The notes beneath the pieces were generated by a model that worked only from the letters and a program-made list of their open reading frames with translations, was not told where the DNA came from and searched no databases. Below, in pieces: positions 1 to 64,000 of a DNA stretch of 64,000 bases (positions are counted from its first letter, which is position 1; every line of letters begins with the position of its first letter). The stretch spans positions 5,235-69,234 of the forward strand of contig CAYOZJ010000002.1 of assembly GCA_964408485.1 (NCBI GenBank). Reading direction: 5' to 3'. Origin of the DNA: an uncultured Gammaproteobacteria bacterium. Its GTDB lineage: Bacteria; Patescibacteriota; Microgenomatia; Levybacterales; UBA12049. The position numbers and the translations under genes were made by a program.

Positions 1-642
1 AGTGAGAAAAAATCCCTTCTTTTTGAAGGAGCACAGGGAATGTATCTGGATAATGATTGGGGAACCTATCCTTTTGTCACTGCATCAAATGTATTAACCG
101 GCGCAAGTAATGCAGGAGCTGGCATTCCACCAATAAAAGATACAAAAATAATTGGTATTGTAAAAGCATATACAACTCGCGTTGGTGGCGGGCCATTTCC
201 AACAGAATTAGAAAATGCAGACGGTGAAAAACTGCGGCAAGTTGGGCATGAATTTGGTACGACAACAGGAAGAGCAAGAAGGTGTGGCTGGTTTGACGCA
301 GAACTCATTCGCTTTGCTGCACAAATTAATGGATTTACCAGTATTGCCATTACCAAATTAGATGTACTTGATACATTTACTACAATAAAAATTTGTACTG
401 GATACCGATATAAAAATAAACCTGTGCATTATTACGACCTATCTGCCGAGCAGCTTTTTGACGCAAAACCCGTATATAAGACAGTTAAGGGCTGGAATAG
501 TCCAACCAAAGGTATTACTGATTTTTCCAAACTTCCAAAACTAGCAAAGGACTACATAAAAGAATTAGAAAAGCTCACCAGCGTACCCGTGAGCCTTATC
601 TCAACAGGACCAGAAAGAGAAGCAATTATTTCTAGGTCATGA
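1..642 (+). CDS. purA: adenylosuccinate synthetase, C-terminal portion (5' end cut by window edge)
   Basis: Frame continues from nt 1 (SEKKSLLFEGAQGMYLD...). Contains the GTTTGRARRCGWFD motif typical of PurA. Stop overlaps the purB start (ATGA). Confidence 0.85.
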   Translation, partial: SEKKSLLFEGAQGMYLDNDWGTYPFVTASNVLTGASNAGAGIPPIKDTKIIGIVKAYTTRVGGGPFPTELENADGEKLRQVGHEFGTTTGRARRCGWFDAELIRFAAQINGFTSIAITKLDVLDTFTTIKICTGYRYKNKPVHYYDLSAEQLFDAKPVYKTVKGWNSPTKGITDFSKLPKLAKDYIKELEKLTSVPVSLISTGPEREAIISRS

Positions 643-2048
643 AAGACTCCTTTGATTACTCCACGTATCTCTCCCCTTTTACCATACGCTATGGATCTAA
701 AGAAATGCGATCTATCTGGTCTGAGGAGAATAGACGTATGCTTTGGAGGAAAGTCTGGGTTGCGCTAGCTAAAGCCGAATATAATGCAGGACTTATTAAC
801 AAAAAAGAATTAGCAGATATTATCTCCCACAAAGATGACATAGATATTGCAAAATCAAGAAAACGAGAGGAAAAAGTGTACCACGAGCTTATGTCTGAGA
901 TTCAGATTTTTTCTGAACAGTGTAAAATTGGTGGAGGAAAAATTCACCTAGGGGCAACGTCGACAGATATTTTAGACAATGCAACAGCACTGCAAGTACA
1001 TGAGTCTCTCATGCTAACAAAGAAAAATCTTAAACAAGTCCTTGCACTTTTTGCAGAAAAAATAAAGCAATACGAAAATACAGTCTGCATTGGTTACACC
1101 CATTTGCAGCCTGCAGAACCCACAACCTTGGGGTACAGATTTGCTTTTTATGCGCAGGATTTACTCTTGGACTTACAGACTCTTGAAAAACTTGAGCCAC
1201 TTATTAAGGGAAAAGGATTAAAAGGCGCTGTAGGAACTTCTGCAAGTTTTGAAGTACTTCTCAAAGATTCCAAAACATCTCCCGAGGAGTTGGAAAAAGA
1301 TTTTTTGGAAGAATTAGGAATTGATGCTGTTACCATTGCCAATCAAACATACCCAAGAAAAATGGATCTGCTTGTTGTTGAACTTTTAGCAAATATTGCA
1401 ACGAGTATTCATAAATTTTGTTTTGATTATCGAATTCTTCAGAGTCCGTTGTACGGCGAGTGGATGGAAAAGAGAAATTCTGAGCGCGTTGGGTCTAGTG
1501 CAATGCCGTTTAAAAGAAATCCAGATAGAGCAGAAAAAGTATGCTCCCTTTGTCGCTACGCGTCAGGATTTTTAACAGTTGCGTGGAGCAATCCTGCCAA
1601 CAGTCTCCTTGAAAGAACTCTTGATGACTCAGCATCGCAACGCCTTTTCTTACCCGAAGCTTTTTTGGCAATTGATGATTGTCTAAAAAATACAAAGATT
1701 CTTCTAGAAAATCTTGAGGTAAATACTTCTGCTGTTGAAAGAAATCTTTATACCTTTGGTCAATTTAGCGCAACCGAACCACTACTTATGGAGCTTGTTA
1801 GGAAAGGCGCAAATAGACAAGAAATGCACGAGATTATTAAATCAGCAAGCATGCAAGTCTGGCAGGCAAAAGAGATAGGACAAAATCTTTCCTTGTTTGA
1901 GATTTTAGGAAAAAACAAAATAATACTTTCTTATTTGTCTGCTAAAGAACTTCACCAATACGCATCCCCTACTTCTCATATTGGCTTGGCAAAAAAGCGG
2001 ACAAAAGCATTTCTTAGACAACTTGACAAATCAAGACATGACAAGTAA
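639..2048 (+). CDS. purB: adenylosuccinate lyase (fumarate-lyase superfamily)
   Basis: 469 aa. The N-terminus (MKDSFDYSTYLSPF...RYGSKEMRSIWSEENR) and GATSTDILDNATALQ match PurB-type lyases. Translationally coupled to purA. Confidence 0.85.
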   Translation: MKDSFDYSTYLSPFTIRYGSKEMRSIWSEENRRMLWRKVWVALAKAEYNAGLINKKELADIISHKDDIDIAKSRKREEKVYHELMSEIQIFSEQCKIGGGKIHLGATSTDILDNATALQVHESLMLTKKNLKQVLALFAEKIKQYENTVCIGYTHLQPAEPTTLGYRFAFYAQDLLLDLQTLEKLEPLIKGKGLKGAVGTSASFEVLLKDSKTSPEELEKDFLEELGIDAVTIANQTYPRKMDLLVVELLANIATSIHKFCFDYRILQSPLYGEWMEKRNSERVGSSAMPFKRNPDRAEKVCSLCRYASGFLTVAWSNPANSLLERTLDDSASQRLFLPEAFLAIDDCLKNTKILLENLEVNTSAVERNLYTFGQFSATEPLLMELVRKGANRQEMHEIIKSASMQVWQAKEIGQNLSLFEILGKNKIILSYLSAKELHQYASPTSHIGLAKKRTKAFLRQLDKSRHDK

Positions 2049-2299
2049 CGTAAAGTAATGAAAACATCAGAATCAGAAGGAACAGGAAGACTCTATATGT
2101 CAGACAGGTTAAGGGAAACACTCCAGAAATTAGCTCGTGATGGTCGCAGACATGGAGATTCATTAGCGATTGGTCAAGCAGAAACGGCGTTAGGTCAATC
2201 AACAGGAACATCAGTCCCAAAAAACAAGAGAAACAAACCAACAGTAAAACTTTCATAAATCTTCTTTTCAACAGTAATTTTCTTTAGTATTCTTTAAAT

Positions 2300-3820
2300 A
2301 TGCTTGCAAAAGTTATATCTGCGGCACTTGTTGGACTCGATAGCGTACCTATTGAAGTAGAGGTAGATATTGCTTCCCAAGGACTTCCTTCTTTCACTAT
2401 TGTTGGACTTCCGGATGAGGCTGTACGAGAAGCGAGAGAAAGAGTCCGATCTGCTTTAAAAAATTCAGGAGCAGATTTCCCTGCAAAAAGAATTACCGTT
2501 AATCTAGCTCCTGCTGATTTGCCAAAAGAAGGACCCAACTATGACTTGCCTATTGCCTTGGGCATTCTTATTGCATCTGGCCAATTACCCAATCTAGAAA
2601 AAAGCAGCATGGTACTTGGTGAATTAGCACTCGACGGAAGTGTGAGAAAAAGTCATGGCATTTTATCCCATGCACTTCTTGCAAGAGAAAAACATATCGA
2701 GCAACTATTCATTCCAACGCTCAATGCCGAGGAAGCATCCTGTATTGCAGGAATTGCTCTTTTCCCTGTGGATAACTTGGGGATATTAATGCGTCACGTC
2801 ATGGGACAAAGTCTTATTTCAGCTTATCCCTACAAGCCAATTGATACGTCCTCCTTTACCAAAAACTTTGACCACGACCTGCAGGATATTCAGGGTCAGG
2901 AAAAAGCAAAAAGAGCACTGGAAATTGCTGCGGCTGGTGGGCATAACATTCTTATGAAAGGACCTCCAGGAAGTGGCAAGACACTTCTTGCCCGAACATT
3001 AGCTTCTATTTTACCAACGCTTACTTTTCCGGAAGTTTTGGAATTAACGAAAATTTATAGTGCTACTGGCCTTAATCAAGATGGATTTGTGACAATTCGG
3101 CCTTTCAGAAGTCCCCACCATACAACATCTGCAATTGCTATTATTGGTGGCGGAAGCTATCCCAAGCCTGGAGAAATTTCTCTGGCCCATAGAGGAGTAT
3201 TATTTTTAGACGAACTTCCAGAATTCCCACGCATTGTTCTTGAATCACTCAGACAACCAATAGAAGATGGTGTTGTTACCATAGCTCGTGCTCAAGGAAG
3301 AGTTACTTTTCCTGCGAAAGCAATGATTATTGCGGCGCAAAACCCTTGTCCATGTGGATATCTTGGGGATAACTCGCGTGTATGTACCTGTAGCCCTGCG
3401 CAAATTATTCGCTATCAAAAGAAAATCTCTGGCCCACTTTTGGACAGAATTGATATCCATATTGAAGTTCCAAAAGTAGAAACAGGTAAATTAACTGCTC
3501 AACAGAAAGGAGAAAGCTCTGACTTAGTTAGAAACAGAGTCCAAAAAGCACGAGATAAGCAAACCACTCGATTTATCGGTACTCCTCTTTCAAGCAATGC
3601 AGACATGGACAGTAAAGACATAAAATTGTTCTGTGAACTTAATCAAGAATGTTTGGATATTCTCAAACGCGCAGTTGATATGTTTCATTTGTCTGCAAGA
3701 AGTTATTATCGAATAATCAAACTTGCCAGGACTATTGCAGATTTGGAAGAGAGTGATGAAATTAAACAAGAATATATTGCAGAAGCTTTACAATACAGAC
3801 CAAAACAAAACAGTTTATAA
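2300..3820 (+). CDS. comM: YifB/ComM family Mg-chelatase-like AAA+ ATPase
   Basis: 506 aa. YifB N-terminal domain (LVGLDSVPIEVEVDI...GLPDEAVREARERVRSAL), Walker A GPPGSGKT, Walker B LFLDELPEF and a C-terminal MCM-like region. Confidence 0.8.
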   Translation: MLAKVISAALVGLDSVPIEVEVDIASQGLPSFTIVGLPDEAVREARERVRSALKNSGADFPAKRITVNLAPADLPKEGPNYDLPIALGILIASGQLPNLEKSSMVLGELALDGSVRKSHGILSHALLAREKHIEQLFIPTLNAEEASCIAGIALFPVDNLGILMRHVMGQSLISAYPYKPIDTSSFTKNFDHDLQDIQGQEKAKRALEIAAAGGHNILMKGPPGSGKTLLARTLASILPTLTFPEVLELTKIYSATGLNQDGFVTIRPFRSPHHTTSAIAIIGGGSYPKPGEISLAHRGVLFLDELPEFPRIVLESLRQPIEDGVVTIARAQGRVTFPAKAMIIAAQNPCPCGYLGDNSRVCTCSPAQIIRYQKKISGPLLDRIDIHIEVPKVETGKLTAQQKGESSDLVRNRVQKARDKQTTRFIGTPLSSNADMDSKDIKLFCELNQECLDILKRAVDMFHLSARSYYRIIKLARTIADLEESDEIKQEYIAEALQYRPKQNSL

Positions 3821-3832
3821 CTCACTGAGGCT

Positions 3833-4156
3833 CTATTTACTTGAATCGGGTTGTTCAGAGAATCTCCAACGACCACCAAATCTTTTCCCCGTTGTAACTT
3901 CTCCTGAAGAGATTTCTTCTCCTCGTTGACCCTGAGCATCGAGAAGATACATTGAAGTAGATCCATCTCCCGCAACCATTTGAATTCCCTCTCCAGTTAC
4001 TTTTGTACCATCTGCTGTAACTGCTACAGCACTGCCTGGATATGAAGCTACAACTACTTTTTTAGCTCTACCTCTTGGTGAAAGAACCGCATAGCCCGTA
4101 TCGGGCAATTGTCTACCAAATGCTTTTAGACCGTAATCAACTCTTATAACTGACAT
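3833..4156 (-). CDS. hypothetical protein (Gly-rich, 107 aa)
   Basis: ORF only; no recognisable motif. Confidence 0.2.
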   Translation of the reverse strand: MSVIRVDYGLKAFGRQLPDTGYAVLSPRGRAKKVVVASYPGSAVAVTADGTKVTGEGIQMVAGDGSTSMYLLDAQGQRGEEISSGEVTTGKRFGGRWRFSEQPDSSK

Positions 4157-4214
4157 GATTGGTATTATAGTATGAAAATATTTTCAAGTCAACTCTACTG
4201 ATGCTCCATGGAGA

Positions 4215-4655
4215 TTATTCAAATGTGTGAAGACCCATGAGTTTTCTCATTTTCGCATCAATAACACGTTGTCCAACAGTCACGTCATGACGCGTCTGGG
4301 GAGATAAATTTAATTTAAGAATTTCCCTTGGCCCAAACCATTTACAAATTTTCCCGTCGCGAGATTGAGCAAGCGCTGTTTTAAGACTGGTTACCGGTGC
4401 ATAGGTAATAGAATAATTTTTACTCGCGTCTTCATTAAGATACGTATAGACTTCTTGAATTGTCTTAATAACAAGCTTTAATTGAAGGGTATTGCGAATA
4501 AGATCAGCAAATGTTGTTGCAGGATTGGCATCTTCTTCTACTTCTTCTGATTCAAAAAGAGACCAAGAAGGACTTATGGACTGGATTTGCTGCAGGAGAA
4601 TTTGATTACTAGGCTCGTGGTAGAGAAATCCGCTTACGTATAAACCTTTATGCAT
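4215..4655 (-). CDS. hypothetical protein (146 aa)
   Basis: ORF with good coding appearance; no motif recognised. Confidence 0.3.
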   Translation of the reverse strand: MHKGLYVSGFLYHEPSNQILLQQIQSISPSWSLFESEEVEEDANPATTFADLIRNTLQLKLVIKTIQEVYTYLNEDASKNYSITYAPVTSLKTALAQSRDGKICKWFGPREILKLNLSPQTRHDVTVGQRVIDAKMRKLMGLHTFE

Positions 4656-4973
4656 TCATCTCTACTATAGCACAAACCTGGCTAAGAAGTACGAAATGAA
4701 TTACTATAAACATTCTTTCTTGCCATTTTCTTACATTCAGCTTATAATAACTTCACTATGACAGATAAATTACATTGGACATCTCGTGGTACCGCGTATG
4801 CAAGTAAAGGAAACGTTGTTCGCCCTCGCATAGGATGGAATGGTCCAAGGATAAGGCCAATTGATTTTGGGAGAGTAGATTTTGCAGCAGATGAACCAGT
4901 TGATCAATCTAGACTACCAAATAATGTTGATGCTGCATTTGCTTCTCCTAGAAAAAAACGATTTGTGCCTGAT

Positions 4974-5987
4974 TTAGGATAACTTTCCCTTCCCTTTTTT
5001 ACCCAAATGTTCGTACGCAGTATCTGTAACCATTCTTCCTCTGGATGTTTTTTTAAGAAATCCCAACTGCATGAGAAATGGCTCAATCATATCCTCAAGG
5101 GTATTGCTGTCCTCAGAAAGAGTGGATGCAAGCGTTTCTATACCAACTGGTCCACCATTATGAAAGTCTATAATTGTTGTTAGGAAGCGAATATCTGATT
5201 TATCAAGTCCTTTGTTATCAATTTCTAGCATAGTTAACACTTCATGGATAATTCCATCTGTCACCTTCCCTTTTCCTTTAACCTGAGCAAAATCCCGAGC
5301 ACGTTTGAGAAGCTTAAGAGCAATACGAGGCGTACCCCGAGACCTTTTAGAGATTTCCTTAAGACTCTCTTTATCTATTTCCATTTCCATTTTCTCACTT
5401 GCCCTTTGAATAATTTTTTCGAGCTCTAAAGGAGAGTAGAATTCAAGTCTATGTGTAAGACCAAATCTGTCCCGCAAAGGACTAGAGAGCGCTCCTGCTT
5501 TGGTTGTTGCACCAATAATAGTAAACTGTGGTAAATCAAGCCGTAGAGTACGTGCTGCAGGTCCTTTCCCTATGACTATGTCTAAGGCATAATCTTCCAT
5601 TGCCGGATACAATACTTCCTCAACTACTTTGTTGAGTCTATGAATTTCATCAATAAAAAGGATGTCTCCTTTTTCCAGATTTGTCAGAATTGCTGCCAAA
5701 TCTCCTGCTCGCTCTATTGCAGGACCAGATGTTACACGAATATTAGCTCCCATTTCCTTCGCAATTAAATGAGCAAGAGTTGTCTTTCCAAGACCAGGAG
5801 GTCCGTATAAAAGTACATGCTCTACTGCTTCCTCCCGCTTTTTTGCAGCCTGAATCGCAATAAGGAGTGCTTCTTTAACTGTTTCTTGTCCAAAAAATTC
5901 ATCCCAATTACCTGCGCGAAGACTAACCAGTAGCTTTTCTTCTTCGGGAGTTGATTCTAATTCTTTTTCAATAAGTGGCTCACTCAT
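4974..5987 (-). CDS. ruvB: Holliday junction branch-migration helicase RuvB
   Basis: 337 aa. Walker [13 protein letters not shown], Walker [11 protein letters not shown] and the RuvB C-terminal winged helix. Confidence 0.9.
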
Positions 5988-6098
5988 ATATACTCCTTGT
6001 CATTCTGGCTTGTCAGCGCCGCTTCGGCGAAGCAAGTACTGAATCGAGTAAATCTAGATCCTGGATGCGCTACGCTTACCAGGATGACAGATAAACTG

Positions 6099-6662
6099 TC
6101 ATTTTCCAAGGTATTTTAGCGCTAATTTTATTTTTTCCTCTGTTGTCTTCCCTTTTTCTCCAACTTCTCTCACTGCTTTACGTGCTTCATCTGTATTAAA
6201 TCCAAATTGTGTTAATGCGCTAACCACATCTGACTCTCCTTCTGCTAAATCTAGCTCTTCCACAGCTCCCAATTTATTCTTTAGCTCAATAATAATTTTT
6301 TGTGCATTCTTTTTACCTAGTCGCGGTACTCCAGTAAAAAAGTCCACATCTGCCTTTCGAATTGCCTGCAAAATCTCGTCTTTTTTACCTAAGGCAAATA
6401 CGTTAATTGCTGTTTTTGGCCCAACTCCATTGACACTAATTAATAGCTCAAACAGCTCAAGAGATGCTTCGTCTTCAAATCCATAGAGCTCAAGCGCATC
6501 TTCCCGAACATGAGTATGAATATACACAGTCAAAGAATCTCCAATATGAAACTTTTGCAAAATATCATGCGATCCGTAGACTTTATATCCAACCCCATTT
6601 ACATCAATCAGAAGATATGGATCATGTCGAGAAAGAAGTTTGCCGGACAGATAGCCAATCAT
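6099..6662 (-). CDS. ruvA: Holliday junction DNA-binding protein RuvA
   Basis: 187 aa. MIGYLSGKL...IDVNGVGYKV N-terminus and HhH motifs (GVGPKTA). Confidence 0.85.
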   Translation of the reverse strand: MIGYLSGKLLSRHDPYLLIDVNGVGYKVYGSHDILQKFHIGDSLTVYIHTHVREDALELYGFEDEASLELFELLISVNGVGPKTAINVFALGKKDEILQAIRKADVDFFTGVPRLGKKNAQKIIIELKNKLGAVEELDLAEGESDVVSALTQFGFNTDEARKAVREVGEKGKTTEEKIKLALKYLGK

Positions 6663-6674
6663 AAAGTTATTCGA

Positions 6675-7232
6675 TTATAACACGAAGGGAATGAGCATTT
6701 TTGTGCGTAATTGATAGTCTGTATATTTCTTTCCAAAATGCGCTACAAGCAGTGTTTCTTCCTTCTTTGCTTGAAGAAAAAATGGGATAAAGAAAAAAAG
6801 AAAAGATATCCATAACCAACTTCCCATAAGAAGTTCCATTCCTACATAACTCACAACAAATCCCGCGTAGATAGGATGACGAACAATTTTATATACACCG
6901 CTTGTTACTAATTTTTGTTTTGGCGTTACTCGGGAAGCTGCAGCATATACCCATAGATTGCCCAACTGTCTCTTTGCAGCAAATGCTCCCACTACACCAA
7001 TAACGACCAATAAAAACCCCGCAACAACTACCCATATATCCTGGTGCATTGGAAAAATATTTTTCTTACCAAAAAGCTGGGTGGCAATAAGAAAAAGCAA
7101 AAACGCTTCTGCACATTGAGAAAATACTACCCATTTCCATTTTTTCTCTTGAATGGTAAGCGATAACCCGATCCAATAAGAAAAGCGGAGAAAAAGAAGA
7201 ATAAATCCTGTAACTTGCAATAATTCACGCAT
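6675..7232 (-). CDS. isoprenylcysteine carboxyl methyltransferase (ICMT)/phospholipid methyltransferase-like membrane protein
   Basis: 185 aa polytopic protein. The C-terminal RHPIYAGF...E motif is characteristic of the ICMT/PEMT family. Inserted between ruvA and ruvC. Confidence 0.5.
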   Translation of the reverse strand: MRELLQVTGFILLFLRFSYWIGLSLTIQEKKWKWVVFSQCAEAFLLFLIATQLFGKKNIFPMHQDIWVVVAGFLLVVIGVVGAFAAKRQLGNLWVYAAASRVTPKQKLVTSGVYKIVRHPIYAGFVVSYVGMELLMGSWLWISFLFFFIPFFLQAKKEETLLVAHFGKKYTDYQLRTKMLIPFVL

Positions 7233-7701
7233 ACTTTTTACTCACCGCATGAGTAAGGGCAACTGCTAATGCATCAGCTGTATCGTCTGGCTTTGGAACC
7301 TCTGCTAATTTAAGCTGCAGCTTTACCATTTGCCCAACTTGTTTTTTATCTGCCTTACCATATCCTGTTACTGCAGATTTTACCTGTGATGGTGTATACA
7401 CAAAAACATCAAGATTTTTCTGTGATGCTGCCAATAACACCACTCCCCTTGCCTGTCCGACGCTAAATGCAGTAGATACATTTTTGGCAAAAAAAAGGTC
7501 TTCAATAGAGAGCGTATCAGGCTTATATTCATCGATAATCCGGCACACCTCATCATAAATGGCATAAAGCCTACCGGGAATATCTGATTTTGGCTCTGTT
7601 TCTACACACCCAAACCCATACACTTTAAAAGATACTCCTGATTTTTCTATAACTCCCCATCCCATTCTTCCAATACCAGGATCTATGCCTAAAATCTTCA
7701 T
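7225..7701 (-). CDS. ruvC: crossover junction endodeoxyribonuclease RuvC
   Basis: 158 aa. MKILGIDPGIGRMGWGV, catalytic Asp/Glu positions and the RuvC resolvase fold. Confidence 0.9.
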   Translation of the reverse strand: MKILGIDPGIGRMGWGVIEKSGVSFKVYGFGCVETEPKSDIPGRLYAIYDEVCRIIDEYKPDTLSIEDLFFAKNVSTAFSVGQARGVVLLAASQKNLDVFVYTPSQVKSAVTGYGKADKKQVGQMVKLQLKLAEVPKPDDTADALAVALTHAVSKKYA

Positions 7702-7795
7702 AAAACGTAAAACTAAAAGTGAAAAACTAAAAATAAAAGCACTTTATTTTACGCTTTGCGCTTAACACTTTTAGCTTACTTATACTAACGTACAT

Positions 7796-7824
7796 TTGCA
7801 TTCAAAACAAGCTTAACGTATAAT
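7796..7824 (+). promoter_or_regulatory. sigma70-like promoter for rplY (TTGCAT-17-TATAAT), 7 nt before ATG (leaderless-type)
   Basis: -35 TTGCAT at 7796..7801, a 17-bp spacer, -10 TATAAT at 7819..7824, and ATG at 7832. Confidence 0.4.
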
Positions 7825-7831
7825 AGCTTTT

Positions 7832-8536
7832 ATGAAGAGAACTAGCCTCCCAGTTGCCAAAAGAAGTGTCTTTGGCAAGAAAGTAAAAAAACTCCGAAAA
7901 TCTGGTACTCTTCCTGGTAATGTATACGGCAAAGAATTAAAATCTATTGCTGTTGAAATGCCAACAAAGGAATTTTTAGCTGTATTTAAAGAAGCAGGAC
8001 ATTCTGGCGTTGTTGACTTAAAATTAGGTGAGGAAGTTATTCCAACTCTCGTCCATGAAGTAACATACGATCATATTAATGATATTCCACTTCATGTTGA
8101 TTTCTATAAAGTTAACCTTAAAGAAAAAGTAAAAGCAACCGTACCCGTTGTCCTGATTGGCGAACCTACAGCTGTTACTGAAAAACTTGGACTTTTGCTC
8201 CAAAACTTAAATGAAGTTGAAGTTGAGGCTCTTCCTACAGACTTACCTGAAAAAATTGAAATTGATGTTACCCACTTGGCGCAAGTTGGCGATATGGTAA
8301 AAGTTGCAGACATGAAAGTTGCAGGAGATGTAGCTATTATGGCTGACATGGAGCAAGAAGTTGCCAAAATTGCAGAGCTCGTGAGTAAAGAGGCAGAAGA
8401 ACAAGCAGCAGCAGAAGCAGCTGAGGCCGAAGCAGCAAGTACAGAAGGCGGAGAAGCGCCAGCAGAAGGCGAAACAGCAGGACAAGAATCAGGAGAAGCT
8501 CCTGCAGAACCTGCAGCTGAAGAGAAAAAAGAATAA
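7832..8536 (+). CDS. rplY: 50S ribosomal protein L25/general stress protein Ctc, with acidic Ala/Glu-rich C-terminal tail
   Basis: 234 aa. The N-terminal L25 fold (RSVFGKKVKKLRKSGTLPGNVYG...) and the Ctc-type β-barrel C-domain. The tail is low complexity (EAEEQAAAEAAEAEAAS...). Confidence 0.8.
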   Translation: MKRTSLPVAKRSVFGKKVKKLRKSGTLPGNVYGKELKSIAVEMPTKEFLAVFKEAGHSGVVDLKLGEEVIPTLVHEVTYDHINDIPLHVDFYKVNLKEKVKATVPVVLIGEPTAVTEKLGLLLQNLNEVEVEALPTDLPEKIEIDVTHLAQVGDMVKVADMKVAGDVAIMADMEQEVAKIAELVSKEAEEQAAAEAAEAEAASTEGGEAPAEGETAGQESGEAPAEPAAEEKKE

Positions 8537-8626
8537 CCTCATCCTTTACCTTCTAACCTCCGAGCTAATTCCTGACGCATTTCTTTAAGAGAAAATCCAC
8601 TGGATTTTGACTCTCTTTTTAGAAGT

Positions 8627-9112
8627 TTAAATGAAGTTTTTAATAATTGGGCTCACTAGAGCAGTAAAATCTTTTGCGTACATTGCTATTGAAAATCGCC
8701 TATCGCCTGCATTAAAAACAATTTTCTCATTCTTAAGAAGAGTCGCATCTACATACACATCCAGACCAAATAGATTGCCAAATGGTGGTACGCCTCCAGG
8801 CACTACGCCATTGGTAATTCTGTATACTTCGTCTTGCGTTGCAAATCGTATTTCCTTTGCATCGGTCACTGATTTTACCCTGCTACTAGATAGTCTTCTA
8901 TCTCCAGGCAAAACACACATAATAAATTTCTTTTCTCCATTTCTCAACTTTGCTTTGAGAATGAGTGCTTTTGCACCTTGGGAAATTGAGTATCCATGAC
9001 GAAGCTTGGCTGCCTCCTCACTTGTCCGCACTTCCTCATGCTCAAACGTTTCATACCAAACTCCTTTTTCTCTTAAGAGCTCTTGAATTGCTGTAACCAA
9101 TTGGTGATACAT
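8627..9112 (-). CDS. YbaK/ProX-family aminoacyl-tRNA deacylase (trans-editing)
   Basis: Start moved to the Met at 9112 so it does not overlap the upstream gene. YbaK-like core (…LPGDRRLSSSRVKSV…GGVPPFG…). There is a 1-nt gap to the upstream CDS, so the two are likely co-transcribed. Confidence 0.6.
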   Translation of the reverse strand: MYHQLVTAIQELLREKGVWYETFEHEEVRTSEEAAKLRHGYSISQGAKALILKAKLRNGEKKFIMCVLPGDRRLSSSRVKSVTDAKEIRFATQDEVYRITNGVVPGGVPPFGNLFGLDVYVDATLLKNEKIVFNAGDRRFSIAMYAKDFTALVSPIIKNFI

Positions 9113-9113
9113 A

Positions 9114-9602
9114 TTATTTTTGAATAAATCTGGCTGTTTTAACGCTTTTTCGACACTTTTCCCATGGAAAGATTTTCCCACTCATTGCAATATACACACC
9201 TTTTCCTAAAAAATCTATTGCCCCCACTGCGATTCCAATATTAAATGGTGCATCTGAATCCAGAAATCGCTCAGGAATAAGTGCCCCAGTAAGAACAATT
9301 GTCTTTTTCAGACCACATAAAACTTCTGCCGTTTGCACCATGGTGTCTGTTCCATGTGTAATAATAATCTTTTCTATGCTACTTTTCTCACATACTTTTC
9401 TGATTTTCTCTCTGTCTTTTTGTGTTATATCTAAGCTATCTTTTTGTAAAAGTGGCACAATTTCATAGCTAAATCCAGGTTTCACTATTTTTAGAACTCT
9501 CTTAACAGCAGGGTCAGCTATCTCGAATGCATAGCTTTTTATTTTCTTGGGGTAATCTTTATCGATTGTCCCACCTGTTTGAATAAATAATATTTTTGCC
9601 AT
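9114..9602 (-). CDS. L-asparaginase/glutaminase family protein, N-terminal catalytic domain only (162 aa)
   Basis: FIQTGGTIDKDY (TGGTI threonine motif) and IITHGTDTM (HGTDT motif) are asparaginase N-domain signatures. The C-terminal domain is absent. Confidence 0.6.
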   Translation of the reverse strand: MAKILFIQTGGTIDKDYPKKIKSYAFEIADPAVKRVLKIVKPGFSYEIVPLLQKDSLDITQKDREKIRKVCEKSSIEKIIITHGTDTMVQTAEVLCGLKKTIVLTGALIPERFLDSDAPFNIGIAVGAIDFLGKGVYIAMSGKIFPWEKCRKSVKTARFIQK

Positions 9603-9646
9603 AAAAAAATCCCTTCCACATTACCTGCTTTGGTAATATGTAAGGG
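9603..9646 (-). terminator. intrinsic terminator immediately 5' of the asparaginase-like ORF (attenuator of the T-box-like leader)
   Basis: Minus strand reads CCCTTACATATTACC-AAAGCA-GGTAATGTGGAAGGG, a 15-bp stem with one mismatch, followed by ATTTTTTT and then ATG. Confidence 0.6.
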
Positions 9647-9798
9647 CGTATTATCGCTGTACCACCTTACTTTTATCTCAAGTGCTCCGTTACCGACACA
9701 CTTTTGTTCTATTACGGGAACTTCCCGACTGGTTCTATTTATCCCGCTCAGCGGGACGTTCTTCCAGTTAGCTCCGGACGTTACTCCATCTTCGCTCT
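9603..9798 (-). promoter_or_regulatory. putative T-box riboswitch leader (tRNA-sensing transcription attenuator)
   Basis: Promoter TTGACA (9828..9833)-17-TATACT (9805..9810) lies on the minus strand, followed by a roughly 190-nt leader. The T-box-like sequence AAGUAAGGUGGUACAGCG (9655..9672) matches 15 of 18 positions of the AAUUAGGGUGGNACCGCG consensus. GUAAGG can pair with CCUUAC, the 5' half of the terminator (antiterminator helix A1). The 7-nt bulge UGGUACA matches the canonical UGGNACC. Confidence 0.4.
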
Positions 9799-9835
9799 TG
9801 TTATAGTATAGCTTTTAAGAAAATGGCTGTCAAAC

Positions 9836-10348
9836 TCATAAAAATTCAAGTTTTTTCGCAGGTTCGTAATTAGGATCAATTCGTAACGCCTTACCTAAGT
9901 ATTCTTTTTCTTTCCCTCTATCCCCTAATCGATATGCCAAAACAGCAGCCTGAAAATATGCGTCCCTATATCCTGGATATTTTTGCGCAACACTTTCCCA
10001 TGTCTGCATTTGGCTATTTAATGTCTGTCTTTGTGCTACAACCTGCCGCAAATCATTACTTTTTTCAATTAAACCAATTATCTGCCAGAGCGAGACAACC
10101 CCAAGAATACTAATAAAGGCAATAAGAAGAATGGTCTTTGGAGAAAAGGTAAGATTTGATAAGGATTCGGGAATGTTACGGGGAATATTCGGTAATTTAA
10201 TCTTCTTAGACTGCTCTTTTGGAAAAGGCTGCACATTTGTTTCCTCTACTAAAATAACTTGAGCTCGTTTAATATATTTTCCCCGAGGTTTTCCCGACTT
10301 TTTACCGACCCTTTCATTATTCTTGGTAAAGAAGCGCTTTTTAGCCAT
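9836..10348 (-). CDS. membrane-anchored TPR-like repeat protein (hypothetical)
   Basis: 170 aa. Basic N-terminus, one TM helix (ILLIAFISILGVVSLWQIIGLI) and a C-terminal TPR-like helix pair (AYFQAAVLAYRLGD...ALRIDPNYEPA). Confidence 0.4.
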   Translation of the reverse strand: MAKKRFFTKNNERVGKKSGKPRGKYIKRAQVILVEETNVQPFPKEQSKKIKLPNIPRNIPESLSNLTFSPKTILLIAFISILGVVSLWQIIGLIEKSNDLRQVVAQRQTLNSQMQTWESVAQKYPGYRDAYFQAAVLAYRLGDRGKEKEYLGKALRIDPNYEPAKKLEFL

Positions 10349-10357
10349 GAATCTATT

Positions 10358-12628
10358 CTATGCTTTTGGCCAAGAAGTGACAATAAGAGGCTTATCTGAT
10401 ACTTTCATTTGGGAATAAATCTCCTCTGTTACAAACGGCATAAATGGGTGCAAGAGCTCTAAAATAGTTATATAGATATTCGCAAGTACTGTGTAGGAAT
10501 TCTCATCCACCCTTTCTTTTACTTCTTCTATGTACTTATCTGCAAATGTGTGCCAAGCAAATTCATAAAGCCTTTCTGCTGCTAAATTGAATTGATATTT
10601 TTCTAAATATTGAGTGATTTCTCGCACAAATGTTTTTGTCTCCTCAACCATATCTTTATCTGCCTGAGAAACAGCAAACGAACTTAATTCATGCAGCTCA
10701 ATTTTCTTTAGCTCTCCCATTCCTTCTGGTTTTTTCATTTCCAAAAATCTGGCCATATTCCACAGCTTATTGGTAAATTTTCGTGCAGCGTCAAGTTTTG
10801 CATAACTCATTGCCTGGTCATTTCCAAGTCCTGTCCCATATACCAAAGCAAATCGCACGCTATCTGCGCCATACTGATCGGCAACTTCCAACGGATTAAC
10901 AACATTTCCCTTTGATTTACTCATTTTCTTACCCAACGGATCATTTACGAGTCCGTGGAGCACAACATCTCGAAACGGAACGGTCTTTTTAAGTTTTTCT
11001 ATGTCTGTTTCGTGCTTACCGTTAGCAACATAAAGTCCAAGCAAAAGCATACGGGAAACCCATGCGCGCAAAATATCATATCCTGTCTCCATAACCGATG
11101 TTGGATAGAATTTTTCAAAATCTCCAGGCTTACTTGTTCTGAGCGTTACGTACGGCCATTGACCTGAAGAAAACCACGTGTCAAAGGTATCTGTTTCTGG
11201 TAAATACTGCTTACCCTTTTCTTTTTGATCTTCAAAAACAACTTTGGCTGTAATTGGCGCAACGATAGCCTGAAGTCCTGAAAGAATTTCCTCAAATGAA
11301 TGCCTCTCGAGTGCTTCCTCAAGCGTCCCTTTTGTGTGCCGTTTTTCTTTATTAATGAATGAAACAGTAAATTCTTTTGGAGAATGCACCTCATACCATA
11401 CAGGAATTTGAATTCCCCAGACATTTTGTCTAGAAATATTCCAGTCCCTAAGTCCGCCGTACCATTGCTTAAGTATTGTCACAAAATTCTGTGGATATAT
11501 TTTAACCAATCCACTATTTACTGCCTTTTCTGCATTCTCAATAAGTGGCTTTACTTTTACATACCATTGTTCAAGAGGAAGTGGTTCTAAAACAGTTTTA
11601 CATTTGTAACAAATCTTGATAACCATATGGTGCGGTTCTGTTTTTTCTAGAAGTTTTGCCTCCTCTAAGCGTTTAACAATTTCTGTTCGTGCTTGCTTTA
11701 CATAAAGCCCGTCTAAAATTCCCTTTGTATTTACCATTTTCCCATCGAATCCAATAATTGGCGGGTAGGATAATTTGTGTTTTTTTGCTATATCAAAATC
11801 ATTAAAATCATGAGCGGGAGTTACTTTTACTGCGCCCGATCCAAACTTAGGGTCCACATAATCATCTGCAATAATAGGAATCTCTCTTTCAACAAATGGT
11901 AAAATAACAGTTTTACCAACAAGTTTTTTGTATCTCTCGTCTGTTGGATTTACCATTACCGCTACATCTCCTACAAACGTTTCTGGGCGAGTAGTAGCAA
12001 TAGTAATAAATCCGCCATCTTTTAAAGGAAACTTTATGTAATACAAAACTCCTTCTCTTTCCTCACTTACTGCTTCCAGATCTGAAAAAGATGTTCCATC
12101 TCGTGTACAATAATTAACTAATCGATAATCGCGGTAAATAAGCCCATCGTTATACATTTTACGGAATGTATCCTTAACAATTTCAACAATATCTGGATCT
12201 AAAGTAAATTTTTCTCTACTCCAATCTAGTGAAAATCCAAGTCTTTTAAGTTGTTTTTGAATTCCTCCCCTATTTTCCTGTACATACTCCCAGATATGCT
12301 TAAAAAGTTCGTCGCGGGAAAAATCAAAGCGGGACTTTCCATCAAGTTGTAATTTTTTTTCATATACAAATTGTGTTTCTGTTCCTGCATGATCTGTGCC
12401 TGGCAACCAAAGTGCACTATCTCCAAGCATTCGATGGTAACGGATAAGAATATCTTCGACAACAAACATTGCATGACCAAAATGCAAATCTCCATTGGCA
12501 TTAGGAGGAGGAAGAATAATTGAATACGGTTTTCCATCAGGATTTGTCTCAGGCTGAAAGTATCCACCCTCTTCCCAATTTTTATAGATTTTTTCCTCTA
12601 CTAATGTATGGTCATATACTTTTTCCAT
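10358..12628 (-). CDS. valS: valine--tRNA ligase
   Basis: Class I HIGH (PPPNANGDLHFGHAM) and KMSKS (KMSKSKGN) motifs. RDWNISRQNVWGIQIPVWY matches the ValRS editing-domain junction. The start is set at the second ATG (MEKVYD), which sits 6 nt after a TATAAT. The ORF tracker extends to 12646. Confidence 0.85.
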   Translation of the reverse strand: MEKVYDHTLVEEKIYKNWEEGGYFQPETNPDGKPYSIILPPPNANGDLHFGHAMFVVEDILIRYHRMLGDSALWLPGTDHAGTETQFVYEKKLQLDGKSRFDFSRDELFKHIWEYVQENRGGIQKQLKRLGFSLDWSREKFTLDPDIVEIVKDTFRKMYNDGLIYRDYRLVNYCTRDGTSFSDLEAVSEEREGVLYYIKFPLKDGGFITIATTRPETFVGDVAVMVNPTDERYKKLVGKTVILPFVEREIPIIADDYVDPKFGSGAVKVTPAHDFNDFDIAKKHKLSYPPIIGFDGKMVNTKGILDGLYVKQARTEIVKRLEEAKLLEKTEPHHMVIKICYKCKTVLEPLPLEQWYVKVKPLIENAEKAVNSGLVKIYPQNFVTILKQWYGGLRDWNISRQNVWGIQIPVWYEVHSPKEFTVSFINKEKRHTKGTLEEALERHSFEEILSGLQAIVAPITAKVVFEDQKEKGKQYLPETDTFDTWFSSGQWPYVTLRTSKPGDFEKFYPTSVMETGYDILRAWVSRMLLLGLYVANGKHETDIEKLKKTVPFRDVVLHGLVNDPLGKKMSKSKGNVVNPLEVADQYGADSVRFALVYGTGLGNDQAMSYAKLDAARKFTNKLWNMARFLEMKKPEGMGELKKIELHELSSFAVSQADKDMVEETKTFVREITQYLEKYQFNLAAERLYEFAWHTFADKYIEEVKERVDENSYTVLANIYITILELLHPFMPFVTEEIYSQMKVSDKPLIVTSWPKA

Positions 12629-12643
12629 ATTTTTATTATATCC

Positions 12644-12673
12644 CAAAAATGAAAAAACCGCCTAGGAGGCGGT
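12644..12673 (-). terminator. intrinsic terminator between the regulator gene and valS
   Basis: Minus strand reads ACCGCCTCCTAGGCGGT, a 6-7 bp stem with a 3-nt loop, followed by TTTTTTCATTTTT. Confidence 0.5.
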
Positions 12674-12762
12674 TGTACATGATGTAACCGCCTTCCCTAA
12701 GAAGCAACGACTACAACGACAACTTGTTTTATCATACATGCATTATACTTCAAAAGAAGTTT

Positions 12763-14064
12763 TTAAACAATTAACTTATATCCTCTGGTCCTTACAGTCA
12801 CAATTTCCATATTCCCCATTTTCTTTAATTTCCCCCTAACCCGTGCAACAAGCCTATCTACAGACCAGTCAGAAACACCGTACTCTTTATATTCCGGCCA
12901 CACAATTTCAACAATTTTTTCTCTATCTACTACTTGGTTAGGAAATTTCTTTAGGAGTTCAAAAAGCATATGCTCTTTTTTACTAAATTCAATCACACTC
13001 TCATCAAGACGTTTCTTTCCGCTTCCTTCAACAAAAAGTTCAAACAATGGACTAAAAAGTCTTACTCTCCCCTTTTCCTCCATGACAAATCCTGTATTCC
13101 ACAGATACTTTCCAGCTTCTCTTTCTGCCTCACTAATCTTTCTTTCTTCATATACCTTTTTGGCAATATCCTGCTCCTGACGAGTCAAGCTTTCCCATAA
13201 TTCCTCTGACTGAAGTGCCACCCGCTCATCTGCCTCTATTGCCGCAACAACATCTTCCTCCAAAAGTATCTTTTTCTTGAGTGACAGTTCATGCAACACA
13301 ACAAGAGATAACTGCAGATACTGCGCGTGGCCTCCAGACAGATCGATAATAAGCTGTCTCAGAGGCAATGGAACAGAAAGATCATACTTGTCTGCAAGTG
13401 TTGTAAAAAGAGTATCCATGTCTCTTGTCTCTGCAGGATGCAGATACATGGTTGTAGCAAAAGAGGACATATTTTGCTTTGGGAAAGTGTCTGGCGCAAG
13501 CACATCAAGTTCTCTATAAGAAGTAAAGACATACGAAAGTTTTTGATTTGTTGCGTCCTGCAATGCATGGAGATTGTTTAGAAATCCAGGATTTACTGCA
13601 TCTTTAAGGCGATCAAATCGAAGAAGAAAAATAGTAGGATAAATTTGTGCCTTAACAAGCTCAGCGAGAGACTCTCGTACGCCGTCGAATGTTAGAAATG
13701 CATCTCCTGACTGAATGCTTGCAACAAAGAGGTCGTTAATTTTTTGTTTTATTTTTGTATCCAGAAGTGTATTTTCTACTGCATCAACTAGTCGCTTAAA
13801 GGTGAGTCGCCAAAAAGGAAAGATTTCTCGTTCTATCAAATTGTTCAAGTCAACGGGAATAAAAAGATTTTTTCCATCTTGTGGCAAATAGAGCCTTCGA
13901 ATGTCTTTGTGGTAAAGGAAAAACCTGAGAAAATTACTAATGCCAACTCGCTTCATACCCAACAACTGCACGCTTTGTCTGTGTTGAATATGTGTCCCTA
14001 AAACTTTTGCGTCTTTCTCGCGAAAAAGTAATGGGTACTGCATTTCTGTGACATTTGCTTCCAT
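12763..14064 (-). CDS. transcriptional regulator with C-terminal OmpR/PhoB-type winged-helix DNA-binding domain and an N-terminal degenerate P-loop-like domain. Paralog of 38397..39764.
   Basis: The C-terminus (LFELLKKFPNQVVDREKIVEIVWPE...SVDRLVARVRGKL...IVTVRTRGYKL) is a trans_reg_C-type wHTH. The N-terminus (SVQLLGMKRVGISNFLRF) aligns to SLQLISLPGAGRNFVLNL of the paralog. It is Walker-A-like but lacks the Lys. Confidence 0.5.
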   Translation of the reverse strand: MEANVTEMQYPLLFREKDAKVLGTHIQHRQSVQLLGMKRVGISNFLRFFLYHKDIRRLYLPQDGKNLFIPVDLNNLIEREIFPFWRLTFKRLVDAVENTLLDTKIKQKINDLFVASIQSGDAFLTFDGVRESLAELVKAQIYPTIFLLRFDRLKDAVNPGFLNNLHALQDATNQKLSYVFTSYRELDVLAPDTFPKQNMSSFATTMYLHPAETRDMDTLFTTLADKYDLSVPLPLRQLIIDLSGGHAQYLQLSLVVLHELSLKKKILLEEDVVAAIEADERVALQSEELWESLTRQEQDIAKKVYEERKISEAEREAGKYLWNTGFVMEEKGRVRLFSPLFELFVEGSGKKRLDESVIEFSKKEHMLFELLKKFPNQVVDREKIVEIVWPEYKEYGVSDWSVDRLVARVRGKLKKMGNMEIVTVRTRGYKLIV

Positions 14065-14177
14065 GTTGGGGCTATTATAGCTTTTTTACCTTTTATTTAC
14101 CAATTTGCTTTGTCTGGGAAAAGTCAGAACACTTATCTTGTCAGACTTATTGAATTCAACTATACTGACACTACTCT

Positions 14178-15206
14178 ATGCCTAACGATAATCTCCTAAC
14201 CACAGTAAAACAGCTTCTCTCACCCGGAAAAGGTCTTCTTGCAGCCGATGAAACAGTAAAAACAACTGACAAGCGCTTTGCGCTTATTCAGTTGGAAAAC
14301 AATGACGTCACGAGGCGAGAATTTCGAGAAATGCTCCTTACCGCAAAAGGTTTGGAACAGTATATTAGCGGCGTTATTCTATTCGATGGAACGATACGTG
14401 ACTCCGTGGATGGAAAATCATTTGTTGATATTCTTAAAGAAGAAAAAATTTTGTCGGGAATAAAGGTCGATCAAGGCCTCTCGCCTACTCCAAATGGTGA
14501 AAATGTAACACTAGGAATTGCAGACCTCGATGCCCGACTAAAAGAATATGTGAGGCTAGGGGCAACGTTTTGCAAATGGCGCTCTCTTTTTCTTGTAGGC
14601 AGCGCAACGCTAACCCCGATTAAATCGGGGCCAACAGACGAGAACATACTAACCAATGCACAAGGAATGACCCAATATGCACTTCTTTGCCAGCAAAATG
14701 GTCTTGTACCAATTGTTGAACCAGAAATTCTTATGGATGGAGACCATACGCGGGAAGAAGCTGGAGCAGTAAGCGAAAAAGTATTAACAGTACTTTTTAA
14801 TGAGTTGGCGAAAGAAAATGTCTACCTTCCAGGACTTATTCTTAAAACAAGTATGGTACTTAAAGGAAAAGAGTCTACACAACCGGAGACTTCTCAAGAT
14901 ATTGCTCAAGCAACTCTTGAGGTATTTAAAAAAGTTTTGCCAAATAATTTGGGTGGTGTTGTTTTCTTGTCCGGCGGACAAAGTGAATTACAAGCAACAG
15001 AAAATCTACAGGCAATTCGTACACTTGACTCTCTTCTCTTCCCCGTTACCTTTTCCTACTCACGCGCCTTGGAAGAAGGTGCCATAAAAGTCTGGCAAGG
15101 AAAACGGGAAAATATCCCCACAGCACAAGCAGTACTCCTTCACCGCGCAGAAATGAATAGCCTTGCATCGTTGGGTAAATACACTCCAGATTTAGAAAAT
15201 AACTAA
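14178..15206 (+). CDS. fba: fructose-bisphosphate aldolase, class I
   Basis: 342 aa. The GKGLLAADETVKT N-terminal signature of class I FBA and the Schiff-base lysine region. Confidence 0.85.
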   Translation: MPNDNLLTTVKQLLSPGKGLLAADETVKTTDKRFALIQLENNDVTRREFREMLLTAKGLEQYISGVILFDGTIRDSVDGKSFVDILKEEKILSGIKVDQGLSPTPNGENVTLGIADLDARLKEYVRLGATFCKWRSLFLVGSATLTPIKSGPTDENILTNAQGMTQYALLCQQNGLVPIVEPEILMDGDHTREEAGAVSEKVLTVLFNELAKENVYLPGLILKTSMVLKGKESTQPETSQDIAQATLEVFKKVLPNNLGGVVFLSGGQSELQATENLQAIRTLDSLLFPVTFSYSRALEEGAIKVWQGKRENIPTAQAVLLHRAEMNSLASLGKYTPDLENN

Positions 15207-15224
15207 ACATGCTATAATGCGCAT

Positions 15225-16418
15225 ATGATCGCACATGGACTAAATATTCCAACAATTGAAGATGAACCAATTATTGGTAAAACAGTTTTGGTCAGGGTTG
15301 ATTTTGATGTTTCCTTTAAATCACTCCATAAAATAGCCGACGATACGCGTCTTCGAGAGTCCTTAGCAACCATTCTCTATTTACTCAAACACCGCAACAA
15401 GTTAATTCTTGTCTCAAAACTCAATAGACCTGAGAAGCGGGATAAAGATCATTCTATGCACTTAGTTGCAGCACGCCTTAAGCACTATCTTCCGTTACAT
15501 AAAATTACTGTTGTTGATGATTTTTTGGATCCAAAAGAAAAATCTATTTTTGAAAAACAACAACCTCATGAAGTGTTACTTTTGGAAAACATTCGGTTTT
15601 ATAAAGGTGAGAAAGAAAATGACCAAGATTTTGCCAAAAAATTAGCGTCTCTTGCAGATGTCTATGTTGTTGACGCGTTTGCCATGATGCATAGAAAAGA
15701 AGCAAGTATCGTCAGTGTCCCAAAATATCTTCCCAGTTTTGCAGGACTCCTCTTGGCAAAAGAAGTTGCATCAATTGCAAAAGTCTTAAAGCACCCAGAA
15801 AAACCATTTATTGCAATTGTTGGAGGAGCAAAGATTCCAGATAAACTAGCGTTTTTAAGTAAGCTTATTCAAATTGCAGACTACTTACTTATTGGCGGAG
15901 GGATTGCTAACACATTTCTTTTCGCAAAAGAAGTTGAAATCGGAGAAAGTTTAGTGGATAAAACACAAGTAGAGCAAGTAAAAAAACTTATTGCATTGGC
16001 CAAAAAAGAGAAAACAGAGATTGTTTTGCCAACAGATTTTATTGGTGTTAAAAAAGGGAAAAAGGACGAGCGCGCTGAAAAAGCAGACGATATATCCAAG
16101 GACTTTGAAATTTATGATATCGGTCCTGAAACGTGGGCTCTTTTTGGCAACATAATTAGCAAAGCAAAAACAATTGTGTGGAATGGTCCGATGGGAAAAA
16201 TTGAAGAGGAACGATTTGCTCGCGGTACTGATTTCGTCTATTACTCTATTGCTGACAATGATCAAGCATATTCATTAGTTGGTGGAGGTGATACATTGGC
16301 TGCAATTTCTAAAGAAGAATATTTAGATAAAATAACACATATCTCAACCGGCGGCGGCGCAATGCTCGAATTTATAGAAAATGGAACCCTTCCAGGGTTA
16401 CAAGCCCTCAAAAAATAA
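15225..16418 (+). CDS. pgk: phosphoglycerate kinase
   Basis: 397 aa. The N-terminal substrate-binding region (GKTVLVRVDFDV), WNGPMGKIEEERFA and ISTGGGAMLEF. TATAAT lies 6 nt upstream of the ATG. Confidence 0.9.
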   Translation: MIAHGLNIPTIEDEPIIGKTVLVRVDFDVSFKSLHKIADDTRLRESLATILYLLKHRNKLILVSKLNRPEKRDKDHSMHLVAARLKHYLPLHKITVVDDFLDPKEKSIFEKQQPHEVLLLENIRFYKGEKENDQDFAKKLASLADVYVVDAFAMMHRKEASIVSVPKYLPSFAGLLLAKEVASIAKVLKHPEKPFIAIVGGAKIPDKLAFLSKLIQIADYLLIGGGIANTFLFAKEVEIGESLVDKTQVEQVKKLIALAKKEKTEIVLPTDFIGVKKGKKDERAEKADDISKDFEIYDIGPETWALFGNIISKAKTIVWNGPMGKIEEERFARGTDFVYYSIADNDQAYSLVGGGDTLAAISKEEYLDKITHISTGGGAMLEFIENGTLPGLQALKK

Positions 16419-16438
16419 TCCTCTGCTATAATAGCTTT

Positions 16439-17140
16439 ATGGCAACAAAAGAACATGCACAGCAAATATTTGCTGCATTAAAATCCCACTACCCTCATGC
16501 AACAATGATACTTACCTGGGAAAATAATTTTGAACTTCTCGTTGCCATTATTCTCTCTGCACAATGTACTGACGTCAAGGTAAATGAGGTAACGACAAGA
16601 ATCTTTCCAAAATACAAAAAAGAATTTTCCAACTTTGCATCACATTACGCCAACTATACACGAATTGACTTACCAAAAGAACAAATTACAGAACTCGTTA
16701 ATTTCGCGCATGTCCCCTTAGCAGAACTCGAACAAGATATTAAATCAACAGGCTTTTATCACAACAAAGCAAAATCAGTGCAAAATGCAGCAAAGAAAGT
16801 TTTAGAAACTTTTAATGGCATTCTTCCTCGCTCTATTGCCGAGCTAACAACAATTCCTGGTGTTGGTCGAAAAACAGCAAATGTTTTCTTAACTAATGCC
16901 TACCACATCGATGAAGGCATTGCCGTTGACACTCATGTTATAAAGCAATCTCTTGCATTAGGTCTGACAAAAGAAAAGACTCCTGAAAAAATAGAACAAG
17001 ATTTAATGAACTTGTTTCCCAAGAGTCAATGGCACCAGCTTACTTATATGCTTATTGAACATGGAAGAAATATGAGAAAAAAACTTTCTGATAGAAAAGT
17101 TTGTGGAAAATCTGATTGTATCCTTTGTTCCAATAGATAA
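16439..17140 (+). CDS. nth: endonuclease III / HhH-GPD DNA glycosylase
   Basis: 233 aa. The HhH-GPD motif (LPGVGRKTANVFL...D) and a Cys cluster at the C-terminus. TATAAT lies 6 nt upstream of the ATG. Confidence 0.75.
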   Translation: MATKEHAQQIFAALKSHYPHATMILTWENNFELLVAIILSAQCTDVKVNEVTTRIFPKYKKEFSNFASHYANYTRIDLPKEQITELVNFAHVPLAELEQDIKSTGFYHNKAKSVQNAAKKVLETFNGILPRSIAELTTIPGVGRKTANVFLTNAYHIDEGIAVDTHVIKQSLALGLTKEKTPEKIEQDLMNLFPKSQWHQLTYMLIEHGRNMRKKLSDRKVCGKSDCILCSNR

Positions 17141-17167
17141 CCATTGCTATATTCTTAAATTATTATA

Positions 17168-18013
17168 TTGCTAAACATTATGAGAAATAATAATTCAACA
17201 ATTCAACAATTTAGCAATCAAGTCTTACCTCTATTCTTAACTGCTATTACCTGCCTTGGTCTTATTCTTCTTTTGCTTAGTTTTATCTATGTACTAAATC
17301 TCTTTCCTCTTGCGGACAAAATTATTCTACAACTTCGCATTGCTGATATTCTTGTTGGACTGACAATTTATCTAAAGACTTCAGTTGATTTTGCCTTATT
17401 TATTGGTAATTTGATGAGCAAATATACAGGCGTAAAAAATCGTATTGCAATAGAAATAGGGACAGCTGTGGGTAACGCGCTGGGAACAATTTTTGTCTTA
17501 ACGATTTGGACGTTTTTTAAAGAAGTGCCAATTCTTATGATTATTATGATTTTACTTGCATCACTTGTCTTGTTTACACTTGCTGAGGAGGGACTTGAAG
17601 AATTTGTAACTCTCCACCCCAAAACATTATTTGCCAAACTACTATACCTACTTAAACGTTTTAATAGACTCTTCTCCCCTGTTTTAAAATTTATTATTCC
17701 TCACGCAACAACAGATACCAAGCTTCACAAGACATTTCTATCACTTTTATTATTTTCCTTAAGCATTCCTCTTATTTTAGGGTTGGATGATTTTGCCGGA
17801 TATATTCCGCTTTTTAATATTGTTAATGTGTTTGGATTTGCCGTTGGCGTATTTGTCGGACATATGATTTTAAATTTGGCACTTTTTGCATCTCCTCGTA
17901 TAACAATAAAGATTGTTAAACAACCAGTTATTGCACTTTTGGGAAGTTTTGCATTTATTGGCATTGCTCTATGGGGAGTATGTGAGGCAATAAAAATTCT
18001 TCAAACACTCTAG
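17168..18013 (+). CDS. polytopic membrane protein (hypothetical)
   Basis: 281 aa with at least 7 predicted TM helices; no motif recognised. Confidence 0.4.
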   Translation: MLNIMRNNNSTIQQFSNQVLPLFLTAITCLGLILLLLSFIYVLNLFPLADKIILQLRIADILVGLTIYLKTSVDFALFIGNLMSKYTGVKNRIAIEIGTAVGNALGTIFVLTIWTFFKEVPILMIIMILLASLVLFTLAEEGLEEFVTLHPKTLFAKLLYLLKRFNRLFSPVLKFIIPHATTDTKLHKTFLSLLLFSLSIPLILGLDDFAGYIPLFNIVNVFGFAVGVFVGHMILNLALFASPRITIKIVKQPVIALLGSFAFIGIALWGVCEAIKILQTL

Positions 18014-20656
18014 TTACTTCTTGGCAAATGACGCAGTAATCACTGTGTCTTTCGCTACAGACAGAGAGTACGACAATGTCTCTGAACCACTGACGAGCGG
18101 GATTGTACCGTCCAAAAATTCTACCTGTTGGGGCAGATCCATTTGTAAGTCGTACGGTATTACATCTACCCCTGCTTGCTTCCATACAACAAGTGAGTAG
18201 GTTTGTTTTTGATTTGTTAGAGAGAAGGCATGAGGAATGCTATACTTCACTTCCACAGAAAGCGTACTGCTTGGATCAATCCTTGTCATAAATCCATAGA
18301 CTTCTTTTCCTGCTTCTGTTTCGTGATTTACTTCAAGACCTTTTGGGGCAACAAATGTTTTTGCCTCATATATCTTAGGGTCTGTGATAGCTGGAATAAT
18401 ATGCTGGTCAACATTATTAATCGAAATAGCATTAACTAAGGCTCCTTGTGGAAGAAGTAAGCGCATATAATTAATGTATGGTCCGCCTGGCCAGGACGCA
18501 TTGGACGTATTTTGATATGTGATAATTGCTTTTTCCACCACATCACCATTTTCTTCAACTACTACACTATGCGAAAGGCGCCGGGAGATAAATGCATTCA
18601 CTTTATTTACCCCCAAATTTGCTTCCACCACTCCAAGAAAGTCATTAAAGGACGTGCTGGTTTTTATACGCTGGTCTTGCAAAGAATTAGACAAATTATT
18701 TAATGTGAATGGTTGCTGGGTTAATAAATCGGAAAAACTCACCAATATATGTTTTCCATCTATCATCTGCATGATTTGCCCAAGCAGTATCGATGTATTT
18801 ATTGTCTTTTGTTTTTGTAGTTTTTCTAAAAGCGCCGTAGCAAATGCTCTCAGAAAATCTTTTTTTTGTGTTGAGCCAGGAAAAAAATTCCTCTCTGCGT
18901 GTTGCTCTGTCAACTCAAAAAAGTTATCTGCTGTCACGCTTTGGTTGTATGATGGAACATACACATTTCCTACCGCTTGCAGGAGTCCCTTCATTGCAGT
19001 TAAATCTACACTACCAACACCATCTACTCTCTCGCCTGTCTCAAGTGACAACATATGCGCTGCTATTTCTCCATCTTTGGTAAAGTCTGGGTCAAAATTG
19101 CTGTCACGAAGGTACAGGTGGACAAGCGGAATATATCGTCTAATTGCAAAAGGTGGCTCAACATGTCCAGCCAATTGACCATCTGCATCATACACATCAT
19201 GGACAACAAAATCTTTTATTGCCCCATTATGTAGATGAAGCAATCCATATGACCCAATAAATCCCCCACCCGGGCGAAGTTCCATGTTGTTTTGGAAAAG
19301 GATAAGATACGACCTATCCCCTGCTATTCCTAATGCTTGCGGCAACTCATCAATAACACTACCCAATGCTGCAACAATACTTCGTGCATTGATAAAATCT
19401 GTTTTGTATTTCGTAGGAATGTCATCAAGTGATATTTCCTGAAGACTGCTCTGTATTTGCTTTGTTTGTGCAACGATGACATCGCTGTCTGTCTGAGGAG
19501 AAAGGGTTTTACCTAAAAGAATTTTTTGCGTGGAGTCAGCAATACGCACCCCACTCTCTGCAATATGAGAAAGTTTTTCAAATAGATATATCTTTTTCTG
19601 AATATCCAAAACAGTCTTGCCCTGCCCAATCGCACTTGCTTCTATCTCAAGAATTCCCAATGCGCCTTTTGCTAACAATATATTTTGCTCTGCTGCTTGT
19701 ATCTTTTGTAGGGCAAGCTGCGTATTGCCGCTTCTCACATCGCTCATTCCATTTACCAAAAGAAAATATCCCACTCCCCCACTTCCGAGCGCAACGCCAA
19801 TGGGAAGAAAAATTAAGCAAAGGAAAAAATAAAAAACGTAAAAAAGCGGAAAGATATTCTTTTTCTTTTTACTCTTTTTTGGAAAAACAACACTAGCCTC
19901 TTTCTTAACACTTCTAAGATCCTTTGCAAAAATATGTTTGTATTCTTCTTGCAGTTTACTTGTTGCGTCATATTGAAGAAAAGCTGCGTGGTGAGTATAC
20001 AATGCTTCTTGCATTTGTTCTGTATCCGATGAAAAATCAATGGCTAGATCAGGGTCAATTTTTTGCAAACCGTGGGCAATACTTAATGCGGTTACTGCAT
20101 GGTTTGGACCAACAAAAACCTCCCCATTTCCTTTTCCGTGCAGAGCAATTTCTGCAATCTTTGCTATAGCATCGGCAAACAATACTGGATACCAACGATG
20201 AAGTCCCATGTTGGGAAGTTGAATGCGCTTGTTTTGTTTTGCATGAGAAAGAAAGGTATTGAGCGACGATGACACTCCTTGACCAAAGATATCCCCAACA
20301 ACAAAAATTGTTACGCTGTCTTTTATCTCTGGCAATACTTCCCTTTCCTCTTCTTTTAGGATAAGAAAAAACTCTGCGTGTTGCTCGCGTGATTTTTGTA
20401 GTAACGGATCAAGAAGGTGCTCTTCTTTTTTGCTCCAAATAAAAAATATTTTCTGATATACCCCATCAGGAATCTGTGGCAATGGAGGAAGATACGGAAC
20501 ATATACTGTGTCTTTCTCGCTCTCGATTGTTTCCTTAGATACAACAACAATGGTTGCGTGCTGCGCTAACTGATCGGACAAAAGGTTGGCAAATTGATTA
20601 TCTTTATCAATGACGAGAAAAAGGGGCTTACCAAAAGGTATTCGGGCAGAATCCAT
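18014..20656 (-). CDS. DUF4012-domain membrane protein (cell-surface polysaccharide associated)
   Basis: About 880 aa. Has an N-terminal cytoplasmic domain and a central TM helix. The large extracytoplasmic domain carries the RPGGGFIGSYG motif typical of DUF4012. The start is probably the internal Met at 20656, which avoids overlap with rnhA. Confidence 0.55.
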   Translation of the reverse strand: MDSARIPFGKPLFLVIDKDNQFANLLSDQLAQHATIVVVSKETIESEKDTVYVPYLPPLPQIPDGVYQKIFFIWSKKEEHLLDPLLQKSREQHAEFFLILKEEEREVLPEIKDSVTIFVVGDIFGQGVSSSLNTFLSHAKQNKRIQLPNMGLHRWYPVLFADAIAKIAEIALHGKGNGEVFVGPNHAVTALSIAHGLQKIDPDLAIDFSSDTEQMQEALYTHHAAFLQYDATSKLQEEYKHIFAKDLRSVKKEASVVFPKKSKKKKNIFPLFYVFYFFLCLIFLPIGVALGSGGVGYFLLVNGMSDVRSGNTQLALQKIQAAEQNILLAKGALGILEIEASAIGQGKTVLDIQKKIYLFEKLSHIAESGVRIADSTQKILLGKTLSPQTDSDVIVAQTKQIQSSLQEISLDDIPTKYKTDFINARSIVAALGSVIDELPQALGIAGDRSYLILFQNNMELRPGGGFIGSYGLLHLHNGAIKDFVVHDVYDADGQLAGHVEPPFAIRRYIPLVHLYLRDSNFDPDFTKDGEIAAHMLSLETGERVDGVGSVDLTAMKGLLQAVGNVYVPSYNQSVTADNFFELTEQHAERNFFPGSTQKKDFLRAFATALLEKLQKQKTINTSILLGQIMQMIDGKHILVSFSDLLTQQPFTLNNLSNSLQDQRIKTSTSFNDFLGVVEANLGVNKVNAFISRRLSHSVVVEENGDVVEKAIITYQNTSNASWPGGPYINYMRLLLPQGALVNAISINNVDQHIIPAITDPKIYEAKTFVAPKGLEVNHETEAGKEVYGFMTRIDPSSTLSVEVKYSIPHAFSLTNQKQTYSLVVWKQAGVDVIPYDLQMDLPQQVEFLDGTIPLVSGSETLSYSLSVAKDTVITASFAKK

Positions 20657-20663
20657 GCTTCTA

Positions 20664-21095
20664 TTATATTGAAGAAGCGAGATACTTGTCCAACGCAAGG
20701 TTAACCTGTGAATCTGCTATGAAATTTTGCTCCCTGGGAACATGAACAAACACGAAGGGGACTGCGAGCTCTTGCTGCAGCAGTCTTACCTGATCAAATA
20801 ATACTCTAATTTGTGGATGTTTTACTTTATAGATTCCGCTCAACTGCCTACAGGCCAGCTGAGAATCCATGCGGCACTCGATCTCCGAAATTCCATCAAA
20901 AGATTCTCTGTTGCGCATAATCCAGGAAAGTGCCTCAATAATTGCCGTATATTCTGCATAATTATTTGTTTGAATGCCTAAATACGTACCAAAACGCGTT
21001 AACTCCTTACTTTGATCAATTGCAATATATATGCCTGATGCTGCAGGCCCTGGATTGCCACGAGATCCTCCGTCGGTATATGTAATAATTTTCAT
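20664..21095 (-). CDS. rnhA: ribonuclease HI
   Basis: 143 aa. ITYTDGGSRGNPGPAASG and the DEDD catalytic residue pattern of RNase H. Confidence 0.8.
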   Translation of the reverse strand: MKIITYTDGGSRGNPGPAASGIYIAIDQSKELTRFGTYLGIQTNNYAEYTAIIEALSWIMRNRESFDGISEIECRMDSQLACRQLSGIYKVKHPQIRVLFDQVRLLQQELAVPFVFVHVPREQNFIADSQVNLALDKYLASSI

Positions 21096-22315
21096 AGTTT
21101 GATAAAAAGAAGTGAGATAAGCATTATAGCGAGTATGAGCGTTTCTGAAAATCCCGTAATTAGTGCTGATGCAACATAAGAATAGTGAGGAATAAAAAGA
21201 ACATTAAGTAAAATGTTTAAAATAAGTGACGCCGCATAAAGAATAGCTAAAAAGCTTTGCTTTTTCTTTGTAATAAAAATCCATTGTAAAATATTTGTTG
21301 CAAAAAAGATTGGAAGAGATAAAGATAAAATGCGAAGTGGCAGAACGGATGGCAGGAAGTCTTGCTTTACCAATGCAATAAAAGGAGAGAGGTACCAAAC
21401 AAATGGAATAAGAATGCACCCAAGAAAAAAGAAGATTGCAGTGTATAGACTTATATTTTTTCTTTGAATTCGGGAATTTTTTTCCAGGCCAAGAAGGATT
21501 GGATAGAGAGAGTTTGACAAAAATAGGGGCAATGCAATAAGAAAATCAAAGAACTTGTATGCAAAGTCATAAACACCAACGTCGTGTGACTTTTGAAAAA
21601 GGGACAACAAAATCATGTCAACTCGAAAATAAAAAAGATTTAAAAAAAGAAGGAGTGTTAGGGGAAGCGTTGCAAAGAAAAGTTTTTTAGAAAAAACAAA
21701 AGAGGGAAGTGTGATGGTAATATTTTGTTTAACAAAATACCAACTAACTCCTCCCTCTAAAAATCCCCCAACCAAATATCCAACAATAATCCATAGAAAG
21801 GGAAGCTGTAATGCAACGGTTGCGATAACGATACCAAGCGTAACAAGAGAGCTTATCAGCGTTGCTTTTGTTGCATTACTGTACGCAAGATTCTGTTGGA
21901 AAAATGCACCACATGAATAGACTACAGCTCTTGAGAAAAAAGACAAAGAAAAAAGAATAATACCCAATTTTACAACAGGGGAATACCCACTTGTTGCAGC
22001 CTGACTAAAGGGGAGAATGAATGTCAAAAGACAAATACTAACAAAAAGAAGAGACGAGAGAAGTAGTCGAAAAGACAATAGATCTGAGAAACGTTGCTCA
22101 TGCTTATCAAATTGCAAAAAGATAGCATTAGCCCCTAAATCAATCCCTAAGTAAAACAGCCCTACAAGTGCAGTTATTTTTGCCAAGTCTGAGTAACCTG
22201 CTATTCCTACATATCGAGCAATAAGAAGTGTGATAATAAATCCTGCGCCACTTGAGATAACGCGAGAGAGTACTTGAGAGGACGTATTGGTCAAAACAGC
22301 TTTCAGTATGTTCAC
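21092..22315 (-). CDS. polysaccharide biosynthesis protein / Wzx-like oligosaccharide flippase (MOP superfamily)
   Basis: 407 aa with 12 or more TM segments and flippase-like topology. Sits in an operon with an O-antigen-ligase-like gene and the DUF4012 gene. Confidence 0.45.
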   Translation of the reverse strand: MNILKAVLTNTSSQVLSRVISSGAGFIITLLIARYVGIAGYSDLAKITALVGLFYLGIDLGANAIFLQFDKHEQRFSDLLSFRLLLSSLLFVSICLLTFILPFSQAATSGYSPVVKLGIILFSLSFFSRAVVYSCGAFFQQNLAYSNATKATLISSLVTLGIVIATVALQLPFLWIIVGYLVGGFLEGGVSWYFVKQNITITLPSFVFSKKLFFATLPLTLLLFLNLFYFRVDMILLSLFQKSHDVGVYDFAYKFFDFLIALPLFLSNSLYPILLGLEKNSRIQRKNISLYTAIFFFLGCILIPFVWYLSPFIALVKQDFLPSVLPLRILSLSLPIFFATNILQWIFITKKKQSFLAILYAASLILNILLNVLFIPHYSYVASALITGFSETLILAIMLISLLFIKL

Positions 22316-23667
22316 TCTTGTATTGTAGCAGAGGTTTGGATTTTACGGATAATAAGTCCAATAACCAGCGCGAAAAGAAGTTGTCCTTGCTGAAGTGTCA
22401 AAAAATAATGGTCAAAAAACCCTGTAAAAAGAATGACAAAAAGACAAAGAAGTAAAAGGAGTATTTTATTTTTCTCTTTTACGGGAGAGGTGCGCCATAC
22501 ATGAAAAAGTCGACGCATCATAGTAGCGAGAAAACATAAAAATAAAATGAGTCCACCGATTCCTGTTTCCGCAGCAATAAGTAAGTAGATGTTATGCACC
22601 GGCTGGAGAATAAGTCCATTTTTGGCAAAGAAAGGAAGTGATGGGATAAAATTTCCCAAACCAACACCAAAGAAAGGGCGAGCAAAAATCATTGCGAAGG
22701 CATTGATTGCTAAAAGAGAGCGCTCCTGAAACGACTGATCTAAGGAGAAAGTAAGAGCTCGCTGGAGAAAGGGTTGGAAAAAAACTGATGCAAGCAGCAA
22801 TGTTGTCAAAACACCAAGTGCAGCAGAAAGCACAAATTTTTCTATCCTCTCTCGAAACGTAACCACAAGAATGATTGCGCCAACCAAAACCCATGAAACA
22901 ATAGCAACTCTACCAAGAGTGAGGGCTAGACTCATTGTTCCACACACTAACGACACTATAATCAGAATCCGCTGGAAAGAGGTCTTCCTGGACAGGAAAT
23001 AAGGAATGAGAAGCATAGCAACGACAAGATATCCGGCAAGCATATTTGGGTGCGAAAACGTTCCATATGGACGGAGGATTAGCTGCCCACCAACAGAAGC
23101 GTTGGCAATTCCTGGAGTTGTCCCTGAAAATGCACGCTCACCAAGAAAATAAAATAACCCCCCCAATGATCCTTGGTGAATAGTCTGAACAATTGAGAGA
23201 ATGCTCTCAAAGATAGCGCTCCCTGCAAAAAGTGTCCCTAGAATAACTGGTTTTGCCTTACTATGAACCGCGTACCACACAAGAAAACTAAGCTCAAGAA
23301 ACTTAAGAAGCATGTACCACCCAACCATTGGAGAGTAAGAGAGAGAAATACCTACTGAGAGAACCAAGACAAGCAAAGAAAAGAACGGATGAAAAGAAAT
23401 CCTTTTTTTCAAAACAGTAATAATAAAAAGAAAAATAAGAAGAATATCCGTTATGTAAAGGGTGGGGGAGAGGTAATCTATTCGCTGACCTAAAACATAA
23501 GAAAAATCAAACCAAAAATGCTTACCGAATTGTGTAGGGAGGAGAAAAATAAGAAGGTAAAAGAAAATGGAATCCAAATTCTTAACGAGGCTTAACAACC
23601 AATACTCTATCCCTGCCTTCACCCATTGACTCTGTTGTAACTTCACCATCATCTTGCAAGAGAACAT
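22312..23667 (-). CDS. O-antigen ligase/polymerase-like polytopic membrane protein
   Basis: 451 aa, multi-TM with a large loop. The annotated 5' end overlaps jag by 86 nt, so the true start is likely internal or non-ATG. Confidence 0.4.
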   Translation of the reverse strand: MFSCKMMVKLQQSQWVKAGIEYWLLSLVKNLDSIFFYLLIFLLPTQFGKHFWFDFSYVLGQRIDYLSPTLYITDILLIFLFIITVLKKRISFHPFFSLLVLVLSVGISLSYSPMVGWYMLLKFLELSFLVWYAVHSKAKPVILGTLFAGSAIFESILSIVQTIHQGSLGGLFYFLGERAFSGTTPGIANASVGGQLILRPYGTFSHPNMLAGYLVVAMLLIPYFLSRKTSFQRILIIVSLVCGTMSLALTLGRVAIVSWVLVGAIILVVTFRERIEKFVLSAALGVLTTLLLASVFFQPFLQRALTFSLDQSFQERSLLAINAFAMIFARPFFGVGLGNFIPSLPFFAKNGLILQPVHNIYLLIAAETGIGGLILFLCFLATMMRRLFHVWRTSPVKEKNKILLLLLCLFVILFTGFFDHYFLTLQQGQLLFALVIGLIIRKIQTSATIQE

Positions 23668-24028
23668 GCACTTCGCGCCGTTCCCAAGGCTTAAGACTTA
23701 AAGAGATTCCTGTATTCTGACTTAAAGCCTGCTCCTTAGCCTGCATTGCTAAGTTCTTGAGGTATTCTACACGATTTTTCTTATAATCTCCAACTTCAAC
23801 ACTCACTCTGACAAATTCGCCCAACTCTTTTGAAGCAACAAGAGAAAGAATTGTCTGAAATGACTCAAGCGTTTCCCCATGATAGCCAATAAGCATACCA
23901 CCATCTTCTGTCTCTACAACAACCTGAAGCATGTCCTCTGCAGGAGATACGGCAACATTGCCGCTTACCCCCAAAAGAGAAAGAAGTTTTTCTGCTGTTT
24001 CTTTAACTACTTGTGCTTGTTTTTCCAT
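23582..24028 (-). CDS. jag: Jag/KhpB RNA-binding protein (KH + R3H domains)
   Basis: 148 aa. The R3H-like C-terminus and its position immediately downstream of yidC form the canonical yidC-jag pair. Confidence 0.7.
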   Translation of the reverse strand: MEKQAQVVKETAEKLLSLLGVSGNVAVSPAEDMLQVVVETEDGGMLIGYHGETLESFQTILSLVASKELGEFVRVSVEVGDYKKNRVEYLKNLAMQAKEQALSQNTGISLSLKPWERREVHVLLQDDGEVTTESMGEGRDRVLVVKPR

Positions 24029-24894
24029 TATTTTCTCCTTACTTTATCAACCCATTCGGTCAAGCCGCCTAAGCCTGAGATTTGATACTGCTGCAGTATA
24101 CCAAAAATCGTAAACGTATTCCAGTATAAAGACAGCCCCAAAGGAAGTGTCCAGGAAAAGATAGCAATCATTGCAGGGAAAATATACAAAGACTGAGACT
24201 GAAATGCTGTTGCAAAATCATCTTCCTTTTTAACTTCCGCAACCAAGGCTTTGCTTCCACTTGCTTTAGCATCTTTTTCAACGCCTTTAATTTTCTCCTC
24301 AAAGCTCTGAAACATCATCTTTGACTGAATAAGCTGCAAAACCCCTGTTACTACTGGGATTAAAACGATTGCAAATACACCCAATTGGAATACATGACCT
24401 GGTGTTAAGCCAAGAGGAAGCCCAAAAAAGCTTGTATCCCACATATGAGTAAGTTTAAGGCCAGGGAAGTAGAGGGAGCCATTTACATAATTTAGCACGT
24501 GTTTTGCATCTGTTTTTACTATTTCCTGAAGTACTCCGTACAACGACCAGATAAGGGGAAGCTGGACCAAAAGTGGCAAGCACCCTGCAACAGGGTTAAC
24601 TCCATGCTCTTTGTAGAGTTTCATTGTTTCTGTCTGAAGGCGGGTTGCATCATTTTTGTGGATTTCTTTTAATTTATTTAAGTGAGGTGTTAGTTTTTGC
24701 ATTTTTTGAGACGTTTTGAGCTGAGAACCAATGAGTGGGAAGAGCAGCAAGCGAAAAAGTGCAGTCAAAATAATAATAGAAAAACCCAATGCATATGGCA
24801 CGTGAATCATTACCAACCCCTGATAAATCGCAACAAGTACATTAATAATGGGATGAACAAGAAGTAAATTAAAAAATTGAAAGAAAATGTTCAT
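24028..24894 (-). CDS. yidC: membrane protein insertase YidC/Oxa1 family (short Gram-positive-type)
   Basis: 288 aa, 5 TM. Conserved region KMQKL.P....L...YKEHGVNP..GCLPLL.Q.P. Confidence 0.85.
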   Translation of the reverse strand: MNIFFQFFNLLLVHPIINVLVAIYQGLVMIHVPYALGFSIIILTALFRLLLFPLIGSQLKTSQKMQKLTPHLNKLKEIHKNDATRLQTETMKLYKEHGVNPVAGCLPLLVQLPLIWSLYGVLQEIVKTDAKHVLNYVNGSLYFPGLKLTHMWDTSFFGLPLGLTPGHVFQLGVFAIVLIPVVTGVLQLIQSKMMFQSFEEKIKGVEKDAKASGSKALVAEVKKEDDFATAFQSQSLYIFPAMIAIFSWTLPLGLSLYWNTFTIFGILQQYQISGLGGLTEWVDKVRRK

Positions 24895-25125
24895 TTATTT
24901 TTGAAGCATTACGGGTAGAGAGCTTACAAATGGCTGGCAATATAAAAGTCTTAGTATTGATTTTGCTGTCCCAACTAATATTCCGTCTCGCTCAATATGT
25001 ATTCTAGCATACTCCGAGCATGTTGGCGAGTAGCGACACGCATGTCGCACTCCCATGAGCTGATGCAGAAAAGGAGAAAGGACATGCTGATAAAACGACA
25101 AGATAAGAAGCATAATACGTTTCAT
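24895..25125 (-). CDS. yidD: membrane protein insertion efficiency factor YidD
   Basis: Start at the internal Met (MKRIML...). YQHVLSPFL....CRY.PTCSEYA is the YidD signature. Confidence 0.75.
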   Translation of the reverse strand: MKRIMLLILSFYQHVLSPFLHQLMGVRHACRYSPTCSEYARIHIERDGILVGTAKSILRLLYCQPFVSSLPVMLQK

Positions 25126-25445
25126 AATGATAATTTTGCAAAAATATTGTTTATTTTTTCTTCCAACTGCATCCTTTCTATGTCCTTTATCTGTGGGTGA
25201 AGAATAAAGAGCACATCGTACCCTTTTCCTTTCTCCAACCATTGCTGCTCAATAACAGATCGAAAAACACGCTTGAGCCTATTTCTCACAGTCGCTCTTT
25301 TATCTATGGTTTTTGCCACAATAAATCCATATCGATTGTAATCAAGGTTATTTTTTTGCACTTTGGCAGAAAACACGCTGTCTTTAAAAAAGTGGGCATT
25401 GGTAAAGATAATAGAGGAGGGGAGTCTGAATTTTCTTGATAACAT
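25122..25445 (-). CDS. rnpA: ribonuclease P protein component
   Basis: 107 aa. Basic residues, a KRAT.RNRLKR-type motif, and position between rpmH and yidD. Confidence 0.8.
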   Translation of the reverse strand: MLSRKFRLPSSIIFTNAHFFKDSVFSAKVQKNNLDYNRYGFIVAKTIDKRATVRNRLKRVFRSVIEQQWLEKGKGYDVLFILHPQIKDIERMQLEEKINNIFAKLSL

Positions 25446-25582
25446 TACACAGTAAGACTATGTCTACCTTCAGCTCGTCGTCTTTTTAAGACTTTCCGAC
25501 CATTATGGCTATCCATTCGAGCTAAAAATCCATGCTTCTTTCGAGACTTCACTGGCTTGGTGGTACGAATTCCTTTTTTCAT
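25445..25582 (-). CDS. rpmH: 50S ribosomal protein L34
   Basis: 45 aa from the internal Met. [45 protein letters not shown] matches the L34 consensus (…THGFRARM…GRKVL.RRR.KGR). Confidence 0.85.
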
Positions 25583-25638
25583 GTATGTATAGTATAGCAA
25601 ATAGTGAGTGCGTTTGTCTAATGTTAGCCTTTGATCTC

Positions 25639-25668
25639 TTGACAAAAAGTTATCCACATTGCTACAGT
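25639..25668 (+). promoter_or_regulatory. dnaA promoter with embedded perfect DnaA box (TTATCCACA at 25650..25658)
   Basis: TTGACA at 25639..25644. TTATCCACA in the spacer. TACAGT-like -10 at 25663..25668. dnaA ATG at 25679. Confidence 0.5.
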
Positions 25669-25678
25669 TGCAGCTACC

Positions 25679-27019
25679 ATGACGCAACCGCTAGACGCTA
25701 TTTGGACCACTGTTTTGTCGGGAATAGAAAAAGAAGTATCTCGAGCTAATTTTTTGACTCTTTTCAAGCAAACTGCACTCATTTCTTTTGATGAGGGGAT
25801 CGCAACCGTTGCCGCACCCTCAACAATGGTTATTGACCTTCTCCAGAAGCGTTTCTTACCAATCATAAAACTTGCCTTAGAAAAAGAATTCAAACAAGAC
25901 GTAGATGTACTTTTTGTTACAAAAACCTTTACCTCTTCTCAAAAAGAGCAAGACACACCGCTTTTTACAAATACTCAGACTACGACCAAACCTCTCATCG
26001 GTCATTTACCCCGAGTAAGACCCGATTTTACCTTTGAAACACTTGCTGTCTCGGACTCAAACCGCTTAGCATACGAATCTTCCAGAAATGTTGCTAAAAA
26101 TCCTGGCAAATCATATAACCCGCTTTTTATTTACGGTCCTGTGGGAGTAGGCAAAACCCACCTTATGCAAGCAGTCGCTAACGAGGTTTATTCACAAAAT
26201 CCCGACAACAAAATCATTTACATAACGAGTGAAGAATTTACCAATGAAGTGGTTGAGGCAATTCGCTCCAATGACACAGCTAAAATGAAGAGGCGTTTCC
26301 GCTCGGCTAATTTGCTTATCATTGACGACGTGCAATTTATCGCAGGAAAAGATAGGGTCCAAGAAGAGCTGTTTCATACTTTTAATAGCCTTATTGACGG
26401 CGGGGCACAAATTGTATTGTCATCAGACAGACCGCCAAGCGAAATCAAAAAGCTTGAAGCGCGACTTTCGTCTCGTTTTGCAGGCGGACTGACTGTTGAC
26501 GTTGAGGCACCGGATTTTGAATTGCGAACAGCAATTGTTTTAAAAAAAGCAGAAAAGGTTGGCTTTGCCATATCGATTGACGCAGCAAAAATTTTAGCTG
26601 AAAAAGAGCAAGACGTGAGATCTCTTGAGGGGATGCTCCTTCGTGTTGCAACACTTTCCAAGGGGGGAGACCTACATGAAAGCGAAATTCGTCGCATGCT
26701 GGGTTCTGCAGATCTGGACAACAAAACTCATGCAATTCATGCAGACGACCTGATTGATGCAATATGTCAATTTTATAATGTCAAAACAACGCAGCTAAAG
26801 GGACCGAAGAGGGACGCTTCGCTTGTTAAAGCTCGTCAAATTGCCATGTATCTTCTTAAGCACGAATTGGGTCTTACGCTTGTTGAAATAGGAAATATCT
26901 TGGGTGGACGGGACCATACCACCGTAATGCACGGTGTGGATAAGATGGCACATCTTGTGGAAAAGAAGGGATTTTTGTCTGAGGAAATTGTGGGGATAAA
27001 AAACAGGATTAGGGGATAA
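25679..27019 (+). CDS. dnaA: chromosomal replication initiator DnaA
   Basis: 446 aa. Walker [11 protein letters not shown], Walker [10 protein letters not shown], and the C-terminal DNA-binding signature KARQIAMYL...TL.EIG...GGRDHTTV.H. Confidence 0.95.
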
Positions 27020-27163
27020 TATGTGTACTAGAAGATTTGACCAAAGCTATCAACATATTATCCCAAGAGTTGTCCACATGGTTATCCACACAAAATCCGT
27101 GGCTGCTCCGTTGCTTTTTTCCACATTTCCCGATACACTACAACAACTACAAATATTTATTAT
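27020..27163. promoter_or_regulatory. putative oriC (dnaA-dnaN spacer with clustered DnaA boxes plus an AT-rich tract)
   Basis: TTGTCCACA at 27070..27078, TTATCCACA at 27082..27090 and TTTTCCACA at 27117..27125, all in the same orientation. An AT-rich stretch at 27126..27163 is a candidate DNA-unwinding element. Confidence 0.55.
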
Positions 27164-28258
27164 ATGAAAGTAACTATACTGGCAGAAAACCTTCAAAAGA
27201 AATTATCATTTGCCAATAAGGCAATCTCTACGAGAAATCAATTACCTATACTTTCCCATGTCCTTCTTGAAGCAAAAGGAGAGAGACTCATTATTAGCAG
27301 TACGGATTTAGAAATTGGAATAGAAACATCTCTTCCAGCAACTATTGAAGAAGAAGGAGCAACAACAGTACCAGCAAAGCTTTTTCTAGAATTAGTTAAC
27401 TCTCTTCCTCAAGATAAAATAATACTTACTACAGTGGACGGCTCATTAGAAATAACGAGTAAAAAAACAAAATCTCTTTTCCAAACAACCCCAAAAGACG
27501 AATTCCCTTTATTGTACGAAGAAAAAGGGGAGAAGGTTGCTGTTTTTACGAGAGGTAATATGAAGACAACATTTGGAAAAATCCTTTTTGCAGCAAGTAA
27601 TGAGACAACCCGCCCCGCACTCTCAGGAATTCTTTTTCAGAAAATGATAGATAAATTTCTTATTGTTGCAACAGATGGATATAGACTTTCTCTTGATGAG
27701 ATGCCTGAATCTGGAAAACAATCATTCGAAAAGCTTCTTATCCCAGCACGAATCTTACGTGAGGCAATGGGTGTTTTTGAGGACGGGGAAACAGACTTAT
27801 ATCTTTCAAGTAAAAACAATCAAATTATCTTTGAGCAAGAAGACACGCTTCTTGTTGGAAGAACAATTGATGCGACATTTCCAAATTTCGAAAAAGTAAT
27901 CCCAACCGATAGTGCAAGTGTTGCAGTGATAGATAAAGAAGAACTTTTAAAAGCAGTAAAACTTTGTGCGATTTTTGCCCGTGAGTCAGCAAATATTATT
28001 ACCCTTTCACTTTTGCGAGAAAAAATAGTTGTGAGTGCAAAATCTCCATCGCTTGGAGAGAATACAGTAGATGTAGAAGCGTCTCTTACAGGTGAGGAGA
28101 ATCAAATAGCCTTTAATGCACGATATCTTCTTGAGGCACTATCTAATATTCCGGAGAATGAGATAAATTTTTCTATGACAGGGCCATTAAATCCTGGGGT
28201 TTTCCGCATTCAGGGAAACATTAATTTTCTTCACTTGATTATGCCCATTAGGACATAA
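27164..28258 (+). CDS. dnaN: DNA polymerase III beta subunit (sliding clamp)
   Basis: 364 aa with a three-domain clamp. MKVTILAENLQKKL...ISTRNQLPILSHVLLEA. Confidence 0.9.
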   Translation: MKVTILAENLQKKLSFANKAISTRNQLPILSHVLLEAKGERLIISSTDLEIGIETSLPATIEEEGATTVPAKLFLELVNSLPQDKIILTTVDGSLEITSKKTKSLFQTTPKDEFPLLYEEKGEKVAVFTRGNMKTTFGKILFAASNETTRPALSGILFQKMIDKFLIVATDGYRLSLDEMPESGKQSFEKLLIPARILREAMGVFEDGETDLYLSSKNNQIIFEQEDTLLVGRTIDATFPNFEKVIPTDSASVAVIDKEELLKAVKLCAIFARESANIITLSLLREKIVVSAKSPSLGENTVDVEASLTGEENQIAFNARYLLEALSNIPENEINFSMTGPLNPGVFRIQGNINFLHLIMPIRT

Positions 28259-28259
28259 T

Positions 28260-28970
28260 TTATTGATACCGTATATCAAGTTTTTGAATTTCCTCATCGG
28301 TTAAACTAAGAGAGTGAAGCCAGGAAAGAAAATCACCTTTCCCGCTTGCTGCTTTCTGCGTAACAGTAAAGAAAAAGCTTCCACCTTCAGAATCAGAAAA
28401 GTCTGAAGTTACAGAAAAGCTGTCTGAATCGTAAGGCGTGTATGTTGCTAAATAAACATCTGGATAATTTTTTCGTTGTTCGCTGTCGGCGGTGGTCTGG
28501 AGATGATCATACTCTTGGGAAAGAGGAGCTACAGAATTGGATGAATTTCCTGTTGCAAACGTGCCAGTGAAGATAATATTGCCATCTTGGTCGAGAAACG
28601 AATAAGTATAAATTGTGTTGATATCAAGAGGTTGGGAAAATGCAATGATTATCTGATTGTTAGTTACTGTTGGCACAGATTCGATACTAGGATATATATT
28701 AAATGTTATGCCCGGCACAGGTTGGCTGAAGTTAGCTTTGATAGATGCGTTTGATAGAACGTTTTCTTCCTTGTCTTTCGGGGAAATGGATACTAAATGA
28801 ACAGAACTATTGATAATAGAGTTTGGTGCACTGATAGGTGTGGGCGTTGGAAGTGAGGACGGAAAAGGATTAAGTTGCGACTTCTGTCCTAAGCTGAAAA
28901 TCACCAAGCAAATGATGATGAGTATGACAATACTGCTAATAAGTATTAATTTCTTCATTGTTTTCTCCAC
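28260..28970 (-). CDS. signal-anchored secreted/surface protein (hypothetical), last gene of the T4SS-like operon
   Basis: 236 aa. N-terminal TM/signal (KKLILISSIVILIIICLVIF), a Pro/Thr linker and a β-rich ectodomain. Confidence 0.4.
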   Translation of the reverse strand: MEKTMKKLILISSIVILIIICLVIFSLGQKSQLNPFPSSLPTPTPISAPNSIINSSVHLVSISPKDKEENVLSNASIKANFSQPVPGITFNIYPSIESVPTVTNNQIIIAFSQPLDINTIYTYSFLDQDGNIIFTGTFATGNSSNSVAPLSQEYDHLQTTADSEQRKNYPDVYLATYTPYDSDSFSVTSDFSDSEGGSFFFTVTQKAASGKGDFLSWLHSLSLTDEEIQKLDIRYQ

Positions 28971-30136
28971 CAGCCTAAAATATTTGCCCCACGCCCTAGA
29001 TTGTCATTTAAGTTAGTCCATCGAAACCACGTAACGCCATGGCGATAATTTGCTTCAACCACACGAATAGTAAACTCATTACCCTGAACAGTTACAACAG
29101 TGGCAATATGTCCTGGGTCTGATCGCCCAGTGCTTCCATAGATAATTATATCCCCTGGAGCAATCGCTCCCCCAGCTTGATTTATTTTACTTGTTGTACA
29201 ACCACCAACGCGATATGGATTACAGATAAAGCTATATCCGGCTTGTCTATGGCCAGAGTTCATGGAGTACCATTGAAAAACACTTCCCACATTCCCTGGG
29301 AATACTGGCCAACCCAGTAAGTGTTGCGCAGACCAAATAAATTGTCCGCACTGAAAATTCGGGTATGTGGCATTAAGGTTGTTTTTAAATGATTGTGGAA
29401 TATTTAGATTTCTGACACAAGATGGATATGGTGCATGTGCGCCACCACCTTCACAAGTAAGAATTTGATTAACTGCATTAACCAATCCACCAAGAGAGCC
29501 AGATGGGACAGGGATTCCTCCAGATCCTCCGGCGTCTTGTGGCGGATTTCCAATAGCAATATCAAGAGACTGTATGGTTTTGTATGTAATTTGTTTAATT
29601 GGGGTGGGGAAAACTTGTTTGCCTTGCGTTGGTGACGGTAAGAGGGCACAAAAACTCAATGGGAAATCTTGTCCGGCTTGGTCTGGATTAGCAAAAGATG
29701 GTGTTTGCACAATAATATTAAGCCTGCACGCTTCTTCGGGAGAAATATGAAGTAGGGTAAGGATGTTTTGTTCGGCAATTCCTCTCGTCGTATCGAACGG
29801 TCCAGTAATAGTAACAAGAAATTGATTTGAGCCGGGTAAATAAACAATTCGATACTCATCCTTATCTGCTAATGCACGGTCTCCTTCGGGATCAAAGGGA
29901 GTTGTGGATTGATAAAAATTATCTGTTGTGACCCCATCAATTGTTATCGTATTTCCTGTGGGAATAGGGGCCGTAGTAGGATGAGTAACAGGAAAAAGTG
30001 GCTCAACAGGTGTGGGGGTAACAGTGTTGCTTGGCGTTGGTACCGATTTTTTGGGAAGATATAAAAAACCAACAACAAGCAGAATAGCAATAAAAAGAAG
30101 CCCACCAATAAGTAATCGAATCTTTGTCATATGCAT
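28955..30136 (-). CDS. membrane-anchored CHAP-domain peptidoglycan amidase/peptidase
   Basis: 393 aa. N-terminal TM anchor. The C-terminal CHAP signature has the catalytic Cys (NFQCGQFIWSAQH) and His (DPGHIATVVTV). Confidence 0.6.
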   Translation of the reverse strand: MHMTKIRLLIGGLLFIAILLVVGFLYLPKKSVPTPSNTVTPTPVEPLFPVTHPTTAPIPTGNTITIDGVTTDNFYQSTTPFDPEGDRALADKDEYRIVYLPGSNQFLVTITGPFDTTRGIAEQNILTLLHISPEEACRLNIIVQTPSFANPDQAGQDFPLSFCALLPSPTQGKQVFPTPIKQITYKTIQSLDIAIGNPPQDAGGSGGIPVPSGSLGGLVNAVNQILTCEGGGAHAPYPSCVRNLNIPQSFKNNLNATYPNFQCGQFIWSAQHLLGWPVFPGNVGSVFQWYSMNSGHRQAGYSFICNPYRVGGCTTSKINQAGGAIAPGDIIIYGSTGRSDPGHIATVVTVQGNEFTIRVVEANYRHGVTWFRWTNLNDNLGRGANILGWWRKQ

Positions 30137-30145
30137 ATTATATAG

Positions 30146-32284
30146 TTAGAAACACTTTCCTTTCTCAGCATGCCAGGGACCGTCCCAATTATTGCCTGCC
30201 GAGCGATAGAGACTTACTGCTGCTTTTACGTTGTTGGTTGGATTTTTCATAAAATTTGCGCAGCTATTTTCAAGGGATTGGTTTGCAATTTTGCATATAC
30301 CAGAACTATAACTAATGTTTTGGGCACACGACCTGGATACTAGGTCTCCATGTGCTAAAAGATTTATTTGAAATAAACCCACACTATAGTCTTTTGTCCC
30401 GCCTCGCAGACATGCACTATTAATAATTCCCGGATCTCCGCCGCTTTCGTGTTTGCAGATGCAACTTGCTACTGTTCCTTCTTTCTGTCCGCCAAAAAAT
30501 GGAGCAAGCGCTGTTGGACTACAGGAGCCTGATGCAAGCACAGGTTGACCTACTCGTACCGCACCAGTCGTATTAGCAGTTGTGGATTGATTTAGCCCAG
30601 GCGGTCCGCTCCCAAGTGCGTAGGCTGCAGTGATTTGGTTGTGAAGAATAATATCTTTTTCAGTGGGCGTTAGTGTTACATTAAATTCCCAGTGCTTATT
30701 AGATGCCGTTGAGTTAGGTAGGGGGGTATTTGCATCAAGATTCCAAGTAATGGAGTTGCCAGTCAACACGTGTTGTCCTGTAATACTATTTGCAACAATA
30801 GTGGCAGTCGTGGGAATTTGATCCGTTATAACCAACGAGTACTGGCCTGTGTAGTTAATATCAATGAGATATTTAATATTTTGTCCATTTAAATACGTTG
30901 TTTTGCCAGACGGGTCAGTAGTAAGGGTGAGAGTGAGCCCGGGAATTGGCGCAGTTCCTCCAGAGGGAGGGGGCGTATTAGAGAGAAGGATAATAATAAA
31001 TGCAGCAGCAAGTATAAGACCTAAGATTATTACAACTGCAACGAGAATAATGATAATGCCCAAAAGTACCTCTGGATCAATACCAAGCAGTAGAGCTAAT
31101 CCCTCAAAGCCACCTTGTCTTGCTGCAGCTCCTGCCACTAGCTCCTCTCCTTTTCTTGTTGTGTTTGCCAACTTTCTTCCTTCTCTTCCAGCATTTCTCA
31201 CTGCGTTGCCTGCTTGATTGACGAGTTGTCCTGTGCGACCATTTTGTTTTTGTTGTGTCGAACCCTGAAAGCTTCTTTGGGGAATTGCTTCCGGCTGCTG
31301 TTGAGAATAGTTTGCATGCTCAATTGCCGTATGAACGGTGTCTTCATACCCTTCATCAATTGTTGTGTTGTACGAAAAACCATACCTACCAAATTGTCTT
31401 ACTGCATCGTCGAGTGCAACTGATTGCCATTGATTGTCAAACGCCGTTCCAAGTCGTTGTAGTGCTAAGGAACGCATTGCGTCTGTCTGATCTGCATTTT
31501 GCGGTTGACCCCGAAGTGCTGCTTTTATGCTCTCGGCATTATATTGTTCTGTTTTTCGTTGGTTAAGAAGTTCTTGTGATTGATTACGTAATGCTTCGTC
31601 TGAAAGTGCCATGTTTTGGGTTTGCAGAAGCGGTGCAAGACGCGCATTGCCCTGTTTGCTTAGCTCGTCCAATTGTTGGGTAAGATCTTTTTTGTCTGCA
31701 TACAAGGATTGCGCTTGTGCCTGAAGTATTTTGTATTGATTTCCTAAAATTCCCGCAGCACTTAAATGAGTTCGGTAGAAATTTTCAATTGCGTCAGGAA
31801 GATCCTTCTCCGAGGTTGTGTCGAGAAGATGCTTAAAAGCATTAATCGTAGCAATTTTTTGCGTTTGCTTCAGTTTTTCGCTAGCTATATCTTTTGGATC
31901 CGGTCTACTGCTTCCGCCACCGTGATTTTCGGACTTTTTGGGAAGAATGCTCGCAAGCGTAGATGTTTGAGGTGGAGGAGTTTCTTGATTTGATACGGGT
32001 CCTGAAGTAGTAGGTGCGCTAAGGGGCTTACCCCATGCTAAAGCTTCTTCGAAAGTATTCTTTTCATCTCTTTCTAAGGAAAAAGGGTGCTCTTTGCCGT
32101 ATTCTTCAGCATACGCATGAATAAGCTCTCGGGCTAAGCGAGGAAAATTTTCATTATCATTAAGTCTTGCTGCTTGGCGTAATTCCTGAAGTCGGTCAAA
32201 AAGCTCTCGATTTCCCGCCCGTGCAGTTCGATCGAGAAATGCATAAAAACCATCCCACGTATTTGGAGCGTGATCATTGTCCAT
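30146..32284 (-). CDS. large bitopic protein with C-terminal VirB1/IagB-type lytic transglycosylase (SLT) domain
   Basis: 712 aa. A roughly 400-aa cytoplasmic N-domain without a P-loop, one TM (LGIIIILVAVVIILGLILAAAFIIIL) and an extracellular repeat region. The C-terminus carries CKHESGGDPGIINSA...GTKDYSVGLFQINLL, which matches the ES…DYGLMQIN signature of VirB1/IagB lytic transglycosylases. Confidence 0.6.
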   Translation of the reverse strand: MDNDHAPNTWDGFYAFLDRTARAGNRELFDRLQELRQAARLNDNENFPRLARELIHAYAEEYGKEHPFSLERDEKNTFEEALAWGKPLSAPTTSGPVSNQETPPPQTSTLASILPKKSENHGGGSSRPDPKDIASEKLKQTQKIATINAFKHLLDTTSEKDLPDAIENFYRTHLSAAGILGNQYKILQAQAQSLYADKKDLTQQLDELSKQGNARLAPLLQTQNMALSDEALRNQSQELLNQRKTEQYNAESIKAALRGQPQNADQTDAMRSLALQRLGTAFDNQWQSVALDDAVRQFGRYGFSYNTTIDEGYEDTVHTAIEHANYSQQQPEAIPQRSFQGSTQQKQNGRTGQLVNQAGNAVRNAGREGRKLANTTRKGEELVAGAAARQGGFEGLALLLGIDPEVLLGIIIILVAVVIILGLILAAAFIIILLSNTPPPSGGTAPIPGLTLTLTTDPSGKTTYLNGQNIKYLIDINYTGQYSLVITDQIPTTATIVANSITGQHVLTGNSITWNLDANTPLPNSTASNKHWEFNVTLTPTEKDIILHNQITAAYALGSGPPGLNQSTTANTTGAVRVGQPVLASGSCSPTALAPFFGGQKEGTVASCICKHESGGDPGIINSACLRGGTKDYSVGLFQINLLAHGDLVSRSCAQNISYSSGICKIANQSLENSCANFMKNPTNNVKAAVSLYRSAGNNWDGPWHAEKGKCF

Positions 32285-32287
32285 AGG

Positions 32288-34078
32288 CTATTTTGCGCTC
32301 TGTCCGGTCTCTGTTGGTGACAAGCTGGCATGCTGGTTTTGCATTTTTTGAAGTTCTTCTGGATCTGAGGTAATAATATTATGCTCAAAAGGTGCAGCAA
32401 CAATTTGAATGGCAACGTGATTCTGTCCTGCAAAGAAGAGTCCTTGGCCAACACCGGATGAGAGAAGCATTTGTCTTTCGCCATCAGATAGATAGAATGT
32501 TTTCGCGACCGTGTCAATTTCTGAGGTACTCTGCTTTAAAAGAATCTGTATAGAGCTGTTAGAAAGAATTGCGCGACCATAATCACTTGAAAGGAAATCT
32601 TGTACGTCTTGAGTCGCTGTAGTGAGTCCTAGATAGTATTTACGAGCCCTTTTGGCAATGCTGTACATAAAGGATGCAGAATCTTCATGTTTCATTAAGT
32701 ACCATGCCTCATCAACAATAAGTAAGCGTTTTTTTAAAGATTTTCTGACACGAGTCCACACAAAGTCTAAGAGAATATGCATTGCAATGGGTCTAAGTTC
32801 GTCTTCCAAGTCCCGAAGAGAAAAAATCGTGAGAGGATTTGTGATATTGAAATTCGATTGTTGGTTAAAAATGCCAGAAAGACTGCCGGTGACAAATTTT
32901 TCCAAACGGAGGGCAATGTTTTGTGCTATTGGATCCTGTGTTTTTACTAATCTCTGATACAAATCCTGCAAAATAGGAGGCGTTTTTGTCTGGCTTGCCG
33001 GATCTGCAGTAATTCCCTTATCTGCATATGTTTCAACAAGTGCTCTGTCCAAAATTGCATCTTCAGCAGGATTAACTGCACCAAGCATGATTTTTAAAAG
33101 TGCTCGGATAGAAAGGATCTTAAGTCCTAATTCGTTTTCTCCTTCTTCATAGACTCCTGATAAGTCAAATGGATTAATTCTCACAGGACTTGTTGCTGAG
33201 AAATTCAAATATTCTCCCCCTAAGCTCTCTGCGAGCTTGCCGTATTCACTTTCAGGATCAACAACAATAACTTCTGTCCCAAACATAAATTGGCGCATGA
33301 TTTCAAGCTTAATGCTAAAGGATTTACCTGATCCTGATTTTCCAAAAACAACTTCGTTAGCATTCTCTAAAGAGTATCTGTCAAAAATAATAAGTGAGCC
33401 ATTTTGTTGATTTACGCCGTACAAAATGCCTTTGTCTTGCGTTAAGGTAGCAGAGGTAAAAGGAAATGTCGATGCGAGACTAGATGTGTCCATGTTGCGT
33501 GTAATCGACAATTTGTCTTGTCCAATCGGTAGCGTTGTTTTAAATCCCTCCTCCATCTGAAGCGTTGCTGGTTTTGCTGTTACTAAAAGAGAGGAGAGCG
33601 TGCTGGTCAATTTTTTAGTTGCTTGTTCTAGTTCTGCGCTGTCTGTTGATGAGAGGGCAATGTAAAGACTAAATTGAAAAAACCGTTCTATTCCTTTTGC
33701 CAATTCTGCCTGGAGTCCAAGGGCGTCAGAAAGTGCTGCTGCAACTTTGGGATTTTCTGGTTTCCCTTTTTCTTCATCGCTTGACATTGTTGCTTCCATC
33801 TCGGCGATTTTGCGCTTTAAATTAGACAACACATCATCAGTAAAAATTGGATAGACAAACATACTAATTGCTAGAGAGTGATCAAAATCAATAACAGGGG
33901 ATAGCCACCCGACTGATACATATCGAGGGTAGCCAGAAACAAAAAATGTTCTGTAGAAATGATTACCGACACGAATCGTCTTAAAGTCTACCTCAACTTT
34001 TGTTGGGGCAATAGCATCTGCTGCATTGCCGGCTCCCTCAATAGATACTTCTTTAGATTTTTTAGTAAAAAGCGCCAT
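32288..34078 (-). CDS. virB4: VirB4/TrbE/CagE-family type IV secretion ATPase
   Basis: 596 aa. Walker A VFGKSGSGKSF, Walker B LLIVDEAWYLM, and the GLTTATQDVQDFL motif. Short, Gram-positive-like length. Confidence 0.85.
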   Translation of the reverse strand: MALFTKKSKEVSIEGAGNAADAIAPTKVEVDFKTIRVGNHFYRTFFVSGYPRYVSVGWLSPVIDFDHSLAISMFVYPIFTDDVLSNLKRKIAEMEATMSSDEEKGKPENPKVAAALSDALGLQAELAKGIERFFQFSLYIALSSTDSAELEQATKKLTSTLSSLLVTAKPATLQMEEGFKTTLPIGQDKLSITRNMDTSSLASTFPFTSATLTQDKGILYGVNQQNGSLIIFDRYSLENANEVVFGKSGSGKSFSIKLEIMRQFMFGTEVIVVDPESEYGKLAESLGGEYLNFSATSPVRINPFDLSGVYEEGENELGLKILSIRALLKIMLGAVNPAEDAILDRALVETYADKGITADPASQTKTPPILQDLYQRLVKTQDPIAQNIALRLEKFVTGSLSGIFNQQSNFNITNPLTIFSLRDLEDELRPIAMHILLDFVWTRVRKSLKKRLLIVDEAWYLMKHEDSASFMYSIAKRARKYYLGLTTATQDVQDFLSSDYGRAILSNSSIQILLKQSTSEIDTVAKTFYLSDGERQMLLSSGVGQGLFFAGQNHVAIQIVAAPFEHNIITSDPEELQKMQNQHASLSPTETGQSAK

Positions 34079-34080
34079 AA

Positions 34081-34671
34081 TTATTCGCTATATACATCAT
34101 GAAAAAGTTTTACCAATTCTGCTCCTGTAATAATCCGTGCACGAAGATTCATTCGGTCGATTTGAGAGAGAAGGCTTTCTGCTTTTGTCTTGAGTCCTGC
34201 ATGCGCCCTGATGAAGAAGTCATCAAGATTATCACTTCCCATTTTTGCAACTCCACCAATACCTTCTTCTAGAAGGGAGTAAGAAATAACAAAAAAGAAT
34301 TGTTTATCTAGGACTGTTGTTGATGTAACTAAGTCTTTAACAAACGATTGATATTGAAGAATGTCTTGGGAAAGCTTAGGGTTATTGGCTTTTTGGGAAG
34401 CAATGCCTAAGGAGTCGATATATGGGAGAATATTGACTTGTTTGCTACGCATGACAATTTGTACAGGGAAAGAAAGAGAATTAAGAAGTCCTGCGTAACC
34501 ATATACTTTCGCGTCCTGTTCCTCGCTTGATAAAAGGGCAAAATTTACTGCCTGGAGCTCGATAAGTAGGCAGGCATTGCCTCCTTTCATCAAAACAGTA
34601 TCCTCTCGAATGTCCAGGACTTCGGTAAAGGATTGCGTTGATTTTGCGTGATGTTGGGCAGCTTGTTTCAT
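34081..34671 (-). CDS. hypothetical cytoplasmic protein, co-transcribed upstream of virB4 (2-nt gap)
   Basis: About 197 aa from the internal Met; no motif. Could be a separately encoded VirB4 N-terminal or accessory domain (inference). Confidence 0.35.
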   Translation of the reverse strand: MKQAAQHHAKSTQSFTEVLDIREDTVLMKGGNACLLIELQAVNFALLSSEEQDAKVYGYAGLLNSLSFPVQIVMRSKQVNILPYIDSLGIASQKANNPKLSQDILQYQSFVKDLVTSTTVLDKQFFFVISYSLLEEGIGGVAKMGSDNLDDFFIRAHAGLKTKAESLLSQIDRMNLRARIITGAELVKLFHDVYSE

Positions 34672-34672
34672 A

Positions 34673-35848
34673 TTATCCAAAGAGCTCTTTGCGCAAATCT
34701 TCCCGTGCGTCAATTGAGATAACCTCAAGTGGTTGGAGAATGTCTCCAATTGCTTGGAGTTCTATTGTGTCAAAGCGCTGTTTGCTGTTAGGGTCTTCGA
34801 AGGTAAGCGTGTATGTGCCGTTGATAACAGGCGTTGCGGAAGCAAATTGTCCTAATGGATTTGTTTTAAAAGCTCGTACTGGATTTTCATCTTTATCTTT
34901 TACTTCAATTAAAATATTTGGTAGCACATTACCTCTAGGGTCTTTAACAACGCCGCAAATAAGATTGGGAGTATCGCTGACAAAAGGAGCACCTACTATT
35001 TTTGATTGCCCTGGTGCTACTTGCCTTACGTTTTCAGTAATCTTTGGCGTAGGAGCGCTAGACGGCGTAAATACCTGTTGGGGCTTTTGCGATAGCTGCT
35101 TTTGGAGCTCAAGTAGTTTTGTCTCAAGTTCTTGTTTTTGGGCACGAATTGATTGAAGCTGAGATTCTAAGTCGCCCACTTTTTCATGGGCCTCTTCGGC
35201 TTCTTTTTGGTCATGCGCCGCTCCTTCTTGTTGTTTTGCTGCAGCAATTTCTTTTGCCAAATCCACCGCCTCTTTACTTAGCTCTTGCTGATTTGTTTCT
35301 TCGTTTGTTGTGTTGCTTTGCGCGGAAACTGGGGCAATGGGCGTGCTTGCAAGTTGTATGGTAGGTATCTCTTGAGGTTTTTGCTCTTCAAAAAGCTTCT
35401 GGAAGGAAGTGCTGTCAACAGGCGTTACTAGTTGCACTTTTTCTTCCTTTTCTTCTCTCTTTTCCTCTTTTTTTTCCGGTTGATTGTCTACTGTTGTGGT
35501 TGGGGTAGGTGCATCATCAGATGATTTATACGTATATTGTGTTGGCGAGAAAACAGCCTTAAAGAAGTAAAAGATCATGCTGTCTGCTGGTCGTCCAGCA
35601 AGTGGGATAAAAGCCAAAATAACCCCAGAACCTGCAAAAAAAACAATAAGCGGCAGTTTTATGAGAATAAAAACAGGAAGAGACAGACTTATCCATGCCA
35701 ATACAACACCTGCGGCAAGGTAAGCAAATTGCTTAATGGTCATATCGCCAATTAAGCGAAATTGAAATCCTGTAACATCTTGTGGAATAGGATGATTATC
35801 CATATAAAAAAGTGTATGACGTGAAAAATCCCATTGCAACCCTTTCAA
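34673..35848 (-). CDS. T4SS-associated bitopic membrane protein: VirB3-like TM hairpin, coiled coil, and C-terminal β-sandwich domain
   Basis: 391 aa. N-terminal PIPQDVTGFQFRLIGDMT followed by two TM helices gives a VirB3/TrbD-like topology. A Glu/Lys/Gln-rich coiled coil follows. The C-terminus resembles a carboxypeptidase-regulatory-like β-sandwich (GVVKDPRGNVLPNILIEVKD...NGTYTLTFE). Confidence 0.35.
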   Translation of the reverse strand: MKGLQWDFSRHTLFYMDNHPIPQDVTGFQFRLIGDMTIKQFAYLAAGVVLAWISLSLPVFILIKLPLIVFFAGSGVILAFIPLAGRPADSMIFYFFKAVFSPTQYTYKSSDDAPTPTTTVDNQPEKKEEKREEKEEKVQLVTPVDSTSFQKLFEEQKPQEIPTIQLASTPIAPVSAQSNTTNEETNQQELSKEAVDLAKEIAAAKQQEGAAHDQKEAEEAHEKVGDLESQLQSIRAQKQELETKLLELQKQLSQKPQQVFTPSSAPTPKITENVRQVAPGQSKIVGAPFVSDTPNLICGVVKDPRGNVLPNILIEVKDKDENPVRAFKTNPLGQFASATPVINGTYTLTFEDPNSKQRFDTIELQAIGDILQPLEVISIDAREDLRKELFG

Positions 35849-35912
35849 AATAGATCACCCTCGTGGCTACAGGACGCGTGAAAAAAAATAAAAAAAATGC
35901 AATACTAAAGTC

Positions 35913-36569
35913 ATGCCACTTTCTCTTTTTGTTGGGATCCTTATTATTCTTTTTTTACTCTCCCGCCGGGTTACCCGCTTGCTCTCGCATTTATTTGTTC
36001 GTCTTTTCCGCAGTCAGCACGCAGCGATCTATGCATTGTCTTTTATTTTTCTTCCTGGGGTTGTTTTGCATGAACTGTCACATTTGCTTTTGGCAAATAT
36101 TCTTTTTGTTCCAACAGGAGAGGTCGAATTTTTTCCAGAGATTCAAGGGGATCAAGTAAAAATGGGAAGTGTTGCTATTGCTCGCACAGACCCTTTACGA
36201 AGATTTCTTGTTGGTGTTGCACCGGTTATTGGAGGATTGGGTATTATTCTTTTAGCATCAACATATCTTTTTACCACACTTCTTTCTTGGCAAAGTTTAG
36301 TACTTTTTTACATAATTTTTGAAATAGCAAATACAATGTTTTCCAGCAGTAAAGACATGGAGGGAGCAGTAGGACTTCTTATTGGTCTTGCAGCGCTGAG
36401 TATTTTGCTACAATTTCTTGGTCTGCCATTATGGCAAGTGGTGATTCAGTTTCTGGGGAATGAATTCGTAAACAGCATTCTTATTAGAATGAATTTATTT
36501 TTGCTTTTAGCGCTGGGGCTTGACGTCTTTCTCGTGCTTCTTTTTGAAGGAATTGCCAGACTAAAGTAA
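35913..36569 (+). CDS. membrane-embedded HExxH zinc-metallopeptidase-like protein (DUF3267-like)
   Basis: 218 aa, 5-6 TM. HELSH lies within the GVVLHELSHLLLANI helix. It is the only plus-strand gene inside the minus-strand T4SS-like cluster, and it is adjacent to the pilin genes. Confidence 0.4.
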   Translation: MPLSLFVGILIILFLLSRRVTRLLSHLFVRLFRSQHAAIYALSFIFLPGVVLHELSHLLLANILFVPTGEVEFFPEIQGDQVKMGSVAIARTDPLRRFLVGVAPVIGGLGIILLASTYLFTTLLSWQSLVLFYIIFEIANTMFSSSKDMEGAVGLLIGLAALSILLQFLGLPLWQVVIQFLGNEFVNSILIRMNLFLLLALGLDVFLVLLFEGIARLK

Positions 36570-36890
36570 CTACTGACATGTTCCAAATCCAAACGAAAGA
36601 ATGCACGTGACTCCTGTAATGCCCGCAACAAGACCGATAATAAAAAATGAAAGAAGGACAATGATGAGACCGATAATGGCATAGGTGACAATATTTTTTG
36701 CTTCTTCAACGCCCTTGCCTCCACCGGAGGTTATATATTTAATGCTTGCAAAAAGAAGCATAAAAAGAGAAGCAAGCCCCACAAGATAAATAGCCGCACC
36801 TACTCCAATTCGGTATAGCGGAATAATGCAGGAAAGTGTTGGAATACCATTTACTACGCAGTCTTGACCATTAACAATCCATGAACTCAT
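36570..36890 (-). CDS. VirB2/TrbC-like pilin candidate (paralog 1 of 4)
   Basis: 106 aa with two hydrophobic helices flanking the ASIKYITSGGGKGVEEAKNIVTYAIIGLII core. Conserved with the other three paralogs. Confidence 0.5.
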   Translation of the reverse strand: MSSWIVNGQDCVVNGIPTLSCIIPLYRIGVGAAIYLVGLASLFMLLFASIKYITSGGGKGVEEAKNIVTYAIIGLIIVLLSFFIIGLVAGITGVTCILSFGFGTCQ

Positions 36891-36931
36891 ATATGTAGCC
36901 TATCAGAGAGAAAATAAGAAAACAAGAGAAG

Positions 36932-37327
36932 TTACCTTGTTAATGTAGGGAGCGTAAGATTAAATAGACTTACACCAACAAACAAGTTAAGAACAAAGTT
37001 GACGATGAGATAAGAAAGAAAAATAATAACAAGGCCAACAACAGCTGCCACTATTGTTTCGCGTGCTTTGTTAACGCCTTCTTTTTCTCCTTGAGACGTA
37101 AGCCACTTGACGCCGCCAAGAATCAAGAAAACTAATGCCAGCATGGCGGCAACAACAAAAACAAAATTAATTGCATTACCGATTACTTTATTTAAATCAG
37201 AGGCTCCAAGACAAAGAGCGCTAAAGTTACCAGGGGGACATGCATTAATGTTAACATCTGCAAATGCAATAGGAGCAAGAAATGCAGAAAGACTGAGCGT
37301 GCCGATTGAGGCAAATAATTTCTTCAT
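36932..37327 (-). CDS. VirB2/TrbC-like pilin candidate (paralog 2; Sec signal peptide)
   Basis: 131 aa. Signal peptide ...APIAFA|DV. Core LILGGVKWLTSQGEKEGVNKARETIVAAVVGLVIIFLSYLIV. Confidence 0.55.
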   Translation of the reverse strand: MKKLFASIGTLSLSAFLAPIAFADVNINACPPGNFSALCLGASDLNKVIGNAINFVFVVAAMLALVFLILGGVKWLTSQGEKEGVNKARETIVAAVVGLVIIFLSYLIVNFVLNLFVGVSLFNLTLPTLTR

Positions 37328-37367
37328 TGACTCTATCGTAGAAACAATTCTTTATCTTGTCAAGTCG

Positions 37368-37706
37368 CTAGTTGCCAAGAAGATGTACGCCAAACGTGAA
37401 ACCAATGAAGTTAATAATAAAAAATGACAAAAGAGCGAGAATAAGGCCGACAATCGCATATTGGATTGTTTTTTGTGCACCCTCCAACTGCTTTTTGTCT
37501 CCTTGAGACGTAATCCATTTTATTCCCCCAAACATAATAAAGAAAAATGAAAGTAAGATTACTGCAACAAATATGCTAATAATGACAAAAGAAACAATGC
37601 TTTGGATCGAGTTATTGTTCATGAGATTGCGTATTTGATTGGGAACGAGCACAGGATAGGTTGCTGGTTCATCTGGGTTGCCAATAACAAGAGCAAGATA
37701 CCTCAT
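37368..37706 (-). CDS. VirB2/TrbC-like pilin candidate (paralog 3)
   Basis: Start at the internal Met (37706). Core IMFGGIKWITSQGDKKQLEGAQKTIQYAIVGLILALLSFFII. Confidence 0.5.
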   Translation of the reverse strand: MRYLALVIGNPDEPATYPVLVPNQIRNLMNNNSIQSIVSFVIISIFVAVILLSFFFIMFGGIKWITSQGDKKQLEGAQKTIQYAIVGLILALLSFFIINFIGFTFGVHLLGN

Positions 37707-37707
37707 A

Positions 37708-38355
37708 TTATTTCCTAAAACCTGGAATTTGGAGAATATCAACGCCAATAAATTGCAAGATAACCACAGAGAAGATGATAAATATTAACCCAACAATTGC
37801 AGCAGTTAGTCTTTCCCTTGCTTCTTTTACTTTTTCAGGATTACCCTGTGACGTAATCATTTGGTATCCTGCAGCAATAACAAGAAGAATCGCAACCCCC
37901 CCGGAAAGTCCAAGAAGAATACCAAAGGTGCTTTTTACGAATCCCGCAACGGTTGTTTGAATGGGTCCAAAAGCAGTATCAACGCTTGCACATGTTCCAT
38001 TGGCATAGGTTTTGCATGGCGGAGCTAAGTATGGTGATGGTGAAGGGGGAATGGGTTTATTTTTATCTTTTGGCTCACAGCAATAGCCCGAACCCAAGAA
38101 GCCGCATTTTGGAACACATGGGCCAGTATCCCACAGGAATAAGCCACACCTACTACTTGTTCCATATTTGTATGAAGCATTAGGGGCTCCGTTAATAGTG
38201 CAGTTGTCACCCGGTTTTGGATTAGAAGCATTGGCATCTTGCGGCTGAGCGTTGCAATAGTTTGGATAATTACAGTCAGCCTGTACGTTTCCTAATGTGG
38301 CAAGGGTTAGGCAGAAGAAAACAAAGATAAAGACTCCTATTTTGAAGAATTTCAT
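37708..38355 (-). CDS. Cys-rich ectodomain fused to a VirB2/TrbC-like pilin module (paralog 4)
   Basis: Signal peptide MKFFKIGVFIFVFFCLTLATLGNVQA. A roughly 110-aa domain carries about 12 Cys (DCNYPNYCN...CGFLGSGYCCEP...). The C-terminus reads GYQMITSQGNPEKVKEARERLTAAIVGLIFIIFSVVIL. Confidence 0.5.
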   Translation of the reverse strand: MKFFKIGVFIFVFFCLTLATLGNVQADCNYPNYCNAQPQDANASNPKPGDNCTINGAPNASYKYGTSSRCGLFLWDTGPCVPKCGFLGSGYCCEPKDKNKPIPPSPSPYLAPPCKTYANGTCASVDTAFGPIQTTVAGFVKSTFGILLGLSGGVAILLVIAAGYQMITSQGNPEKVKEARERLTAAIVGLIFIIFSVVILQFIGVDILQIPGFRK

Positions 38356-38396
38356 ATATCTATCGTCCCACATGCTATCTTTGATTGTCAAGAAAA

Positions 38397-39764
38397 TTAT
38401 TGCTCGAATCGTATCCCTCTGCCTTTAACAGTGAGAATATGGATAGGTTTTGTGGGATCCTCTTCAATTTTCTTTCGAAGACGTAAGATGAGTTGGTCAA
38501 GTGCTTGCTCACTTACTCCAGATTGTGTTTTTGTGTCTGACCAAACAGTAGTAATAATTGTTTCTCGGTCAACAATGGTTCCTTGTTGTTTGAGAAGAAG
38601 TCGAAGTAAGCGAAACTCAGAAAACGTAAGCGTATCGGAGATAGGTTGTTCATCCTGATTGATTGTATTTGTTGATTCATCAAGCACAATTTTTGTAGAT
38701 ATATGTTTTGTGCTTTCTGTTTTTACATATTGTGCAAAAAGAGGAATGGTAATTTTTTGATTGTGAATAAGTCCAACGCTTTGAAGGAATTCGCTGGGGA
38801 GAGGGCAGTTGCCATTCTTGCAAAGCATGAGCATATCTTGTCTCTCATCTGGCGTTAGGAAGAGCCACAATTCCTTCAGTACTCCTTGGATGCCCTTTGT
38901 TCTGAGAAGAGATTTTTCAGTAGCACCGGCAAGAAGCGCTTCAAGCCCAAGCTTAGTGAGTTTGCCATGCCAGCCGGTAAGTGCAAGAAGCTTTTCAATG
39001 TATGACTCTGGTAATTTTTTCCCTGCAAGTTTTTCTAAGTAACGTAGGCGAAAGTCAAACCCAATGCGATCTTCAAGCTGTAGATAGATTGTGTTGTCCA
39101 CAACAAATTCATAAAAATCAGAAAAGATTTCTGGTTCAAGCATATCCTCCAGAGGACGTGTCGATGAGAAGACAATGGAAAAGGCATATTTTGCTCTGCT
39201 GCGAATGCTTCGCAAATTGTTAAAAAATTCTTCACTTGCCTGAGGGACAAAGGTTTCAAACCGGTCAAATAAAAAAATAATATGTAATTTTTTCTCAAGA
39301 GTTAGGTAATCAAATGCATCTTTAAGCTTCTGAAACAAAACCAACTCATCGTTATACGAAAGTGCTTCCTTAAAAAGCTTGTCTACCATTAAAAACTCTT
39401 CTTCTTTGCGTCTCTCATGCAGGCTAGATGCAAGCTCAAGAAAGAAGAATTTCATTATGTCAAAAAGAGACCTGTTTTTGATTTCTGAGAAATGAATTAA
39501 AACAAAATGATAGACCTCCTGCTTTGCCTCTCCTACATGGTGAATTCGTATATTTCTGTTATACGTTAATAAATTCAAGACAAAATTTCTTCCGGCTCCA
39601 GGCAGCGAGATAAGCTGAAGAGATTTACCAGCGTTAATTGCAGAAAAGATTTCTCCGATTTCTTTCTCGCGGGTAGTTGCCGGATAAAGAGATTCTAAGC
39701 GCTCCGCTTCATAATTGACTATTGAAGAGTGATTATTGACAATTGACCTGGATTTATTTTTCAT
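38397..39764 (-). CDS. transcriptional regulator, C-terminal OmpR/PhoB-type wHTH with N-terminal degenerate P-loop-like domain. Sits immediately upstream of the pilin genes on the same strand.
   Basis: 455 aa. The C-terminus (FSEFRLLRLLLKQQGTIVDRETIITTVWSD...ALDQLILRLRKKI...ILTVKGRGIRF) is a trans_reg_C wHTH. The N-terminal SLQLISLPGAGRNFVLNLL is paralogous to 12763..14064. Confidence 0.5.
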   Translation of the reverse strand: MKNKSRSIVNNHSSIVNYEAERLESLYPATTREKEIGEIFSAINAGKSLQLISLPGAGRNFVLNLLTYNRNIRIHHVGEAKQEVYHFVLIHFSEIKNRSLFDIMKFFFLELASSLHERRKEEEFLMVDKLFKEALSYNDELVLFQKLKDAFDYLTLEKKLHIIFLFDRFETFVPQASEEFFNNLRSIRSRAKYAFSIVFSSTRPLEDMLEPEIFSDFYEFVVDNTIYLQLEDRIGFDFRLRYLEKLAGKKLPESYIEKLLALTGWHGKLTKLGLEALLAGATEKSLLRTKGIQGVLKELWLFLTPDERQDMLMLCKNGNCPLPSEFLQSVGLIHNQKITIPLFAQYVKTESTKHISTKIVLDESTNTINQDEQPISDTLTFSEFRLLRLLLKQQGTIVDRETIITTVWSDTKTQSGVSEQALDQLILRLRKKIEEDPTKPIHILTVKGRGIRFEQ

Positions 39765-40116
39765 AGCTATTGCCCTTCGCTGTTTTAATAGAACTCACGA
39801 ATATCTTTACGATTTGAATTCCTTCATCAATCAAAATATCAAACTTTTTCCTCAATGACGGATTTATCTCAGCAAGCAGATCAAGCCAATAGACAGTTTC
39901 ATGTGCTTCCTTGCGACAAATATTTATTATATGTGTGAAGTCTAACTTTGTGTCTGCAAATATGGCCTCAGCATAGTTAGCTCCTATTGACGATACCGAT
40001 CTTATGAGCTGTTTTGCGAAAACAATGTTTTCCTGAGTTTTTGGAAGACTTCTTAATAAGAAAATAGTTTCTAGAACAAATTTTTTAATTCTTCCAGACA
40101 GCTCCTTACTTGTCAT
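39754..40116 (-). CDS. four-helix-bundle protein (23S rRNA intervening-sequence protein family)
   Basis: 120 aa. SIGANYAEA resembles the hallmark motif of the family (…SVGANIAEG…). Confidence 0.5.
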   Translation of the reverse strand: MTSKELSGRIKKFVLETIFLLRSLPKTQENIVFAKQLIRSVSSIGANYAEAIFADTKLDFTHIINICRKEAHETVYWLDLLAEINPSLRKKFDILIDEGIQIVKIFVSSIKTAKGNSYEK

Positions 40117-40147
40117 AGTTACTTAATCATAATTTTTAACCTTTAAT

Positions 40148-40201
40148 TAGTCAATTTATCCTATGGTCAATAATCAATTGTAAATAATAAATAGTCAATT
40201 T
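40148..40201. repeat. direct repeats TAGTCAATTT x2 (40148..40157, 40192..40201) in the divergent promoter region
   Basis: Two exact 10-mers 44 bp apart, with a related GTCAATAATCAATT between them. Candidate operator sites. Confidence 0.35.
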
Positions 40202-40262
40202 CGTAATGGTTTTGTGAGGTAAATATCAAGGAAAAATCTTGAGTTAATTCTACAATACGCTC

Positions 40263-43200
40263 ATGAGTAATGCAGAATTGACACCAACTGGAGGAAGCAG
40301 GTACGATGGATATATGAGTGCAGGTACATCAACAGCCACAGCAGAAAGACCATCATCCTACCAAAGCGATGTAGCCCCAGCGCCGGTAAGTGAAGCAACA
40401 GCATCGCTTAAGGCAAATGCAGACACTGGGAGAGAAACTGGTGTGGAGCCTATTTCTGCTAAAACAGATGCGCTGCCGGAATTGACAGAAAGAGTAAACA
40501 AAGAGGGAAGAAGAAATCTTACCAGTAATGAGCTAATAAAAGTTGCAAATACTGTCCAAGGAAAGGCTTCGGCAGGAGATGTGATGGCTGATGCCGATTT
40601 TGTGTCGAATGCAGCAAAAATTCTTATTTATAATATTGAGTCTGATGTTGCAAATCACAATACAAATCAAGTCATGCTTGCAGAGTTTAAAGCCAACAAG
40701 ATTCCTGAGGCAGCAAAAGAGCTTGCAGAGGCAATAACAGTAATTAAAGCAAACGGTCAGCTAACGGAAAATGAAGATACAGGTGACAGATGGGAGAGAA
40801 TTAAACAGCAAGCGGGCCGTATTGCTGATTTGGCAAAGACGATCTCTTCGTATTATGAAAGAGCAAAACTTTCCAGAGAATATGACGATCCATTTAGGCA
40901 GGTTGTCTCATTTGAAGAATTGATGACCAGATTTAATATTACGCTTGATGATGATCGCTTTAAGTCGGGTGGGGACTTTTCTCTTATCGACATTAATGAA
41001 TATGAAGATCAATTTGGACGGCAAATGTCCGATGAAACAGCACATCCAGAAAATTTCTACCGCTGGGTTATGGAGCGGGCAGAGTTTTACCATGACTTTG
41101 ATCCCATGGCGCCGGTTGATCTTTTTCAAGGAATGTACATCGTAGCAGGCTCAAGAAAAATTCCTATGTATGAAATGTTAGTTGATTTTAATTCATACTT
41201 TGCTCACCGGGTAAAAACAAAAGGAGAGTTAAAGGTTTTGGAATCAGATTTGGATCGTGCAGAAAAAGCAGGAACATATGAGTCAATGGCAGTAATAGAA
41301 GGGGGGAGAGAGGTCTTAAAAACGGATCCTTATGATCAGAAAGCGCTTGGTCGTTACAAAAATGTTGAGATTATTGATGAGGAAACGGGTGAGAAGAAGA
41401 CTGTAGATGTATATGTTAGTCCAGTTCCTGAAGAAGATCAGGAAAGGCATGTACGAGTTTTGCCAGTGTATTACTACAACGATAAAGGTAAGCTTATGCC
41501 AGTGCGAGAATGGTTGCAAAGTAAAGAACAGTGGGACACAATTCCGCCAAAAGATCCAAGAGCAAAAGAATTTGAAAATGCGCAGGAAGAAATTATGTAT
41601 CAGCTATGGCTTCAGACAAAAAGTCATAATGCAGACGTGAATTATCGACAAAAGGGTATGCCAAGTGAGACTCCATTAAAAGACGTTATGGCAGAAATTT
41701 ACAGTGATAATATTTGGACACGTACGCATCGAAGAATTGCTGGCATTTTAGACATGCCTGCCTCAACGTATAGAGGTGACGTAGATGAAAATGGCAAGCC
41801 CATTAACGAAGCTGCAATGAAGTGGAAAGGCAAAGATATAGGACAAGGAACTTTGGGAAAAGCATTCCAGAGGTCTTTAGCTGCGTATTATCATATTGCA
41901 GAAGCAAATGCAGAGTATAACAAATACAATACTGAAGGATTTAATCCCTTTTTTAACATATTAGAAAGACGGGCAAATGAGGGAAAAGGAGAACTTGAAG
42001 TAAATGGAGGAGAGATTTTTTACAAAGCACTTATTGGGAGACTTCTTACAAATAAAGATGATACTCAATTCGATGAAGGGAACTTAAGCTATAGATTCGA
42101 TAAAAAACATCCAGAAAGTAGTTTTGTAGAGGCTGAATTTTTGGCAGAAATTAATAATATTCGCGTCCCAATAAAAGACGGTACAACGCGAGCGAGATTT
42201 GCTTGGGAAAAAGCAGAATTGGCAGATTTGCTTATGCATAATCGCGCAGATTTTTTGACCACCTCAAACGAGGGAAGAAGTAGGTCTATAACGTCAGGAG
42301 CTCTCGCAGAAGTGGAAAGAATAATACGTGAAAGATACGCAGAAAAAAGAGATGAAAACGGAAATGTTATTCAGGTAGCAAATAGAGAAAGGTTGCAACA
42401 ATTACAAATATTTCTTGACTCATTTAATAAGTCAAATAATTCAGATCAAAGAAGAGGAGATTTTCTTGATATGGTGAAAAAAAGGGTTAGACCAGGTAGT
42501 AGTGAGAGTGATGTTGATGCGTATAATAGGACAGAAAAAGCTTTCAGGGACGATGCTTCGCTAAAAAACCTTTCAGGTTTTGCTGTTGCCATGTTTGTTA
42601 GGTCATTTGATGGAAATAAGGATTTTACTGCCGGTATTAATCCGTATGAGAATATTCGCTATTCCTTAGATGCAAGAGAATTAATGCGAGGCGCAATGCG
42701 CGATACAATTTCCTACACAGAAAAGTTAGACGATCATGATGCATTGTGGGCAGAGGAATGGGCATATACCTTCACATTCCATACTGGCATTTCAGCAAGA
42801 AATGATATGCAGGGAATTGGGCATGATGCATGGTCGAAAGTAATCAATACAGAATTTTACCGTTTGCGTCAGTCTGGCGGTGGTAATTATTTGGGGAATA
42901 AAGATAATTTATATGGTATTCATCGGCTTGGGACTGACTTTTGGCAAGGATTAAAGGTGCGAGAGAAAGGATCAAATGAATACGGGAAAAATTTGTATGA
43001 AATTCTTGTTGGTTTAGAAAATGTAACGGATTCAAAAGGGAACGTAATAGGTCATAGAATGAATCTAAATAAAGATGTGAAAAAATTTGAATTTGCAGGA
43101 AATGCAATGCGCCAATTCTATGCGGATCATGTAAGTCATGCTGTTGATATGTTTATTGATATTACTCAAAAGCAGGAATTTAACCTGGATAAATTACTGC

Positions 43201-43838
43201 ATAGAGATCAATTGGGACGAATGACATGGAATAATGAAGAAATGCAGAAAATGATTGATTCAACATGGAAACATATGCGATATGGTTTTGATAATAATGG
43301 ATTTTTGTATGACAATACTGTCTACGGGTGGCTGTATGACGAGACTATTAATGCTCATGGTCAAGTATCACGAAAGCCTCACTTTGGCTTTATGACACTT
43401 CGGGAGTCTATGTTTAGTAAAAAAGTACGTGAAATGGGAATGTATAACAGGCATGATGTGTCGGGTTGGGCTGCAAATCAATACAAATCAAAAATGGGAC
43501 GTAATGTTTTTGCATACCTTATTGCAGCGCAGCTTCGCGAGCATACACGAATGGCAGGGGGGTATAAACTTTATTCTGCAGAAGATGTTGAACACATTGC
43601 TCATGCATTCATGGAGTATGCCGCTCGTGTGATGCAGGGACAAGATGGTGAGGCGATTGTGCTATCTGGATTCTTTACGCCAGAGGAAATGATGAAGATC
43701 TTGGTAACAGGCCACGCAATTCTCTGGGCGCTCTGGATGCGTGAATATAGAGATGCATTCACAGGAGGATTCTTGTTTGGTTTTTTTGAAGCATTAGGCC
43801 TTGTCATGAAACAAGCAGGGGCAGGAATAAAGTTTTAA
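40263..43838 (+). CDS. very large hypothetical protein (1191 aa), no P-loop, no TM, no signal peptide
   Basis: Long uninterrupted ORF with typical codon usage; no family motif recognised. Embedded in the T4SS-like locus and convergent with the VirB6-like gene. Confidence 0.5.
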   Translation: MSNAELTPTGGSRYDGYMSAGTSTATAERPSSYQSDVAPAPVSEATASLKANADTGRETGVEPISAKTDALPELTERVNKEGRRNLTSNELIKVANTVQGKASAGDVMADADFVSNAAKILIYNIESDVANHNTNQVMLAEFKANKIPEAAKELAEAITVIKANGQLTENEDTGDRWERIKQQAGRIADLAKTISSYYERAKLSREYDDPFRQVVSFEELMTRFNITLDDDRFKSGGDFSLIDINEYEDQFGRQMSDETAHPENFYRWVMERAEFYHDFDPMAPVDLFQGMYIVAGSRKIPMYEMLVDFNSYFAHRVKTKGELKVLESDLDRAEKAGTYESMAVIEGGREVLKTDPYDQKALGRYKNVEIIDEETGEKKTVDVYVSPVPEEDQERHVRVLPVYYYNDKGKLMPVREWLQSKEQWDTIPPKDPRAKEFENAQEEIMYQLWLQTKSHNADVNYRQKGMPSETPLKDVMAEIYSDNIWTRTHRRIAGILDMPASTYRGDVDENGKPINEAAMKWKGKDIGQGTLGKAFQRSLAAYYHIAEANAEYNKYNTEGFNPFFNILERRANEGKGELEVNGGEIFYKALIGRLLTNKDDTQFDEGNLSYRFDKKHPESSFVEAEFLAEINNIRVPIKDGTTRARFAWEKAELADLLMHNRADFLTTSNEGRSRSITSGALAEVERIIRERYAEKRDENGNVIQVANRERLQQLQIFLDSFNKSNNSDQRRGDFLDMVKKRVRPGSSESDVDAYNRTEKAFRDDASLKNLSGFAVAMFVRSFDGNKDFTAGINPYENIRYSLDARELMRGAMRDTISYTEKLDDHDALWAEEWAYTFTFHTGISARNDMQGIGHDAWSKVINTEFYRLRQSGGGNYLGNKDNLYGIHRLGTDFWQGLKVREKGSNEYGKNLYEILVGLENVTDSKGNVIGHRMNLNKDVKKFEFAGNAMRQFYADHVSHAVDMFIDITQKQEFNLDKLLHRDQLGRMTWNNEEMQKMIDSTWKHMRYGFDNNGFLYDNTVYGWLYDETINAHGQVSRKPHFGFMTLRESMFSKKVREMGMYNRHDVSGWAANQYKSKMGRNVFAYLIAAQLREHTRMAGGYKLYSAEDVEHIAHAFMEYAARVMQGQDGEAIVLSGFFTPEEMMKILVTGHAILWALWMREYRDAFTGGFLFGFFEALGLVMKQAGAGIKF

Positions 43839-45647
43839 CTATTTATTAAGACCTGGTTCGTTTTCTCCAGCAAGTTTTCTCATCTTACCAAATGGCGTAG
43901 GGATATTCATAAACCACTTTCGCAATCCTCCTTCACTCAAGCCTCGCACAGTATCTTGATGTCTGGTAAGTCTTTTCCATGGCTGACTGACAATACTACT
44001 GTATGCTTGGGTTCCTTGAGCCAACATTTGTCCAACTCCTGGTAAGTATTTAATATCCGGAGCCTTTAGAGCGTCTTGAAGCATGGTGAGCGCTTGAGGT
44101 AGAAGCAAGATAATGCCAAACCCAATAAGCGGTCCCATAAATTGACTTACCCCATTTGGGACACCAATAAGAGGTGGAACAAAGCCTGTTTTACTTTGCA
44201 GATAGACATCTGAAATAACTCGTCCGAGTAAAATAATACCTATTGCATAGGGAAAAACAAGGCTATACGCAAGCAAGTGACGAAGCCAATTGTCAAAGTT
44301 AATAGAAGTACCGGGTAATACGCCAAGCAAAATAAAGAACGGTCCTAATATCGCATAGAGGAGGAAAAGAACATATGATTTTAAAAGCGAAAAGTACATG
44401 CGAAGAAGCGCGAAAAGAAGCGCAAAAGCAAAAATAAAGAAAGCAACAATACCAGCAATACTGGATATGCCATCAGTAAAGCCGTTTTTAATACATGATA
44501 CTAAGGGTGAATCGGCGGCATTTGTTGCGAGCTGAACAGCTCCAGCAACATGATTGCCAAAAATAAGGTTAGCAACTGCACCGAAATTGCCCAGAATTGG
44601 CTGTGCAACAGCATTTCCTATTGCTTGGGGAACCGAAGCGGGAAGAGCCAAAACCCTTAGCGGAAGAGGAAGGAAGCCGAATGCTCCCTGGCTTCCCAAT
44701 AATTGTTGAGGTGCATTACCAATTGATCCCAAAAAGCAAGGAATAATGCCAGGAAGTGCCATCCAGCCTGCATTTTGCACAAGAGCCTGAGCGAGTCCGA
44801 CATTTATGTCGTAAATTGATGCGGCAGGTTGTACAATCATTCCCAAAATGCCACCTGTATAGACAGTGTCCAGAAATGTAATAGGATTGGTAGAGATATT
44901 TGCTGTCATCAACGCAGGTTGCAGCGCTGGATCAAGTGTTGAAAAAAGATTAATAGTAATAAATGTCGCAAGCCACATAATATCGATAACAAATCCGGCA
45001 ATTGCATAAGAAAATGTTACAAGAATCAATGCGACAATAATCTTTGGAATCTGATTTTCAATTGTCATAACTGTACGTGGATCTATTTTTGCCCGAAGCA
45101 TAATCGCAAATCCCACAACAACAAAAACAATAACAAATAATAAGTATGCAACATTGCGAAATGCAAGCCAAAGCTTCATAACTGGTGCCAACTGATCAAA
45201 TCCTGTGCCTGATGCTGCATTTGCACTTTTTACTGCGCCAAAATTTCCTGCAACATAGCTGACATAATTACCAACATGGAATTGTGGCGGACTGAAAAGA
45301 AGAGCAATGCCAGAGTTGGTGAGACCGAGAAGACCTTGATTTGTTGTTGTAGCGCGAGTTAACTGTCCTGTTTTGGAATTGTACCCAAGACATCCTTGCT
45401 GAGGACTGGTGACATCTCGTCCATCGATTGCACAACTTGCAAAAGAGAGAAATCCCCACATGACGCCTTGTGCTAGATTGCTTACCGTTGGGGCAACAGT
45501 ATTGTCAAAAGAGTTTGTTGCGGTTTGAGTATTAACTGGAATTTCTTGTTGGGCATAAACCTTGGAAGGTAAAAAGGAATAGACACTAGATAGTATAAGA
45601 AGCAAAAGTACGCCAATTGCACTAAAAAACCGGGCAGAAAAATGCAT
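43839..45647 (-). CDS. polytopic membrane protein, VirB6/TrbL-like candidate
   Basis: 602 aa. Signal peptide, a roughly 120-aa extracytoplasmic N-domain, then 7 or more TM helices with Gly/Ala-rich loops. Architecture and locus context fit a VirB6-type channel component; there is no diagnostic motif. Confidence 0.35.
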   Translation of the reverse strand: MHFSARFFSAIGVLLLLILSSVYSFLPSKVYAQQEIPVNTQTATNSFDNTVAPTVSNLAQGVMWGFLSFASCAIDGRDVTSPQQGCLGYNSKTGQLTRATTTNQGLLGLTNSGIALLFSPPQFHVGNYVSYVAGNFGAVKSANAASGTGFDQLAPVMKLWLAFRNVAYLLFVIVFVVVGFAIMLRAKIDPRTVMTIENQIPKIIVALILVTFSYAIAGFVIDIMWLATFITINLFSTLDPALQPALMTANISTNPITFLDTVYTGGILGMIVQPAASIYDINVGLAQALVQNAGWMALPGIIPCFLGSIGNAPQQLLGSQGAFGFLPLPLRVLALPASVPQAIGNAVAQPILGNFGAVANLIFGNHVAGAVQLATNAADSPLVSCIKNGFTDGISSIAGIVAFFIFAFALLFALLRMYFSLLKSYVLFLLYAILGPFFILLGVLPGTSINFDNWLRHLLAYSLVFPYAIGIILLGRVISDVYLQSKTGFVPPLIGVPNGVSQFMGPLIGFGIILLLPQALTMLQDALKAPDIKYLPGVGQMLAQGTQAYSSIVSQPWKRLTRHQDTVRGLSEGGLRKWFMNIPTPFGKMRKLAGENEPGLNK

Positions 45648-45696
45648 ATTTCCAGTGTGGAAGATTTTAAAAGGAAAGTCAAGATTAATGAGATAA

Positions 45697-45721
45697 ATCT
45701 AGCGGAGAGGACGGGATTCGG
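45697..45721 (-). repeat. 25-nt direct repeat duplicating the 3' end of tRNA-Ser(GGA) plus 7 nt of 3' flank
   Basis: AATCTAGCGGAGAGGACGGGATTCG at 45697..45721 is identical to 45805..45829, which overlaps the 3' end of the intact tRNA. The copies are 108 bp apart. The intervening segment contains an inverted copy CGGGATTCG/CGAATCCCG. Confidence 0.5.
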
Positions 45722-45810
45722 TCACAAGTTGTCGCTGCGGCGACCCTCGCGATCCCGCCTCCCTCGCTTTGCTCAGTCCGGCATTCGAATCCCGAGAATT
45801 AATAATCTAG

Positions 45811-45898
45811 CGGAGAGGACGGGATTCGAACCCGTGATGCTCTTGCGAACATACACGCTTTCCAAGCGTGCGCACTAGACCAACTATGCGACCTCTCC
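45811..45898 (-). tRNA. tRNA-Ser (anticodon GGA)
   Basis: Hand-folded. Acceptor GGAGAGG/CCTCTCC+G, anticodon arm CACGC-TTGGAAA-GCGTG, a long variable arm, T-loop TTCGAAT. No encoded CCA. Confidence 0.8.
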
Positions 45899-45908
45899 TT
45901 GTCGAAAA

Positions 45909-46337
45909 CTACATTATCTGTTTTATTTTCTGTTGTGCTTCTTGCCAGACCTTTTTGTCTCCTGTAAATGTTAATCTTTTTTCTACTTCAATTTCTGGTA
46001 GCCATTCAACCTTTTCCATTTCCCATCCATGATCTGCTACATCTCCGGACTCGTATCTCATTAGAAAATATTGAACTCGTTTGTGGCGTTTTTCCCCTTC
46101 GAAACTATACCAAAAGGCAATTGGAGACAGTTTTTCTAAAATCTTACCGGTTATTCCTGTTTCTTCCTGTACCTCTCGAATTGCTGCTTCTTCCGGTGTC
46201 TCGCCCTGAATAGTATCTCCAACATGACCTTTTGGGAAAACCCATCCATGATGTCCCGAATGCTGAGAAACAAGAATGGTCATATTGCCATTTTGTAACC
46301 AAAAAACTATTCCTCCAGCTGAAAATTCTTCTTTCAT
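45909..46337 (-). CDS. NUDIX hydrolase
   Basis: 142 aa. NUDIX box GHVGDTIQGETPEEAAIREVQEETGI. Confidence 0.8.
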   Translation of the reverse strand: MKEEFSAGGIVFWLQNGNMTILVSQHSGHHGWVFPKGHVGDTIQGETPEEAAIREVQEETGITGKILEKLSPIAFWYSFEGEKRHKRVQYFLMRYESGDVADHGWEMEKVEWLPEIEVEKRLTFTGDKKVWQEAQQKIKQIM

Positions 46338-46424
46338 TATCAGTATTCTAAAAGGTAAATATCAAGAAAATAGCCTTAATATATCCTAGAATAGCCTTGC
46401 TATTATACCGTATTTATATTTAGC

Positions 46425-46913
46425 TTGCAGGAAGGAATGAAAATGAATTATAGTAACAATATGGATATGCAAGAAGAAGTGAAGCTAGTGGAGAAAGAAT
46501 TGGTTGAGCTTATTATCGAGCACCTTAAGGTGAATCGTATTGCTGTGGAGACTGCTCGTCAGCAAGCAAAGGATTTTTTAGCACTTTTACCAATCAATGA
46601 TCAGAAAGATTTACTTAGCAAACTAAAAGGACTTTCTGAGAAATATGAAGAAGCAAAAGAAGTGTATGCTGTGGAAATTGGAAAAGTGTATGAAGGAGCA
46701 CGTATACAGGCACTTGGGCAAATGAGAAATTATATTCAAGCGGGCAACATGGATGCAGCAATTGCAGCTGCAAAATCTCTTTACCCGCAAAAACAAGAAG
46801 ATCAACAGCAACCAGGGGAATCATCAGCCCCAGTTGTAAATCAGCAAGATGCTCAGCAAGTTCCAACGCAAGAAATAAGCGTTCAGCAATTAGAACAGAA
46901 AGGAAGTGCTTAA
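46425..46913 (+). CDS. hypothetical coiled-coil protein
   Basis: 162 aa, helical, Gln-rich C-terminus. Overlaps the next ORF by 8 nt. Confidence 0.4.
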   Translation: MQEGMKMNYSNNMDMQEEVKLVEKELVELIIEHLKVNRIAVETARQQAKDFLALLPINDQKDLLSKLKGLSEKYEEAKEVYAVEIGKVYEGARIQALGQMRNYIQAGNMDAAIAAAKSLYPQKQEDQQQPGESSAPVVNQQDAQQVPTQEISVQQLEQKGSA

Positions 46914-48909
46914 GATGTCACCTACTAACGCAAGGGCTGGTAGCGACGGCTCCTCTGGTCCTATTGGTGGGCCGAGTGGCCCAGAAGCCTCTGGAGCTTG
47001 GCAGGGACATAAGCCTATTCGTGGTCCAGAAGATGCAGCAACAGTACTGGGTAGGTTAGGTAAACCAAAAGATACGAGTGGTAATATACTGGATCCGCTA
47101 GCAGAGAAAAAGGTAGCACAGGAAACACAAGATGTACTAGTTGGTCCTCCTGCAAATCCTCAGGGAGCATTAGGAAAATTAGCTGTTGCAACAGGATTTC
47201 CTCAAGATACTCTTGCAGTGATGCATGAGGCTAATGGTGTTGACCCATTTAAGGAGTCAGAATCAGAATCAATCCCTGAACAAGCACCTACTGATTTGCC
47301 ACAGTCTGCTGAGGGGGTGCAGCAGGCAAATCCAATGTGGCCAACAAATGAACCACTGGTGCAGGCAGAGGCTGCAAGAACCCAAGCGAATGTGAGTCAG
47401 CCTGCAGAAGTAGTCGCACCCACTGATGCTGTCTCAGATCAAGCAGATACACATACGCCCACAACAGACGAGTTATCAGAGCAGAGATATCAAAAAACAC
47501 TAGAACAGGTTCGAGTTCTTGCAAAAGACAAGCAGGAGGAGGCATTGCTCCCTCTGATGAGAGCAAATCCACAACATGCACAGGAACTTAGTCAAGAGTT
47601 TGGAGTACAAGTACCAACAGATTTAGTGCAAGAATTGCAGCAGCAACAGTTGAGTGCAGTAGATACTTCTGATGTTTCTGTAGATACTACCCGAGCCTCT
47701 TTAGAGCCAGCAGCGGAATTAGAACAAAATGGGGAAGCAACAGAATCAGATACGAATACAAATACCCCTGATATGGCAGCTCCATTACCTCAACCTGCAA
47801 GTCCCGATGTTCCTGGACCTGATAATACAGATATACAAAAACATCTAGACAAGAGTGAAGATTATCAGAAGGCTCTAAAAGAATTTGAAACAATAGAAAA
47901 AGATACGCCAGATACTGTAAAACAAATTGCAGATATGCCCACAGAGGCGTCTGACCCAAAAGATCACCCCTTTAAAGAAATAAATGAAAAAGATGGGGAG
48001 ATAAATGCATTATCTCCAGAGCAAAAAAAACTCTACGATCAATTCGTTAATGTGCGTGAGTACATAGAGCAAGTTAAAAACGAAGCAGCATTGGATGTGG
48101 AAGAAGCAGGAATAGATAGCTTACCAGCAGAGCAGCAAGCTAATGCGCGACGCGATGTTGAAGCAAGGAGAAGAGAGTCAAGACAAAAATCATATCTTCA
48201 ACGAAATGCACGGTACCAGGATCTTCAAAGAAAATGGCGAACACTTGAGCAAAGAGCGTTAAGTGATACGTATGGTATGAGCGTAAGCGATCTTAGGGAT
48301 CTTGCTGTTAAAAATTGGAGCAGCCTTTCTCCTACGGAAAAGCATTTATTTGGCGGAGATACCGATGAGGCAAAAAAAGCATTTCAAAAATATCAACGTG
48401 ACAAGAGCGATATGAATAAAGCAGAAGGTAATGCAAAAGTTCAAGTCTTTAATGAAAGACGCGATAAGGAAAATCATAAAGAAGATGGAACAGCCTATTC
48501 AACAGATCCTAAAAAAAGAGATGAAGAGGTGCGAGAGGAAATGAAAAAAGAGTCGAGATTCTTAGGGGAGGAAAAAGATCTAGGAAGAATACGAAGATTT
48601 ATGCAGGATTTTGGTCAGGGAGTAGATCATTGGTTTGGAAAAGCCGAGATGGATGAGCACGGAAAGCAAGCAATAGGATACGTAAAGCGATTATATGGTC
48701 AGTACGGATGGAGAGGGCTTTTTTCTCAAGAATCTGATGCAAAGAATCTGCGTAAGCTTGCAATGGAAGAAGCAGGAGAATGGGCAACGCGTTGGGGTTT
48801 GAGAAAAATTCCTCTATTCCTCCTGACAATGGGACTTTTCTGGCTTGTTTTACCTATGGTTTACGGAAAAGCACTCGAGATTACCAAACCATTCGGTGGT
48901 AATGGCTAG
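46906..48909 (+). CDS. hypothetical acidic low-complexity protein with C-terminal TM anchor (tail-anchored)
   Basis: 667 aa. Pro/Glu/Gln-rich. The final 30 aa (IPLFLLTMGLFWLVLPMVYG) form a hydrophobic helix. Confidence 0.4.
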   Translation: MLKMSPTNARAGSDGSSGPIGGPSGPEASGAWQGHKPIRGPEDAATVLGRLGKPKDTSGNILDPLAEKKVAQETQDVLVGPPANPQGALGKLAVATGFPQDTLAVMHEANGVDPFKESESESIPEQAPTDLPQSAEGVQQANPMWPTNEPLVQAEAARTQANVSQPAEVVAPTDAVSDQADTHTPTTDELSEQRYQKTLEQVRVLAKDKQEEALLPLMRANPQHAQELSQEFGVQVPTDLVQELQQQQLSAVDTSDVSVDTTRASLEPAAELEQNGEATESDTNTNTPDMAAPLPQPASPDVPGPDNTDIQKHLDKSEDYQKALKEFETIEKDTPDTVKQIADMPTEASDPKDHPFKEINEKDGEINALSPEQKKLYDQFVNVREYIEQVKNEAALDVEEAGIDSLPAEQQANARRDVEARRRESRQKSYLQRNARYQDLQRKWRTLEQRALSDTYGMSVSDLRDLAVKNWSSLSPTEKHLFGGDTDEAKKAFQKYQRDKSDMNKAEGNAKVQVFNERRDKENHKEDGTAYSTDPKKRDEEVREEMKKESRFLGEEKDLGRIRRFMQDFGQGVDHWFGKAEMDEHGKQAIGYVKRLYGQYGWRGLFSQESDAKNLRKLAMEEAGEWATRWGLRKIPLFLLTMGLFWLVLPMVYGKALEITKPFGGNG

Positions 48910-48911
48910 TG

Positions 48912-48985
48912 CGTCCCCGGGCAGATTTGAACTGCCGATCTTCAGGTTCGGAACCTAATGCTCTATCCAACTAAGCTACGAGGAC
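48912..48985 (-). tRNA. tRNA-Arg (anticodon CCG)
   Basis: Hand-folded. Acceptor GTCCTCG/CGGGGAC+G, anticodon loop TTCCGAA, T-loop TTCAAAT. Confidence 0.75.
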
Positions 48986-48998
48986 AGATATTTGAGGG

Positions 48999-49088
48999 CG
49001 GAGGAGGTGAGATTCGAACTCACGGTATACAAAAACTGCATACGGCGGTTTTCGAAACCGCTGGAATAAACCACTATCCGACTCCTCC
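48999..49088 (-). tRNA. tRNA-Ser (anticodon CGA)
   Basis: Acceptor GGAGGAG/CTCCTCC+G, anticodon arm GCGGT-TTCGAAA-ACCGC, a long variable arm, T-loop TTCGAAT. Confidence 0.8.
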
Positions 49089-49093
49089 CTATG

Positions 49094-49166
49094 CGTGCCC
49101 GAGAGGAATTGAACCTCCGACCGTCAGATCCGCAATCTGATGCTCTATCCGCTGAGCTACGGGCAC
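49094..49166 (-). tRNA. tRNA-Arg (anticodon GCG)
   Basis: Acceptor GTGCCCG/CGGGCAC+G, anticodon arm TCAGA-TTGCGGA-TCTGA, T-loop TTCAATT. Confidence 0.7.
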
Positions 49167-49214
49167 ATGAAAGTAGGAGTATTATACCTGATTTAGACCA
49201 TATGGAGCAAAAGA

Positions 49215-49739
49215 TCACGCTTTTTCCAGTGGAAAATTTTTAGAGAGCCACTCTGCGGATTTTTCCATCATTGTTGGTTTTATATATTCACGGTAGGGAA
49301 GATACTGAAGAAGAATATGTTTTACATGGTCTTCGGTCATATCTCCTAATGTAAGTGTTAATTCTCCTGGAATCATGGCATAGGTGCGAATATGGAGCAC
49401 ATCAACGCCGTTTCTTTTTTTAAAGTAAAAATCGTACAATTCTTCCCATAAGAAAAAATGATCCTCAACCATGATCCCTTCAGTTGAAATACGGTAAAGA
49501 AAATTACTAGGAGGAGTAACCGCAAGAGCAAATGCCAAAAAAGCTAGCGCTGCAACAACGGCCATGAGCGCATATTGAGAAAATAGAAAGAGAATAATTT
49601 CAATAAGAAGGGTAAGTAAAATAAGAGAGCTGTAATAACTTTTTGACTTCTTTTTGTAGGGTCTACCTGGGGCTTTCCACGAAAGAAGGGTCTTTACAGT
49701 ATAGGGATTTAATGGGTGCTCTTGGTGCTTTTCATCCAT
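49215..49739 (-). CDS. membrane protein (hypothetical)
   Basis: 174 aa with 2 TM helices and a basic N-terminus. Confidence 0.4.
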   Translation of the reverse strand: MDEKHQEHPLNPYTVKTLLSWKAPGRPYKKKSKSYYSSLILLTLLIEIILFLFSQYALMAVVAALAFLAFALAVTPPSNFLYRISTEGIMVEDHFFLWEELYDFYFKKRNGVDVLHIRTYAMIPGELTLTLGDMTEDHVKHILLQYLPYREYIKPTMMEKSAEWLSKNFPLEKA

Positions 49740-49780
49740 ATACTTACTGTACTTGAGTGAGGAAATGGAGTCAAGAAGAG

Positions 49781-49867
49781 CGGAGAGGGCGAGATTCGAA
49801 CTCGCGAAGGACTTGCGTCCTTGACTGTTTTCAAGACAGTTGCACTAGTCCACTATGCGACCTCTCC
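49781..49867 (-). tRNA. tRNA-Ser (anticodon TGA)
   Basis: Acceptor GGAGAGG, anticodon arm ACTGT-CTTGAAA-ACAGT, a long variable arm, T-loop TTCGAAT. Confidence 0.8.
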
Positions 49868-49923
49868 AGTAGAAGTATTATATATGAAATAGCCTCGTTT
49901 GACTATCTGGAGAGAGTAAGAGG

Positions 49924-50133
49924 CTACTTTGTTTGCTTAACATTCACATCATAGTGGCTAGGAATATTGACTTGTGGGCTGGATCCCATAAATGAGGAAC
50001 GAAGATACGGAAGAGCGTAGAAAATAAATAAGAGCAAAAAAACAACTAACACAATTACTCCAAGCAAAAATCCCATGCCATTATTGCCTGAGTCTTGAGT
50101 AGAAGCCGGTGTATTTACAATTGTGTCTGTCAT
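49924..50133 (-). CDS. small membrane protein (69 aa, hypothetical)
   Basis: Internal-Met start. The longer tracked ORF overlaps the VIT gene in another frame. One TM helix (GFLLGVIVLVVFLLLFIFYALPYL). Confidence 0.25.
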   Translation of the reverse strand: MTDTIVNTPASTQDSGNNGMGFLLGVIVLVVFLLLFIFYALPYLRSSFMGSSPQVNIPSHYDVNVKQTK

Positions 50134-50246
50134 ATTATATTGCTGTTGTAAAAATCTTAAAAAAGATTGAATTAAAAGTATTATAAGACAAATGTAGATT
50201 ATTGACGTAAAAAAATGATCAATGAATTGTAAGAAAAATAGAAGAA

Positions 50247-50999
50247 TTATCCTTGAATAAACTTGGCAAAGAAGTAGCCAACAAATGCAGCCGACAAGCC
50301 AATAATTACCATTCGGATACCACTCTTCCACCAGCTTCCAACAAGAGAAAGCGCCTGATATGCACCAACACCAAAAAGTGCAATCCCACACACAACAATA
50401 GATAAAATAATTTCTGTTTGGAATGTTTGTGGGACAAAAGAGCTAAAAAAGAAGGGAAGTAAGGGGACAATGCTCCCAATTGCTGTTGTTATACCAACTA
50501 CAGCAGCGCTTCTAAAAATATTTCTCGTTTCAACTTTTTCTATTCCTAGTTCTTCTCGCATCATGGTATCAGTCCAGATTTTTTTGTCTCCAACAATTGT
50601 TGTTACAATTTCTTCCAGCACTTTTCCTGTAAAGCCTTTTGCCTCAAAAATTCTTCGCACTTCTTCTTTTTCCATCTCTGGATACATTTCTATCTCCTTT
50701 TTCTCTTTAATCAGCTCAGCTTCGTAATAGTCGCGTTGAGACTGAGCAGACGTATAGGCAACAGCACCCATGGAAATAGCTTCTGCTGCAGAGGCTGCAA
50801 GGACAGTAAGTACTAAAATATGCGCATTGCCACCAGCTGCAGCAACGCCCAAAACAATCCCTAATGCATTTACCATGCCATCTTGTCCACCTAAGATAAC
50901 ATCGCGAAGTGGATTACCAAATTTATGGTCTTCTTGATGATTTTTATGATGATCAAATGCTTCCTGGGTTGGGCGAAGAAGACTTGCTGGTGTTGGCAT
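50247..50999 (-). CDS. VIT1/CCC1-family iron/manganese transporter
   Basis: 250 aa. ILGGQDGMVNALGIVLGVAAAG and a cytoplasmic metal-binding helical insert (EEVRRIFEAKG...), followed by C-terminal TMs. Confidence 0.75.
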   Translation of the reverse strand: MPTPASLLRPTQEAFDHHKNHQEDHKFGNPLRDVILGGQDGMVNALGIVLGVAAAGGNAHILVLTVLAASAAEAISMGAVAYTSAQSQRDYYEAELIKEKKEIEMYPEMEKEEVRRIFEAKGFTGKVLEEIVTTIVGDKKIWTDTMMREELGIEKVETRNIFRSAAVVGITTAIGSIVPLLPFFFSSFVPQTFQTEIILSIVVCGIALFGVGAYQALSLVGSWWKSGIRMVIIGLSAAFVGYFFAKFIQG

Positions 51000-51017
51000 A
51001 GTGCTAGTATATCACTC

Positions 51018-51581
51018 CTACGCTTTTTGAAAAAACGCAACAAATTCACTATTCCCACCCTTACTGCCCAGAAGAGGAGATTTAACAAAGCCTTTTGCGA
51101 CAACAGGGAATTGGTGTGGAATCTCATCATATACTTTTTTTGCAACCAGCTCTGCCGTGTCTTCTTCTAATTTTCCTTTATGGAGAAGTGATTTGTCTGC
51201 TTCATAATGGGGTTTAATTAATGTAACAATAAGACCATTCTCTTCGAGATTAGCTAATATATTTGGAAGAATTTTTTCTTGCTTAGTCCATGATGTGTCA
51301 TTGGTTATTAAATCCATTTTTTGGGGTAATACAACATGCATAGCATTCGTTTTTTCCATTACAACGACTCGTGGGTCATTGCGAAGTTTCCATGCAAGCT
51401 CACCGTATCCTGTCTCGACAGCGTAGACTTTTTCTGCGCCGCGCTTAAGAAGACAATCAACAAACCCGCCAACACTTGCGCCAAAGTCTGCGCAGGTTAA
51501 TCTTGTGACGTCTATATCAAACTCTTTTAATGCGTAATCTAATTTCTCTCCAGCACGGGATGCAAAGGGTGTAATACTCAT
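51018..51581 (-). CDS. tlyA: TlyA-family (FtsJ-like) rRNA 2'-O-methyltransferase lacking the S4 domain
   Basis: Start at the internal Met (MSITPF...). CADFGASVGGFVDCLL (SAM-binding), AVETGYGELAWKLRNDPRVVVMEKTNA nearly identical to the TlyA consensus. The tracked ORF's longer N-terminus overlaps a tRNA and is rejected. Confidence 0.7.
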   Translation of the reverse strand: MSITPFASRAGEKLDYALKEFDIDVTRLTCADFGASVGGFVDCLLKRGAEKVYAVETGYGELAWKLRNDPRVVVMEKTNAMHVVLPQKMDLITNDTSWTKQEKILPNILANLEENGLIVTLIKPHYEADKSLLHKGKLEEDTAELVAKKVYDEIPHQFPVVAKGFVKSPLLGSKGGNSEFVAFFQKA

Positions 51582-51587
51582 GATGAG

Positions 51588-51672
51588 CGGAGAGGGCGAG
51601 ATTCGAACTCGCGAATCCTTGCGGATCGTTGGTTTAGTAAACCAATGCACTCGGCCACTATGCGACCTCTCC
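51588..51672 (-). tRNA. tRNA-Ser-like with unusual anticodon ACT (ACU)
   Basis: Type II architecture identical to the other Ser tRNAs (acceptor GGAGAGG, long variable arm, TTCGAAT). The anticodon arm TTGGT-TTACTAA-ACCAA gives 34-36 = ACT. Confidence 0.55.
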
Positions 51673-51713
51673 AATAGCTTCATTTTATCATTTTGAGAGA
51701 GGTCTGGGAAGTG

Positions 51714-51800
51714 CGGAGGAGACAGGATTCGAACCTGCGCGAGCCTTACGGCTCAGGGGAATAGCAATCCCCCGCAATGGACCAGCTATGCGACTCCTCC
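51714..51800 (-). tRNA. tRNA-Ser (anticodon GCT)
   Basis: Acceptor GGAGGAG, anticodon arm GGGGA-TTGCTAT-TCCCC, a long variable arm, T-loop TTCGAAT. Confidence 0.8.
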
Positions 51801-51866
51801 GTGAAGTTGATTATAGCGAAGCAAAAGATTCTGGACAAGCCAGAATGACAGCTCTACACTTATTTT

Positions 51867-52568
51867 GTGAGTCTTCTTGATATTCTGTTTCCTAAAAAAT
51901 GTGTTGGGTGCAAAAAGTTTGGAGAATATCTTTGCCCAAATTGTTTTGCTTCCCTTTCTTTTTCTGTAAGTCCAAAATGCTTAGTGTGTAATAAGCCTTG
52001 TTTTGATGGCATGACTCATCCCGGCTGCAAAGGAAAATACACAATAGATGGATACTTTGCTGCTTTAAATTACAAATCAATTCTTAAAAAGCTTATGTAT
52101 CAATTTAAATATGCACCGTATCTAACGGATTTGCAGACTGTTTTGGGAGATTTACTCTATGAGCAAATGATTCAAGAAGAATTGTTTATGAAAATCCTGC
52201 AGCAAAATCCAATTCTTGTTCCAATTCCTCTATCTCGTTCAAAAGAAAGAAAAAGAGGATATAACCACGCAGAAATTCTGGCAAAGAATTTAGGGAAAAA
52301 GCTTGGAATACCTGTACAGAATATTCTCTTAAGAATTAAAGAAACAAAACCACAGTATGGATTAAAAAGGGAAGAGAGGATTCGGAATATAAAGAATGCC
52401 TTTGGCATTCAGAATCATGAATTAAGAATCAAGAATTATGCAAAGAGACCAACAGTATTTTTAGTTGACGATATTGTAACAACAGGGTCAACGCTTTTGG
52501 AAGCTGCAAACGTTTTAAAAAGAAATGGGTTTAGAAAAGTGTATGGGGTTATCCTGGCTCAGGATTAA
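51867..52568 (+). CDS. comFC: competence protein ComFC (phosphoribosyltransferase-domain protein with N-terminal zinc ribbon)
   Basis: 233 aa with a GTG start. LFPKKCVGCKKFGEYLCPNC...CLVC (4-Cys) and the PRTase motif VFLVDDIVTTGSTL. Confidence 0.75.
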   Translation: MSLLDILFPKKCVGCKKFGEYLCPNCFASLSFSVSPKCLVCNKPCFDGMTHPGCKGKYTIDGYFAALNYKSILKKLMYQFKYAPYLTDLQTVLGDLLYEQMIQEELFMKILQQNPILVPIPLSRSKERKRGYNHAEILAKNLGKKLGIPVQNILLRIKETKPQYGLKREERIRNIKNAFGIQNHELRIKNYAKRPTVFLVDDIVTTGSTLLEAANVLKRNGFRKVYGVILAQD

Positions 52569-52569
52569 G

Positions 52570-52794
52570 CTATCTATGAAGTTCTTCATATCGGAGGCCA
52601 TGTTCAAGAGCTTCATTTCCAATATTAGATTTTAATCTTGAATCTTCTGTATTTCTAGCAACAGCACCCAATCTATGTGCCCGAGTAAGGTGAAGCTCAG
52701 CTATTTCATCTTGTTTCATTCCGGCATCACGAAGTATTCTGTCTCCTCTGAGAATTGTCAAACGTTGTTTTTGTACAGTAGTCATATAATTCAA
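52570..52794 (-). CDS. hypothetical small protein (74 aa)
   Basis: ORF only; lies downstream of the tmRNA terminator. Confidence 0.25.
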   Translation of the reverse strand: MNYMTTVQKQRLTILRGDRILRDAGMKQDEIAELHLTRAHRLGAVARNTEDSRLKSNIGNEALEHGLRYEELHR

Positions 52795-52821
52795 AACTCC
52801 CCTTGTGGGGAGTTTTGTTTG
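52795..52821 (-). terminator. intrinsic terminator immediately 3' of tmRNA
   Basis: Minus strand reads AAAACTCCCC-ACAA-GGGGAGTTTTGAA, a 6-bp GC stem followed by a U-tract. Confidence 0.55.
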
Positions 52822-53222
52822 TGGAGATGTCCGGCAGTGAACCGGAGTCCAAGGATATTATCTAAAAATTTCTACAAGCGTAGTCTTTGTAAAAGTGTCG
52901 AAGTATATTTTTCCAAAGACAGAAAGTTATACTCCCAAGGTTATTTGTCCAATAATATAGTAACCAAGTTTATTATTAGTTCTCTTAGCTAAATTAGCCT
53001 AAAGGACTCACTAAGAGAAGTCATCTTTAGACGCCATTACTTTATGCTTATGCAAAAAGTTGGAGTCCAGCATAGGCTGGTCTCACTACTGGCTGAAGGT
53101 CAGCTACTCGCTGAACCTTTATAAATGCTTTTGCATTTATTAGTGATTCTGTTTTACGACTACTTATCAAAGTCGGCTTGCAATTTTTAAAGAACATTTC
53201 TTGTCGAATCAGTTCATCCCCA
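52822..53222 (-). ncRNA. ssrA: tmRNA (ssrA), about 401 nt, directly downstream of smpB
   Basis: The 5' end GGGGATGAACTGATTCGAC matches the tmRNA consensus (GGGG..TGA..GATTCGAC). The 3' end reads GGACTCCGGTTCACTGCCGGACATCTCCA. The acceptor GGGGATG/CATCTCC has the G3·U70 alanine identity pair. The candidate tag frame ends ...PAYAGLQLFA-TAA followed by a second GCA-TAA. Confidence 0.75.
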
Positions 53223-53263
53223 AGAAAATAAATACCTTATTTATCTTATCACGAATACTGATT

Positions 53264-53695
53264 TTAAAGATCCTGTCTCTCAAGTTCTCTTTTTAGGTCA
53301 CGTTGCTTCTTGGATTCCTTCTTTTGATACTGCTTTTTTCCTTTTCCAAGTGCGATTTCCAGCTTGATTAGACTGCCTGTAGTATACATCGAAATAGGCA
53401 CAATTGTCAAGTTGGCTCCGTCCATTTTGTGCCTAAAATTGAGTATTTGGGTCTTGTGGAGAAGGAGTTTTCGGCTACGCCGCTCGTCATATAGCTCCGG
53501 TCTGGCATATTCATAAGGAAAAATAGAGGCGTTAACTAAGTAAGCCTCAGATCCAATTATTCGTACATGTGAGCCTGTCAGATCTGCTCTGCCTGCTCTT
53601 ACAGCCTTAACTTCGGCTCCCAGCAAATTAATGCCAGCCTCGAAGTGGTCTTGCAGGTCGTAATCAAAATTAGCCCGTTTATTGAAAATTCTCAT
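53264..53695 (-). CDS. smpB: SsrA-binding protein SmpB
   Basis: 143 aa. ...NKRANFDY.....EAGI.L.G.EVKA...G...L..S.. and a basic C-terminal tail. Confidence 0.9.
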   Translation of the reverse strand: MRIFNKRANFDYDLQDHFEAGINLLGAEVKAVRAGRADLTGSHVRIIGSEAYLVNASIFPYEYARPELYDERRSRKLLLHKTQILNFRHKMDGANLTIVPISMYTTGSLIKLEIALGKGKKQYQKKESKKQRDLKRELERQDL

Positions 53696-53746
53696 AGCCT
53701 CATGATACTGAAAAAAGTAGTTAAAGTAAAATGATATAATTCTAAA

Positions 53747-54010
53747 ATGAGAAAATTAACGGAGTTAGAACAGGGAAGCGCAAGGGCAGATGAGATAATA
53801 TATTTTCAAACAGGATCAGTCGATGCCGTTATTTCTGTGCATGAAGACGCTTTGAGTAAACAACAAGGACAACCTGGTGGAGAGGCAAAGCGAGCGGTGG
53901 GTTTGCATAGAATGCGACTGCAAAAACTAACTCAAGCTAGAGACGATGGATTTGGACAAAATGGCACAGGACATACTTTTCCTTCAAAGAGATCGAAGCA
54001 GGCTACTTGA
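53747..54010 (+). CDS. hypothetical small protein (87 aa)
   Basis: ORF only. Confidence 0.2.
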   Translation: MRKLTELEQGSARADEIIYFQTGSVDAVISVHEDALSKQQGQPGGEAKRAVGLHRMRLQKLTQARDDGFGQNGTGHTFPSKRSKQAT

Positions 54011-55772
54011 GGTCAAGTTGGTAGACGATACTCCCTGAAAGAAGGTAGAGTTTTTTATTTTTCTCTGAGACATCAATAAAGGTTGTCGTTGCAACGGTTC
54101 CTGAAGAATACTGGGCAACAAAACTTCCATCTTTTTTAAATACCACTATTCGCGAATTTCCTTTATCCACGACATACACATTATCCAAATCTGCGCTTGT
54201 TAGAATTTGTGTTGGATTTTTAAGCGGTGTATCAAGCCCTGTTATAGAAAGACTATCCTGTGCGCCTTTTGTGTATTTAAGCATTGTTCCATCAGATTCC
54301 AAAATCCAAATCGAGCTGTCTATGGAAATAGAGACAGCTTTGGATAAATCAGGCGCAGTACCCGTAAAATACGCTGATTTATTCCCAAATCCACCACTCC
54401 CTGCAACATATTTATCTATCCCGTCTTTAGTATCCAGGACATACATATTGCCAAAATAGGTATCAAAGCCACCAATTTGCTTCCAGTCTGTACCATTAGT
54501 AATAATTTTTTTACTAACATCTGTTTTTTTATCGTACTGCGTGATGGTGGTGTTATCTGCACCATAGAAATTATTTGTGTCTTGGGTAATATACAAACTG
54601 CTATGCTTAGCGGCGAAAGAGAGAAGAGGAGAGGCATTGTCTGCTGCTTTTTGCGCATCAAGAAGCGGCACTTTTTGCGCATCGGTTAGCGTTGTTGTTA
54701 CTTGAGATAATAGTGATTGGATTTGTTTGCGCTCGCTAGATCCTTGAGCAAATTTTTCTTGACCATTTGTGAGCGTCTGCTGGGCTGATTGGAGATCTTC
54801 TATGGCAAGTGTTTTATTTAAGTTAAGAAGTCCTTTTGCTTCGTTATATTTTGTGTTTGCCGGAGTATAAATTGACTGAAAGAGCGCTTCTTGCTTTGCA
54901 GCTTGTTGGCGATTTTGAAATACGAGAATACTTCCGATGAGTACTATACCTAAGATAATTGTTATCGTAAGAAAAAGCTTCTGTCTATGGGAAAAGGCAA
55001 GTTTGGATTGGTGGGGTGCTTCAATAGGTTTTTCAAATCCAGGAAGTGCTGGTTCTGGAGTTGTTGAAACCTCTTTTTCTTCTTCTTTTGGCGTCTCAAT
55101 CACAGGACGCACGGGTGCAGTTGGTTCATCTTCATGATATGAAAAGACAAGTGCTGATGCTCCCCCAATCTGTGCATTATGTACTTTAGGAGCAAAAAGC
55201 TCTGCTAATTCCTCTGCTGTTTTCCCATCAAATGAAGCAGCAAGCTCATCGTGTGAGAAAATTTGTCCAAAGAAGAGTGTATGCAAAAGGACTATGTCCC
55301 CAACTTCTAAGAATCCTGAAACAGATGCGATTTTCTCCTCAGATTCTGGCTTGATTCCTAAGAGCATCCCTAATTTTTCTCCACGTTTGAGTAGTACCCG
55401 TCCTTCACCCGCAATCACCACATACAGGATATTTTTAACAACAGCTGCAACAACAAGTCCAACTTCTACATCCTTTGGGGTTTTGCTTACTGTTGCCTTT
55501 ACTGCATCTTTTACTGTCTCAAGATCTTTGGTTGTTAGAGTAAAGTATTCAGAAACAAGCGTGTCCAAAAGCTCTTTGCCAACGCGCGCTAAGGGAGCTT
55601 TGTCACTTGGAGATTTGGTGCTTACGGAGACAACAGCAGTAAATCCTCCAGCATGGTATGCTTGTGACCATCCAGTATCATTTGCTGATGCAACAATTTT
55701 TCCAACAGTAATTTTGCTTGCCATCTCTTTTATAGTATCACAGTATGACAAGTGTGACGACAATAAGGGCAA
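54003..55772 (-). CDS. bitopic membrane protein with degenerate PP2C-like N-domain (?) and large β-rich ectodomain (hypothetical)
   Basis: 589 aa with a TM near residue 265 (LFLTITIILGIVLIGSILVF). The N-domain shows weak PPM-like motif spacing without metal-binding Asp residues. Confidence 0.35.
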   Translation of the reverse strand: MPLLSSHLSYCDTIKEMASKITVGKIVASANDTGWSQAYHAGGFTAVVSVSTKSPSDKAPLARVGKELLDTLVSEYFTLTTKDLETVKDAVKATVSKTPKDVEVGLVVAAVVKNILYVVIAGEGRVLLKRGEKLGMLLGIKPESEEKIASVSGFLEVGDIVLLHTLFFGQIFSHDELAASFDGKTAEELAELFAPKVHNAQIGGASALVFSYHEDEPTAPVRPVIETPKEEEKEVSTTPEPALPGFEKPIEAPHQSKLAFSHRQKLFLTITIILGIVLIGSILVFQNRQQAAKQEALFQSIYTPANTKYNEAKGLLNLNKTLAIEDLQSAQQTLTNGQEKFAQGSSERKQIQSLLSQVTTTLTDAQKVPLLDAQKAADNASPLLSFAAKHSSLYITQDTNNFYGADNTTITQYDKKTDVSKKIITNGTDWKQIGGFDTYFGNMYVLDTKDGIDKYVAGSGGFGNKSAYFTGTAPDLSKAVSISIDSSIWILESDGTMLKYTKGAQDSLSITGLDTPLKNPTQILTSADLDNVYVVDKGNSRIVVFKKDGSFVAQYSSGTVATTTFIDVSEKNKKLYLLSGSIVYQLDLK

Positions 55773-55963
55773 GTGTGCAGATTCCTAAGAAAAGAACAAA
55801 CGACTGTAAATACGGAAACATATCAGGTTGTGTGACAATCCGGTTCATTGCGCGAATTTGATTTAAGACAACAAAGAGAAATACTGCAACAAGAGACAGC
55901 ATAATGCTAAAGCTTATTTTCAGCAAAATACTTGCACCCTGGGTTTGTAGAAATAAAATCTGC

Positions 55964-56656
55964 TCAGGGCTCATAAAATCTTTTTCCTCCAATCAAATCT
56001 TCAACAATTTCCTCGACCCTATCTGGGTGGGGAAGATTGTGGAATTCAAAATTGTCTAGTGTTCCTGCTGTTTGAATGAGGACAAATCCGTAACCTAGAA
56101 TATTGGGTAAGACGCCTGTTTGGTTATAGCTAACATCCTGGACTAAGGCGAGTTTGGTCTCTGCTACATCTTTAAAAACAATTTGATGAAAATCAATATC
56201 AACAACACGTTTATTGGTAATAAGTGCTGCATTGTAATACCACGTAACAAAATTCACAAATGCATAAATAGCAACTAAAAGATAATAAAACGGGATAATA
56301 ACCAAAATCACATTGAGCGGAGGAATGAGAGTAAGAAATGAATCATGTAAAAAATACAAAACAAGAGGGATAATAAGAAAAATAGCTGTTGTAAAGATCC
56401 ACGGAAAATTAACCCATTGTGATTTTCGAAGAAATACTAACACCTGCTCATCTGGCTCTTGTGTTTGAAACGTTACATTGGATGGCCGCTCACAAAAAGA
56501 GGCAAATAAATGAAGCTTTCCTATCTTGTCATGCATTCGATGCATTTTGTCCATCATTTTTTCCCTTGTTGTGCTTGTTGTTGGTTGAGTTATGGTGGAT
56601 GCATCCTGGGTAGGTTCTTCTGTTGCTTCGGAAAATCGTTGGTCGCGATCACTCAT
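55964..56656 (-). CDS. bacterial PH-domain (bPH_2/YdbS-like) membrane protein
   Basis: 230 aa with two TM helices followed by a bPH-like segment (NKRVVDIDFHQIVFKDVAETKLALVQDV...). Confidence 0.45.
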   Translation of the reverse strand: MSDRDQRFSEATEEPTQDASTITQPTTSTTREKMMDKMHRMHDKIGKLHLFASFCERPSNVTFQTQEPDEQVLVFLRKSQWVNFPWIFTTAIFLIIPLVLYFLHDSFLTLIPPLNVILVIIPFYYLLVAIYAFVNFVTWYYNAALITNKRVVDIDFHQIVFKDVAETKLALVQDVSYNQTGVLPNILGYGFVLIQTAGTLDNFEFHNLPHPDRVEEIVEDLIGGKRFYEP

Positions 56657-56674
56657 AGCTTTATGATATCACAA

Positions 56675-58501
56675 TCAGTGAATTTCTAAGTTATATAAGT
56701 AGCCAACGATTTGAATCTTTGCAGGAGCGCGAAGATTAAAATATTTCCTAAATGTTACTGCGTCAACATCAAAACTTCCTTGGTCGCCTTGCAAGTGCAC
56801 TGTTGACGATTTTCCACTTCCAAAATCTGCATCAACTGACCCACCACTAATTGAAGAGAATGGTGTACGGTATTTTGAAAGCTCAGACTTTACTTTATCA
56901 GGTGACCACATGTCTGGATCTGCAACATCAGGCTGCAAAATATGTGAATCTGCTGACGAATCATTTTGAACAAGAAGAATTGAATTAACAATATCTGCCA
57001 TCTCACTAGACGTCATCCACGCTGTATTGTTGTATTGAGACCTGCCGCCCCAGTCGCAGTAAAACCAGGGAGAATCTTTGTCATATGCATTGCTATTTAA
57101 GCTACTCCAGGAAGTAATAGTGCTTGATGCATCTTGTCCTCTTTTGGTGAATGATGTTGCGGCCCAGCCAATATCGCTAGTTGTAAAAATGTATCCTCCA
57201 TGTGTTGAAGAAAAGTATGCGGCAATAGGATTTCCCCCTTGTACCATAACTTGTCCTGCTGTTGCACTGACTGCGCCGTCCCAATTTCCGCCTTTTGGAT
57301 CGGTTTTGAATACCTGGCAACTTTGTGTTGCACAGATGGATTTTGCACCGTTATTTGTCTCGGCCATTACGTAGGAGCGAGCAGCAATTGCCTGTGCTTT
57401 GAGTGCTGCAGAACCATTGTCTGTCCAACTATCTGGGACTTCATAGATGCGTCTCACATAATCATCTAAGCTTCCTGACCAAATGACATTGCCGCTATCA
57501 TAGCCATTACTGTCATTAACTCGGATTGTTGCGCTCATATTCTGGTATCCATCAAAATTGTAATAGGCATGGAGAATTGCATCGCTATCCTGTCCTGCCT
57601 TTGCCCGCCCTAGTGCGCCGTACTGGTTAAGGCCAACACGATTTGGAACGCCATAACTAAAGAGTCCGAATTCTGTTCCGCCAAATCCAGGACTTTTATA
57701 TGGATTTATATCACTACTACAGCCTCCTCCGGCAATAGCAAAAAGAGGAATATTCAAGCTTCCTAGTTTTGCAGAGAGCAATGATTGCTGTTTGGCAGAT
57801 AAATCCGATATTTGGCTTGAAAGAGTTGCTTGGTACGCTTTAGCTCCCGAGACAATGGTATTCAATTTTGCAGATTGCTCATCAAGACTTGCCTTAAGAG
57901 TGACAAGGCGAGATTTTTCACTTTCCAAGTCTTTTTGTTTTTGCTCTAGTCCTGAAATATTCAAGGCAATATTAGTAATAATCTGTTTGTCAGAATCTGC
58001 TGCGACTTTTTGATACTGAAGAATTTGAGTAATTTCCTGCGCAGAATTGCCGGAAAAGAAAATAAGAATAGGGGAATTGTAGGAGGATTTAATATAGAAA
58101 TTACGAATTGCCTTATTGAGTAAATCTTTTTTTGCATCTAAGTCTTTGTAGCCATTATCAATTTGCAGTTGTTTCGTTGCAACATCTTGCTCAATTTGAC
58201 CAACACGAGCTTTGATTCCTGCAATTTGTGTCTGCATGGAATTGAGTTGAGACTCAAGTGGTCTAGTCGCATTAATGGATTGGTTAAGTGCTGAACTTAA
58301 ATCACTGATCTGTTTTGTGAGTGCGTCAAATGCGTTTTGATCAAAATCATCTGCGTGATTTGGGGTTACAAGAACAAACAATGAAGAAATAATAAAAAGT
58401 GACGTTAAAAGAATACTAAAGAATGTTTTCATGGCAGGGAATAGATTTACTATACCAGAAGTTTGAATCTGGAACAAATAATGGTTGATCGTTTTTCTCA
58501 A
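56675..58501 (-). CDS. SpoIID/LytB-domain protein with N-terminal signal anchor and long coiled coil
   Basis: 608 aa. The C-terminus (GLNQYGALGRAKAGQDSDAILHAYY) resembles the SpoIID/LytB lytic transglycosylase motif (MSQYGA.GMA..G..Y..IL.HYY). The N-terminal half is a Gln/Leu/Lys-rich coiled coil like PcsB-type wall hydrolases. Confidence 0.5.
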   Translation of the reverse strand: MRKTINHYLFQIQTSGIVNLFPAMKTFFSILLTSLFIISSLFVLVTPNHADDFDQNAFDALTKQISDLSSALNQSINATRPLESQLNSMQTQIAGIKARVGQIEQDVATKQLQIDNGYKDLDAKKDLLNKAIRNFYIKSSYNSPILIFFSGNSAQEITQILQYQKVAADSDKQIITNIALNISGLEQKQKDLESEKSRLVTLKASLDEQSAKLNTIVSGAKAYQATLSSQISDLSAKQQSLLSAKLGSLNIPLFAIAGGGCSSDINPYKSPGFGGTEFGLFSYGVPNRVGLNQYGALGRAKAGQDSDAILHAYYNFDGYQNMSATIRVNDSNGYDSGNVIWSGSLDDYVRRIYEVPDSWTDNGSAALKAQAIAARSYVMAETNNGAKSICATQSCQVFKTDPKGGNWDGAVSATAGQVMVQGGNPIAAYFSSTHGGYIFTTSDIGWAATSFTKRGQDASSTITSWSSLNSNAYDKDSPWFYCDWGGRSQYNNTAWMTSSEMADIVNSILLVQNDSSADSHILQPDVADPDMWSPDKVKSELSKYRTPFSSISGGSVDADFGSGKSSTVHLQGDQGSFDVDAVTFRKYFNLRAPAKIQIVGYLYNLEIH

Positions 58502-58519
58502 TTGGTTTAGTATGAAATT

Positions 58520-59488
58520 ATGCAGTTATTTGACGTTGTTACTATTGGGGATGCAATTGTTGATTTACTTGTTAGTGTTCCTGACGATCCACATATTACA
58601 ATTGACGGAAAAAAGGCTGTCATTGATTTGGGAGCTAAAATTCCAGTTGGAGATTCTTCTTTTTCTATTGGGGGTAATGCAACACATGTTGCGATTGGTC
58701 TTTCTCGATTGGGCTTTCGCGTAGCCCTAGCAGCAGAGCTGGGGACAGATGAATTTGCAGAAAAAATACTCAAAGATTTAGACCGCGAGCGTGTATCTAA
58801 AAATTTACTCAAGCAAACACCACAGGCTCTTTCAACATTTACTGTTAGTCTAACATTGGGTAATGATCGGACAACATTTGTCAGGCATATTACACGCGAA
58901 CATATTTTTTCCTTAGACCAGATGCAGGCACAGTGGATTTATTTGACATCAATGGGTGAAGAATGGGAGGAGATGTATAAAAAAACGCTTGAGTTTGTAA
59001 AAGAGACAGGTGTAAAGTTGGCCTTTAATCCCGGAAGCACACAGCTTAAAAAAGGAGTAGATAGTTTTATGAATGTTGTAAAGATGAGTGATGTACTTTT
59101 TGTAAATAAAGAGGAAGCAGAAGAGATGTTATATGGCGAGGTGCTTCCTCCTGAGAAAAAAGAGCAAACAGAGAGCTTACTTTTTAGGTTGCAGCGGATG
59201 GGACCAAAATGCATTGTGATAACCGATGGAGAAAATGGGTCATATGCAATTGATGAAGAATCAAAAGTATATATGCAGGACTCTTTCAAAGAAAAAATAA
59301 CAGAAAAAACAGGAGCAGGCGATGCATTTTCTACAGGATTTTTAGCAGGTATGCTTTCTGGAAAAGACATACAAGAATGTCTCTTGTGGGGAACAGCAGA
59401 TGCAGCAGGAGTAATTAGCAAACACGGTGGGCAAGAGGGTCTTTTGACAAAAGAAGAACTTATTCGTAAGATACAACAGAATCAATGA
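58520..59488 (+). CDS. PfkB-family carbohydrate/nucleoside kinase (ribokinase-like)
   Basis: 322 aa. The N-terminal DVVTIGDAIVDLL and the C-terminal anion hole TGAGDAFSTGFLAG. Confidence 0.75.
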   Translation: MQLFDVVTIGDAIVDLLVSVPDDPHITIDGKKAVIDLGAKIPVGDSSFSIGGNATHVAIGLSRLGFRVALAAELGTDEFAEKILKDLDRERVSKNLLKQTPQALSTFTVSLTLGNDRTTFVRHITREHIFSLDQMQAQWIYLTSMGEEWEEMYKKTLEFVKETGVKLAFNPGSTQLKKGVDSFMNVVKMSDVLFVNKEEAEEMLYGEVLPPEKKEQTESLLFRLQRMGPKCIVITDGENGSYAIDEESKVYMQDSFKEKITEKTGAGDAFSTGFLAGMLSGKDIQECLLWGTADAAGVISKHGGQEGLLTKEELIRKIQQNQ

Positions 59489-60000
59489 AGATTTATTTAG
59501 CAACTGATCACGCAGGCTTCAAGCTTAAAGAAGTTGTCAAAGAATTTTTACTTGGCCAGGATTATGAAGTAGAAGATTGTGGGGCAACCACCTTTGAGAC
59601 ACATGATGATTATCCAGATTTTATTCGCAAAGCCTCAGAAAAGATCTCTGCAAATCCTTTTGACCGTGCAATTATTTTTGGTGGCAATGGACAAGCTGAA
59701 GCACTATTGGCAAATAAGTATCCTCATGTAAAAGCTGTTGTTTTTTACGGTCCAAAAGAACCTACTACTACGGTTGATGCAACGGGAAGAGTAAGCGCAG
59801 ATCCATATGAAATGATTCGTCTTACCCGTGAGCATGATAATAGTAATGTCTTGTCACTTGCTGCGAGATTTTTAACAGATGACGAAGCATTGGAAGCAGT
59901 GAAATTGTGGCTTAAAACACCATTTTCAGAAGATGCGCGGCACGTAAGAAGGTTGGGGAAAATAGAAGATGTAGAAAAGGAGCTGTATGAGCAAAATTAG
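59485..60000 (+). CDS. rpiB: ribose-5-phosphate isomerase B (RpiB/LacAB family)
   Basis: 171 aa. MKIYLATDHAGFKLKE... and a Cys/His active-site pattern. Confidence 0.8.
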   Translation: MKIYLATDHAGFKLKEVVKEFLLGQDYEVEDCGATTFETHDDYPDFIRKASEKISANPFDRAIIFGGNGQAEALLANKYPHVKAVVFYGPKEPTTTVDATGRVSADPYEMIRLTREHDNSNVLSLAARFLTDDEALEAVKLWLKTPFSEDARHVRRLGKIEDVEKELYEQN

Positions 60001-60649
60001 AAACCCACTCCATTTGGAAATTGTCCCTGCACCAGGAACATTCCCTTGGGAGGAGATAGAGAAGAGAATAGAAAGCGTTCTCCCTTTTGCAGAAAGTATT
60101 CACATCGATGTGACTGATGGAAAATTCGTTTCCCAAGTAGTGAGTTTAGATCCAACACCATTTAAAAAATATGCAGGAAGAGTTATTTTGGAAGCACATT
60201 TTATGACAGAAAATCCAATACAATATATAAAATCATTTGCTGATAACGGGTTTACTCGTTTTATTGGTCAAGTTGAGCAAGTGCCCGATATTACGGCGTT
60301 TGTTGCAGAGGCGCAGTTGTATGGAGAAGCAGGACTTGCAGTAGACGGACCAACACAATTATCTGTTTTGGATAATGTAATTCTTGATGATTTGGATGTC
60401 GTGTTGTTGTATACAGGTGAAAAAGCGGGTTTTTCAGGAGCAACAATGCTTCCTGATAGACTACAGAAAGTAATGGAGCTTCGAAAGAAAGACGCATTTC
60501 TTCCAATAGAGATTGATGGAGGTGTAAATGACCAGAATATTCTGCTTGCAAAAGATGCAGGGGTAACGCGCTTTGTGAGTACAGGATTTATTTTTAATGG
60601 CAATGTGGAAGAGAATTATACAAAACTCCAAAACCTTATTGGTCACTAG
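59987..60649 (+). CDS. rpe: ribulose-phosphate 3-epimerase family protein
   Basis: 220 aa TIM barrel. HIDVTDGKFV (compare HVDVMDGHFV) and IEIDGGV near the C-terminus. Confidence 0.65.
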   Translation: MSKIRNPLHLEIVPAPGTFPWEEIEKRIESVLPFAESIHIDVTDGKFVSQVVSLDPTPFKKYAGRVILEAHFMTENPIQYIKSFADNGFTRFIGQVEQVPDITAFVAEAQLYGEAGLAVDGPTQLSVLDNVILDDLDVVLLYTGEKAGFSGATMLPDRLQKVMELRKKDAFLPIEIDGGVNDQNILLAKDAGVTRFVSTGFIFNGNVEENYTKLQNLIGH

Positions 60650-60862
60650 TCAGCCGCTTATCAAAATAAAACGTGACGTTCGTCATCGGTAGCTCATAAT
60701 CCCAAGTGATATTTCCTACTCACTAAGCAAAAGTTACTTTCCAAAATCTAACACGAATGTACATAAGTAACTTTTGATTCAGTTTTATTTTGACTCGCGC
60801 CTGCCTATTACTCATTTGTCATTGATTGGTTTATTGGATTATTTGTATATTTGTTTATTCTC

Positions 60863-63082
60863 CTACTTTGTAGGAGTGGGTGTCCAGGTTGGAATATTCA
60901 TTACGCAGTTGACACTATTTTCTGTCCCTTTAACAAAATATTCATTTTTTCCAAAGCAAGATTTGACAACAACATCATCAGGAATTATCCGAGTAGAATC
61001 TTTTGTGTCTTTTAGCAAGTTACTCATAATTCCATGCCAAATTGGCGCAGCACCAGTAATACCGGATGCTAAATTTTGACTCATTGGACTATTGTCATTA
61101 TTTCCCACCCAGGTAATAACAACAAATTGAGGGGTACTTGCCCCGCTAGAGCTAGTATATCCATCTGTCCAGTTATCACGTTTATTGTCTGTTGTTCCTG
61201 TTTTTACCGAGACAAAATGGTTGTCGATTTTCAAAGGAGAATTGGATCCAAATTCCCAACTTCTTGCAGTATTATCTGCCAAGATATCTGAAAGAATAAA
61301 AGTTACCCCAGGATCCAATACTTTTTGTCCAGACTGATTTGTTTTGGGTTTTTCCTCAAGTGTTGTTCTTTGCGAATCAGTGATTTTAAGAATCGGATTT
61401 AAGTCAATTCTGCTGCCAAGATTTGCTAATGTTCCATATGCTGTTGCCATATCAAGCATAGATACTTCTGCGCTTCCCAACGTAACAGACAGGCCGTAGT
61501 TGCTACTGTCTAACAAATGGGAAATACCCATATTCCGTCCAGTTGCAACAAATGTATCAATGCCAATGCTGTTAAGTGTTTTGACAGCTGGAATATTAAA
61601 GGAATTAGCCAATGCTTGTCTGAGGGTCACTCTTCCATGAAATGCGCCGTCATAATTAACCGGACAATAGGGAGTAGTAAAGCCTGGAAAACAAATTGGG
61701 CTATCATCAATTGAACTTGCTGCTGTTAGTCCTTTTGCAAGCGCAGCAGCATAGGTAACCACTTTTATTGATGATCCAGGTTGGCGAAGAGATGTTGCCA
61801 AATTAACATTGCCCCAATCAGGATTATTGTAGTCAACACTCCCTACCATTGCTAGAATGTCGCCGTTTTTTGGATTCGTTACAACTGCAGCGCCATTGGT
61901 AACATGTAACGCATCATCTTTTCCAATCTCACTTGTTACAACTTGCTGTGCCATGTCTTGTATGGATAGGTCAAGGCTTGTTGTAACAGTAAGTCCTCCT
62001 TTTTCAACAATAGGGAGGCCGTATTTTTGAATAAGTAAATCTTTAATATACATAGCAAAATGAGGTGCATGAAGAGGGGTTTGCGGTTTGGCAAATTGCA
62101 GCTCTTCATTTTTTGCTTTTTGTTCTTCCGTTAATGAAATATATCCGAGATCTCTCATGTGAGACAAGACATCTGCTTGACGCTTTGTCCATAGACCAGG
62201 ATATTGTCCAAACGGACTGTACCTACTTGGGGCTTGAGGAAGTCCTGCTAAGAATGCTGACTCTGCTAAATCTAGCTGACTAACATCTTTGCCAAAATAT
62301 TGATTTGCAGCAGCCTCAACTCCCCATGCAGTGCCCCCGTAGGGGACTTCGTTAAGGTAGAGTTGGAGAATTTCATCTTTTGAGTACATATGTTCTGCCC
62401 AAAATGACAAAACAATTTCTTCAACCTTTCGTTTTATAGATTGTTCTGGAGTAAGAAGTGTTGATTTAATGAGTTGCTGTGTAATTGTTGAGCCTCCTTG
62501 AAAGCTTGTTTTGGACAGATCGGCAAGAAGCGCGCGGGCAATTGCCGCAACATCAAATCCAGGGTTTTTGTAAAAATTTTTATCCTCTATGGCAATTGTT
62601 GCATTTCGCAAATTTTTGGGAATATTTTGGAGCGGTACGATAGTCCTATCCTGGTTGGCATATATGGCATAGAGCAATTTGTGATTTCTATCAAAGATCT
62701 TTGTTGTTTGGGGGACGTTACTTAATGCTAAATTTTTAGGACTCGGGAGGAGAGAAAATAAAGCAATAAGAGAAAGGGGAATGCCAACAAATAAAAAGCA
62801 AAAAACAACACCAATACTAAAGTAACGAATTTTTGTTTTGGCAGGGATATTGTATGAGCGTAAGCGAGAGCGGGGTCTTCTCTGGGGAAGTCCTTTTAGA
62901 AGAAAACCAGTAAGGCCAAGAGATGGAATAAGAAGGAGACGGTAACAAAAATAAAACAATCTCTTGATAAAAGAAAGAAGGAAAAAAACAGCGTCGCCAA
63001 CCGTTATGAAAAATAAAGCAAAGACAAGCAGTAAGCGACTTAGTATCCTCATGTTCCTAAAGTGGACAGGAACTAAGCTCAT
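60863..63082 (-). CDS. class A penicillin-binding protein (glycosyltransferase GT51 + transpeptidase)
   Basis: 739 aa. N-terminal TM. GT51 motifs (IAIEDKNFYKNPGFD, GGSTITQQL). A transpeptidase with KTGTT and a C-terminal extension. Confidence 0.85.
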   Translation of the reverse strand: MSLVPVHFRNMRILSRLLLVFALFFITVGDAVFFLLSFIKRLFYFCYRLLLIPSLGLTGFLLKGLPQRRPRSRLRSYNIPAKTKIRYFSIGVVFCFLFVGIPLSLIALFSLLPSPKNLALSNVPQTTKIFDRNHKLLYAIYANQDRTIVPLQNIPKNLRNATIAIEDKNFYKNPGFDVAAIARALLADLSKTSFQGGSTITQQLIKSTLLTPEQSIKRKVEEIVLSFWAEHMYSKDEILQLYLNEVPYGGTAWGVEAAANQYFGKDVSQLDLAESAFLAGLPQAPSRYSPFGQYPGLWTKRQADVLSHMRDLGYISLTEEQKAKNEELQFAKPQTPLHAPHFAMYIKDLLIQKYGLPIVEKGGLTVTTSLDLSIQDMAQQVVTSEIGKDDALHVTNGAAVVTNPKNGDILAMVGSVDYNNPDWGNVNLATSLRQPGSSIKVVTYAAALAKGLTAASSIDDSPICFPGFTTPYCPVNYDGAFHGRVTLRQALANSFNIPAVKTLNSIGIDTFVATGRNMGISHLLDSSNYGLSVTLGSAEVSMLDMATAYGTLANLGSRIDLNPILKITDSQRTTLEEKPKTNQSGQKVLDPGVTFILSDILADNTARSWEFGSNSPLKIDNHFVSVKTGTTDNKRDNWTDGYTSSSGASTPQFVVITWVGNNDNSPMSQNLASGITGAAPIWHGIMSNLLKDTKDSTRIIPDDVVVKSCFGKNEYFVKGTENSVNCVMNIPTWTPTPTK

Positions 63083-63128
63083 TATATGGTGAGTTTTCAG
63101 GTTTGGAAATATCGCATTCTATATCAAA

Positions 63129-64000
63129 TTAATGAGGTGTTGGTGTTGGGCTTGGATTTGGTGGGGGGCAGGTAAGACAATATTTATCTCCAACTAAATC
63201 TGTTAAAACTGTTTCATCACGGAGTTCTAAGTTATCTGTTTGGCCAGGGTTTGGGGGTCTGCTGGTCGTTTTATCAATAAACATCTTGTCCTGAGCAATG
63301 CTTGCTGATTGCTTGTTTTGTCCTTGAATAAAGTATTCATTTCGTGTTGGACAAGCATTTTGGCCAGGAGTGCTTGGGAAAAGTCCAGTTGCTTGACACA
63401 CTGCCATTTGTACAACATTTGCAGGTCGTTGGGGTTGCTGCGCTTGTTTTTCTTGCAGCAAATAGCTCATAACTGTATGGAAAATTGGTGCTGCGCCTGT
63501 TATGCCACTGGCTAGGCCATTCATGGTTGTATTATCGTTGTTGCCAACCCAGACAGTGACAACAAAATTTGGCGTGTAACCAATGGTCCAATTATCACGA
63601 AAATCATTGGTTGTTCCTGTTTTGGCGGAAACATAATTCTTGGGAAAATACAATGCAGATGCAGGCCCAAATTCCTGAAGACGTGCACCGTTATCGGCTA
63701 AAATATCTGAAATAATAAAAGCAACGCCATCAGGCAGTACTTTCTTGCCAAAAATAGGGCTTTGAGGTGGGGTATAGGACTGTAAAAGATTTCCTTTATT
63801 GTCTTCTACTTTAAGAATTGGATGTAAGTCTATTCGGTACCCACCATTTGCAAAAACACCAAATGCGGTTGTCATATCGAGCATGGTTACTTCTCCTCCT
63901 CCTAGGGTAAGAGATAGTCCGTATTGGTCTGCGTTGTTACTGAGTGAGGAAATGCCCATCTGATGAGCAAGATTCAGTACGTCAGGTACCGTGTCTGCTT
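63129..64000 (-). CDS. class A penicillin-binding protein, C-terminal portion (N-terminus beyond window end). Tandem paralog of 60863..63082.
   Basis: The transpeptidase tail KTGTTNDFRDNWTIGYTP...WVGNNDN...LASGITGAAPIFH is closely parallel to the upstream PBP. The frame is open to nt 64000. Confidence 0.7.
   Translation of the reverse strand, partial: ADTVPDVLNLAHQMGISSLSNNADQYGLSLTLGGGEVTMLDMTTAFGVFANGGYRIDLHPILKVEDNKGNLLQSYTPPQSPIFGKKVLPDGVAFIISDILADNGARLQEFGPASALYFPKNYVSAKTGTTNDFRDNWTIGYTPNFVVTVWVGNNDNTTMNGLASGITGAAPIFHTVMSYLLQEKQAQQPQRPANVVQMAVCQATGLFPSTPGQNACPTRNEYFIQGQNKQSASIAQDKMFIDKTTSRPPNPGQTDNLELRDETVLTDLVGDKYCLTCPPPNPSPTPTPH

Follow-up and report, generated by a model that had tools for sequence, protein, structure and literature searches.

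A leader of ∼196 nt on the minus strand of the window (the whole 64,000-nt stretch of DNA analysed) precedes an operon predicted to encode a short-chain L-asparaginase (scASNase) and a YbaK-like protein, and we take it, with high confidence, to be a genuine T-box riboswitch. Very probably it senses the charging of tRNA-Asn (anticodon GUU) and controls this operon mainly by transcription antitermination. That a T-box attenuator stands in front of an asparaginase/YbaK-like operon had been proposed in an earlier, sequence-only reading of this DNA; the proposal is borne out by an alignment over the full length of the T-box family model RF00230, by a score of 126 bits with a class-specific covariance model, by covariation and by a coherent Asp/Asn regulon. 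The features concerned, all on the minus strand, are as follows.

9833–9828 and 9810–9805, minus strand: −35 (TTGACA) and −10 (TATACT) boxes of a sigma-70-type promoter, with a 17-nt spacer and 11 of 12 consensus matches
Near 9798 (presumed start) to 9603, minus strand: leader, ∼196 nt, followed by the ATG at 9602
9770..9796, minus strand: ultrashort Stem I, with a C-stem (A9796-U9770, G9795-C9771, C9794-G9772) that covaries across 23 leaders
9793–9789 opposite 9774–9773, minus strand: K-turn-like GAA-GA facing GA, with the GA/GA signature, the three-dimensional motif being predicted from sequence only
9787–9785 with 9778–9776, minus strand: 3-bp Stem I helix GGA/UCC, covarying across 23 leaders
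9784–9779, minus strand: 6-nt apical loop of Stem I, GUAACG
9782–9780, minus strand: predicted specifier AAC (Asn), followed by the purine G9779; the only triplet in register in all leaders
9728..9768, minus strand: Stem II, with proximal helix ACUGG/CCAGU, an internal loop and a distal 7-bp hairpin, from the RF00230 alignment and covariation
9706..9727, minus strand: Stem IIA hairpin CGGG-AAGUU-CCCG, whose loop GUU can pair with AAC at 9708–9706 (IIB pseudoknot)
9681..9702, minus strand: Stem III, with a GUAA (GNRA) tetraloop at its tip; compensatory changes in 6 of 9 pairs
9672–9655, minus strand: T-box core, AAGUAAGGUGGUACAGCG
9640..9670, minus strand: antiterminator, with helix A1 GUAAGG (9670–9665)/CCUUAC (9645–9640), which covaries, and helix A2 GCG/CGC
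9664–9658, minus strand: 7-nt antiterminator bulge UGGUACA, whose UGGU is the predicted pairing partner of the tRNA 3′ NCCA
9646–9611, minus strand: 36-nt intrinsic terminator hairpin (−19.7 kcal/mol; 14 pairs and one mismatch)
9617–9611, minus strand: Shine–Dalgarno (SD)-like GGAAGGG, in the 3′ arm of the terminator
9609–9603, minus strand: U7 of the terminator, adjoined by the ATG at 9602
9114..9602, minus strand: scASNase of the RrA family, 162 aa (PF00710; PDB 8UOO, E = 1.1e-33, residues 7–159)
8627..9112, minus strand: YbaK/ProX-superfamily aminoacyl-tRNA deacylase-like protein, 161 aa (PF04073)

Most of this layout had been recognised in the sequence-only reading, which had correctly placed the promoter, the T-box core, the 7-nt bulge, the pairing of GUAAGG and the SD-like motif within the terminator, and had put the leader at roughly 190 nt. 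Its 15-bp terminator exists as a hairpin with a U7 abutting the ATG, but is built from the 14 pairs and single mismatch listed above, over 15 positions. The fold of the leader had a z-score of −3.9 relative to shuffled sequences. Upstream, a 170-aa ORF on the minus strand stops at TGA 9838–9836, and the −35 box starts right behind it. In the related leaders described below, a −10-like box lies equally close ahead of the first helix, which leaves no room for a long Stem I.

At the gathering threshold of RF00230 (93 bits in the copy used), no T-box match was found in the 64-kb window. A sensitive scan of positions 9550–9900 (351 nt), in contrast, returned an alignment of 37.8 bits (E = 4.3e-7) that spans the model end to end (1–219). 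The alignment includes Stem II, Stem IIA/B, Stem III and the antiterminator, while only 6 nt stand in for 78 model positions of Stem I; this contraction is the single cause of the shortfall in score. The Rfam search suggested in the earlier reading failed at the threshold but succeeded over the whole model in sensitive mode, and the Stem I that was to be located by folding is predicted not as a long helix but as a K-turn and an ultrashort Stem I with an apical specifier. That reading had also advised that, lacking an Rfam hit or foldable Stem I features, the structure be regarded as a simple terminator; with a score below threshold and no long Stem I, this test would have led to a T-box being wrongly rejected. 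Such low scores are not confined to the window. The closest genome relative (locus L001) scored 49.1 bits, and none of the 22 members scanned reached the gathering score of RF00230 (the scan at that threshold covered the window and 20 class loci).

Twenty-two further leaders of the same design were found, the window providing the 23rd. The 162-aa protein encoded downstream belongs to a large family present in many phyla; its closest genome relative, in L001 (a Patescibacteria group bacterium according to its submitter), is preceded by the same leader, as is its counterpart in L081. Among the 80 genome loci reached through asparaginase homologues, the leader occurred only in L001, and four further look-ups yielded it only in L081–L084 and L087. 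A search of metagenomes with a DNA pattern built on the IIA/B and T-box cores yielded 120 loci. Since these cores are common to both types, most of the loci were ordinary long-Stem-I T-boxes from gut bacteria, which served as the outgroup for the class model, and ∼20 distinct loci had the window design, with a promoter directly before the first helix.

The class covariance model, trained on 20 leaders, found one copy in the window (9797–9639, 126 bits) and clearly separated the members (126–167 bits) from a sister group (81–91 bits) and from ordinary T-boxes (23–55 bits). Leader L087, which was reached via its protein and lies outside the training set, scored 126.9 bits; it deviates exactly at the sites that the search pattern had fixed, with CCCGAAAC in IIA and GUUC/GAAC as helix A2. 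Across the 23 leaders, 98.2% of the cells of the predicted helices could pair, compared with 84.6% after shuffling and no more than 49% when the registers were slid. Both sides had changed in 23 of 36 pairs, compared with a shuffled mean of 12.6; on every measure, none of 500 shuffles was as high as the observed value. The alignment behind these counts was fitted to the model, and a raw MAFFT alignment gives the same pattern. Retrieval accounts in part for the invariance of IIA, IIB and most of A2, since the pattern fixed IIA/B and the T-box core, and covariation is uninformative for IIA/B.

All 23 leaders begin with a C-stem of 2–3 bp and a K-turn signature (5′ NNNGAN, 3′ NGA; in the window, GAAGAU opposite GGA), from which rises a Stem I helix of 3–5 bp closed by an apical loop that is mostly 5–7 nt long, and up to 8 nt in one member as parsed. 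In the window the entire Stem I amounts to 27 nt. The predicted specifier is AAC in 16 leaders and GAC (Asp) in seven, and the next base is always A or G. Asn, the amino acid favoured in the earlier reading, therefore appears to be right, with AAC at 9782–9780, but the triplets named there as speculative candidates, in AUAAAUAGAA and GAAGAACGU, belong to strands of the Stem II loop. They were rejected as specifiers because AUAAAUAGAA and GAAGAAC form opposite sides of the conserved internal loop of Stem II. In the window this loop consists of the purine string AAGAA (9763–9759) opposite AAAUAGAA (9740–9733); among members AAGAA and UAGAAC are near-invariant, the general form being AAGAA opposite A-N-UAGAAC. 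By alignment it corresponds to the S-turn region of RF00230, a motif assigned solely from the letters. The Stem II helices around it show compensatory changes in seven of eight pairs.

The second contact expected with the tRNA would be made by the antiterminator bulge. It reads UGGU in the window and in five other AAC leaders, and UGGC in all seven GAC leaders. In locus L151, a leader with a GAC specifier and a UGGC bulge lies upstream of aspS, and the next gene on the same strand specifies a tRNA-Asp with anticodon GUC and G73, so that both pairings fit. No tRNA-Asn gene was found in the window or in the 41 loci searched. Bacterial tRNA-Asn usually carries G73; if this holds here, the UGGU of the window would meet tRNA-Asn through a G-U wobble rather than a Watson–Crick pair.

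Two other readings of the leader were weighed against that of a T-box specific for tRNA-Asn. One holds that the hairpin merely terminates the upstream 170-aa gene and that its likeness to a T-box is due to chance; this is so improbable that we consider it effectively refuted. The lack of an RF00230 match at the gathering threshold would agree with it, but the structure is separated from the upstream stop codon by a near-consensus promoter, RF00230 aligns over its full length, and the 22 homologous leaders are found next to unrelated sets of genes, all their variable helices showing covariation. It is the full-length alignment, the 22 relatives and the covariation that together decide the matter. 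The other accepts a T-box but has it read tRNA-Val, and we regard it as very improbable, if less so. The apical loop GUAACG does contain GUA followed by A, valS lies at 10358–12646, placing a ValRS gene 600 nt upstream, and, A73 being the usual discriminator of tRNA-Val, the UGGU bulge would pair with it perfectly. Comparison of the leaders nevertheless led to the rejection of the GUA reading on grounds of register. The first two loop positions vary freely among relatives (GU, GC, CA, CU, CC, AA, UC, UU, AU), the syntenic closest relative has the loop GCAACG, and the only triplet conserved in register is [A/G]AC. Furthermore, the regulated genes all have to do with Asp or Asn rather than Val, and valS is a separate upstream gene with a promoter-like site of its own.

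The mode of control can be judged from the terminator. In the window the 3′ strand of the antiterminator overlaps the 5′ arm of the terminator, making the two mutually exclusive, and the antiterminator by itself reaches only −6.7 kcal/mol, which, compared with the −19.7 kcal/mol of the terminator, suggests a default OFF state. A purely translational T-box, like those of Class III ileS leaders, would require the 9646–9611 hairpin to act as an SD sequestrator and the U-run to be incidental. Such a mechanism seems unlikely, although not to the degree of the two readings above: the architecture is that of Class III, whose members are mostly translational (PMC10482949), and the SD-like GGAAGGG of the window lies in the 3′ arm of a hairpin that abuts the ATG. 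Against it, a U7 behind such a hairpin is a canonical intrinsic terminator, and in 21 of the 22 relatives the 3′ strand of the antiterminator is overlapped by a GC-rich hairpin (−15 to −39 kcal/mol) with U5–U8 behind it. The one leader without a terminator, L208, is also without a recognisable target. In at least 10 of the related leaders the SD and start codon lie outside the hairpin, 15–40 nt past the U-run, where sequestration is impossible; there, the switch must be transcriptional. Confidence in a transcriptional mode of control is good. In the subgroup that resembles the window, the ATG stands immediately behind the U-run and the SD-like sequence pairs with the segment that the antiterminator captures, which makes an added translational gating plausible at this locus.

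The first protein of the operon had been described as a half-asparaginase. This description was abandoned, since the match to 8UOO and the conserved catalytic residues predict a complete short-chain L-asparaginase of the RrA type, enzymes known to be active tetramers (PMC10949315). The RrA scASNases (8UOO series, PMC10949315), like the window protein, are ∼160–172 aa long and share homology with the N-domain of class 1 asparaginases; the TIDKDY and HGTDT motifs are conserved in the window protein, including the catalytic Thr, the Tyr, the Thr-Asp and the family-specific Lys of TIDKDY. The YbaK-like gene begins one base past the asparaginase stop codon, and its start, previously placed at a GTG at 9181, was corrected to the ATG at 9112; the resulting 161-aa product is on record, with 100% identity over the queried residues. 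With its single tRNA_edit domain and ∼160 aa, it resembles the free-standing trans-editing deacylases YbaK and ProX. It scored 62.2 bits with the YbaK (Cys-tRNA(Pro) deacylase) equivalog TIGR00011, below the 153-bit cutoff, and the best match among solved structures, 3OP6, is itself uncharacterised. Unlike YbaK/ProX, its genomic ties are to AspRS and Asp supply, and not to ProRS: in L001 a YbaK-like domain, 42% identical to the window protein (E = 1e-35), is fused to the C-terminus of AspRS. The YbaK-like gene ends the operon in the window, in L081 and in L180.

Targets were assigned to the 23 leaders by family scan and blastx. A non-discriminating AspRS (ND-AspRS) follows 14 of them (NF003483, 496–520 bits, cutoff 353) and a bacterial-type AspRS follows one; three precede an AspAT-like aminotransferase, in two cases confirmed to have an archaeal-type PEP carboxylase (PEPC; TIGR02751, 458 bits) behind it; four precede a short-chain asparaginase, and one, the L208 leader, has no recognisable target. 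Two of these loci, L215 and L216, show synteny with the window, with the T-box operon, L25, RuvC, a PEMT-like gene and RuvA in common, and encode a YbaK-like protein 79% identical to that of the window, but carry AspAT-PEPC in place of the asparaginase. It appears that, at this position, one module producing Asp has been swapped for another. For a sensor of Asn, the induction of an enzyme that degrades Asn would be sensible only if tRNA-Asn were charged with Asp. That this is the case is suggested by AAC leaders preceding ND-AspRS and by the alternation of AAC and GAC within each target class, from which we infer an indirect Asn pathway in the genome of the window. The window was searched for aspS, asnS and gatCAB by tblastn, using AspRS and related proteins as queries, and by Pfam scans of 10 of its 26 large ORFs; none of them was found. 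Confidence in the Asp-supply logic is good.

A mechanism consistent with these observations can be outlined. Transcription would start near 9798, and the K-turn and ultrashort Stem I would present AAC in the 6-nt apical loop, after which Stem II, whose internal loop is rich in purines, would fold, followed by the IIA/B pseudoknot and by Stem III; a distal Stem I platform for the tRNA elbow is lacking. If the solved Class III ileS T-boxes are a guide, the tRNA would be gripped at its anticodon stem-loop by Stems I and II. If the tRNA is uncharged, its 3′ end should pair with UGGU and stabilise the weak antiterminator, allowing the polymerase to read into the operon; otherwise, the far stronger terminator would form and transcription would stop at U7. 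As the SD-like GGAAGGG is masked by the same part of the terminator that takes part in switching, translation, too, is probably gated. Uncharged tRNA-Asn would thus report a shortage of Asp, in response to which the asparaginase would make Asp from Asn. The tRNA-binding mode, the antitermination itself and the substrate of the deacylase are predictions of this scheme.

The hosts of the leader family are apparently members of the candidate phyla radiation (CPR)/Patescibacteria. According to the submitters, homologues of the YbaK-like protein and of the regulated ND-AspRS belong to Dojkabacteria, Collierbacteria, Pacebacteria, Uhrbacteria, Lloydbacteria and Liptonbacteria; Eisenbacteria is the label given to one close relative. 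The leader is absent from three named CPR genomes that have a homologous ND-AspRS (Lloydbacteria, Liptonbacteria and ACD_24), so its distribution is patchy rather than universal.

The design can be compared with two known T-box classes. With Class I (RF00230; for example, B. subtilis tyrS), the window leader shares Stem II, IIA/B, Stem III, the T-box sequence, the 7-nt bulge and a mutually exclusive terminator with a U-run and a default OFF state, but it lacks the long Stem I, the internal specifier loop and the distal tRNA-elbow platform. Class III T-boxes have a short Stem I without the distal motif and a specifier in a penta- or hexanucleotide apical loop, and these short Stem I's have been placed in actinobacterial ileS leaders, mostly translational (PMC10482949); the dependence of the short Stem I and Stem II units on a K-turn has also been noted (PMC7583486). 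The window leader resembles those of the ileS class, including the Nocardia farcinica and Mycobacterium tuberculosis structures, in having a short Stem I devoid of the elbow-binding double T-loop motif, a specifier in a 5–6-nt apical loop followed by a purine, a K-turn at the base of Stem I, a Stem II with a purine-rich S-turn-type loop, the IIA/B pseudoknot, Stem III and a UGGN bulge. The leader family differs from Class III in its Asn/Asp rather than Ile specifier, in its targets (Asp supply rather than ileS), in having an intrinsic terminator rather than an SD sequestrator, and in its hosts, apparently CPR/Patescibacteria rather than Actinobacteria.

The same regulatory logic, by which an uncharged tRNA induces enzymes that make Asp-tRNA, is found in the Asn/Asp T-boxes of Firmicutes (aspS, asnS, tRNA-dependent Asn pathway), which, unlike that of the window, have a canonical long Stem I. 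In C. acetobutylicum, an operon for ND-AspRS, GatCAB and AsnB has a T-box. One of the aspS copies of this species is under T-box control (PMC2494555). A literature search found no asparaginase (scASNase), AspAT-PEPC pair or YbaK-like deacylase as a T-box target, and no paper tying T-boxes to CPR lineages. A Class III-like T-box that is terminator-coupled and specific for Asn/Asp would be new; Sherwood et al. (2015), on ultrashort T-boxes, may hold terminator-type or non-ileS cases. In TBDB, the short-Stem-I model was run only on Actinobacteria and on standard-model hits with a truncated Stem I. As 22 of the 22 members scanned fall below the Rfam threshold, standard annotation of CPR genomes misses this regulation.

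In current reviews, transcriptional T-boxes are generally considered to need the long Stem I with its elbow-binding platform in order to capture the tRNA in time, a kinetic argument, and ultrashort Stem I's are assigned to translational switches (PMC7583486, section 6.2; PMC10482949). A terminator-type family with a 27-nt Stem I would be a direct counter-example to the requirement for a long Stem I, and it offers minimal test RNAs of ∼160 nt for examining that argument and for engineering. The amino-acid economy of CPR bacteria is poorly understood, and the regulon points to active regulation there of both Asp supply and the tRNA-dependent route to Asn. The co-regulation and fusion with AspRS also provide a functional lead for an uncharacterised YbaK/ProX subfamily. 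A broader proposal can be made only tentatively, as one that could prove right but that we would not yet back: CPR bacteria may carry an undescribed lineage of minimal, terminator-coupled T-boxes that dispense with the elbow contact and use either tRNA-Asn or tRNA-Asp, freely interchanged, to report the capacity for Asp charging, and whose regulon takes in a YbaK-family deacylase that acts together with AspRS. If this is true, the deacylase would have a new activity in trans-editing, mis-acylated tRNA-Asp or tRNA-Asn being possible substrates. Similar genomes gave hints of further T-boxes with a short Stem I, Arg-specific ones among them, which suggests that this may be the general T-box design there.

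In one of the loci retrieved for comparison (L001), a YbaK-like domain is joined to an aspartyl-tRNA synthetase (AspRS) in a single polypeptide:

L001 3528-5393: 621-aa ORF, AspRS with a C-terminal YbaK-like domain (NF001750, 604 bits)

The AspRS part is of the bacterial type, as judged from the NF001750 match, and residues 477-618 constitute a YbaK-like editing domain 42% identical to the free-standing YbaK-like protein of the window. This fusion points to a putative trans-editing activity that would work together with AspRS. The gene order around the window's T-box operon is conserved in the L215/L216 loci:

L215/L216 1149-6908 and window 6099-9800: T-box operon, L25, RuvC, PEMT-like gene, RuvA

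The position of the window's short-chain asparaginase is occupied in L215/L216 by an aspartate aminotransferase-like gene plus an archaeal-type PEP carboxylase, while the YbaK-like gene is retained at the end of the operon, as in the window.

Within the class of 23 short-Stem-I leaders, the UGGU bulge was restricted to those with an AAC specifier (6 of 16, namely those of the window, L091, L123, L138, L159 and L180) and was found in none of the seven with GAC, which hints that the discriminator of tRNA-Asn differs from that of tRNA-Asp in some of these lineages. Two class members deserve separate mention:

L138 1444-2898, minus strand: complete bacterial 16S rRNA gene (1453 bits)
L208 1179-1338: class member with a GAC loop (133.7 bits, class covariance model)

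The L138 contig also bears its AAC/UGGU leader upstream of a non-discriminating AspRS gene, and its 16S rRNA gene could fix the taxonomic position of the class. In the L208 leader, which is immediately preceded by a tRNA-His gene, neither the 3′ strand of the antiterminator helix A1 nor a terminator was recognisable, and no Asp-related gene was found downstream; either decay of this copy or a chimeric assembly may be the explanation.

Further T-box matches were recorded:

L217/L218 3894-3672, minus strand: weaker match (25 bits, class model)
L170 221-377: example of a sister group of short-Stem-I T-boxes
L170 8115-8306 and 2846-2981: two additional weak matches

The one in L217/L218 precedes a Lyase_1 gene and an argininosuccinate synthase gene; it has a UGGU bulge and a tiny Stem I, UCUAU-[CGCA]-AUAGA, whose apical loop reads CGC (Arg) followed by A. 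Short-Stem-I T-boxes of these genomes may include other specificities. The sister group (L093, L103, L120, L145 and L170; 81-91 bits) has UGGU bulges, terminators and a 9-nt loop, AAAGAUUCC, in which GAU or AUU may be the specifier; the genes downstream encode ~130-aa proteins of unknown function (MSPEIK.NG...).

Elsewhere in the window, the following were noted:

32288-34078 and 43839-45647, minus strand: ORFs whose products have TraG P-loop/AAA_10 and TrbL/VirB6 domains
25679-27019: DnaA
51587-51672, minus strand: tRNA-Ser, anticodon ACU (ARAGORN)
52821-53221: tmRNA gene

The domains of these ORFs point to a module that is conjugative or resembles a type IV secretion system. Since it contains DnaA, the window may be close to the replication origin. 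Five genes for tRNA-Ser and two for tRNA-Arg are clustered at 45810-51800, beside the tmRNA gene; among them is the tRNA-Ser listed above, whose ACU anticodon is unusual for bacteria.

Follow-up and report, generated by a model that had tools for sequence, protein, structure and literature searches.

Patescibacteria have tiny genomes with few recognisable regulators. The 64,000-nucleotide stretch of DNA analysed here (the window), whose host is a Microgenomatia-type Patescibacterium, holds two genes initially annotated as paralogous regulators, each combining a degenerate P-loop-like N-terminal domain with a C-terminal OmpR/PhoB-type winged helix-turn-helix (wHTH). These genes raise the question of what the N-terminal domain is, whether it is still an NTPase, and what the two proteins control. 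Both open reading frames are present as described and lie on the minus strand. We refer to them as A (12763..14064, 433 aa) and B (38397..39764, 455 aa, with the architecture of A).

A and B are paralogous along their whole length

Full-length BLASTP aligned A and B at 23% identity (E 9e-23). Homology extends beyond the wHTH because the N-terminal parts alone (A 1-350 vs B 1-372) align significantly, at 22% identity over 301 aa (59 bits, E 2.6e-14), whereas 200 shuffles averaged 16 bits and never exceeded 24. Within the BLASTP alignment, SVQLLGMKRVGISNFLRF pairs with SLQLISLPGAGRNFVLNL and LSGGHAQYLQL with LTGWHGKLTKL, as had been proposed. Comparison of the two family alignments with hhalign gave a probability of 100 (E 6.9e-42, 422 columns). 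By these alignments, A and B are, at high significance, true paralogs over their entire length. The duplication is ancient, and no third paralog was found within the window.

The N-terminal module resembles ORC- and STAND-type AAA+ proteins

The C-terminal winged helix described in both proteins is confirmed by Pfam matches above the cut-off of Trans_reg_C (PF00486, 26.2 bits): A scores 48.8 bits (residues 357-431; 12772..12996, minus strand; E 7.6e-13) and B scores 63.3 bits (residues 379-453; 38406..38630, minus strand; E 2.2e-17). Every aligned family member also matches (36/36 A, 37/37 B). PDB profile matches were the DNA-binding domains of ArlR, ToxR, WalR and PhoB for A, and RegX3, WalR, KdpE and PhoB for B. 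In Foldseek searches, the wHTH of the B model reached TM 0.7-0.78 to the DNA-binding domains of OmpR, YycF and VicR (against 2d1v, 3zq7, 5za3, 6lxl and 1gxq, target-normalised TM 0.69-0.78 and rmsd 1.8-3.2 Å). OmpR/PhoB response regulators and the one-component regulators ToxR, CadC and HilA use the same effector domain. Two-component response regulators, however, carry a CheY-like receiver with a phospho-acceptor Asp, which A and B lack, and the membrane anchor found in this wider family is likewise missing; their input module is instead a pseudo-NTPase. The initial view that the N-terminal domain is not a receiver holds, as neither protein has a Response_reg match and the fold is AAA+. NCBIfam response-regulator models matched the C-terminal ~80-100 residues only, far under their cut-offs.

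AF2 models of A (pLDDT 89.3) and B (pLDDT 89.8, with residues 1-20 below 50) revealed the same order of secondary structure over the N-terminal ~350 residues, namely a P-loop alpha/beta base, a helical lid and a winged helix. In A, the model and Foldseek delimit an AAA+/STAND-like base at ~1-210, a lid at 213-291 and an internal winged helix at 295-336; a linker helix (339-352) then leads to the wHTH. The first ~17-20 residues of B form a disordered, lineage-specific extension, and the usual start in the B family lies 6 codons ahead of ESLYP. Foldseek matched the two models at probability 1.0, with E down to 4.7e-8, to structures including 2qen, 1w5t and 2fna; other matches at probability 1.0 were archaeal Orc/Cdc6, eukaryotic ORC4/5, RuvB, MuB/TnsC, CED-4 and Avs4. 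On the evidence of the models, the N-terminal domain is predicted to be an ORC/Cdc6- or STAND-type AAA+ module.

Sequence profiles identify this module less readily. A Pfam profile search found no P-loop family in A or B themselves, and matches of their family members to AAA_35, AAA_16 and AAA_22 were all sub-threshold; AAA_35 (PF14516) was the most frequent weak match (11/36 A and 6/37 B members). Comparison of the N-terminal domain with solved structures by sequence only (single sequence and N-domain profile A3) gave sub-threshold P-loop alignments, none of them significant. Relatives with intact motifs, by contrast with A and B, match the nSTAND1, AAA_16, AAA_22 and NB-ARC models. Together with the Foldseek matches to STAND and ORC proteins, this bears out the initial suggestion of a STAND-like domain; the known superfamily of the N-terminal domain thus agrees with that suggestion and is not an unrelated one.

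In STAND regulators such as MalT and AfsR, the NTPase module controls multimerisation on arrays of sites. MalT of Escherichia coli, AfsR/SARP-NB-ARC of Streptomyces and GutR all fuse a P-loop NTPase, lid and winged helix to a DNA-binding domain, as A and B do, and all act on arrays of repeated sites, to which the predicted sites of A and B can be likened. A and B differ from them in having no TPR/SUPR sensor arm or BTAD, in being much shorter (~440 aa), and in having lost the catalytic motifs. MalT has a LuxR-type HTH, unlike the OmpR-type domain of A and B. AfsR and other SARPs do have an OmpR-type wHTH, but it is N-terminal and followed by BTAD, whereas that of A and B is C-terminal, and no A or B family member had a BTAD match in Pfam.

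The best structural matches of A and B are the archaeal ATPase_2 proteins (PF01637; 2qen PABY2304 and 2fna SSO1545; E 4.7e-8, TM ~0.5-0.57, ~370 columns). ATPase_2 and AAA_35 share with A and B the base-lid-winged-helix layout and a GGH-type lid motif; however, they retain the Walker A Lys and have no OmpR-type DNA-binding domain, the opposite of A and B, whose sequence similarity to them falls below curated thresholds. Orc1/Cdc6 proteins likewise join AAA+ to a winged helix for sequence-specific DNA binding, and Sulfolobus Orc1-2, a non-initiator Orc1/Cdc6 that is a global transcription regulator of the DNA-damage response (PMC9738581), demonstrates that such a fold can be put to use in controlling transcription. 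A and B are bacterial, have an extra, unrelated OmpR-type wHTH at the terminus and lack the catalytic residues, and profile comparison detected no sequence homology to Orc1. We conclude that A and B are a novel form of STAND-type one-component regulators.

The nucleotide-binding motifs appear to have decayed independently in A and B

Both models have a Walker A-like loop where strand1 meets helix1, and its Lys is lost in both paralogs as initially noted. In A, the loop (residues 36-43, G-M-K-R-V-G-I-S; 13936..13959, minus strand) has Ile at the Lys position in 120/120 members, in all of which G36 and G41 are also present, and the canonical GxxxxGK[ST] is absent anywhere in A-family proteins. 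In B, the loop (residues 53-60, S-L-P-G-A-G-R-N; 39585..39608, minus strand; family consensus G-L-P-G-V-G-R-S) has Arg in 115/120 members and Lys in 4/120, with P55 and G56 in 120/120. The Walker B of B is kept as a DxFEE-like motif, with D or E at 167 (67 D, 52 E) and E170; the corresponding column of A holds L, T, I or S, and only D151 is found, at +3. The lid motif, GGHPGL in intact relatives, reads GGH[VAL]QY in A and GGHGKL in B, such that the Pro of the GxP motif is lost in both.

The intact relatives, which are distant but built on the plan of A and B, comprise ~30 cluster representatives with GxxxxGK[ST], hhDEFD and GGHPGL. Trans_reg_C was found in 9/10 of those tested, and some pass Pfam thresholds for nSTAND1 (36 bits, cut-off 27.1) or AAA_22 (37.9 bits, cut-off 27). 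No linkage to pilin genes was seen in the two contexts of these K-type relatives that were examined. Scored at the Lys, Asp and Pro columns, the motif states are K-D-P in intact relatives, R-D-G in B-like and I-x-V in A-like sequences. A simple NJ tree, whose sample leans towards A-like sequences, places B-like sequences within the K-type and A-like sequences in a clade of their own. The module of A and B probably descends from active NTPase-wHTH regulators of other bacteria, e.g., Chloroflexota. As read from the alignments, the Walker A Lys, the lid Pro and apparently the Walker B Asp are gone from A; in B, the Lys has become Arg and neither the conserved Ser/Thr nor the Pro remains, but a DxFEE-type Walker B is kept. 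The losses in the two families appear to be independent, and each family conserves its altered motifs strictly. We infer that A can probably no longer bind and hydrolyse nucleotides and that these activities are impaired in B. Residues assigned to the remodelled pocket of A are K38, R39, R149, D151, R152 and T181. Given that the altered motifs are invariant, the module has most likely been kept as a hydrolysis-independent switch or an oligomerisation scaffold.

Alternatively, B, and perhaps A, could still be a nucleotide-dependent STAND switch: ATP or another nucleotide would occupy the modified pocket, and its binding or very slow turnover would determine whether the protein oligomerises and binds DNA, as happens in MalT and AfsR. 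We regard this as possible but doubtful. Retention in B of G-x-P-G-x-G-R and of a Walker B (D/E167 and E170) that matches the DxFEE of intact relatives would fit such a switch, as would the nesting of B-like sequences among the K-type, the Lys still found in the few B members above, and strict purifying selection on the modified loops, which suggests that the pocket is in use. The residue that follows the Arg of B argues against it, being S in 52, G in 35 and A in 27 of 120 members, so that the Mg-coordinating Ser/Thr is not conserved; the lid Pro lost in both families is the one that contacts adenine, and A has in addition replaced its Walker B Asp and, without exception, its Walker A Lys.

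A candidate TGACA operator lies upstream of A

OmpR/PhoB-family wHTH domains bind as head-to-tail dimers on direct repeats ~10-11 bp apart. We propose that a hydrolysis-independent scaffold in A and B would hold at least two wHTH domains in head-to-tail order over direct repeats separated by one turn of the helix. A consensus scan placed a promoter ahead of A at 14074..14103 (minus strand; -35 TTGGTA, 14103-14098; -10 TATAAT, 14079-14074). Since 9 nt separate the end of the -10 from the ATG (start 14064), the mRNA is probably leaderless. A conserved -35 TTGCnAAA and -10 TAnAAT, 6-11 nt ahead of the ATG, recur in 48/57 A loci, and SD-like motifs precede A orthologs in few loci.

Upstream of A orthologs, TGACR boxes are enriched on the forward strand (81 vs 19.9 +/- 4.4 in shuffled sequence) compared with 22 on the reverse strand. 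TGACA boxes are spaced by 11 (18 pairs), 22 (7 pairs) or 33 nt (7 pairs), and in 20/26 loci 38-40 nt separate the proximal box from the -10 downstream of it. A relaxed box pair is found in 27/59 A loci (46%) vs 0.4 expected, and exact TGACA-N6-TGACA pairs number 31 in 418 kb of A loci vs 1 in 880 kb of B loci. The consensus of the pair, the candidate operator, is cTGACA-N6-cTGACA (ttcTGACAaaaacCTGACAaa). In the window, the candidate operator occupies 14111..14144 (minus strand) and comprises CTGACA (14144-14139), CTGACT (14127-14122) and CAGACA (14116-14111), the last two 11 nt apart and abutting the -35; this copy is degenerate, with two mismatches and a PWM score of 12.8 bits at 14108-14129. 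Boxes at 11, 22 and 33 nt and at a fixed distance upstream of the A promoter suggest an OmpR-type operator and imply autoregulation. In its geometry, with direct repeats 11 bp apart that lie immediately upstream of the -35 or overlap it, the predicted operator resembles pho boxes. A would thus bind TGACA boxes centred near -49 and -60 and autoregulate its own leaderless gene, and their position upstream of the -35 makes activation more likely than repression. Scanning the window with the PWM for more A sites gave 2 matches of at least 10 bits vs 3.1 expected, so no regulon can be called from the window.

Upstream of A, variable gene islands contain thirteen extra same-strand box pairs, which cassette insertion could have copied or which could be sites of another protein. 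The TGACA-N6-TGACA pairs might therefore serve a mobile cassette system as target or attachment sites, or be another protein's site, accumulating where variable genes insert, which we consider unlikely. The islands do hold 23S_rRNA_IVP genes, toxin-antitoxin modules and an AAA_14/DUF4143 ATPase, two A loci (L092 and L096) have IVP genes between the box pair and A, and the sequences that follow some distal copies are alike across contigs. However, the fixed phase from the proximal box to the -10, spacings that follow the helical repeat and the strong strand bias all favour an operator; moreover, no recombinase is consistently adjacent, and duplication of an operator through insertions into the promoter region would give an identical picture.

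The initial annotation also placed A beside valS. valS does follow A in the window, but the two do not form a regulatory unit, given that A has its own promoter, that a terminator precedes valS and that valS lies directly downstream of A in only 28/48 loci. The predicted intrinsic terminator (AACCGCCT-CCT-AGGCGGTT then a T-run) lies at 12656..12674 (minus strand), and the segment 12686-12693 may be an alternative pairing partner. The A-valS spacer has no match to Rfam families (T-box or other known leaders) and no TGACA pair. A was thus rejected as a regulator of valS on the basis of the terminator, the limited adjacency and the missing pair.

B is linked to an array of T4SS pilin genes

Six nucleotides past B begins an array of four VirB2-like T4SS pilin genes (36570..38391, minus strand; 37708-38391, 37368-37748, 36932-37327 and 36570-36890), each matching PF18895 (T4SS_pilin; E 8.5e-9, 9e-5, 2.5e-10 and 1.4e-5, respectively), as the initial reading of this locus had it. 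Such an array adjoins B in 68/69 orthologous loci, 39 co-directional and 29 divergent. Adjacency preserved in two gene arrangements upholds B as the likely regulator of the pilus locus, a role that is strongly backed by this synteny. The B/T4SS locus adjoins dnaA-dnaN.

A 23S_rRNA_IVP-family gene (a four-helix-bundle protein; 39754..40116, minus strand; PF05635 E 1.7e-16) has been inserted between the B promoter and B, and overlaps the start of B by 11 nt. This insertion recurs at 7 other B loci and, as described above, upstream of A in L092 and L096. The ancestral B promoter, with candidate B boxes, lies at 40200..40232 (minus strand; CCTTGATATTTACCTCACAAAACCATTACGAA); its -35 is TTGATA (40229-40224), and TGATA, TCACA and TTACG occur there with 11-nt phasing. 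This promoter is near-identical to one that lies directly ahead of B in another locus (L007). A spacer box, TnACA, is conserved in ~19 B loci, and TTACA-N6-TTACA occurs in 7/38, with 11 nt the sole recurrent spacing. A de novo Gibbs search of 38 + 29 B upstream regions found only purine- or pyrimidine-rich low-complexity motifs (IC 12.7 vs 9.9 shuffled); because these barely exceed shuffled sequence, we do not claim a family-wide B operator. No B operator could be told apart from core-promoter elements. B may control the adjacent pilin array and its own gene, acting from a compact promoter region where core-promoter elements and the conserved TGATA/TnACA/TTACA boxes overlap. The copy of B in the window would now be co-transcribed behind the inserted IVP-family gene.

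The initial annotation had instead pointed to TAGTCAATTT repeats as possible sites. This exact 10-mer is real, occurring in the window at 40148 and 40192 only, and together with GTCAAT it forms a local cluster (8 vs 0.34 expected; 0/2000 random placements). However, the cluster is absent from orthologous loci and lies downstream of the conserved promoter, inside the inserted IVP segment, and was rejected as a B operator. The single GTCAAT near -95 in relatives was likewise set aside, as it is coding sequence for the AELT N-terminus of a divergent giant ORF. The TGACA-N6-TGACA pair ahead of A is the better-supported candidate operator.

That A and B act on DNA topology, replication or segregation near the origin, as ORC or DnaA do, rather than on transcription is very improbable: the fold is nearest to Orc/Cdc6 and related initiators, the B/T4SS locus adjoins dnaA-dnaN and one K-type relative neighbours gyrB and gyrA, but both proteins end in a canonical OmpR/PhoB effector domain, the boxes hold promoter-defined positions, B follows the pilin array in both gene orders rather than the origin, A is not origin-linked, and the catalytic residues for initiator-type remodelling are gone.

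Discussion

Together, these data suggest that A and B are probably duplicated one-component pseudo-NTPase regulators, built from a STAND/ORC-like AAA+ module and a C-terminal wHTH, of which A would autoregulate and B would control the pilins. Adjacency and motif position provide correlative evidence for these regulatory roles. A more tentative extension, which we would not favour at present, is that they are pseudo-STAND sensors in which the invariant former nucleotide pocket binds another signal (a partner protein, or a small molecule of host or metabolic origin). In such a case, A would be a master autoregulator with a TGACA regulon, and B would switch the essential T4SS pilin array on and off during the epibiotic life cycle of Patescibacteria; if true, no such transcriptional circuit would have been defined before in the Candidate Phyla Radiation.

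According to work cited in PMC12102498 and PMC11665869, epibiotic growth is reported to require the T4SS and VirB2-like pilin arrays of Patescibacteria in the single species tested, and these two papers name no regulator for them. As part of duplicated pseudo-NTPase regulators, B represents a conserved candidate for such a regulator, physically tied to the pilin array in nearly all orthologous loci, and A offers a concrete candidate operator whose distance to a leaderless promoter is fixed. In addition, A and B provide a clear natural case of a STAND/AAA+ switch decaying to a pseudo-NTPase, apparently twice and to differing degrees, while staying under strong selection each time, which bears on how pseudo-enzymes are recruited as scaffolds.

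A and B are paralogues with an N-terminal domain predicted to be AAA+/STAND-like

The initial annotation had described ORFs A (12763-14064; 433 aa) and B (38397-39764; 455 aa) as paralogous regulators, and we found both, each on the minus strand. BLASTP aligned them end to end (23% identity, E 9e-23). As had been claimed, the similarity extended beyond the C-terminal OmpR/PhoB-type winged helix-turn-helix (wHTH): without it, A residues 1-350 and B residues 1-372 aligned at 59 bits (E 2.6e-14) versus a top score of 24 bits in 200 shuffles. A comparison of the two family profiles, made from 36 A and 37 B sequences, spanned 422 columns at probability 100 (E 6.9e-42). No third paralogue was found within the window. 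The wHTH that had been recognised at both C-termini was recovered as Pfam Trans_reg_C, the sole Pfam match in either protein; NCBIfam response-regulator models matched nothing outside this domain, with scores far under cut-offs.

From the family alignments, AlphaFold2 produced confident models (pLDDT 89.3 and 89.8). Both ran from an alpha/beta base through a helical lid, small winged helix and linker helix to the OmpR-type wHTH, and the reported Walker A-like loop lay between strand 1 and helix 1 of the base. A Foldseek search of the PDB gave the Pyrococcus Walker-type ATPase 2qen as the best match to A (E 4.7e-8) and the second-best to B. Further matches were archaeal Orc/Cdc6, eukaryotic ORC4/5, the archaeal AAA+ protein 2fna, RuvB, MuB/TnsC and the STAND proteins CED-4 and Avs4, all listed matches having probability 1.0. 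These matches predict an AAA+/STAND fold, not a receiver domain, for the N-terminal 350 residues, in line with the STAND-like guess first made for it. Pfam returned no P-loop family for the window's A and B themselves; AAA_35 was the commonest weak match among family members (11/36 A, 6/37 B), and a profile of the N-domain alone found nothing significant in the PDB.

The altered NTPase motifs are fixed in both families

Loss of the Walker A Lys, noted originally in the two ORFs, held in all of the 120 members counted for family A and in nearly all of the 120 for family B. Family A has Ile at this position in 120/120 members, in an invariant G-M-K-R-V-G-I loop followed by Ser (76) or Asn (42). 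In family B the loop is G-L-P-G-V-G-R, with Arg in 115 members, Lys in 4 and Gly in 1, and the next residue is Ser (52), Gly (35) or Ala (27). The Walker B region of family A reads R-F-D-R (F, D and R each 120/120), with L/T/I/S in the Walker B Asp column, and that of family B reads [D/E]-R-F-E; the lid motifs are GGH[VAL]QY and GGHGKL, respectively. The altered motifs of both families are thus fixed rather than decaying.

An exhaustive phmmer search of 1.84 billion representatives with the N-domain of A returned 516 clusters at E <= 1e-3; the family is small and closed, and its full-length members are ~380-480 aa throughout. The Walker A Lys is present in 30 of 99 full-length representatives, typically with GxxxxGK[ST], Walker B hhD[EDQR]F[DE] and lid GGHPGL. 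Nine of ten Lys-bearing relatives scanned carry a C-terminal Trans_reg_C, and those scanned match nSTAND1, AAA_22, AAA_16, ATPase_2 and AAA_35, some above Pfam thresholds. An intact-NTPase version of this architecture is already in databases, unannotated; one such cluster, from Chloroflexota, has "winged helix family transcriptional regulator" as its sole annotation.

On a neighbour-joining tree of N-domains, scoring the Walker A Lys, Walker B Asp and lid Pro gave three states. Intact relatives are K-D-P; B-like sequences, R-D-(G/A/M), make up one monophyletic group that is nested within the K-type sequences; those resembling A, I-(I/L/V/N)-(V/I), form a clade of their own. The branching order is provisional, given the simple method and a sample skewed towards A; placement and motif states together suggest that A and B branched off independently from a family of STAND-wHTH regulators that appears to be active, and that they have degenerated to different extents.

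At 90% clustering, family A exceeds 1,587 hits and family B 726, and named hits are Patescibacteria, mostly Levybacteria/Levyibacteriota. Because A and B occur on the same contigs (separated by 25 kb in the window and by 30 kb on a JGI contig of 275 kb), their duplication predates the diversification of this Patescibacteria group. Many B-bearing GTDB representative MAGs (L008, L009, L011, L013 and others among the retrieved loci) are titled 'uncultured Gammaproteobacteria bacterium', and others Eisenbacteria, Methylomirabilota or Acidiferrales; the gene itself is Patescibacteria-specific, and these titles are probably placeholder or wrong taxonomy labels in the source records.

B is linked to T4SS pilin genes

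B had been proposed as the probable regulator of a pilus locus directly downstream, and four T4SS_pilin genes (PF18895) indeed begin 6 nt after it. They belong to a complete Gram-positive-type T4SS cluster (25679-36890 and 43839-45647) with PrgI/VirB3-like, VirB4-type ATPase, SLT_3 and CHAP hydrolase, Big_5 and TrbL/VirB6 genes. The cluster adjoins dnaA-dnaN, with seven tRNAs (45811-51800) and a tmRNA (52819-53221) nearby. The arrangement agrees with that described for Microgenomatia (PMC12102498), where pilin arrays comprise 2-11 genes and no regulator is named.

We searched 80 orthologous B loci from GTDB species representatives with an HMM built from the window's pilin genes. Among the 69 with sufficient flanking DNA, 68 had at least two pilin ORFs adjoining B, co-directional and downstream in 39 and divergent from a common intergenic region in 29. 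Because the linkage persists across two gene orders, it is strong evidence for a functional tie between B and the pilins. Pilin linkage was not seen in the two contexts of K-type relatives examined.

Between the pilin array and the PrgI-like gene, on the opposite strand, lies a membrane protein gene with a HELSH (HExxH) motif (35913-36569, plus strand). It has no Pfam match, is detectable in 14/82 B loci with HExxH always kept, and is a candidate pilin-processing metalloprotease.

The B control region

In the divergent subclade, ~95 nt separate the pilin and B start codons, the B promoter is a conserved TTGAAG-N17-TAcAAT ending 6-7 nt before the ATG, and the site where the two -35 elements stand back to back carries a conserved block, CAAGAGGAAGATTGAAGATTG. 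The P-loop of this subclade is altered further, to G-I-P-G-V-[S/N]-R-S-T, the second Gly being gone as well (B loci L009, L013, L017, L020, L021, L025, L034, L035, L037, L046, L048-L052, L063, L065, L066 and others).

Co-directional loci share the promoter CTTGATATTT (-35)...TTACAAT (-10), whose spacer has an unusually conserved TnACA box 11 nt after TGATA. TTACA-N6-TTACA occurs in 7/38 of these loci, and 11 nt is the sole recurrent spacing. The TGATA/TnACA/TTACA boxes are only candidate B sites, since they are inseparable from core-promoter elements. The motif discovery proposed initially was unproductive here: a family-wide Gibbs search of B upstream regions found nothing exceeding shuffles.

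The window retains an ancestral-type B promoter (~40232-40200, minus strand), nearly identical to that of B locus L007. Between it and B lie a 23S_rRNA_IVP-family gene (PF05635, four-helix bundle; 39754-40116, minus strand) and a GTCAAT-rich segment, and B has gained a disordered 17-aa N-terminal extension overlapping the end of the IVP gene by 11 nt. The TAGTCAATTT repeats that had been suggested for binding assays or motif discovery, exact at 40148 and 40192, lie in the inserted segment. They are part of a statistically real cluster (8 GTCAAT boxes in 39700-40300 vs 0.34 expected), but one that is absent from orthologous B loci. Three copies fall within codons of the B extension (SIVN...SIVN).

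IVP-family genes recur beside these regulators, typically between promoter/operator and start codon: ~390-430 nt upstream of B (L012, L015, L040, L041, L044, L053, L075), just downstream of B (L031, L047, L051, L078) and upstream of A (L092, L096). The gene is either a functional companion of the regulators or a mobile cassette that inserts preferentially at one point.

Divergent from the B promoter region is a giant ORF (40263-43838, plus strand; 1191 aa) with no Pfam domain; this ORF and B are probably served by one compact control region. The AELT N-terminus is conserved, the ORF can be detected in 25/82 loci, and equivalents of 942 and 1693 aa are present in loci L001 and L002. A 14-mer, CTTGATATTTACCT, has two copies in the whole window, in the B promoter and in that (~46366-46338) of a 142-aa ORF (45909-46337, minus strand) assigned as NUDIX-like from its N-terminal SAGGIVF-type sequence alone; it may be a common operator or an extended -35 element.

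A has TGACA boxes phased to its promoter

Across 59 distinct regions upstream of A orthologs, the common promoter is TTGCnAAA (-35) and TAnAAT (-10), the latter ending 6-11 nt before the ATG (48/57 A loci). In B the corresponding distance is 6-7 nt in 18 of 27 divergent loci. Few upstream regions have an SD-like motif (6/59 for A and 2/79 for B), and together these features suggest that A and B mRNAs are leaderless.

Forward-strand TGAC[AG] boxes sit just upstream of the -35 of A. We counted 81 of them; shuffled sequences gave 19.9 +/- 4.4 and never more than 39, and the reverse strand had only 22. The preferred spacings are 11 nt (18 pairs), 22 nt (7) and 33 nt (7). Allowing one mismatch at most, 27/59 A loci carry a pair spaced by 11 nt (0.4 expected; 2 on the reverse strand), and in 20/26 cases the distance from the start of the proximal box to the -10 downstream is 38-40 nt. 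Exact pairs were found 31 times in 418 kb of A loci, as against once in 880 kb of B loci. The window, with its A promoter at 14065-14103, has a degenerate copy (CTGACT-N5-CAGACA, 14127-14111, plus CTGACA at 14144). Head-to-tail dimers of OmpR/PhoB type, bound at an activator position, would be expected to need just this geometry, and the simplest reading is that A autoregulates through these candidate boxes. As a caveat, a further thirteen pairs are found on that strand upstream of A, inside variable islands carrying IVP genes, toxin-antitoxin modules and an AAA_14/DUF4143 ATPase; insertions into the promoter region may have copied the operator, or the boxes may serve another role.

The valS gene lies downstream of A in the window, as first reported; across the loci compared it is immediately downstream in 28/48 and on the same strand within 5 kb in 34/48. 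A regulatory link is not supported, because this adjacency is limited, the window's A has its own promoter-like site, an intrinsic terminator precedes valS and no Rfam leader is present between them. The terminator hairpin (12650-12693, minus strand; fold z-score -2.8) matches no Rfam family; its 5' arm, AACCGCCT, could pair instead with upstream AGGCGGTT, an attenuator-like layout before valS.

A possible pseudo-NTPase scaffold for DNA binding

The closest known kinds are STAND regulators (MalT, AfsR/SARP), archaeal ATPase_2/AAA_35 proteins and Orc1/Cdc6, a group in which Sulfolobus Orc1-2 regulates transcription (PMC9738581). Four features set A and B apart: their small size, the C-terminal position of the wHTH, the absence of a sensor repeat arm or BTAD domain, and the loss of the catalytic motifs. 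In the literature searched, two conserved pseudo-NTPase lineages, the pilin tie of the B lineage and the A operator are not described.

Homology, fold, motif states, synteny and the periodic boxes in phase with the promoter are established above, and the mechanism that follows is inferred. Nucleotide cycling is nearly certainly lost in A and probably lost in B, for which the main rival is that it keeps a nucleotide-dependent switch. As pseudo-NTPases, the modules would act as oligomerisation scaffolds, fixed or controlled by a ligand or partner, that offer wHTH domains to direct repeats. A would then autoregulate and probably control a wider TGACA regulon, and B would govern the T4SS pilin array as well as its own promoter.

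Follow-up and report, generated by a model that had tools for sequence, protein, structure and literature searches.

A probable Patescibacteria-type type IV secretion system encoded beside dnaN in a Microgenomates genome

The block of genes that follows dnaN in the stretch of DNA analysed here (64 kb, hereafter the window) very probably encodes a Patescibacteria type IV secretion system (T4SS) that sits in the chromosome, is inherited vertically and derives from monoderm MPF_FATA conjugation machinery; it would serve as a pilus or conduit for exchange with a host. In the mechanism we propose, VirB4, docked on the PrgI-like and VirB6-like proteins, would power the extraction of pilins and their polymerisation into a pilus or conduit, while the hydrolases would open the bacterium's own cell wall for its passage. 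The structure would touch the host cell that bears the bacterium and carry out a contact-dependent exchange needed for growth. Since the DNA-processing parts are missing, what is exchanged would most likely be protein or another macromolecule, and not DNA moved by relaxase-driven conjugation. T4SSs of this type have already been described in Patescibacteria (2023-2025). The additions made here are small: an HExxH protein tied to the pilin array, the family of a 1191-aa protein, and the synteny of PrgI-like and VirB6-like genes.

The genome is that of a Microgenomates/Levybacteria-type Patescibacterium. Relatives of its VirB4 (57-89% identity) are all from Patescibacteria/Microgenomates/Levybacteria MAGs, barring evident mislabels, and are syntenic across genera; the window has housekeeping synteny and the gene content of a small genome. 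The features of the block and of the neighbouring replication origin are listed in Table 1. Eight of the window's 30 matches to the DnaA box TTATCCACA (at most one mismatch) fall within the 1.5 kb of the origin region, the cumulative GC skew reaches its minimum at about 20-27 kb of the window, and rnpA, yidD, yidC and jag are encoded left of dnaA. The block starts directly after dnaN, as the first-pass annotation of this DNA had stated, the first block gene ending one base after it. That annotation counted 17 genes, but 15 protein genes are found in 28260-45647; it was correct that all except two are on the minus strand. It took the position beside oriC and dnaN to suggest high expression. Thirteen of the 15 genes are transcribed against the direction of the replication fork, an orientation unfavourable to very high expression. 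Nearly all of the components that it named were recovered: a VirB4 ATPase with Walker A, Walker B and ATQ motifs, a CHAP amidase, a lytic transglycosylase with the DYxxGLxQIN signature, a VirB3-like protein with a coiled coil and a β-sandwich, a VirB6-like polytopic protein, four tandem VirB2/TrbC-like pilin paralogs, a wHTH regulator and a 1191-aa protein with no recognisable domain. The Big_5, TrsD-like and 23S_rRNA_IVP proteins had been left unnamed.

Table 1. Features of the origin region and the adjoining T4SS block (window coordinates).
Feature	Position	Strand	Remarks
Origin region	25650-27125		dnaA and DnaA-box cluster, dnaA-dnaN spacer included
dnaA	25679-27019	+	Pfam Bac_DnaA
dnaN (sliding clamp)	27164-28258	+	all three DNA_pol3_beta domains; convergent with the T4SS block
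Exported Ig-like protein	28260-28970	-	N-terminal TM or signal, then Big_5
CHAP peptidoglycan amidase/peptidase, membrane-anchored	28955-30136	-	predicted VirB1-type wall-opening function
Bitopic 712-aa protein	30146-32284	-	about 400 aa cytoplasmic, TM 406-424, DUF11-like Ig domain, C-terminal SLT_3
VirB4-family ATPase, MPF_FATA / CD1110 type	32288-34078	-	without the usual N-terminal domain
TrsD-like / TraC-like protein	34081-34671	-	VirB4 N-terminal domain as a separate gene
PrgI/VirB3-like membrane protein, 391 aa	34673-35848	-	coiled-coil linker, C-terminal extracellular beta-sandwich
Putative minimal site-2-protease-like (M50-like) intramembrane zinc metalloprotease, 218 aa	35913-36569	+	
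Four VirB2/TrbC-like pilin genes	36570-36890, 36932-37327, 37368-37748, 37708-38391	-	PF18895 T4SS_pilin
Cytoplasmic regulator, 455 aa	38397-39764	-	degenerate P-loop/AAA-like N-domain, C-terminal OmpR-type winged helix
23S_rRNA_IVP-family four-helix-bundle protein	39754-40116	-	PF05635, E = 1.7e-16
1191-aa protein	40263-43838	+	tail-to-tail with VirB6, no spacer
VirB6/TrbL-like polytopic protein, 602 aa	43839-45647	-	signal or TM, extracytoplasmic region, at least 6 TM segments
tRNA-Ser(GGA)	45810-45898	-	ARAGORN; far block boundary

The VirB4 protein matches the NCBIfam model NF045971 (conju_CD1110) with 419 bits (cut-off 325), from profile position 186 onward, as well as Pfam P-loop_TraG (E = 1e-31), AAA_10 and DUF87. 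Its translation contains a Walker A motif (GKSGSGKS, residue 246), which is the only one in the block, a Walker B motif (LLIVDEAW) and a TATQ motif. The adjoining TrsD-like protein matches residues 98-241 of the Mbov_0397 VirB4 (E = 5e-8), as well as TrsD along its whole length (E = 1.6e-3). It shares 57% identity with an ORF annotated as PF26593 TraC-like and 55% with the N-terminal 197 aa of a fused, 787-aa VirB4, and a homologue was found in 76 of the 80 related loci in our synteny sample. The block thus has a single ATPase, VirB4, which is split into two genes, one for the TrsD-like N-domain and one for the ATPase.

The 391-aa protein scores 26.9 bits against Pfam PrgI, just below the cut-off of 27, and 33.9 bits against CarboxypepD_reg. 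Its orthologues are clear PrgI matches, and in 75/80 loci TrsD-VirB4 is immediately preceded by a PrgI-like gene. The 602-aa protein matches PF04610 (TrbL/VirB6) with 28.6 bits (cut-off 25.9); a VirB6-like gene was found no more than 10 kb from virB4 in 32 of the 53 loci whose sequence extends 9 kb or more upstream of that gene. A phylum-wide survey reported that in Microgenomatia VirB3 is rarely linked to virB4 (22.6%) and VirB6 is scarce (Quiñonero-Coronel et al., 2025; PMC12102498). Our counts differ from these, and the gaps for VirB3 and VirB6 in the survey thus look like detection limits; Microgenomatia show synteny for both the PrgI-like and the VirB6-like genes.

All four pilins match PF18895 (E = 1e-5 to 2.5e-10), two of them passing the gathering cut-off and two falling just short of it. 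They have 26-38% mutual identity, TM pairs and a shared two-helix core, and in the last (37708-38391) the signal peptide and the pilin domain are separated by a Cys-rich extension about 110 aa long. Of the two wall hydrolases, the CHAP protein (Pfam CHAP, 31.6 bits, cut-off 26) has an N-terminal TM, and the 712-aa protein matches SLT_3 at residues 604-704 (29.1 bits, cut-off 27), with a weak DUF11 repeat and the motifs HESGG and DYSVGLFQIN in its translation. The exported Ig-like protein (Big_5, 25.5 bits, cut-off 23.6) has one N-terminal hydrophobic segment and may correspond to SEML1_0005, an exported PEGA/Ig protein in Southlakia.

The order VirB6, regulator, pilins, PrgI, TrsD, VirB4, hydrolases, convergent dnaN, dnaA and yidC is found again in 80 genomes of the Microgenomates type. 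The first-pass annotation had proposed a synteny check beside dnaN, and dnaN does lie downstream of virB4 in 46 of the 49 related loci with enough flank. The same order by dnaN, dnaA and yidC at 57-89% VirB4 identity argues for vertical inheritance, not recent insertion. An ordinary or decaying ICE, or a captured plasmid module, placed at dnaN or tRNA-Ser and having its mobility genes outside the block or recently lost, would be in keeping with a VirB4 that belongs to a family of conjugative elements (CD1110 of CTn2), with a block GC of 0.40-0.43 against about 0.39 in the flanks, and with a block that ends at a tRNA-Ser gene having a second copy of its 3' end at a distance of 108 nt. However, this tRNA-derived repeat is local (45696 and 45804) and does not flank the block, there being no copy near 28260, and no att repeats flanking the block were found. 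The ORFs of 100 aa or longer across the 64-kb window yielded no domain of a relaxase, VirD4/T4CP, VirB11 or integrase; the best score of the CD1115 VirD4-like model (13.6 bits) is on VirB4 itself, and no T4CP family was matched. These absences, already noted from the first inspection, and the gene order kept across genera largely refute an ICE, which we regard as very improbable. They agree with the earlier view of a chromosomally fixed, non-conjugative core pilus apparatus beside oriC, a conclusion that published work on Patescibacteria has likewise drawn (PMC10633639; PMC12102498).

It is harder to say what such an apparatus moves, and two other functions deserve weight. Quiñonero-Coronel et al. 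(PMC12102498) proposed an import machine for DNA or other macromolecules, i.e., an inward T4SS like Helicobacter ComB or archaeal Ced, by which host nucleic acids would feed a nucleotide-auxotrophic cell. The system lacks export-type coupling parts, a comFC-like gene is located 6 kb away (51867-52568), and VirB4 is weakly similar to CedB (56.9 bits, cut-off 700). The CedB similarity, however, does not exceed general VirB4-family similarity, and the block has no recognisable DNA-binding or nuclease component, so that we consider import unlikely. The finding that comEC-dependent competence is non-essential in Southlakia, where the T4SS is essential, is neutral on this point (PMC12102498; PMC12857230). 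The block may instead build a pure adhesion organelle, a VirB2-type pilus whose variable subunits serve to recognise the host and through which nothing is translocated. The four pilins are divergent, the Cys-rich extension may act as a tip or adhesin module, arrays among relatives hold from 0 to 8 pilin genes, and there is no coupling protein. Against this, type IV pili already serve adhesion in Patescibacteria (PMC12102498; PMC12857230), and the conserved VirB6 channel protein with its large cytoplasmic 1191-aa partner suggests more than pilus assembly; adhesion as the sole function is therefore improbable, and exchange through a pilus or conduit is the reading we prefer.

One of the closest described systems is consistent with that reading. 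In Southlakia epibionticum, a member of the Saccharimonadia and thus of another class than the source of this block, the homologous T4SS SEML1_0004-0019 was found by Tn-seq to be essential for epibiotic growth, a result obtained in this single Saccharimonadia species (Wang 2023; PMC10633639). The Southlakia cluster follows dnaA/dnaN, includes a pilin array and has no recognisable coupling protein or relaxase (PMC10633639). Compared by gene descriptions, the cluster of strain ML1 is like the block here in lying right after dnaA/dnaN on the opposite strand, and both have an exported Ig-like protein, wall hydrolases, VirB4, a TrsD-like protein, PrgI, a VirB2-like pilin array and, again by description, large unannotated proteins; neither has a recognisable relaxase or coupling protein, and in both the cluster is followed by tRNA-Ser and comF. 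They differ in pilin number (four here, on the same strand as VirB4, and six in Southlakia) and in the hydrolases, which are CHAP and SLT here but carry phage-tail lysozyme and glucosaminidase domains in Southlakia. The site-2-protease-like gene, the P-loop-like/wHTH regulator and the IVP gene are found only here. The phylum-wide survey reported MPF_FATA ancestry, TrsD, pilin arrays and rare relaxases, with T4SSs near dnaA/dnaN in Microgenomatia, VirD4-like genes common elsewhere in Patescibacteria genomes, and a mean mutual identity of about 25% among Patescibacteria T4SS pilins (PMC12102498). The 26-38% among the four pilins here matches that mean, and this genome too may have a VirD4-like gene outside the 64 kb analysed. 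Its Microgenomatia arrangement is the one seen here: an MPF_FATA VirB4 with adjoining TrsD, low-identity pilins, no relaxase, and dnaA/dnaN nearby. A recent review treats the Patescibacteria systems as a distinct T4SS group (FEMS review 2025; PMC12857230).

The block also shares much with the MPF_FATA conjugative T4SSs (CTn2 CD1110, pGO1 TrsC/D/E, pCF10 PrgH-L, pIP501), whose VirB4 family it matches above the curated cut-off. The TrsD-then-VirB4 order is that of pGO1, and a PrgI-type VirB3, a VirB6-like protein, and SLT and CHAP wall hydrolases (as in PrgK/TraG) are common to both. Unlike in those systems, SLT and CHAP are on two proteins here, and no VirB8-like component was recognised in the block. 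Relaxase, coupling protein and oriT are all present in the MPF_FATA conjugative systems, which are carried on mobile elements, use surface adhesins and are not known to have VirB2 pilins.

Two lineage-specific genes stand out in the block. The 218-aa HExxH protein is a putative minimal site-2-protease-like intramembrane metalloprotease. It differs from the site-2 proteases (MEROPS M50: RseP, SpoIVFB, MjS2P, Eep), with 13-17% sequence identity, no Pfam M50 match, and no PDZ or CBS domain. The gene adjoins the pilin array in 5/6 sampled relatives. That it is a pilin-maturation peptidase was a guess of the first-pass annotation and remains one; the protein could be a dedicated processor of the VirB2-like pilins or their leader peptides and, if so, HExxH processing would add a new way of maturing T4SS pilins. 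The site-2 protease Eep is linked to pheromone processing for pCF10 conjugation, which bears on the HExxH protein by analogy only. The 1191-aa protein has no match in Pfam, NCBIfam, PHROG or PDB sequences, and no signal peptide, TM or P-loop. Its predicted structure is confident, with no structural match in PDB. The C-terminal ~400 aa are conserved, and the family includes at least 229 cluster representatives, always convergent with VirB6. The protein could be a translocated substrate or a stand-in for the missing coupling protein. It is doubtful that these two genes encode functional T4SS parts without counterpart in any studied T4SS.

The 455-aa regulator matches Trans_reg_C (E = 2e-17), its PDB profile matches are confined to the wHTH, and one orthologue has a faint AAA_35 match. 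The regulator was found in 26 loci, and a paralogue is encoded at 12763-14064 of the window. The IVP gene and the start of the regulator gene share 11 nt, and the two genes are also paired in another locus (L081).

The T4SS-like block (28260-45647; T4SS, type IV secretion system) is a contiguous run of genes that starts one base past dnaN. The first-pass annotation, made without database searches, had counted 17 genes in it. The run is contiguous as described, but we find 15 ORFs, and the intergenic gaps are too short to hold more. The components were almost all correctly called, as judged by Pfam and NCBIfam searches; the exported Big_5 protein and the 23S_rRNA_IVP protein (hereafter IVP) are products that had not been named. 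No VirB8-like protein was recognised in the block.

Features of the T4SS block and its surroundings, in window coordinates
Feature	Position	Strand	Size	Characteristics
Regulator paralogue	12763-14064	-	433 aa	C-terminal Trans_reg_C wHTH
DUF4012 protein	18014-20698	-	894 aa	Left of origin
RNase H / RVT_3 gene	20664-21095	-		
dnaA	25679-27019	+		
dnaN	27164-28258	+		
Exported Big_5 Ig-like protein	28260-28970			
Wall hydrolase 1				Membrane-anchored CHAP protein
Wall hydrolase 2			712 aa	Bitopic; C-terminal SLT_3 with DYSVGLFQIN
VirB4 ATPase	32288-34078	-		P-loop_TraG, AAA_10, DUF87; NCBIfam CD1110 family
TrsD-like gene	34081-34671	-		Upstream of VirB4; supplies VirB4's missing N-terminal domain
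PrgI/VirB3-like protein	34673-35848	-		PrgI 26.9 bits (cut-off 27); C-terminal CarboxypepD_reg beta-sandwich
HExxH membrane protein	35913-36569	+	218 aa	428 homologues, none with a Pfam domain
Pilins				Four tandem genes; T4SS_pilin matches; mutual identity 26-38%
Pilin nearest regulator	37708-38391	-		Cys-rich insertion
Regulator	38397-39764	-	455 aa	C-terminal OmpR-type winged helix; N-terminal degenerate P-loop-like domain
IVP (23S_rRNA_IVP)	39754-40116	-		Four-helix protein; overlaps regulator start
Large protein	40263-43838	+	1191 aa	
VirB6-like protein		-	602 aa	Polytopic; above TrbL/VirB6 cut-off
Direct repeat AATCTAGCGGAGAGGACGGGATTCG	45696-45720, 45804-45828		25 nt	Exact
tRNA cluster	45810-53695			Dense set of RNA genes: seven tRNAs (five Ser, two Arg), with tmRNA, smpB and the comFC-like gene in the same span
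667-aa ORF	46906-48909	+	667 aa	Single C-terminal TM segment
comFC-like gene	51867-52568			
tmRNA	52821-53221			
589-aa ORF	54003-55772	-	589 aa	

Within the block, a Walker A motif occurs in the VirB4 ATPase alone. This ATPase scores 419 bits against a curated cut-off of 325 for the NCBIfam model "VirB4-like conjugal transfer ATPase, CD1110 family", which places it with the conjugation ATPases of monoderm MPF_FATA systems. The profile match starts at position 186, so the usual N-terminal domain is absent from this gene. The adjacent TrsD-like protein matches residues 98-241 of a mycoplasma VirB4 model (E=5e-8) and, over its full length, the TrsD family (E=1.6e-3). Its identity is 57% to an orthologue annotated as PF26593 (TraC-like) and 55% to residues 1-197 of a relative's VirB4, which is a fused protein of 787 aa. 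When the TrsD-like family was compared profile to profile with the first 235 aa of the window VirB4, no similarity emerged; in hindsight this was to be expected, since the small gene matches the domain missing from this VirB4. In the related locus L086 (2307-4670), a single 787-aa gene call spans both the TrsD/TraC-like domain and the VirB4 ATPase, which points to gene fission or fusion within the clade or to a sequencing frameshift. PDB sequence-profile searches with the TrsD-like, HExxH and VirB6-like families returned nothing useful.

In the pilin nearest the regulator, the signal peptide and the pilin core are separated by a Cys-rich insertion of ~110 aa that contains 12 or more Cys. Relatives likewise have a long first pilin (249-313 aa), and this subunit is possibly a tip or adhesin subunit. 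Beside the pilins, the HExxH protein has a confident AlphaFold model (pLDDT 92.7), and residues H53, E54, H57 and N140-x7-D148 are invariant across 38 homologues. The N-x7-D spacing is that of the site-2-protease motif NxxPxxxLDG. The position of the gene, flanked by PrgI and the last pilin and encoded opposite to both, is retained in 5/6 sampled homologues (40-58% identical) and in six of the seven genome loci in which tblastn found it. On these grounds, a pilin-maturation peptidase is a reasonable guess for this candidate; an enzyme that processes leader peptides, or some other membrane protein, would be just as compatible.

The 1191-aa protein lacks a signal peptide, TM segment and P-loop, and its model had no structural match in the PDB. 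Against 1.84 billion cluster representatives, a full HMMER scan recovered 229 relatives, 800-1700 aa long, which share mainly the C-terminal ~400 residues. Relatives hold the same position in 12 loci, and the gene is convergent with and adjacent to VirB6 in all nine loci where both are visible. We also sampled three distant family members at random. One (L081) neighbours the regulator, IVP and a weak-TrbL protein and another (L083) the regulator and three pilin genes; on the short contig of the third (L082) there is only an unannotated convergent ORF in the VirB6 position. In the window the large gene and the VirB6-like gene meet tail-to-tail at 43838/43839 with neither a spacer nor a hairpin resembling a terminator, and 3'-end overlap of the two transcripts is therefore to be expected. 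The obvious options for the large protein are a cytoplasmic VirB6 partner or a substrate. The pairing of IVP with the regulator is also present in a distant relative, L081 (IVP gene at L081 3043-3468). A paralogue of the regulator, 25% identical and with the same C-terminal domain, lies on the other side of the origin, adjoining leuS and glycolysis genes.

A VirB4 scan with one genome per species yielded at least 202 relatives, of which the best 80 (57-89% identity) were compared with the window proteins by tblastn. These 80 are Patescibacteria MAGs (Levybacteria, Curtissbacteria, Microgenomates and others) and some obviously mislabelled bins. The recurring order is VirB6, large gene, regulator, pilins, PrgI, TrsD, VirB4, 2-7 kb of variable genes and then convergent dnaN, dnaA and yidC. 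The synteny beside dnaN is conserved: of the 49 loci whose flank reaches 8 kb or more, 46 have dnaN no further than 10 kb downstream of virB4. In the variable stretch, relatives carry shuffled wall hydrolases (SLT_3, Amidase_3 with NlpC/P60, CHAP, DUF11 Ig domains). A PrgI-like gene was found by tblastn in 75/80 loci. Applied to the 53 loci that extend 9 kb or more upstream of virB4, family HMMs detect the TrsD-like gene in every one; the other components are less frequent, namely VirB6-like (32 loci), pilins (25), regulator (22), large protein (11) and HExxH protein (five). Such conservation points to a core locus inherited vertically rather than to a mobile element. A survey of the phylum found VirB3 seldom linked to virB4 and VirB6 scarce in Microgenomatia (Quiñonero-Coronel et al., 2025, PMC12102498). 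Since PrgI-like and VirB6-like genes are present and syntenic among the 80 loci, these gaps are probably a matter of sensitivity.

The block lies in a canonical origin neighbourhood, with rnpA, yidD, yidC and a KH/R3H (jag-like) gene to its left, all on the minus strand. Of 30 matches in the window to the DnaA box TTATCCACA (at most one mismatch), eight fall within 25650-27125, among them perfect boxes immediately upstream of dnaA and between dnaA and dnaN. The cumulative GC skew has its minimum at ~20-27 kb. The proximity of the block to oriC is real and conserved. Thirteen of its 15 genes are on the minus (lagging) strand, transcribed towards the origin and head-on to the replication fork; dnaN is convergent with virB4 in 54 related loci, which keep the head-on orientation. 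Given this orientation, the high expression that had been suggested from the position should not be assumed from oriC proximity. Gene-dosage effects need overlapping rounds of replication, which are presumably not established for such slow-growing cells. In promoter and terminator scans, the number of matches did not exceed that expected from shuffled sequence. Genes at 46-64 kb are also mostly on the minus strand, despite positive GC skew there.

Systems of this kind, including both headline features of the first-pass annotation (a place beside the origin, no coupling protein or relaxase), are already published, and its rediscovery from raw sequence was correct. The "apparent T4SS" of the Saccharibacterium Southlakia epibionticum (SEML1_0006-0019) is most like Gram-positive conjugative systems and proved essential by Tn-seq; it includes an essential pilin array, and neither coupling nor relaxase proteins could be recognised in it (Wang et al., 2023, PMC10633639). 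In the gene table of that study it directly follows dnaA, dnaN and recF, on the strand opposite dnaA, and encodes an exported Ig-like protein, lysozymes, VirB4, a small unannotated protein, PrgI, large unknown proteins and six pilins, followed by comF and tRNA-Ser. The Southlakia locus is broadly collinear with the window block. Past the block, the window holds the tRNA cluster with the tmRNA, smpB and the comFC-like gene; the presence of a comF(C)-like gene and tRNA-Ser after the T4SS in both genomes suggests synteny across classes. The phylum survey described MPF_FATA ancestry, TrsD as the commonest partner, rare relaxases and VirB2-like arrays with a mean identity of ~25%, especially in Microgenomatia and Saccharimonadia. 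It also noted dnaA/dnaN proximity in Microgenomatia and Paceibacteria and proposed that gene dosage may influence expression (Quiñonero-Coronel et al., 2025, PMC12102498). A December 2025 review treats Patescibacteria T4SSs as a distinct newcomer group (PMC12857230).

A Pfam scan of all ORFs of 100 aa or more across the 64-kb window gave no VirD4-type coupling protein, relaxase, VirB11 or integrase, in agreement with the first reading, and the block is flanked by housekeeping genes (ruvABC, leuS, glycolysis, PBPs, smpB, tmRNA and a tRNA cluster). Without a relaxase or linked coupling protein, relaxase-driven conjugation is unlikely. Integration at a tRNA-Ser was also considered. One copy of the AATCTAGCGGAGAGGACGGGATTCG repeat is the 3' end of tRNA-Ser(GGA); the other, 108 nt downstream past a GC-rich 83-nt spacer and close ahead of the VirB6 start, resembles an att-type scar or tRNA fragment. 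As this is the sole att-like feature and its copies do not bracket the block, we dropped this explanation. A diversity-generating retroelement would be in keeping with the IVP family, which is related to bAvd (weak PF22296 match on an orthologue). The block has no reverse transcriptase and no template/variable repeat pair, its sole long repeat being the pilin paralogy, and this candidate was dropped too. Gene content, conserved order, absent mobility genes and the position beside oriC bear out the original observation and its main interpretation, a chromosomally fixed pilus, adhesion or delivery apparatus.

From established T4SS knowledge, VirB4 docked on VirB3 and VirB6 would supply the energy to extract VirB2-like pilins from the membrane and polymerise them, and the SLT and CHAP enzymes would breach the wall of the cell itself. 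If Southlakia is a guide, the structure may act at host-cell contact and be needed for growth. Candidate roles, loosely ranked, are protein delivery, macromolecule import and pure adhesion. The Patescibacteria T4SS belongs to a small set of machines with a known essential role in the host-dependent lifestyle of a huge, mostly uncultured bacterial group, and the window locus is a further well-preserved Microgenomates example. What it adds is modest: a complete 15-gene parts list for the sub-clade, the presence and synteny of PrgI-like and VirB6-like genes in Microgenomatia, and two candidate accessory families, an S2P-like protease beside the pilins and the large protein beside VirB6.

Outside the block, the large 667-aa and 589-aa ORFs had no Pfam or PHROG match. 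Left of the origin, the DUF4012 protein weakly matches the C-terminal domain of NSP15 (EndoU-like), and its gene adjoins the RNase H / RVT_3 gene.
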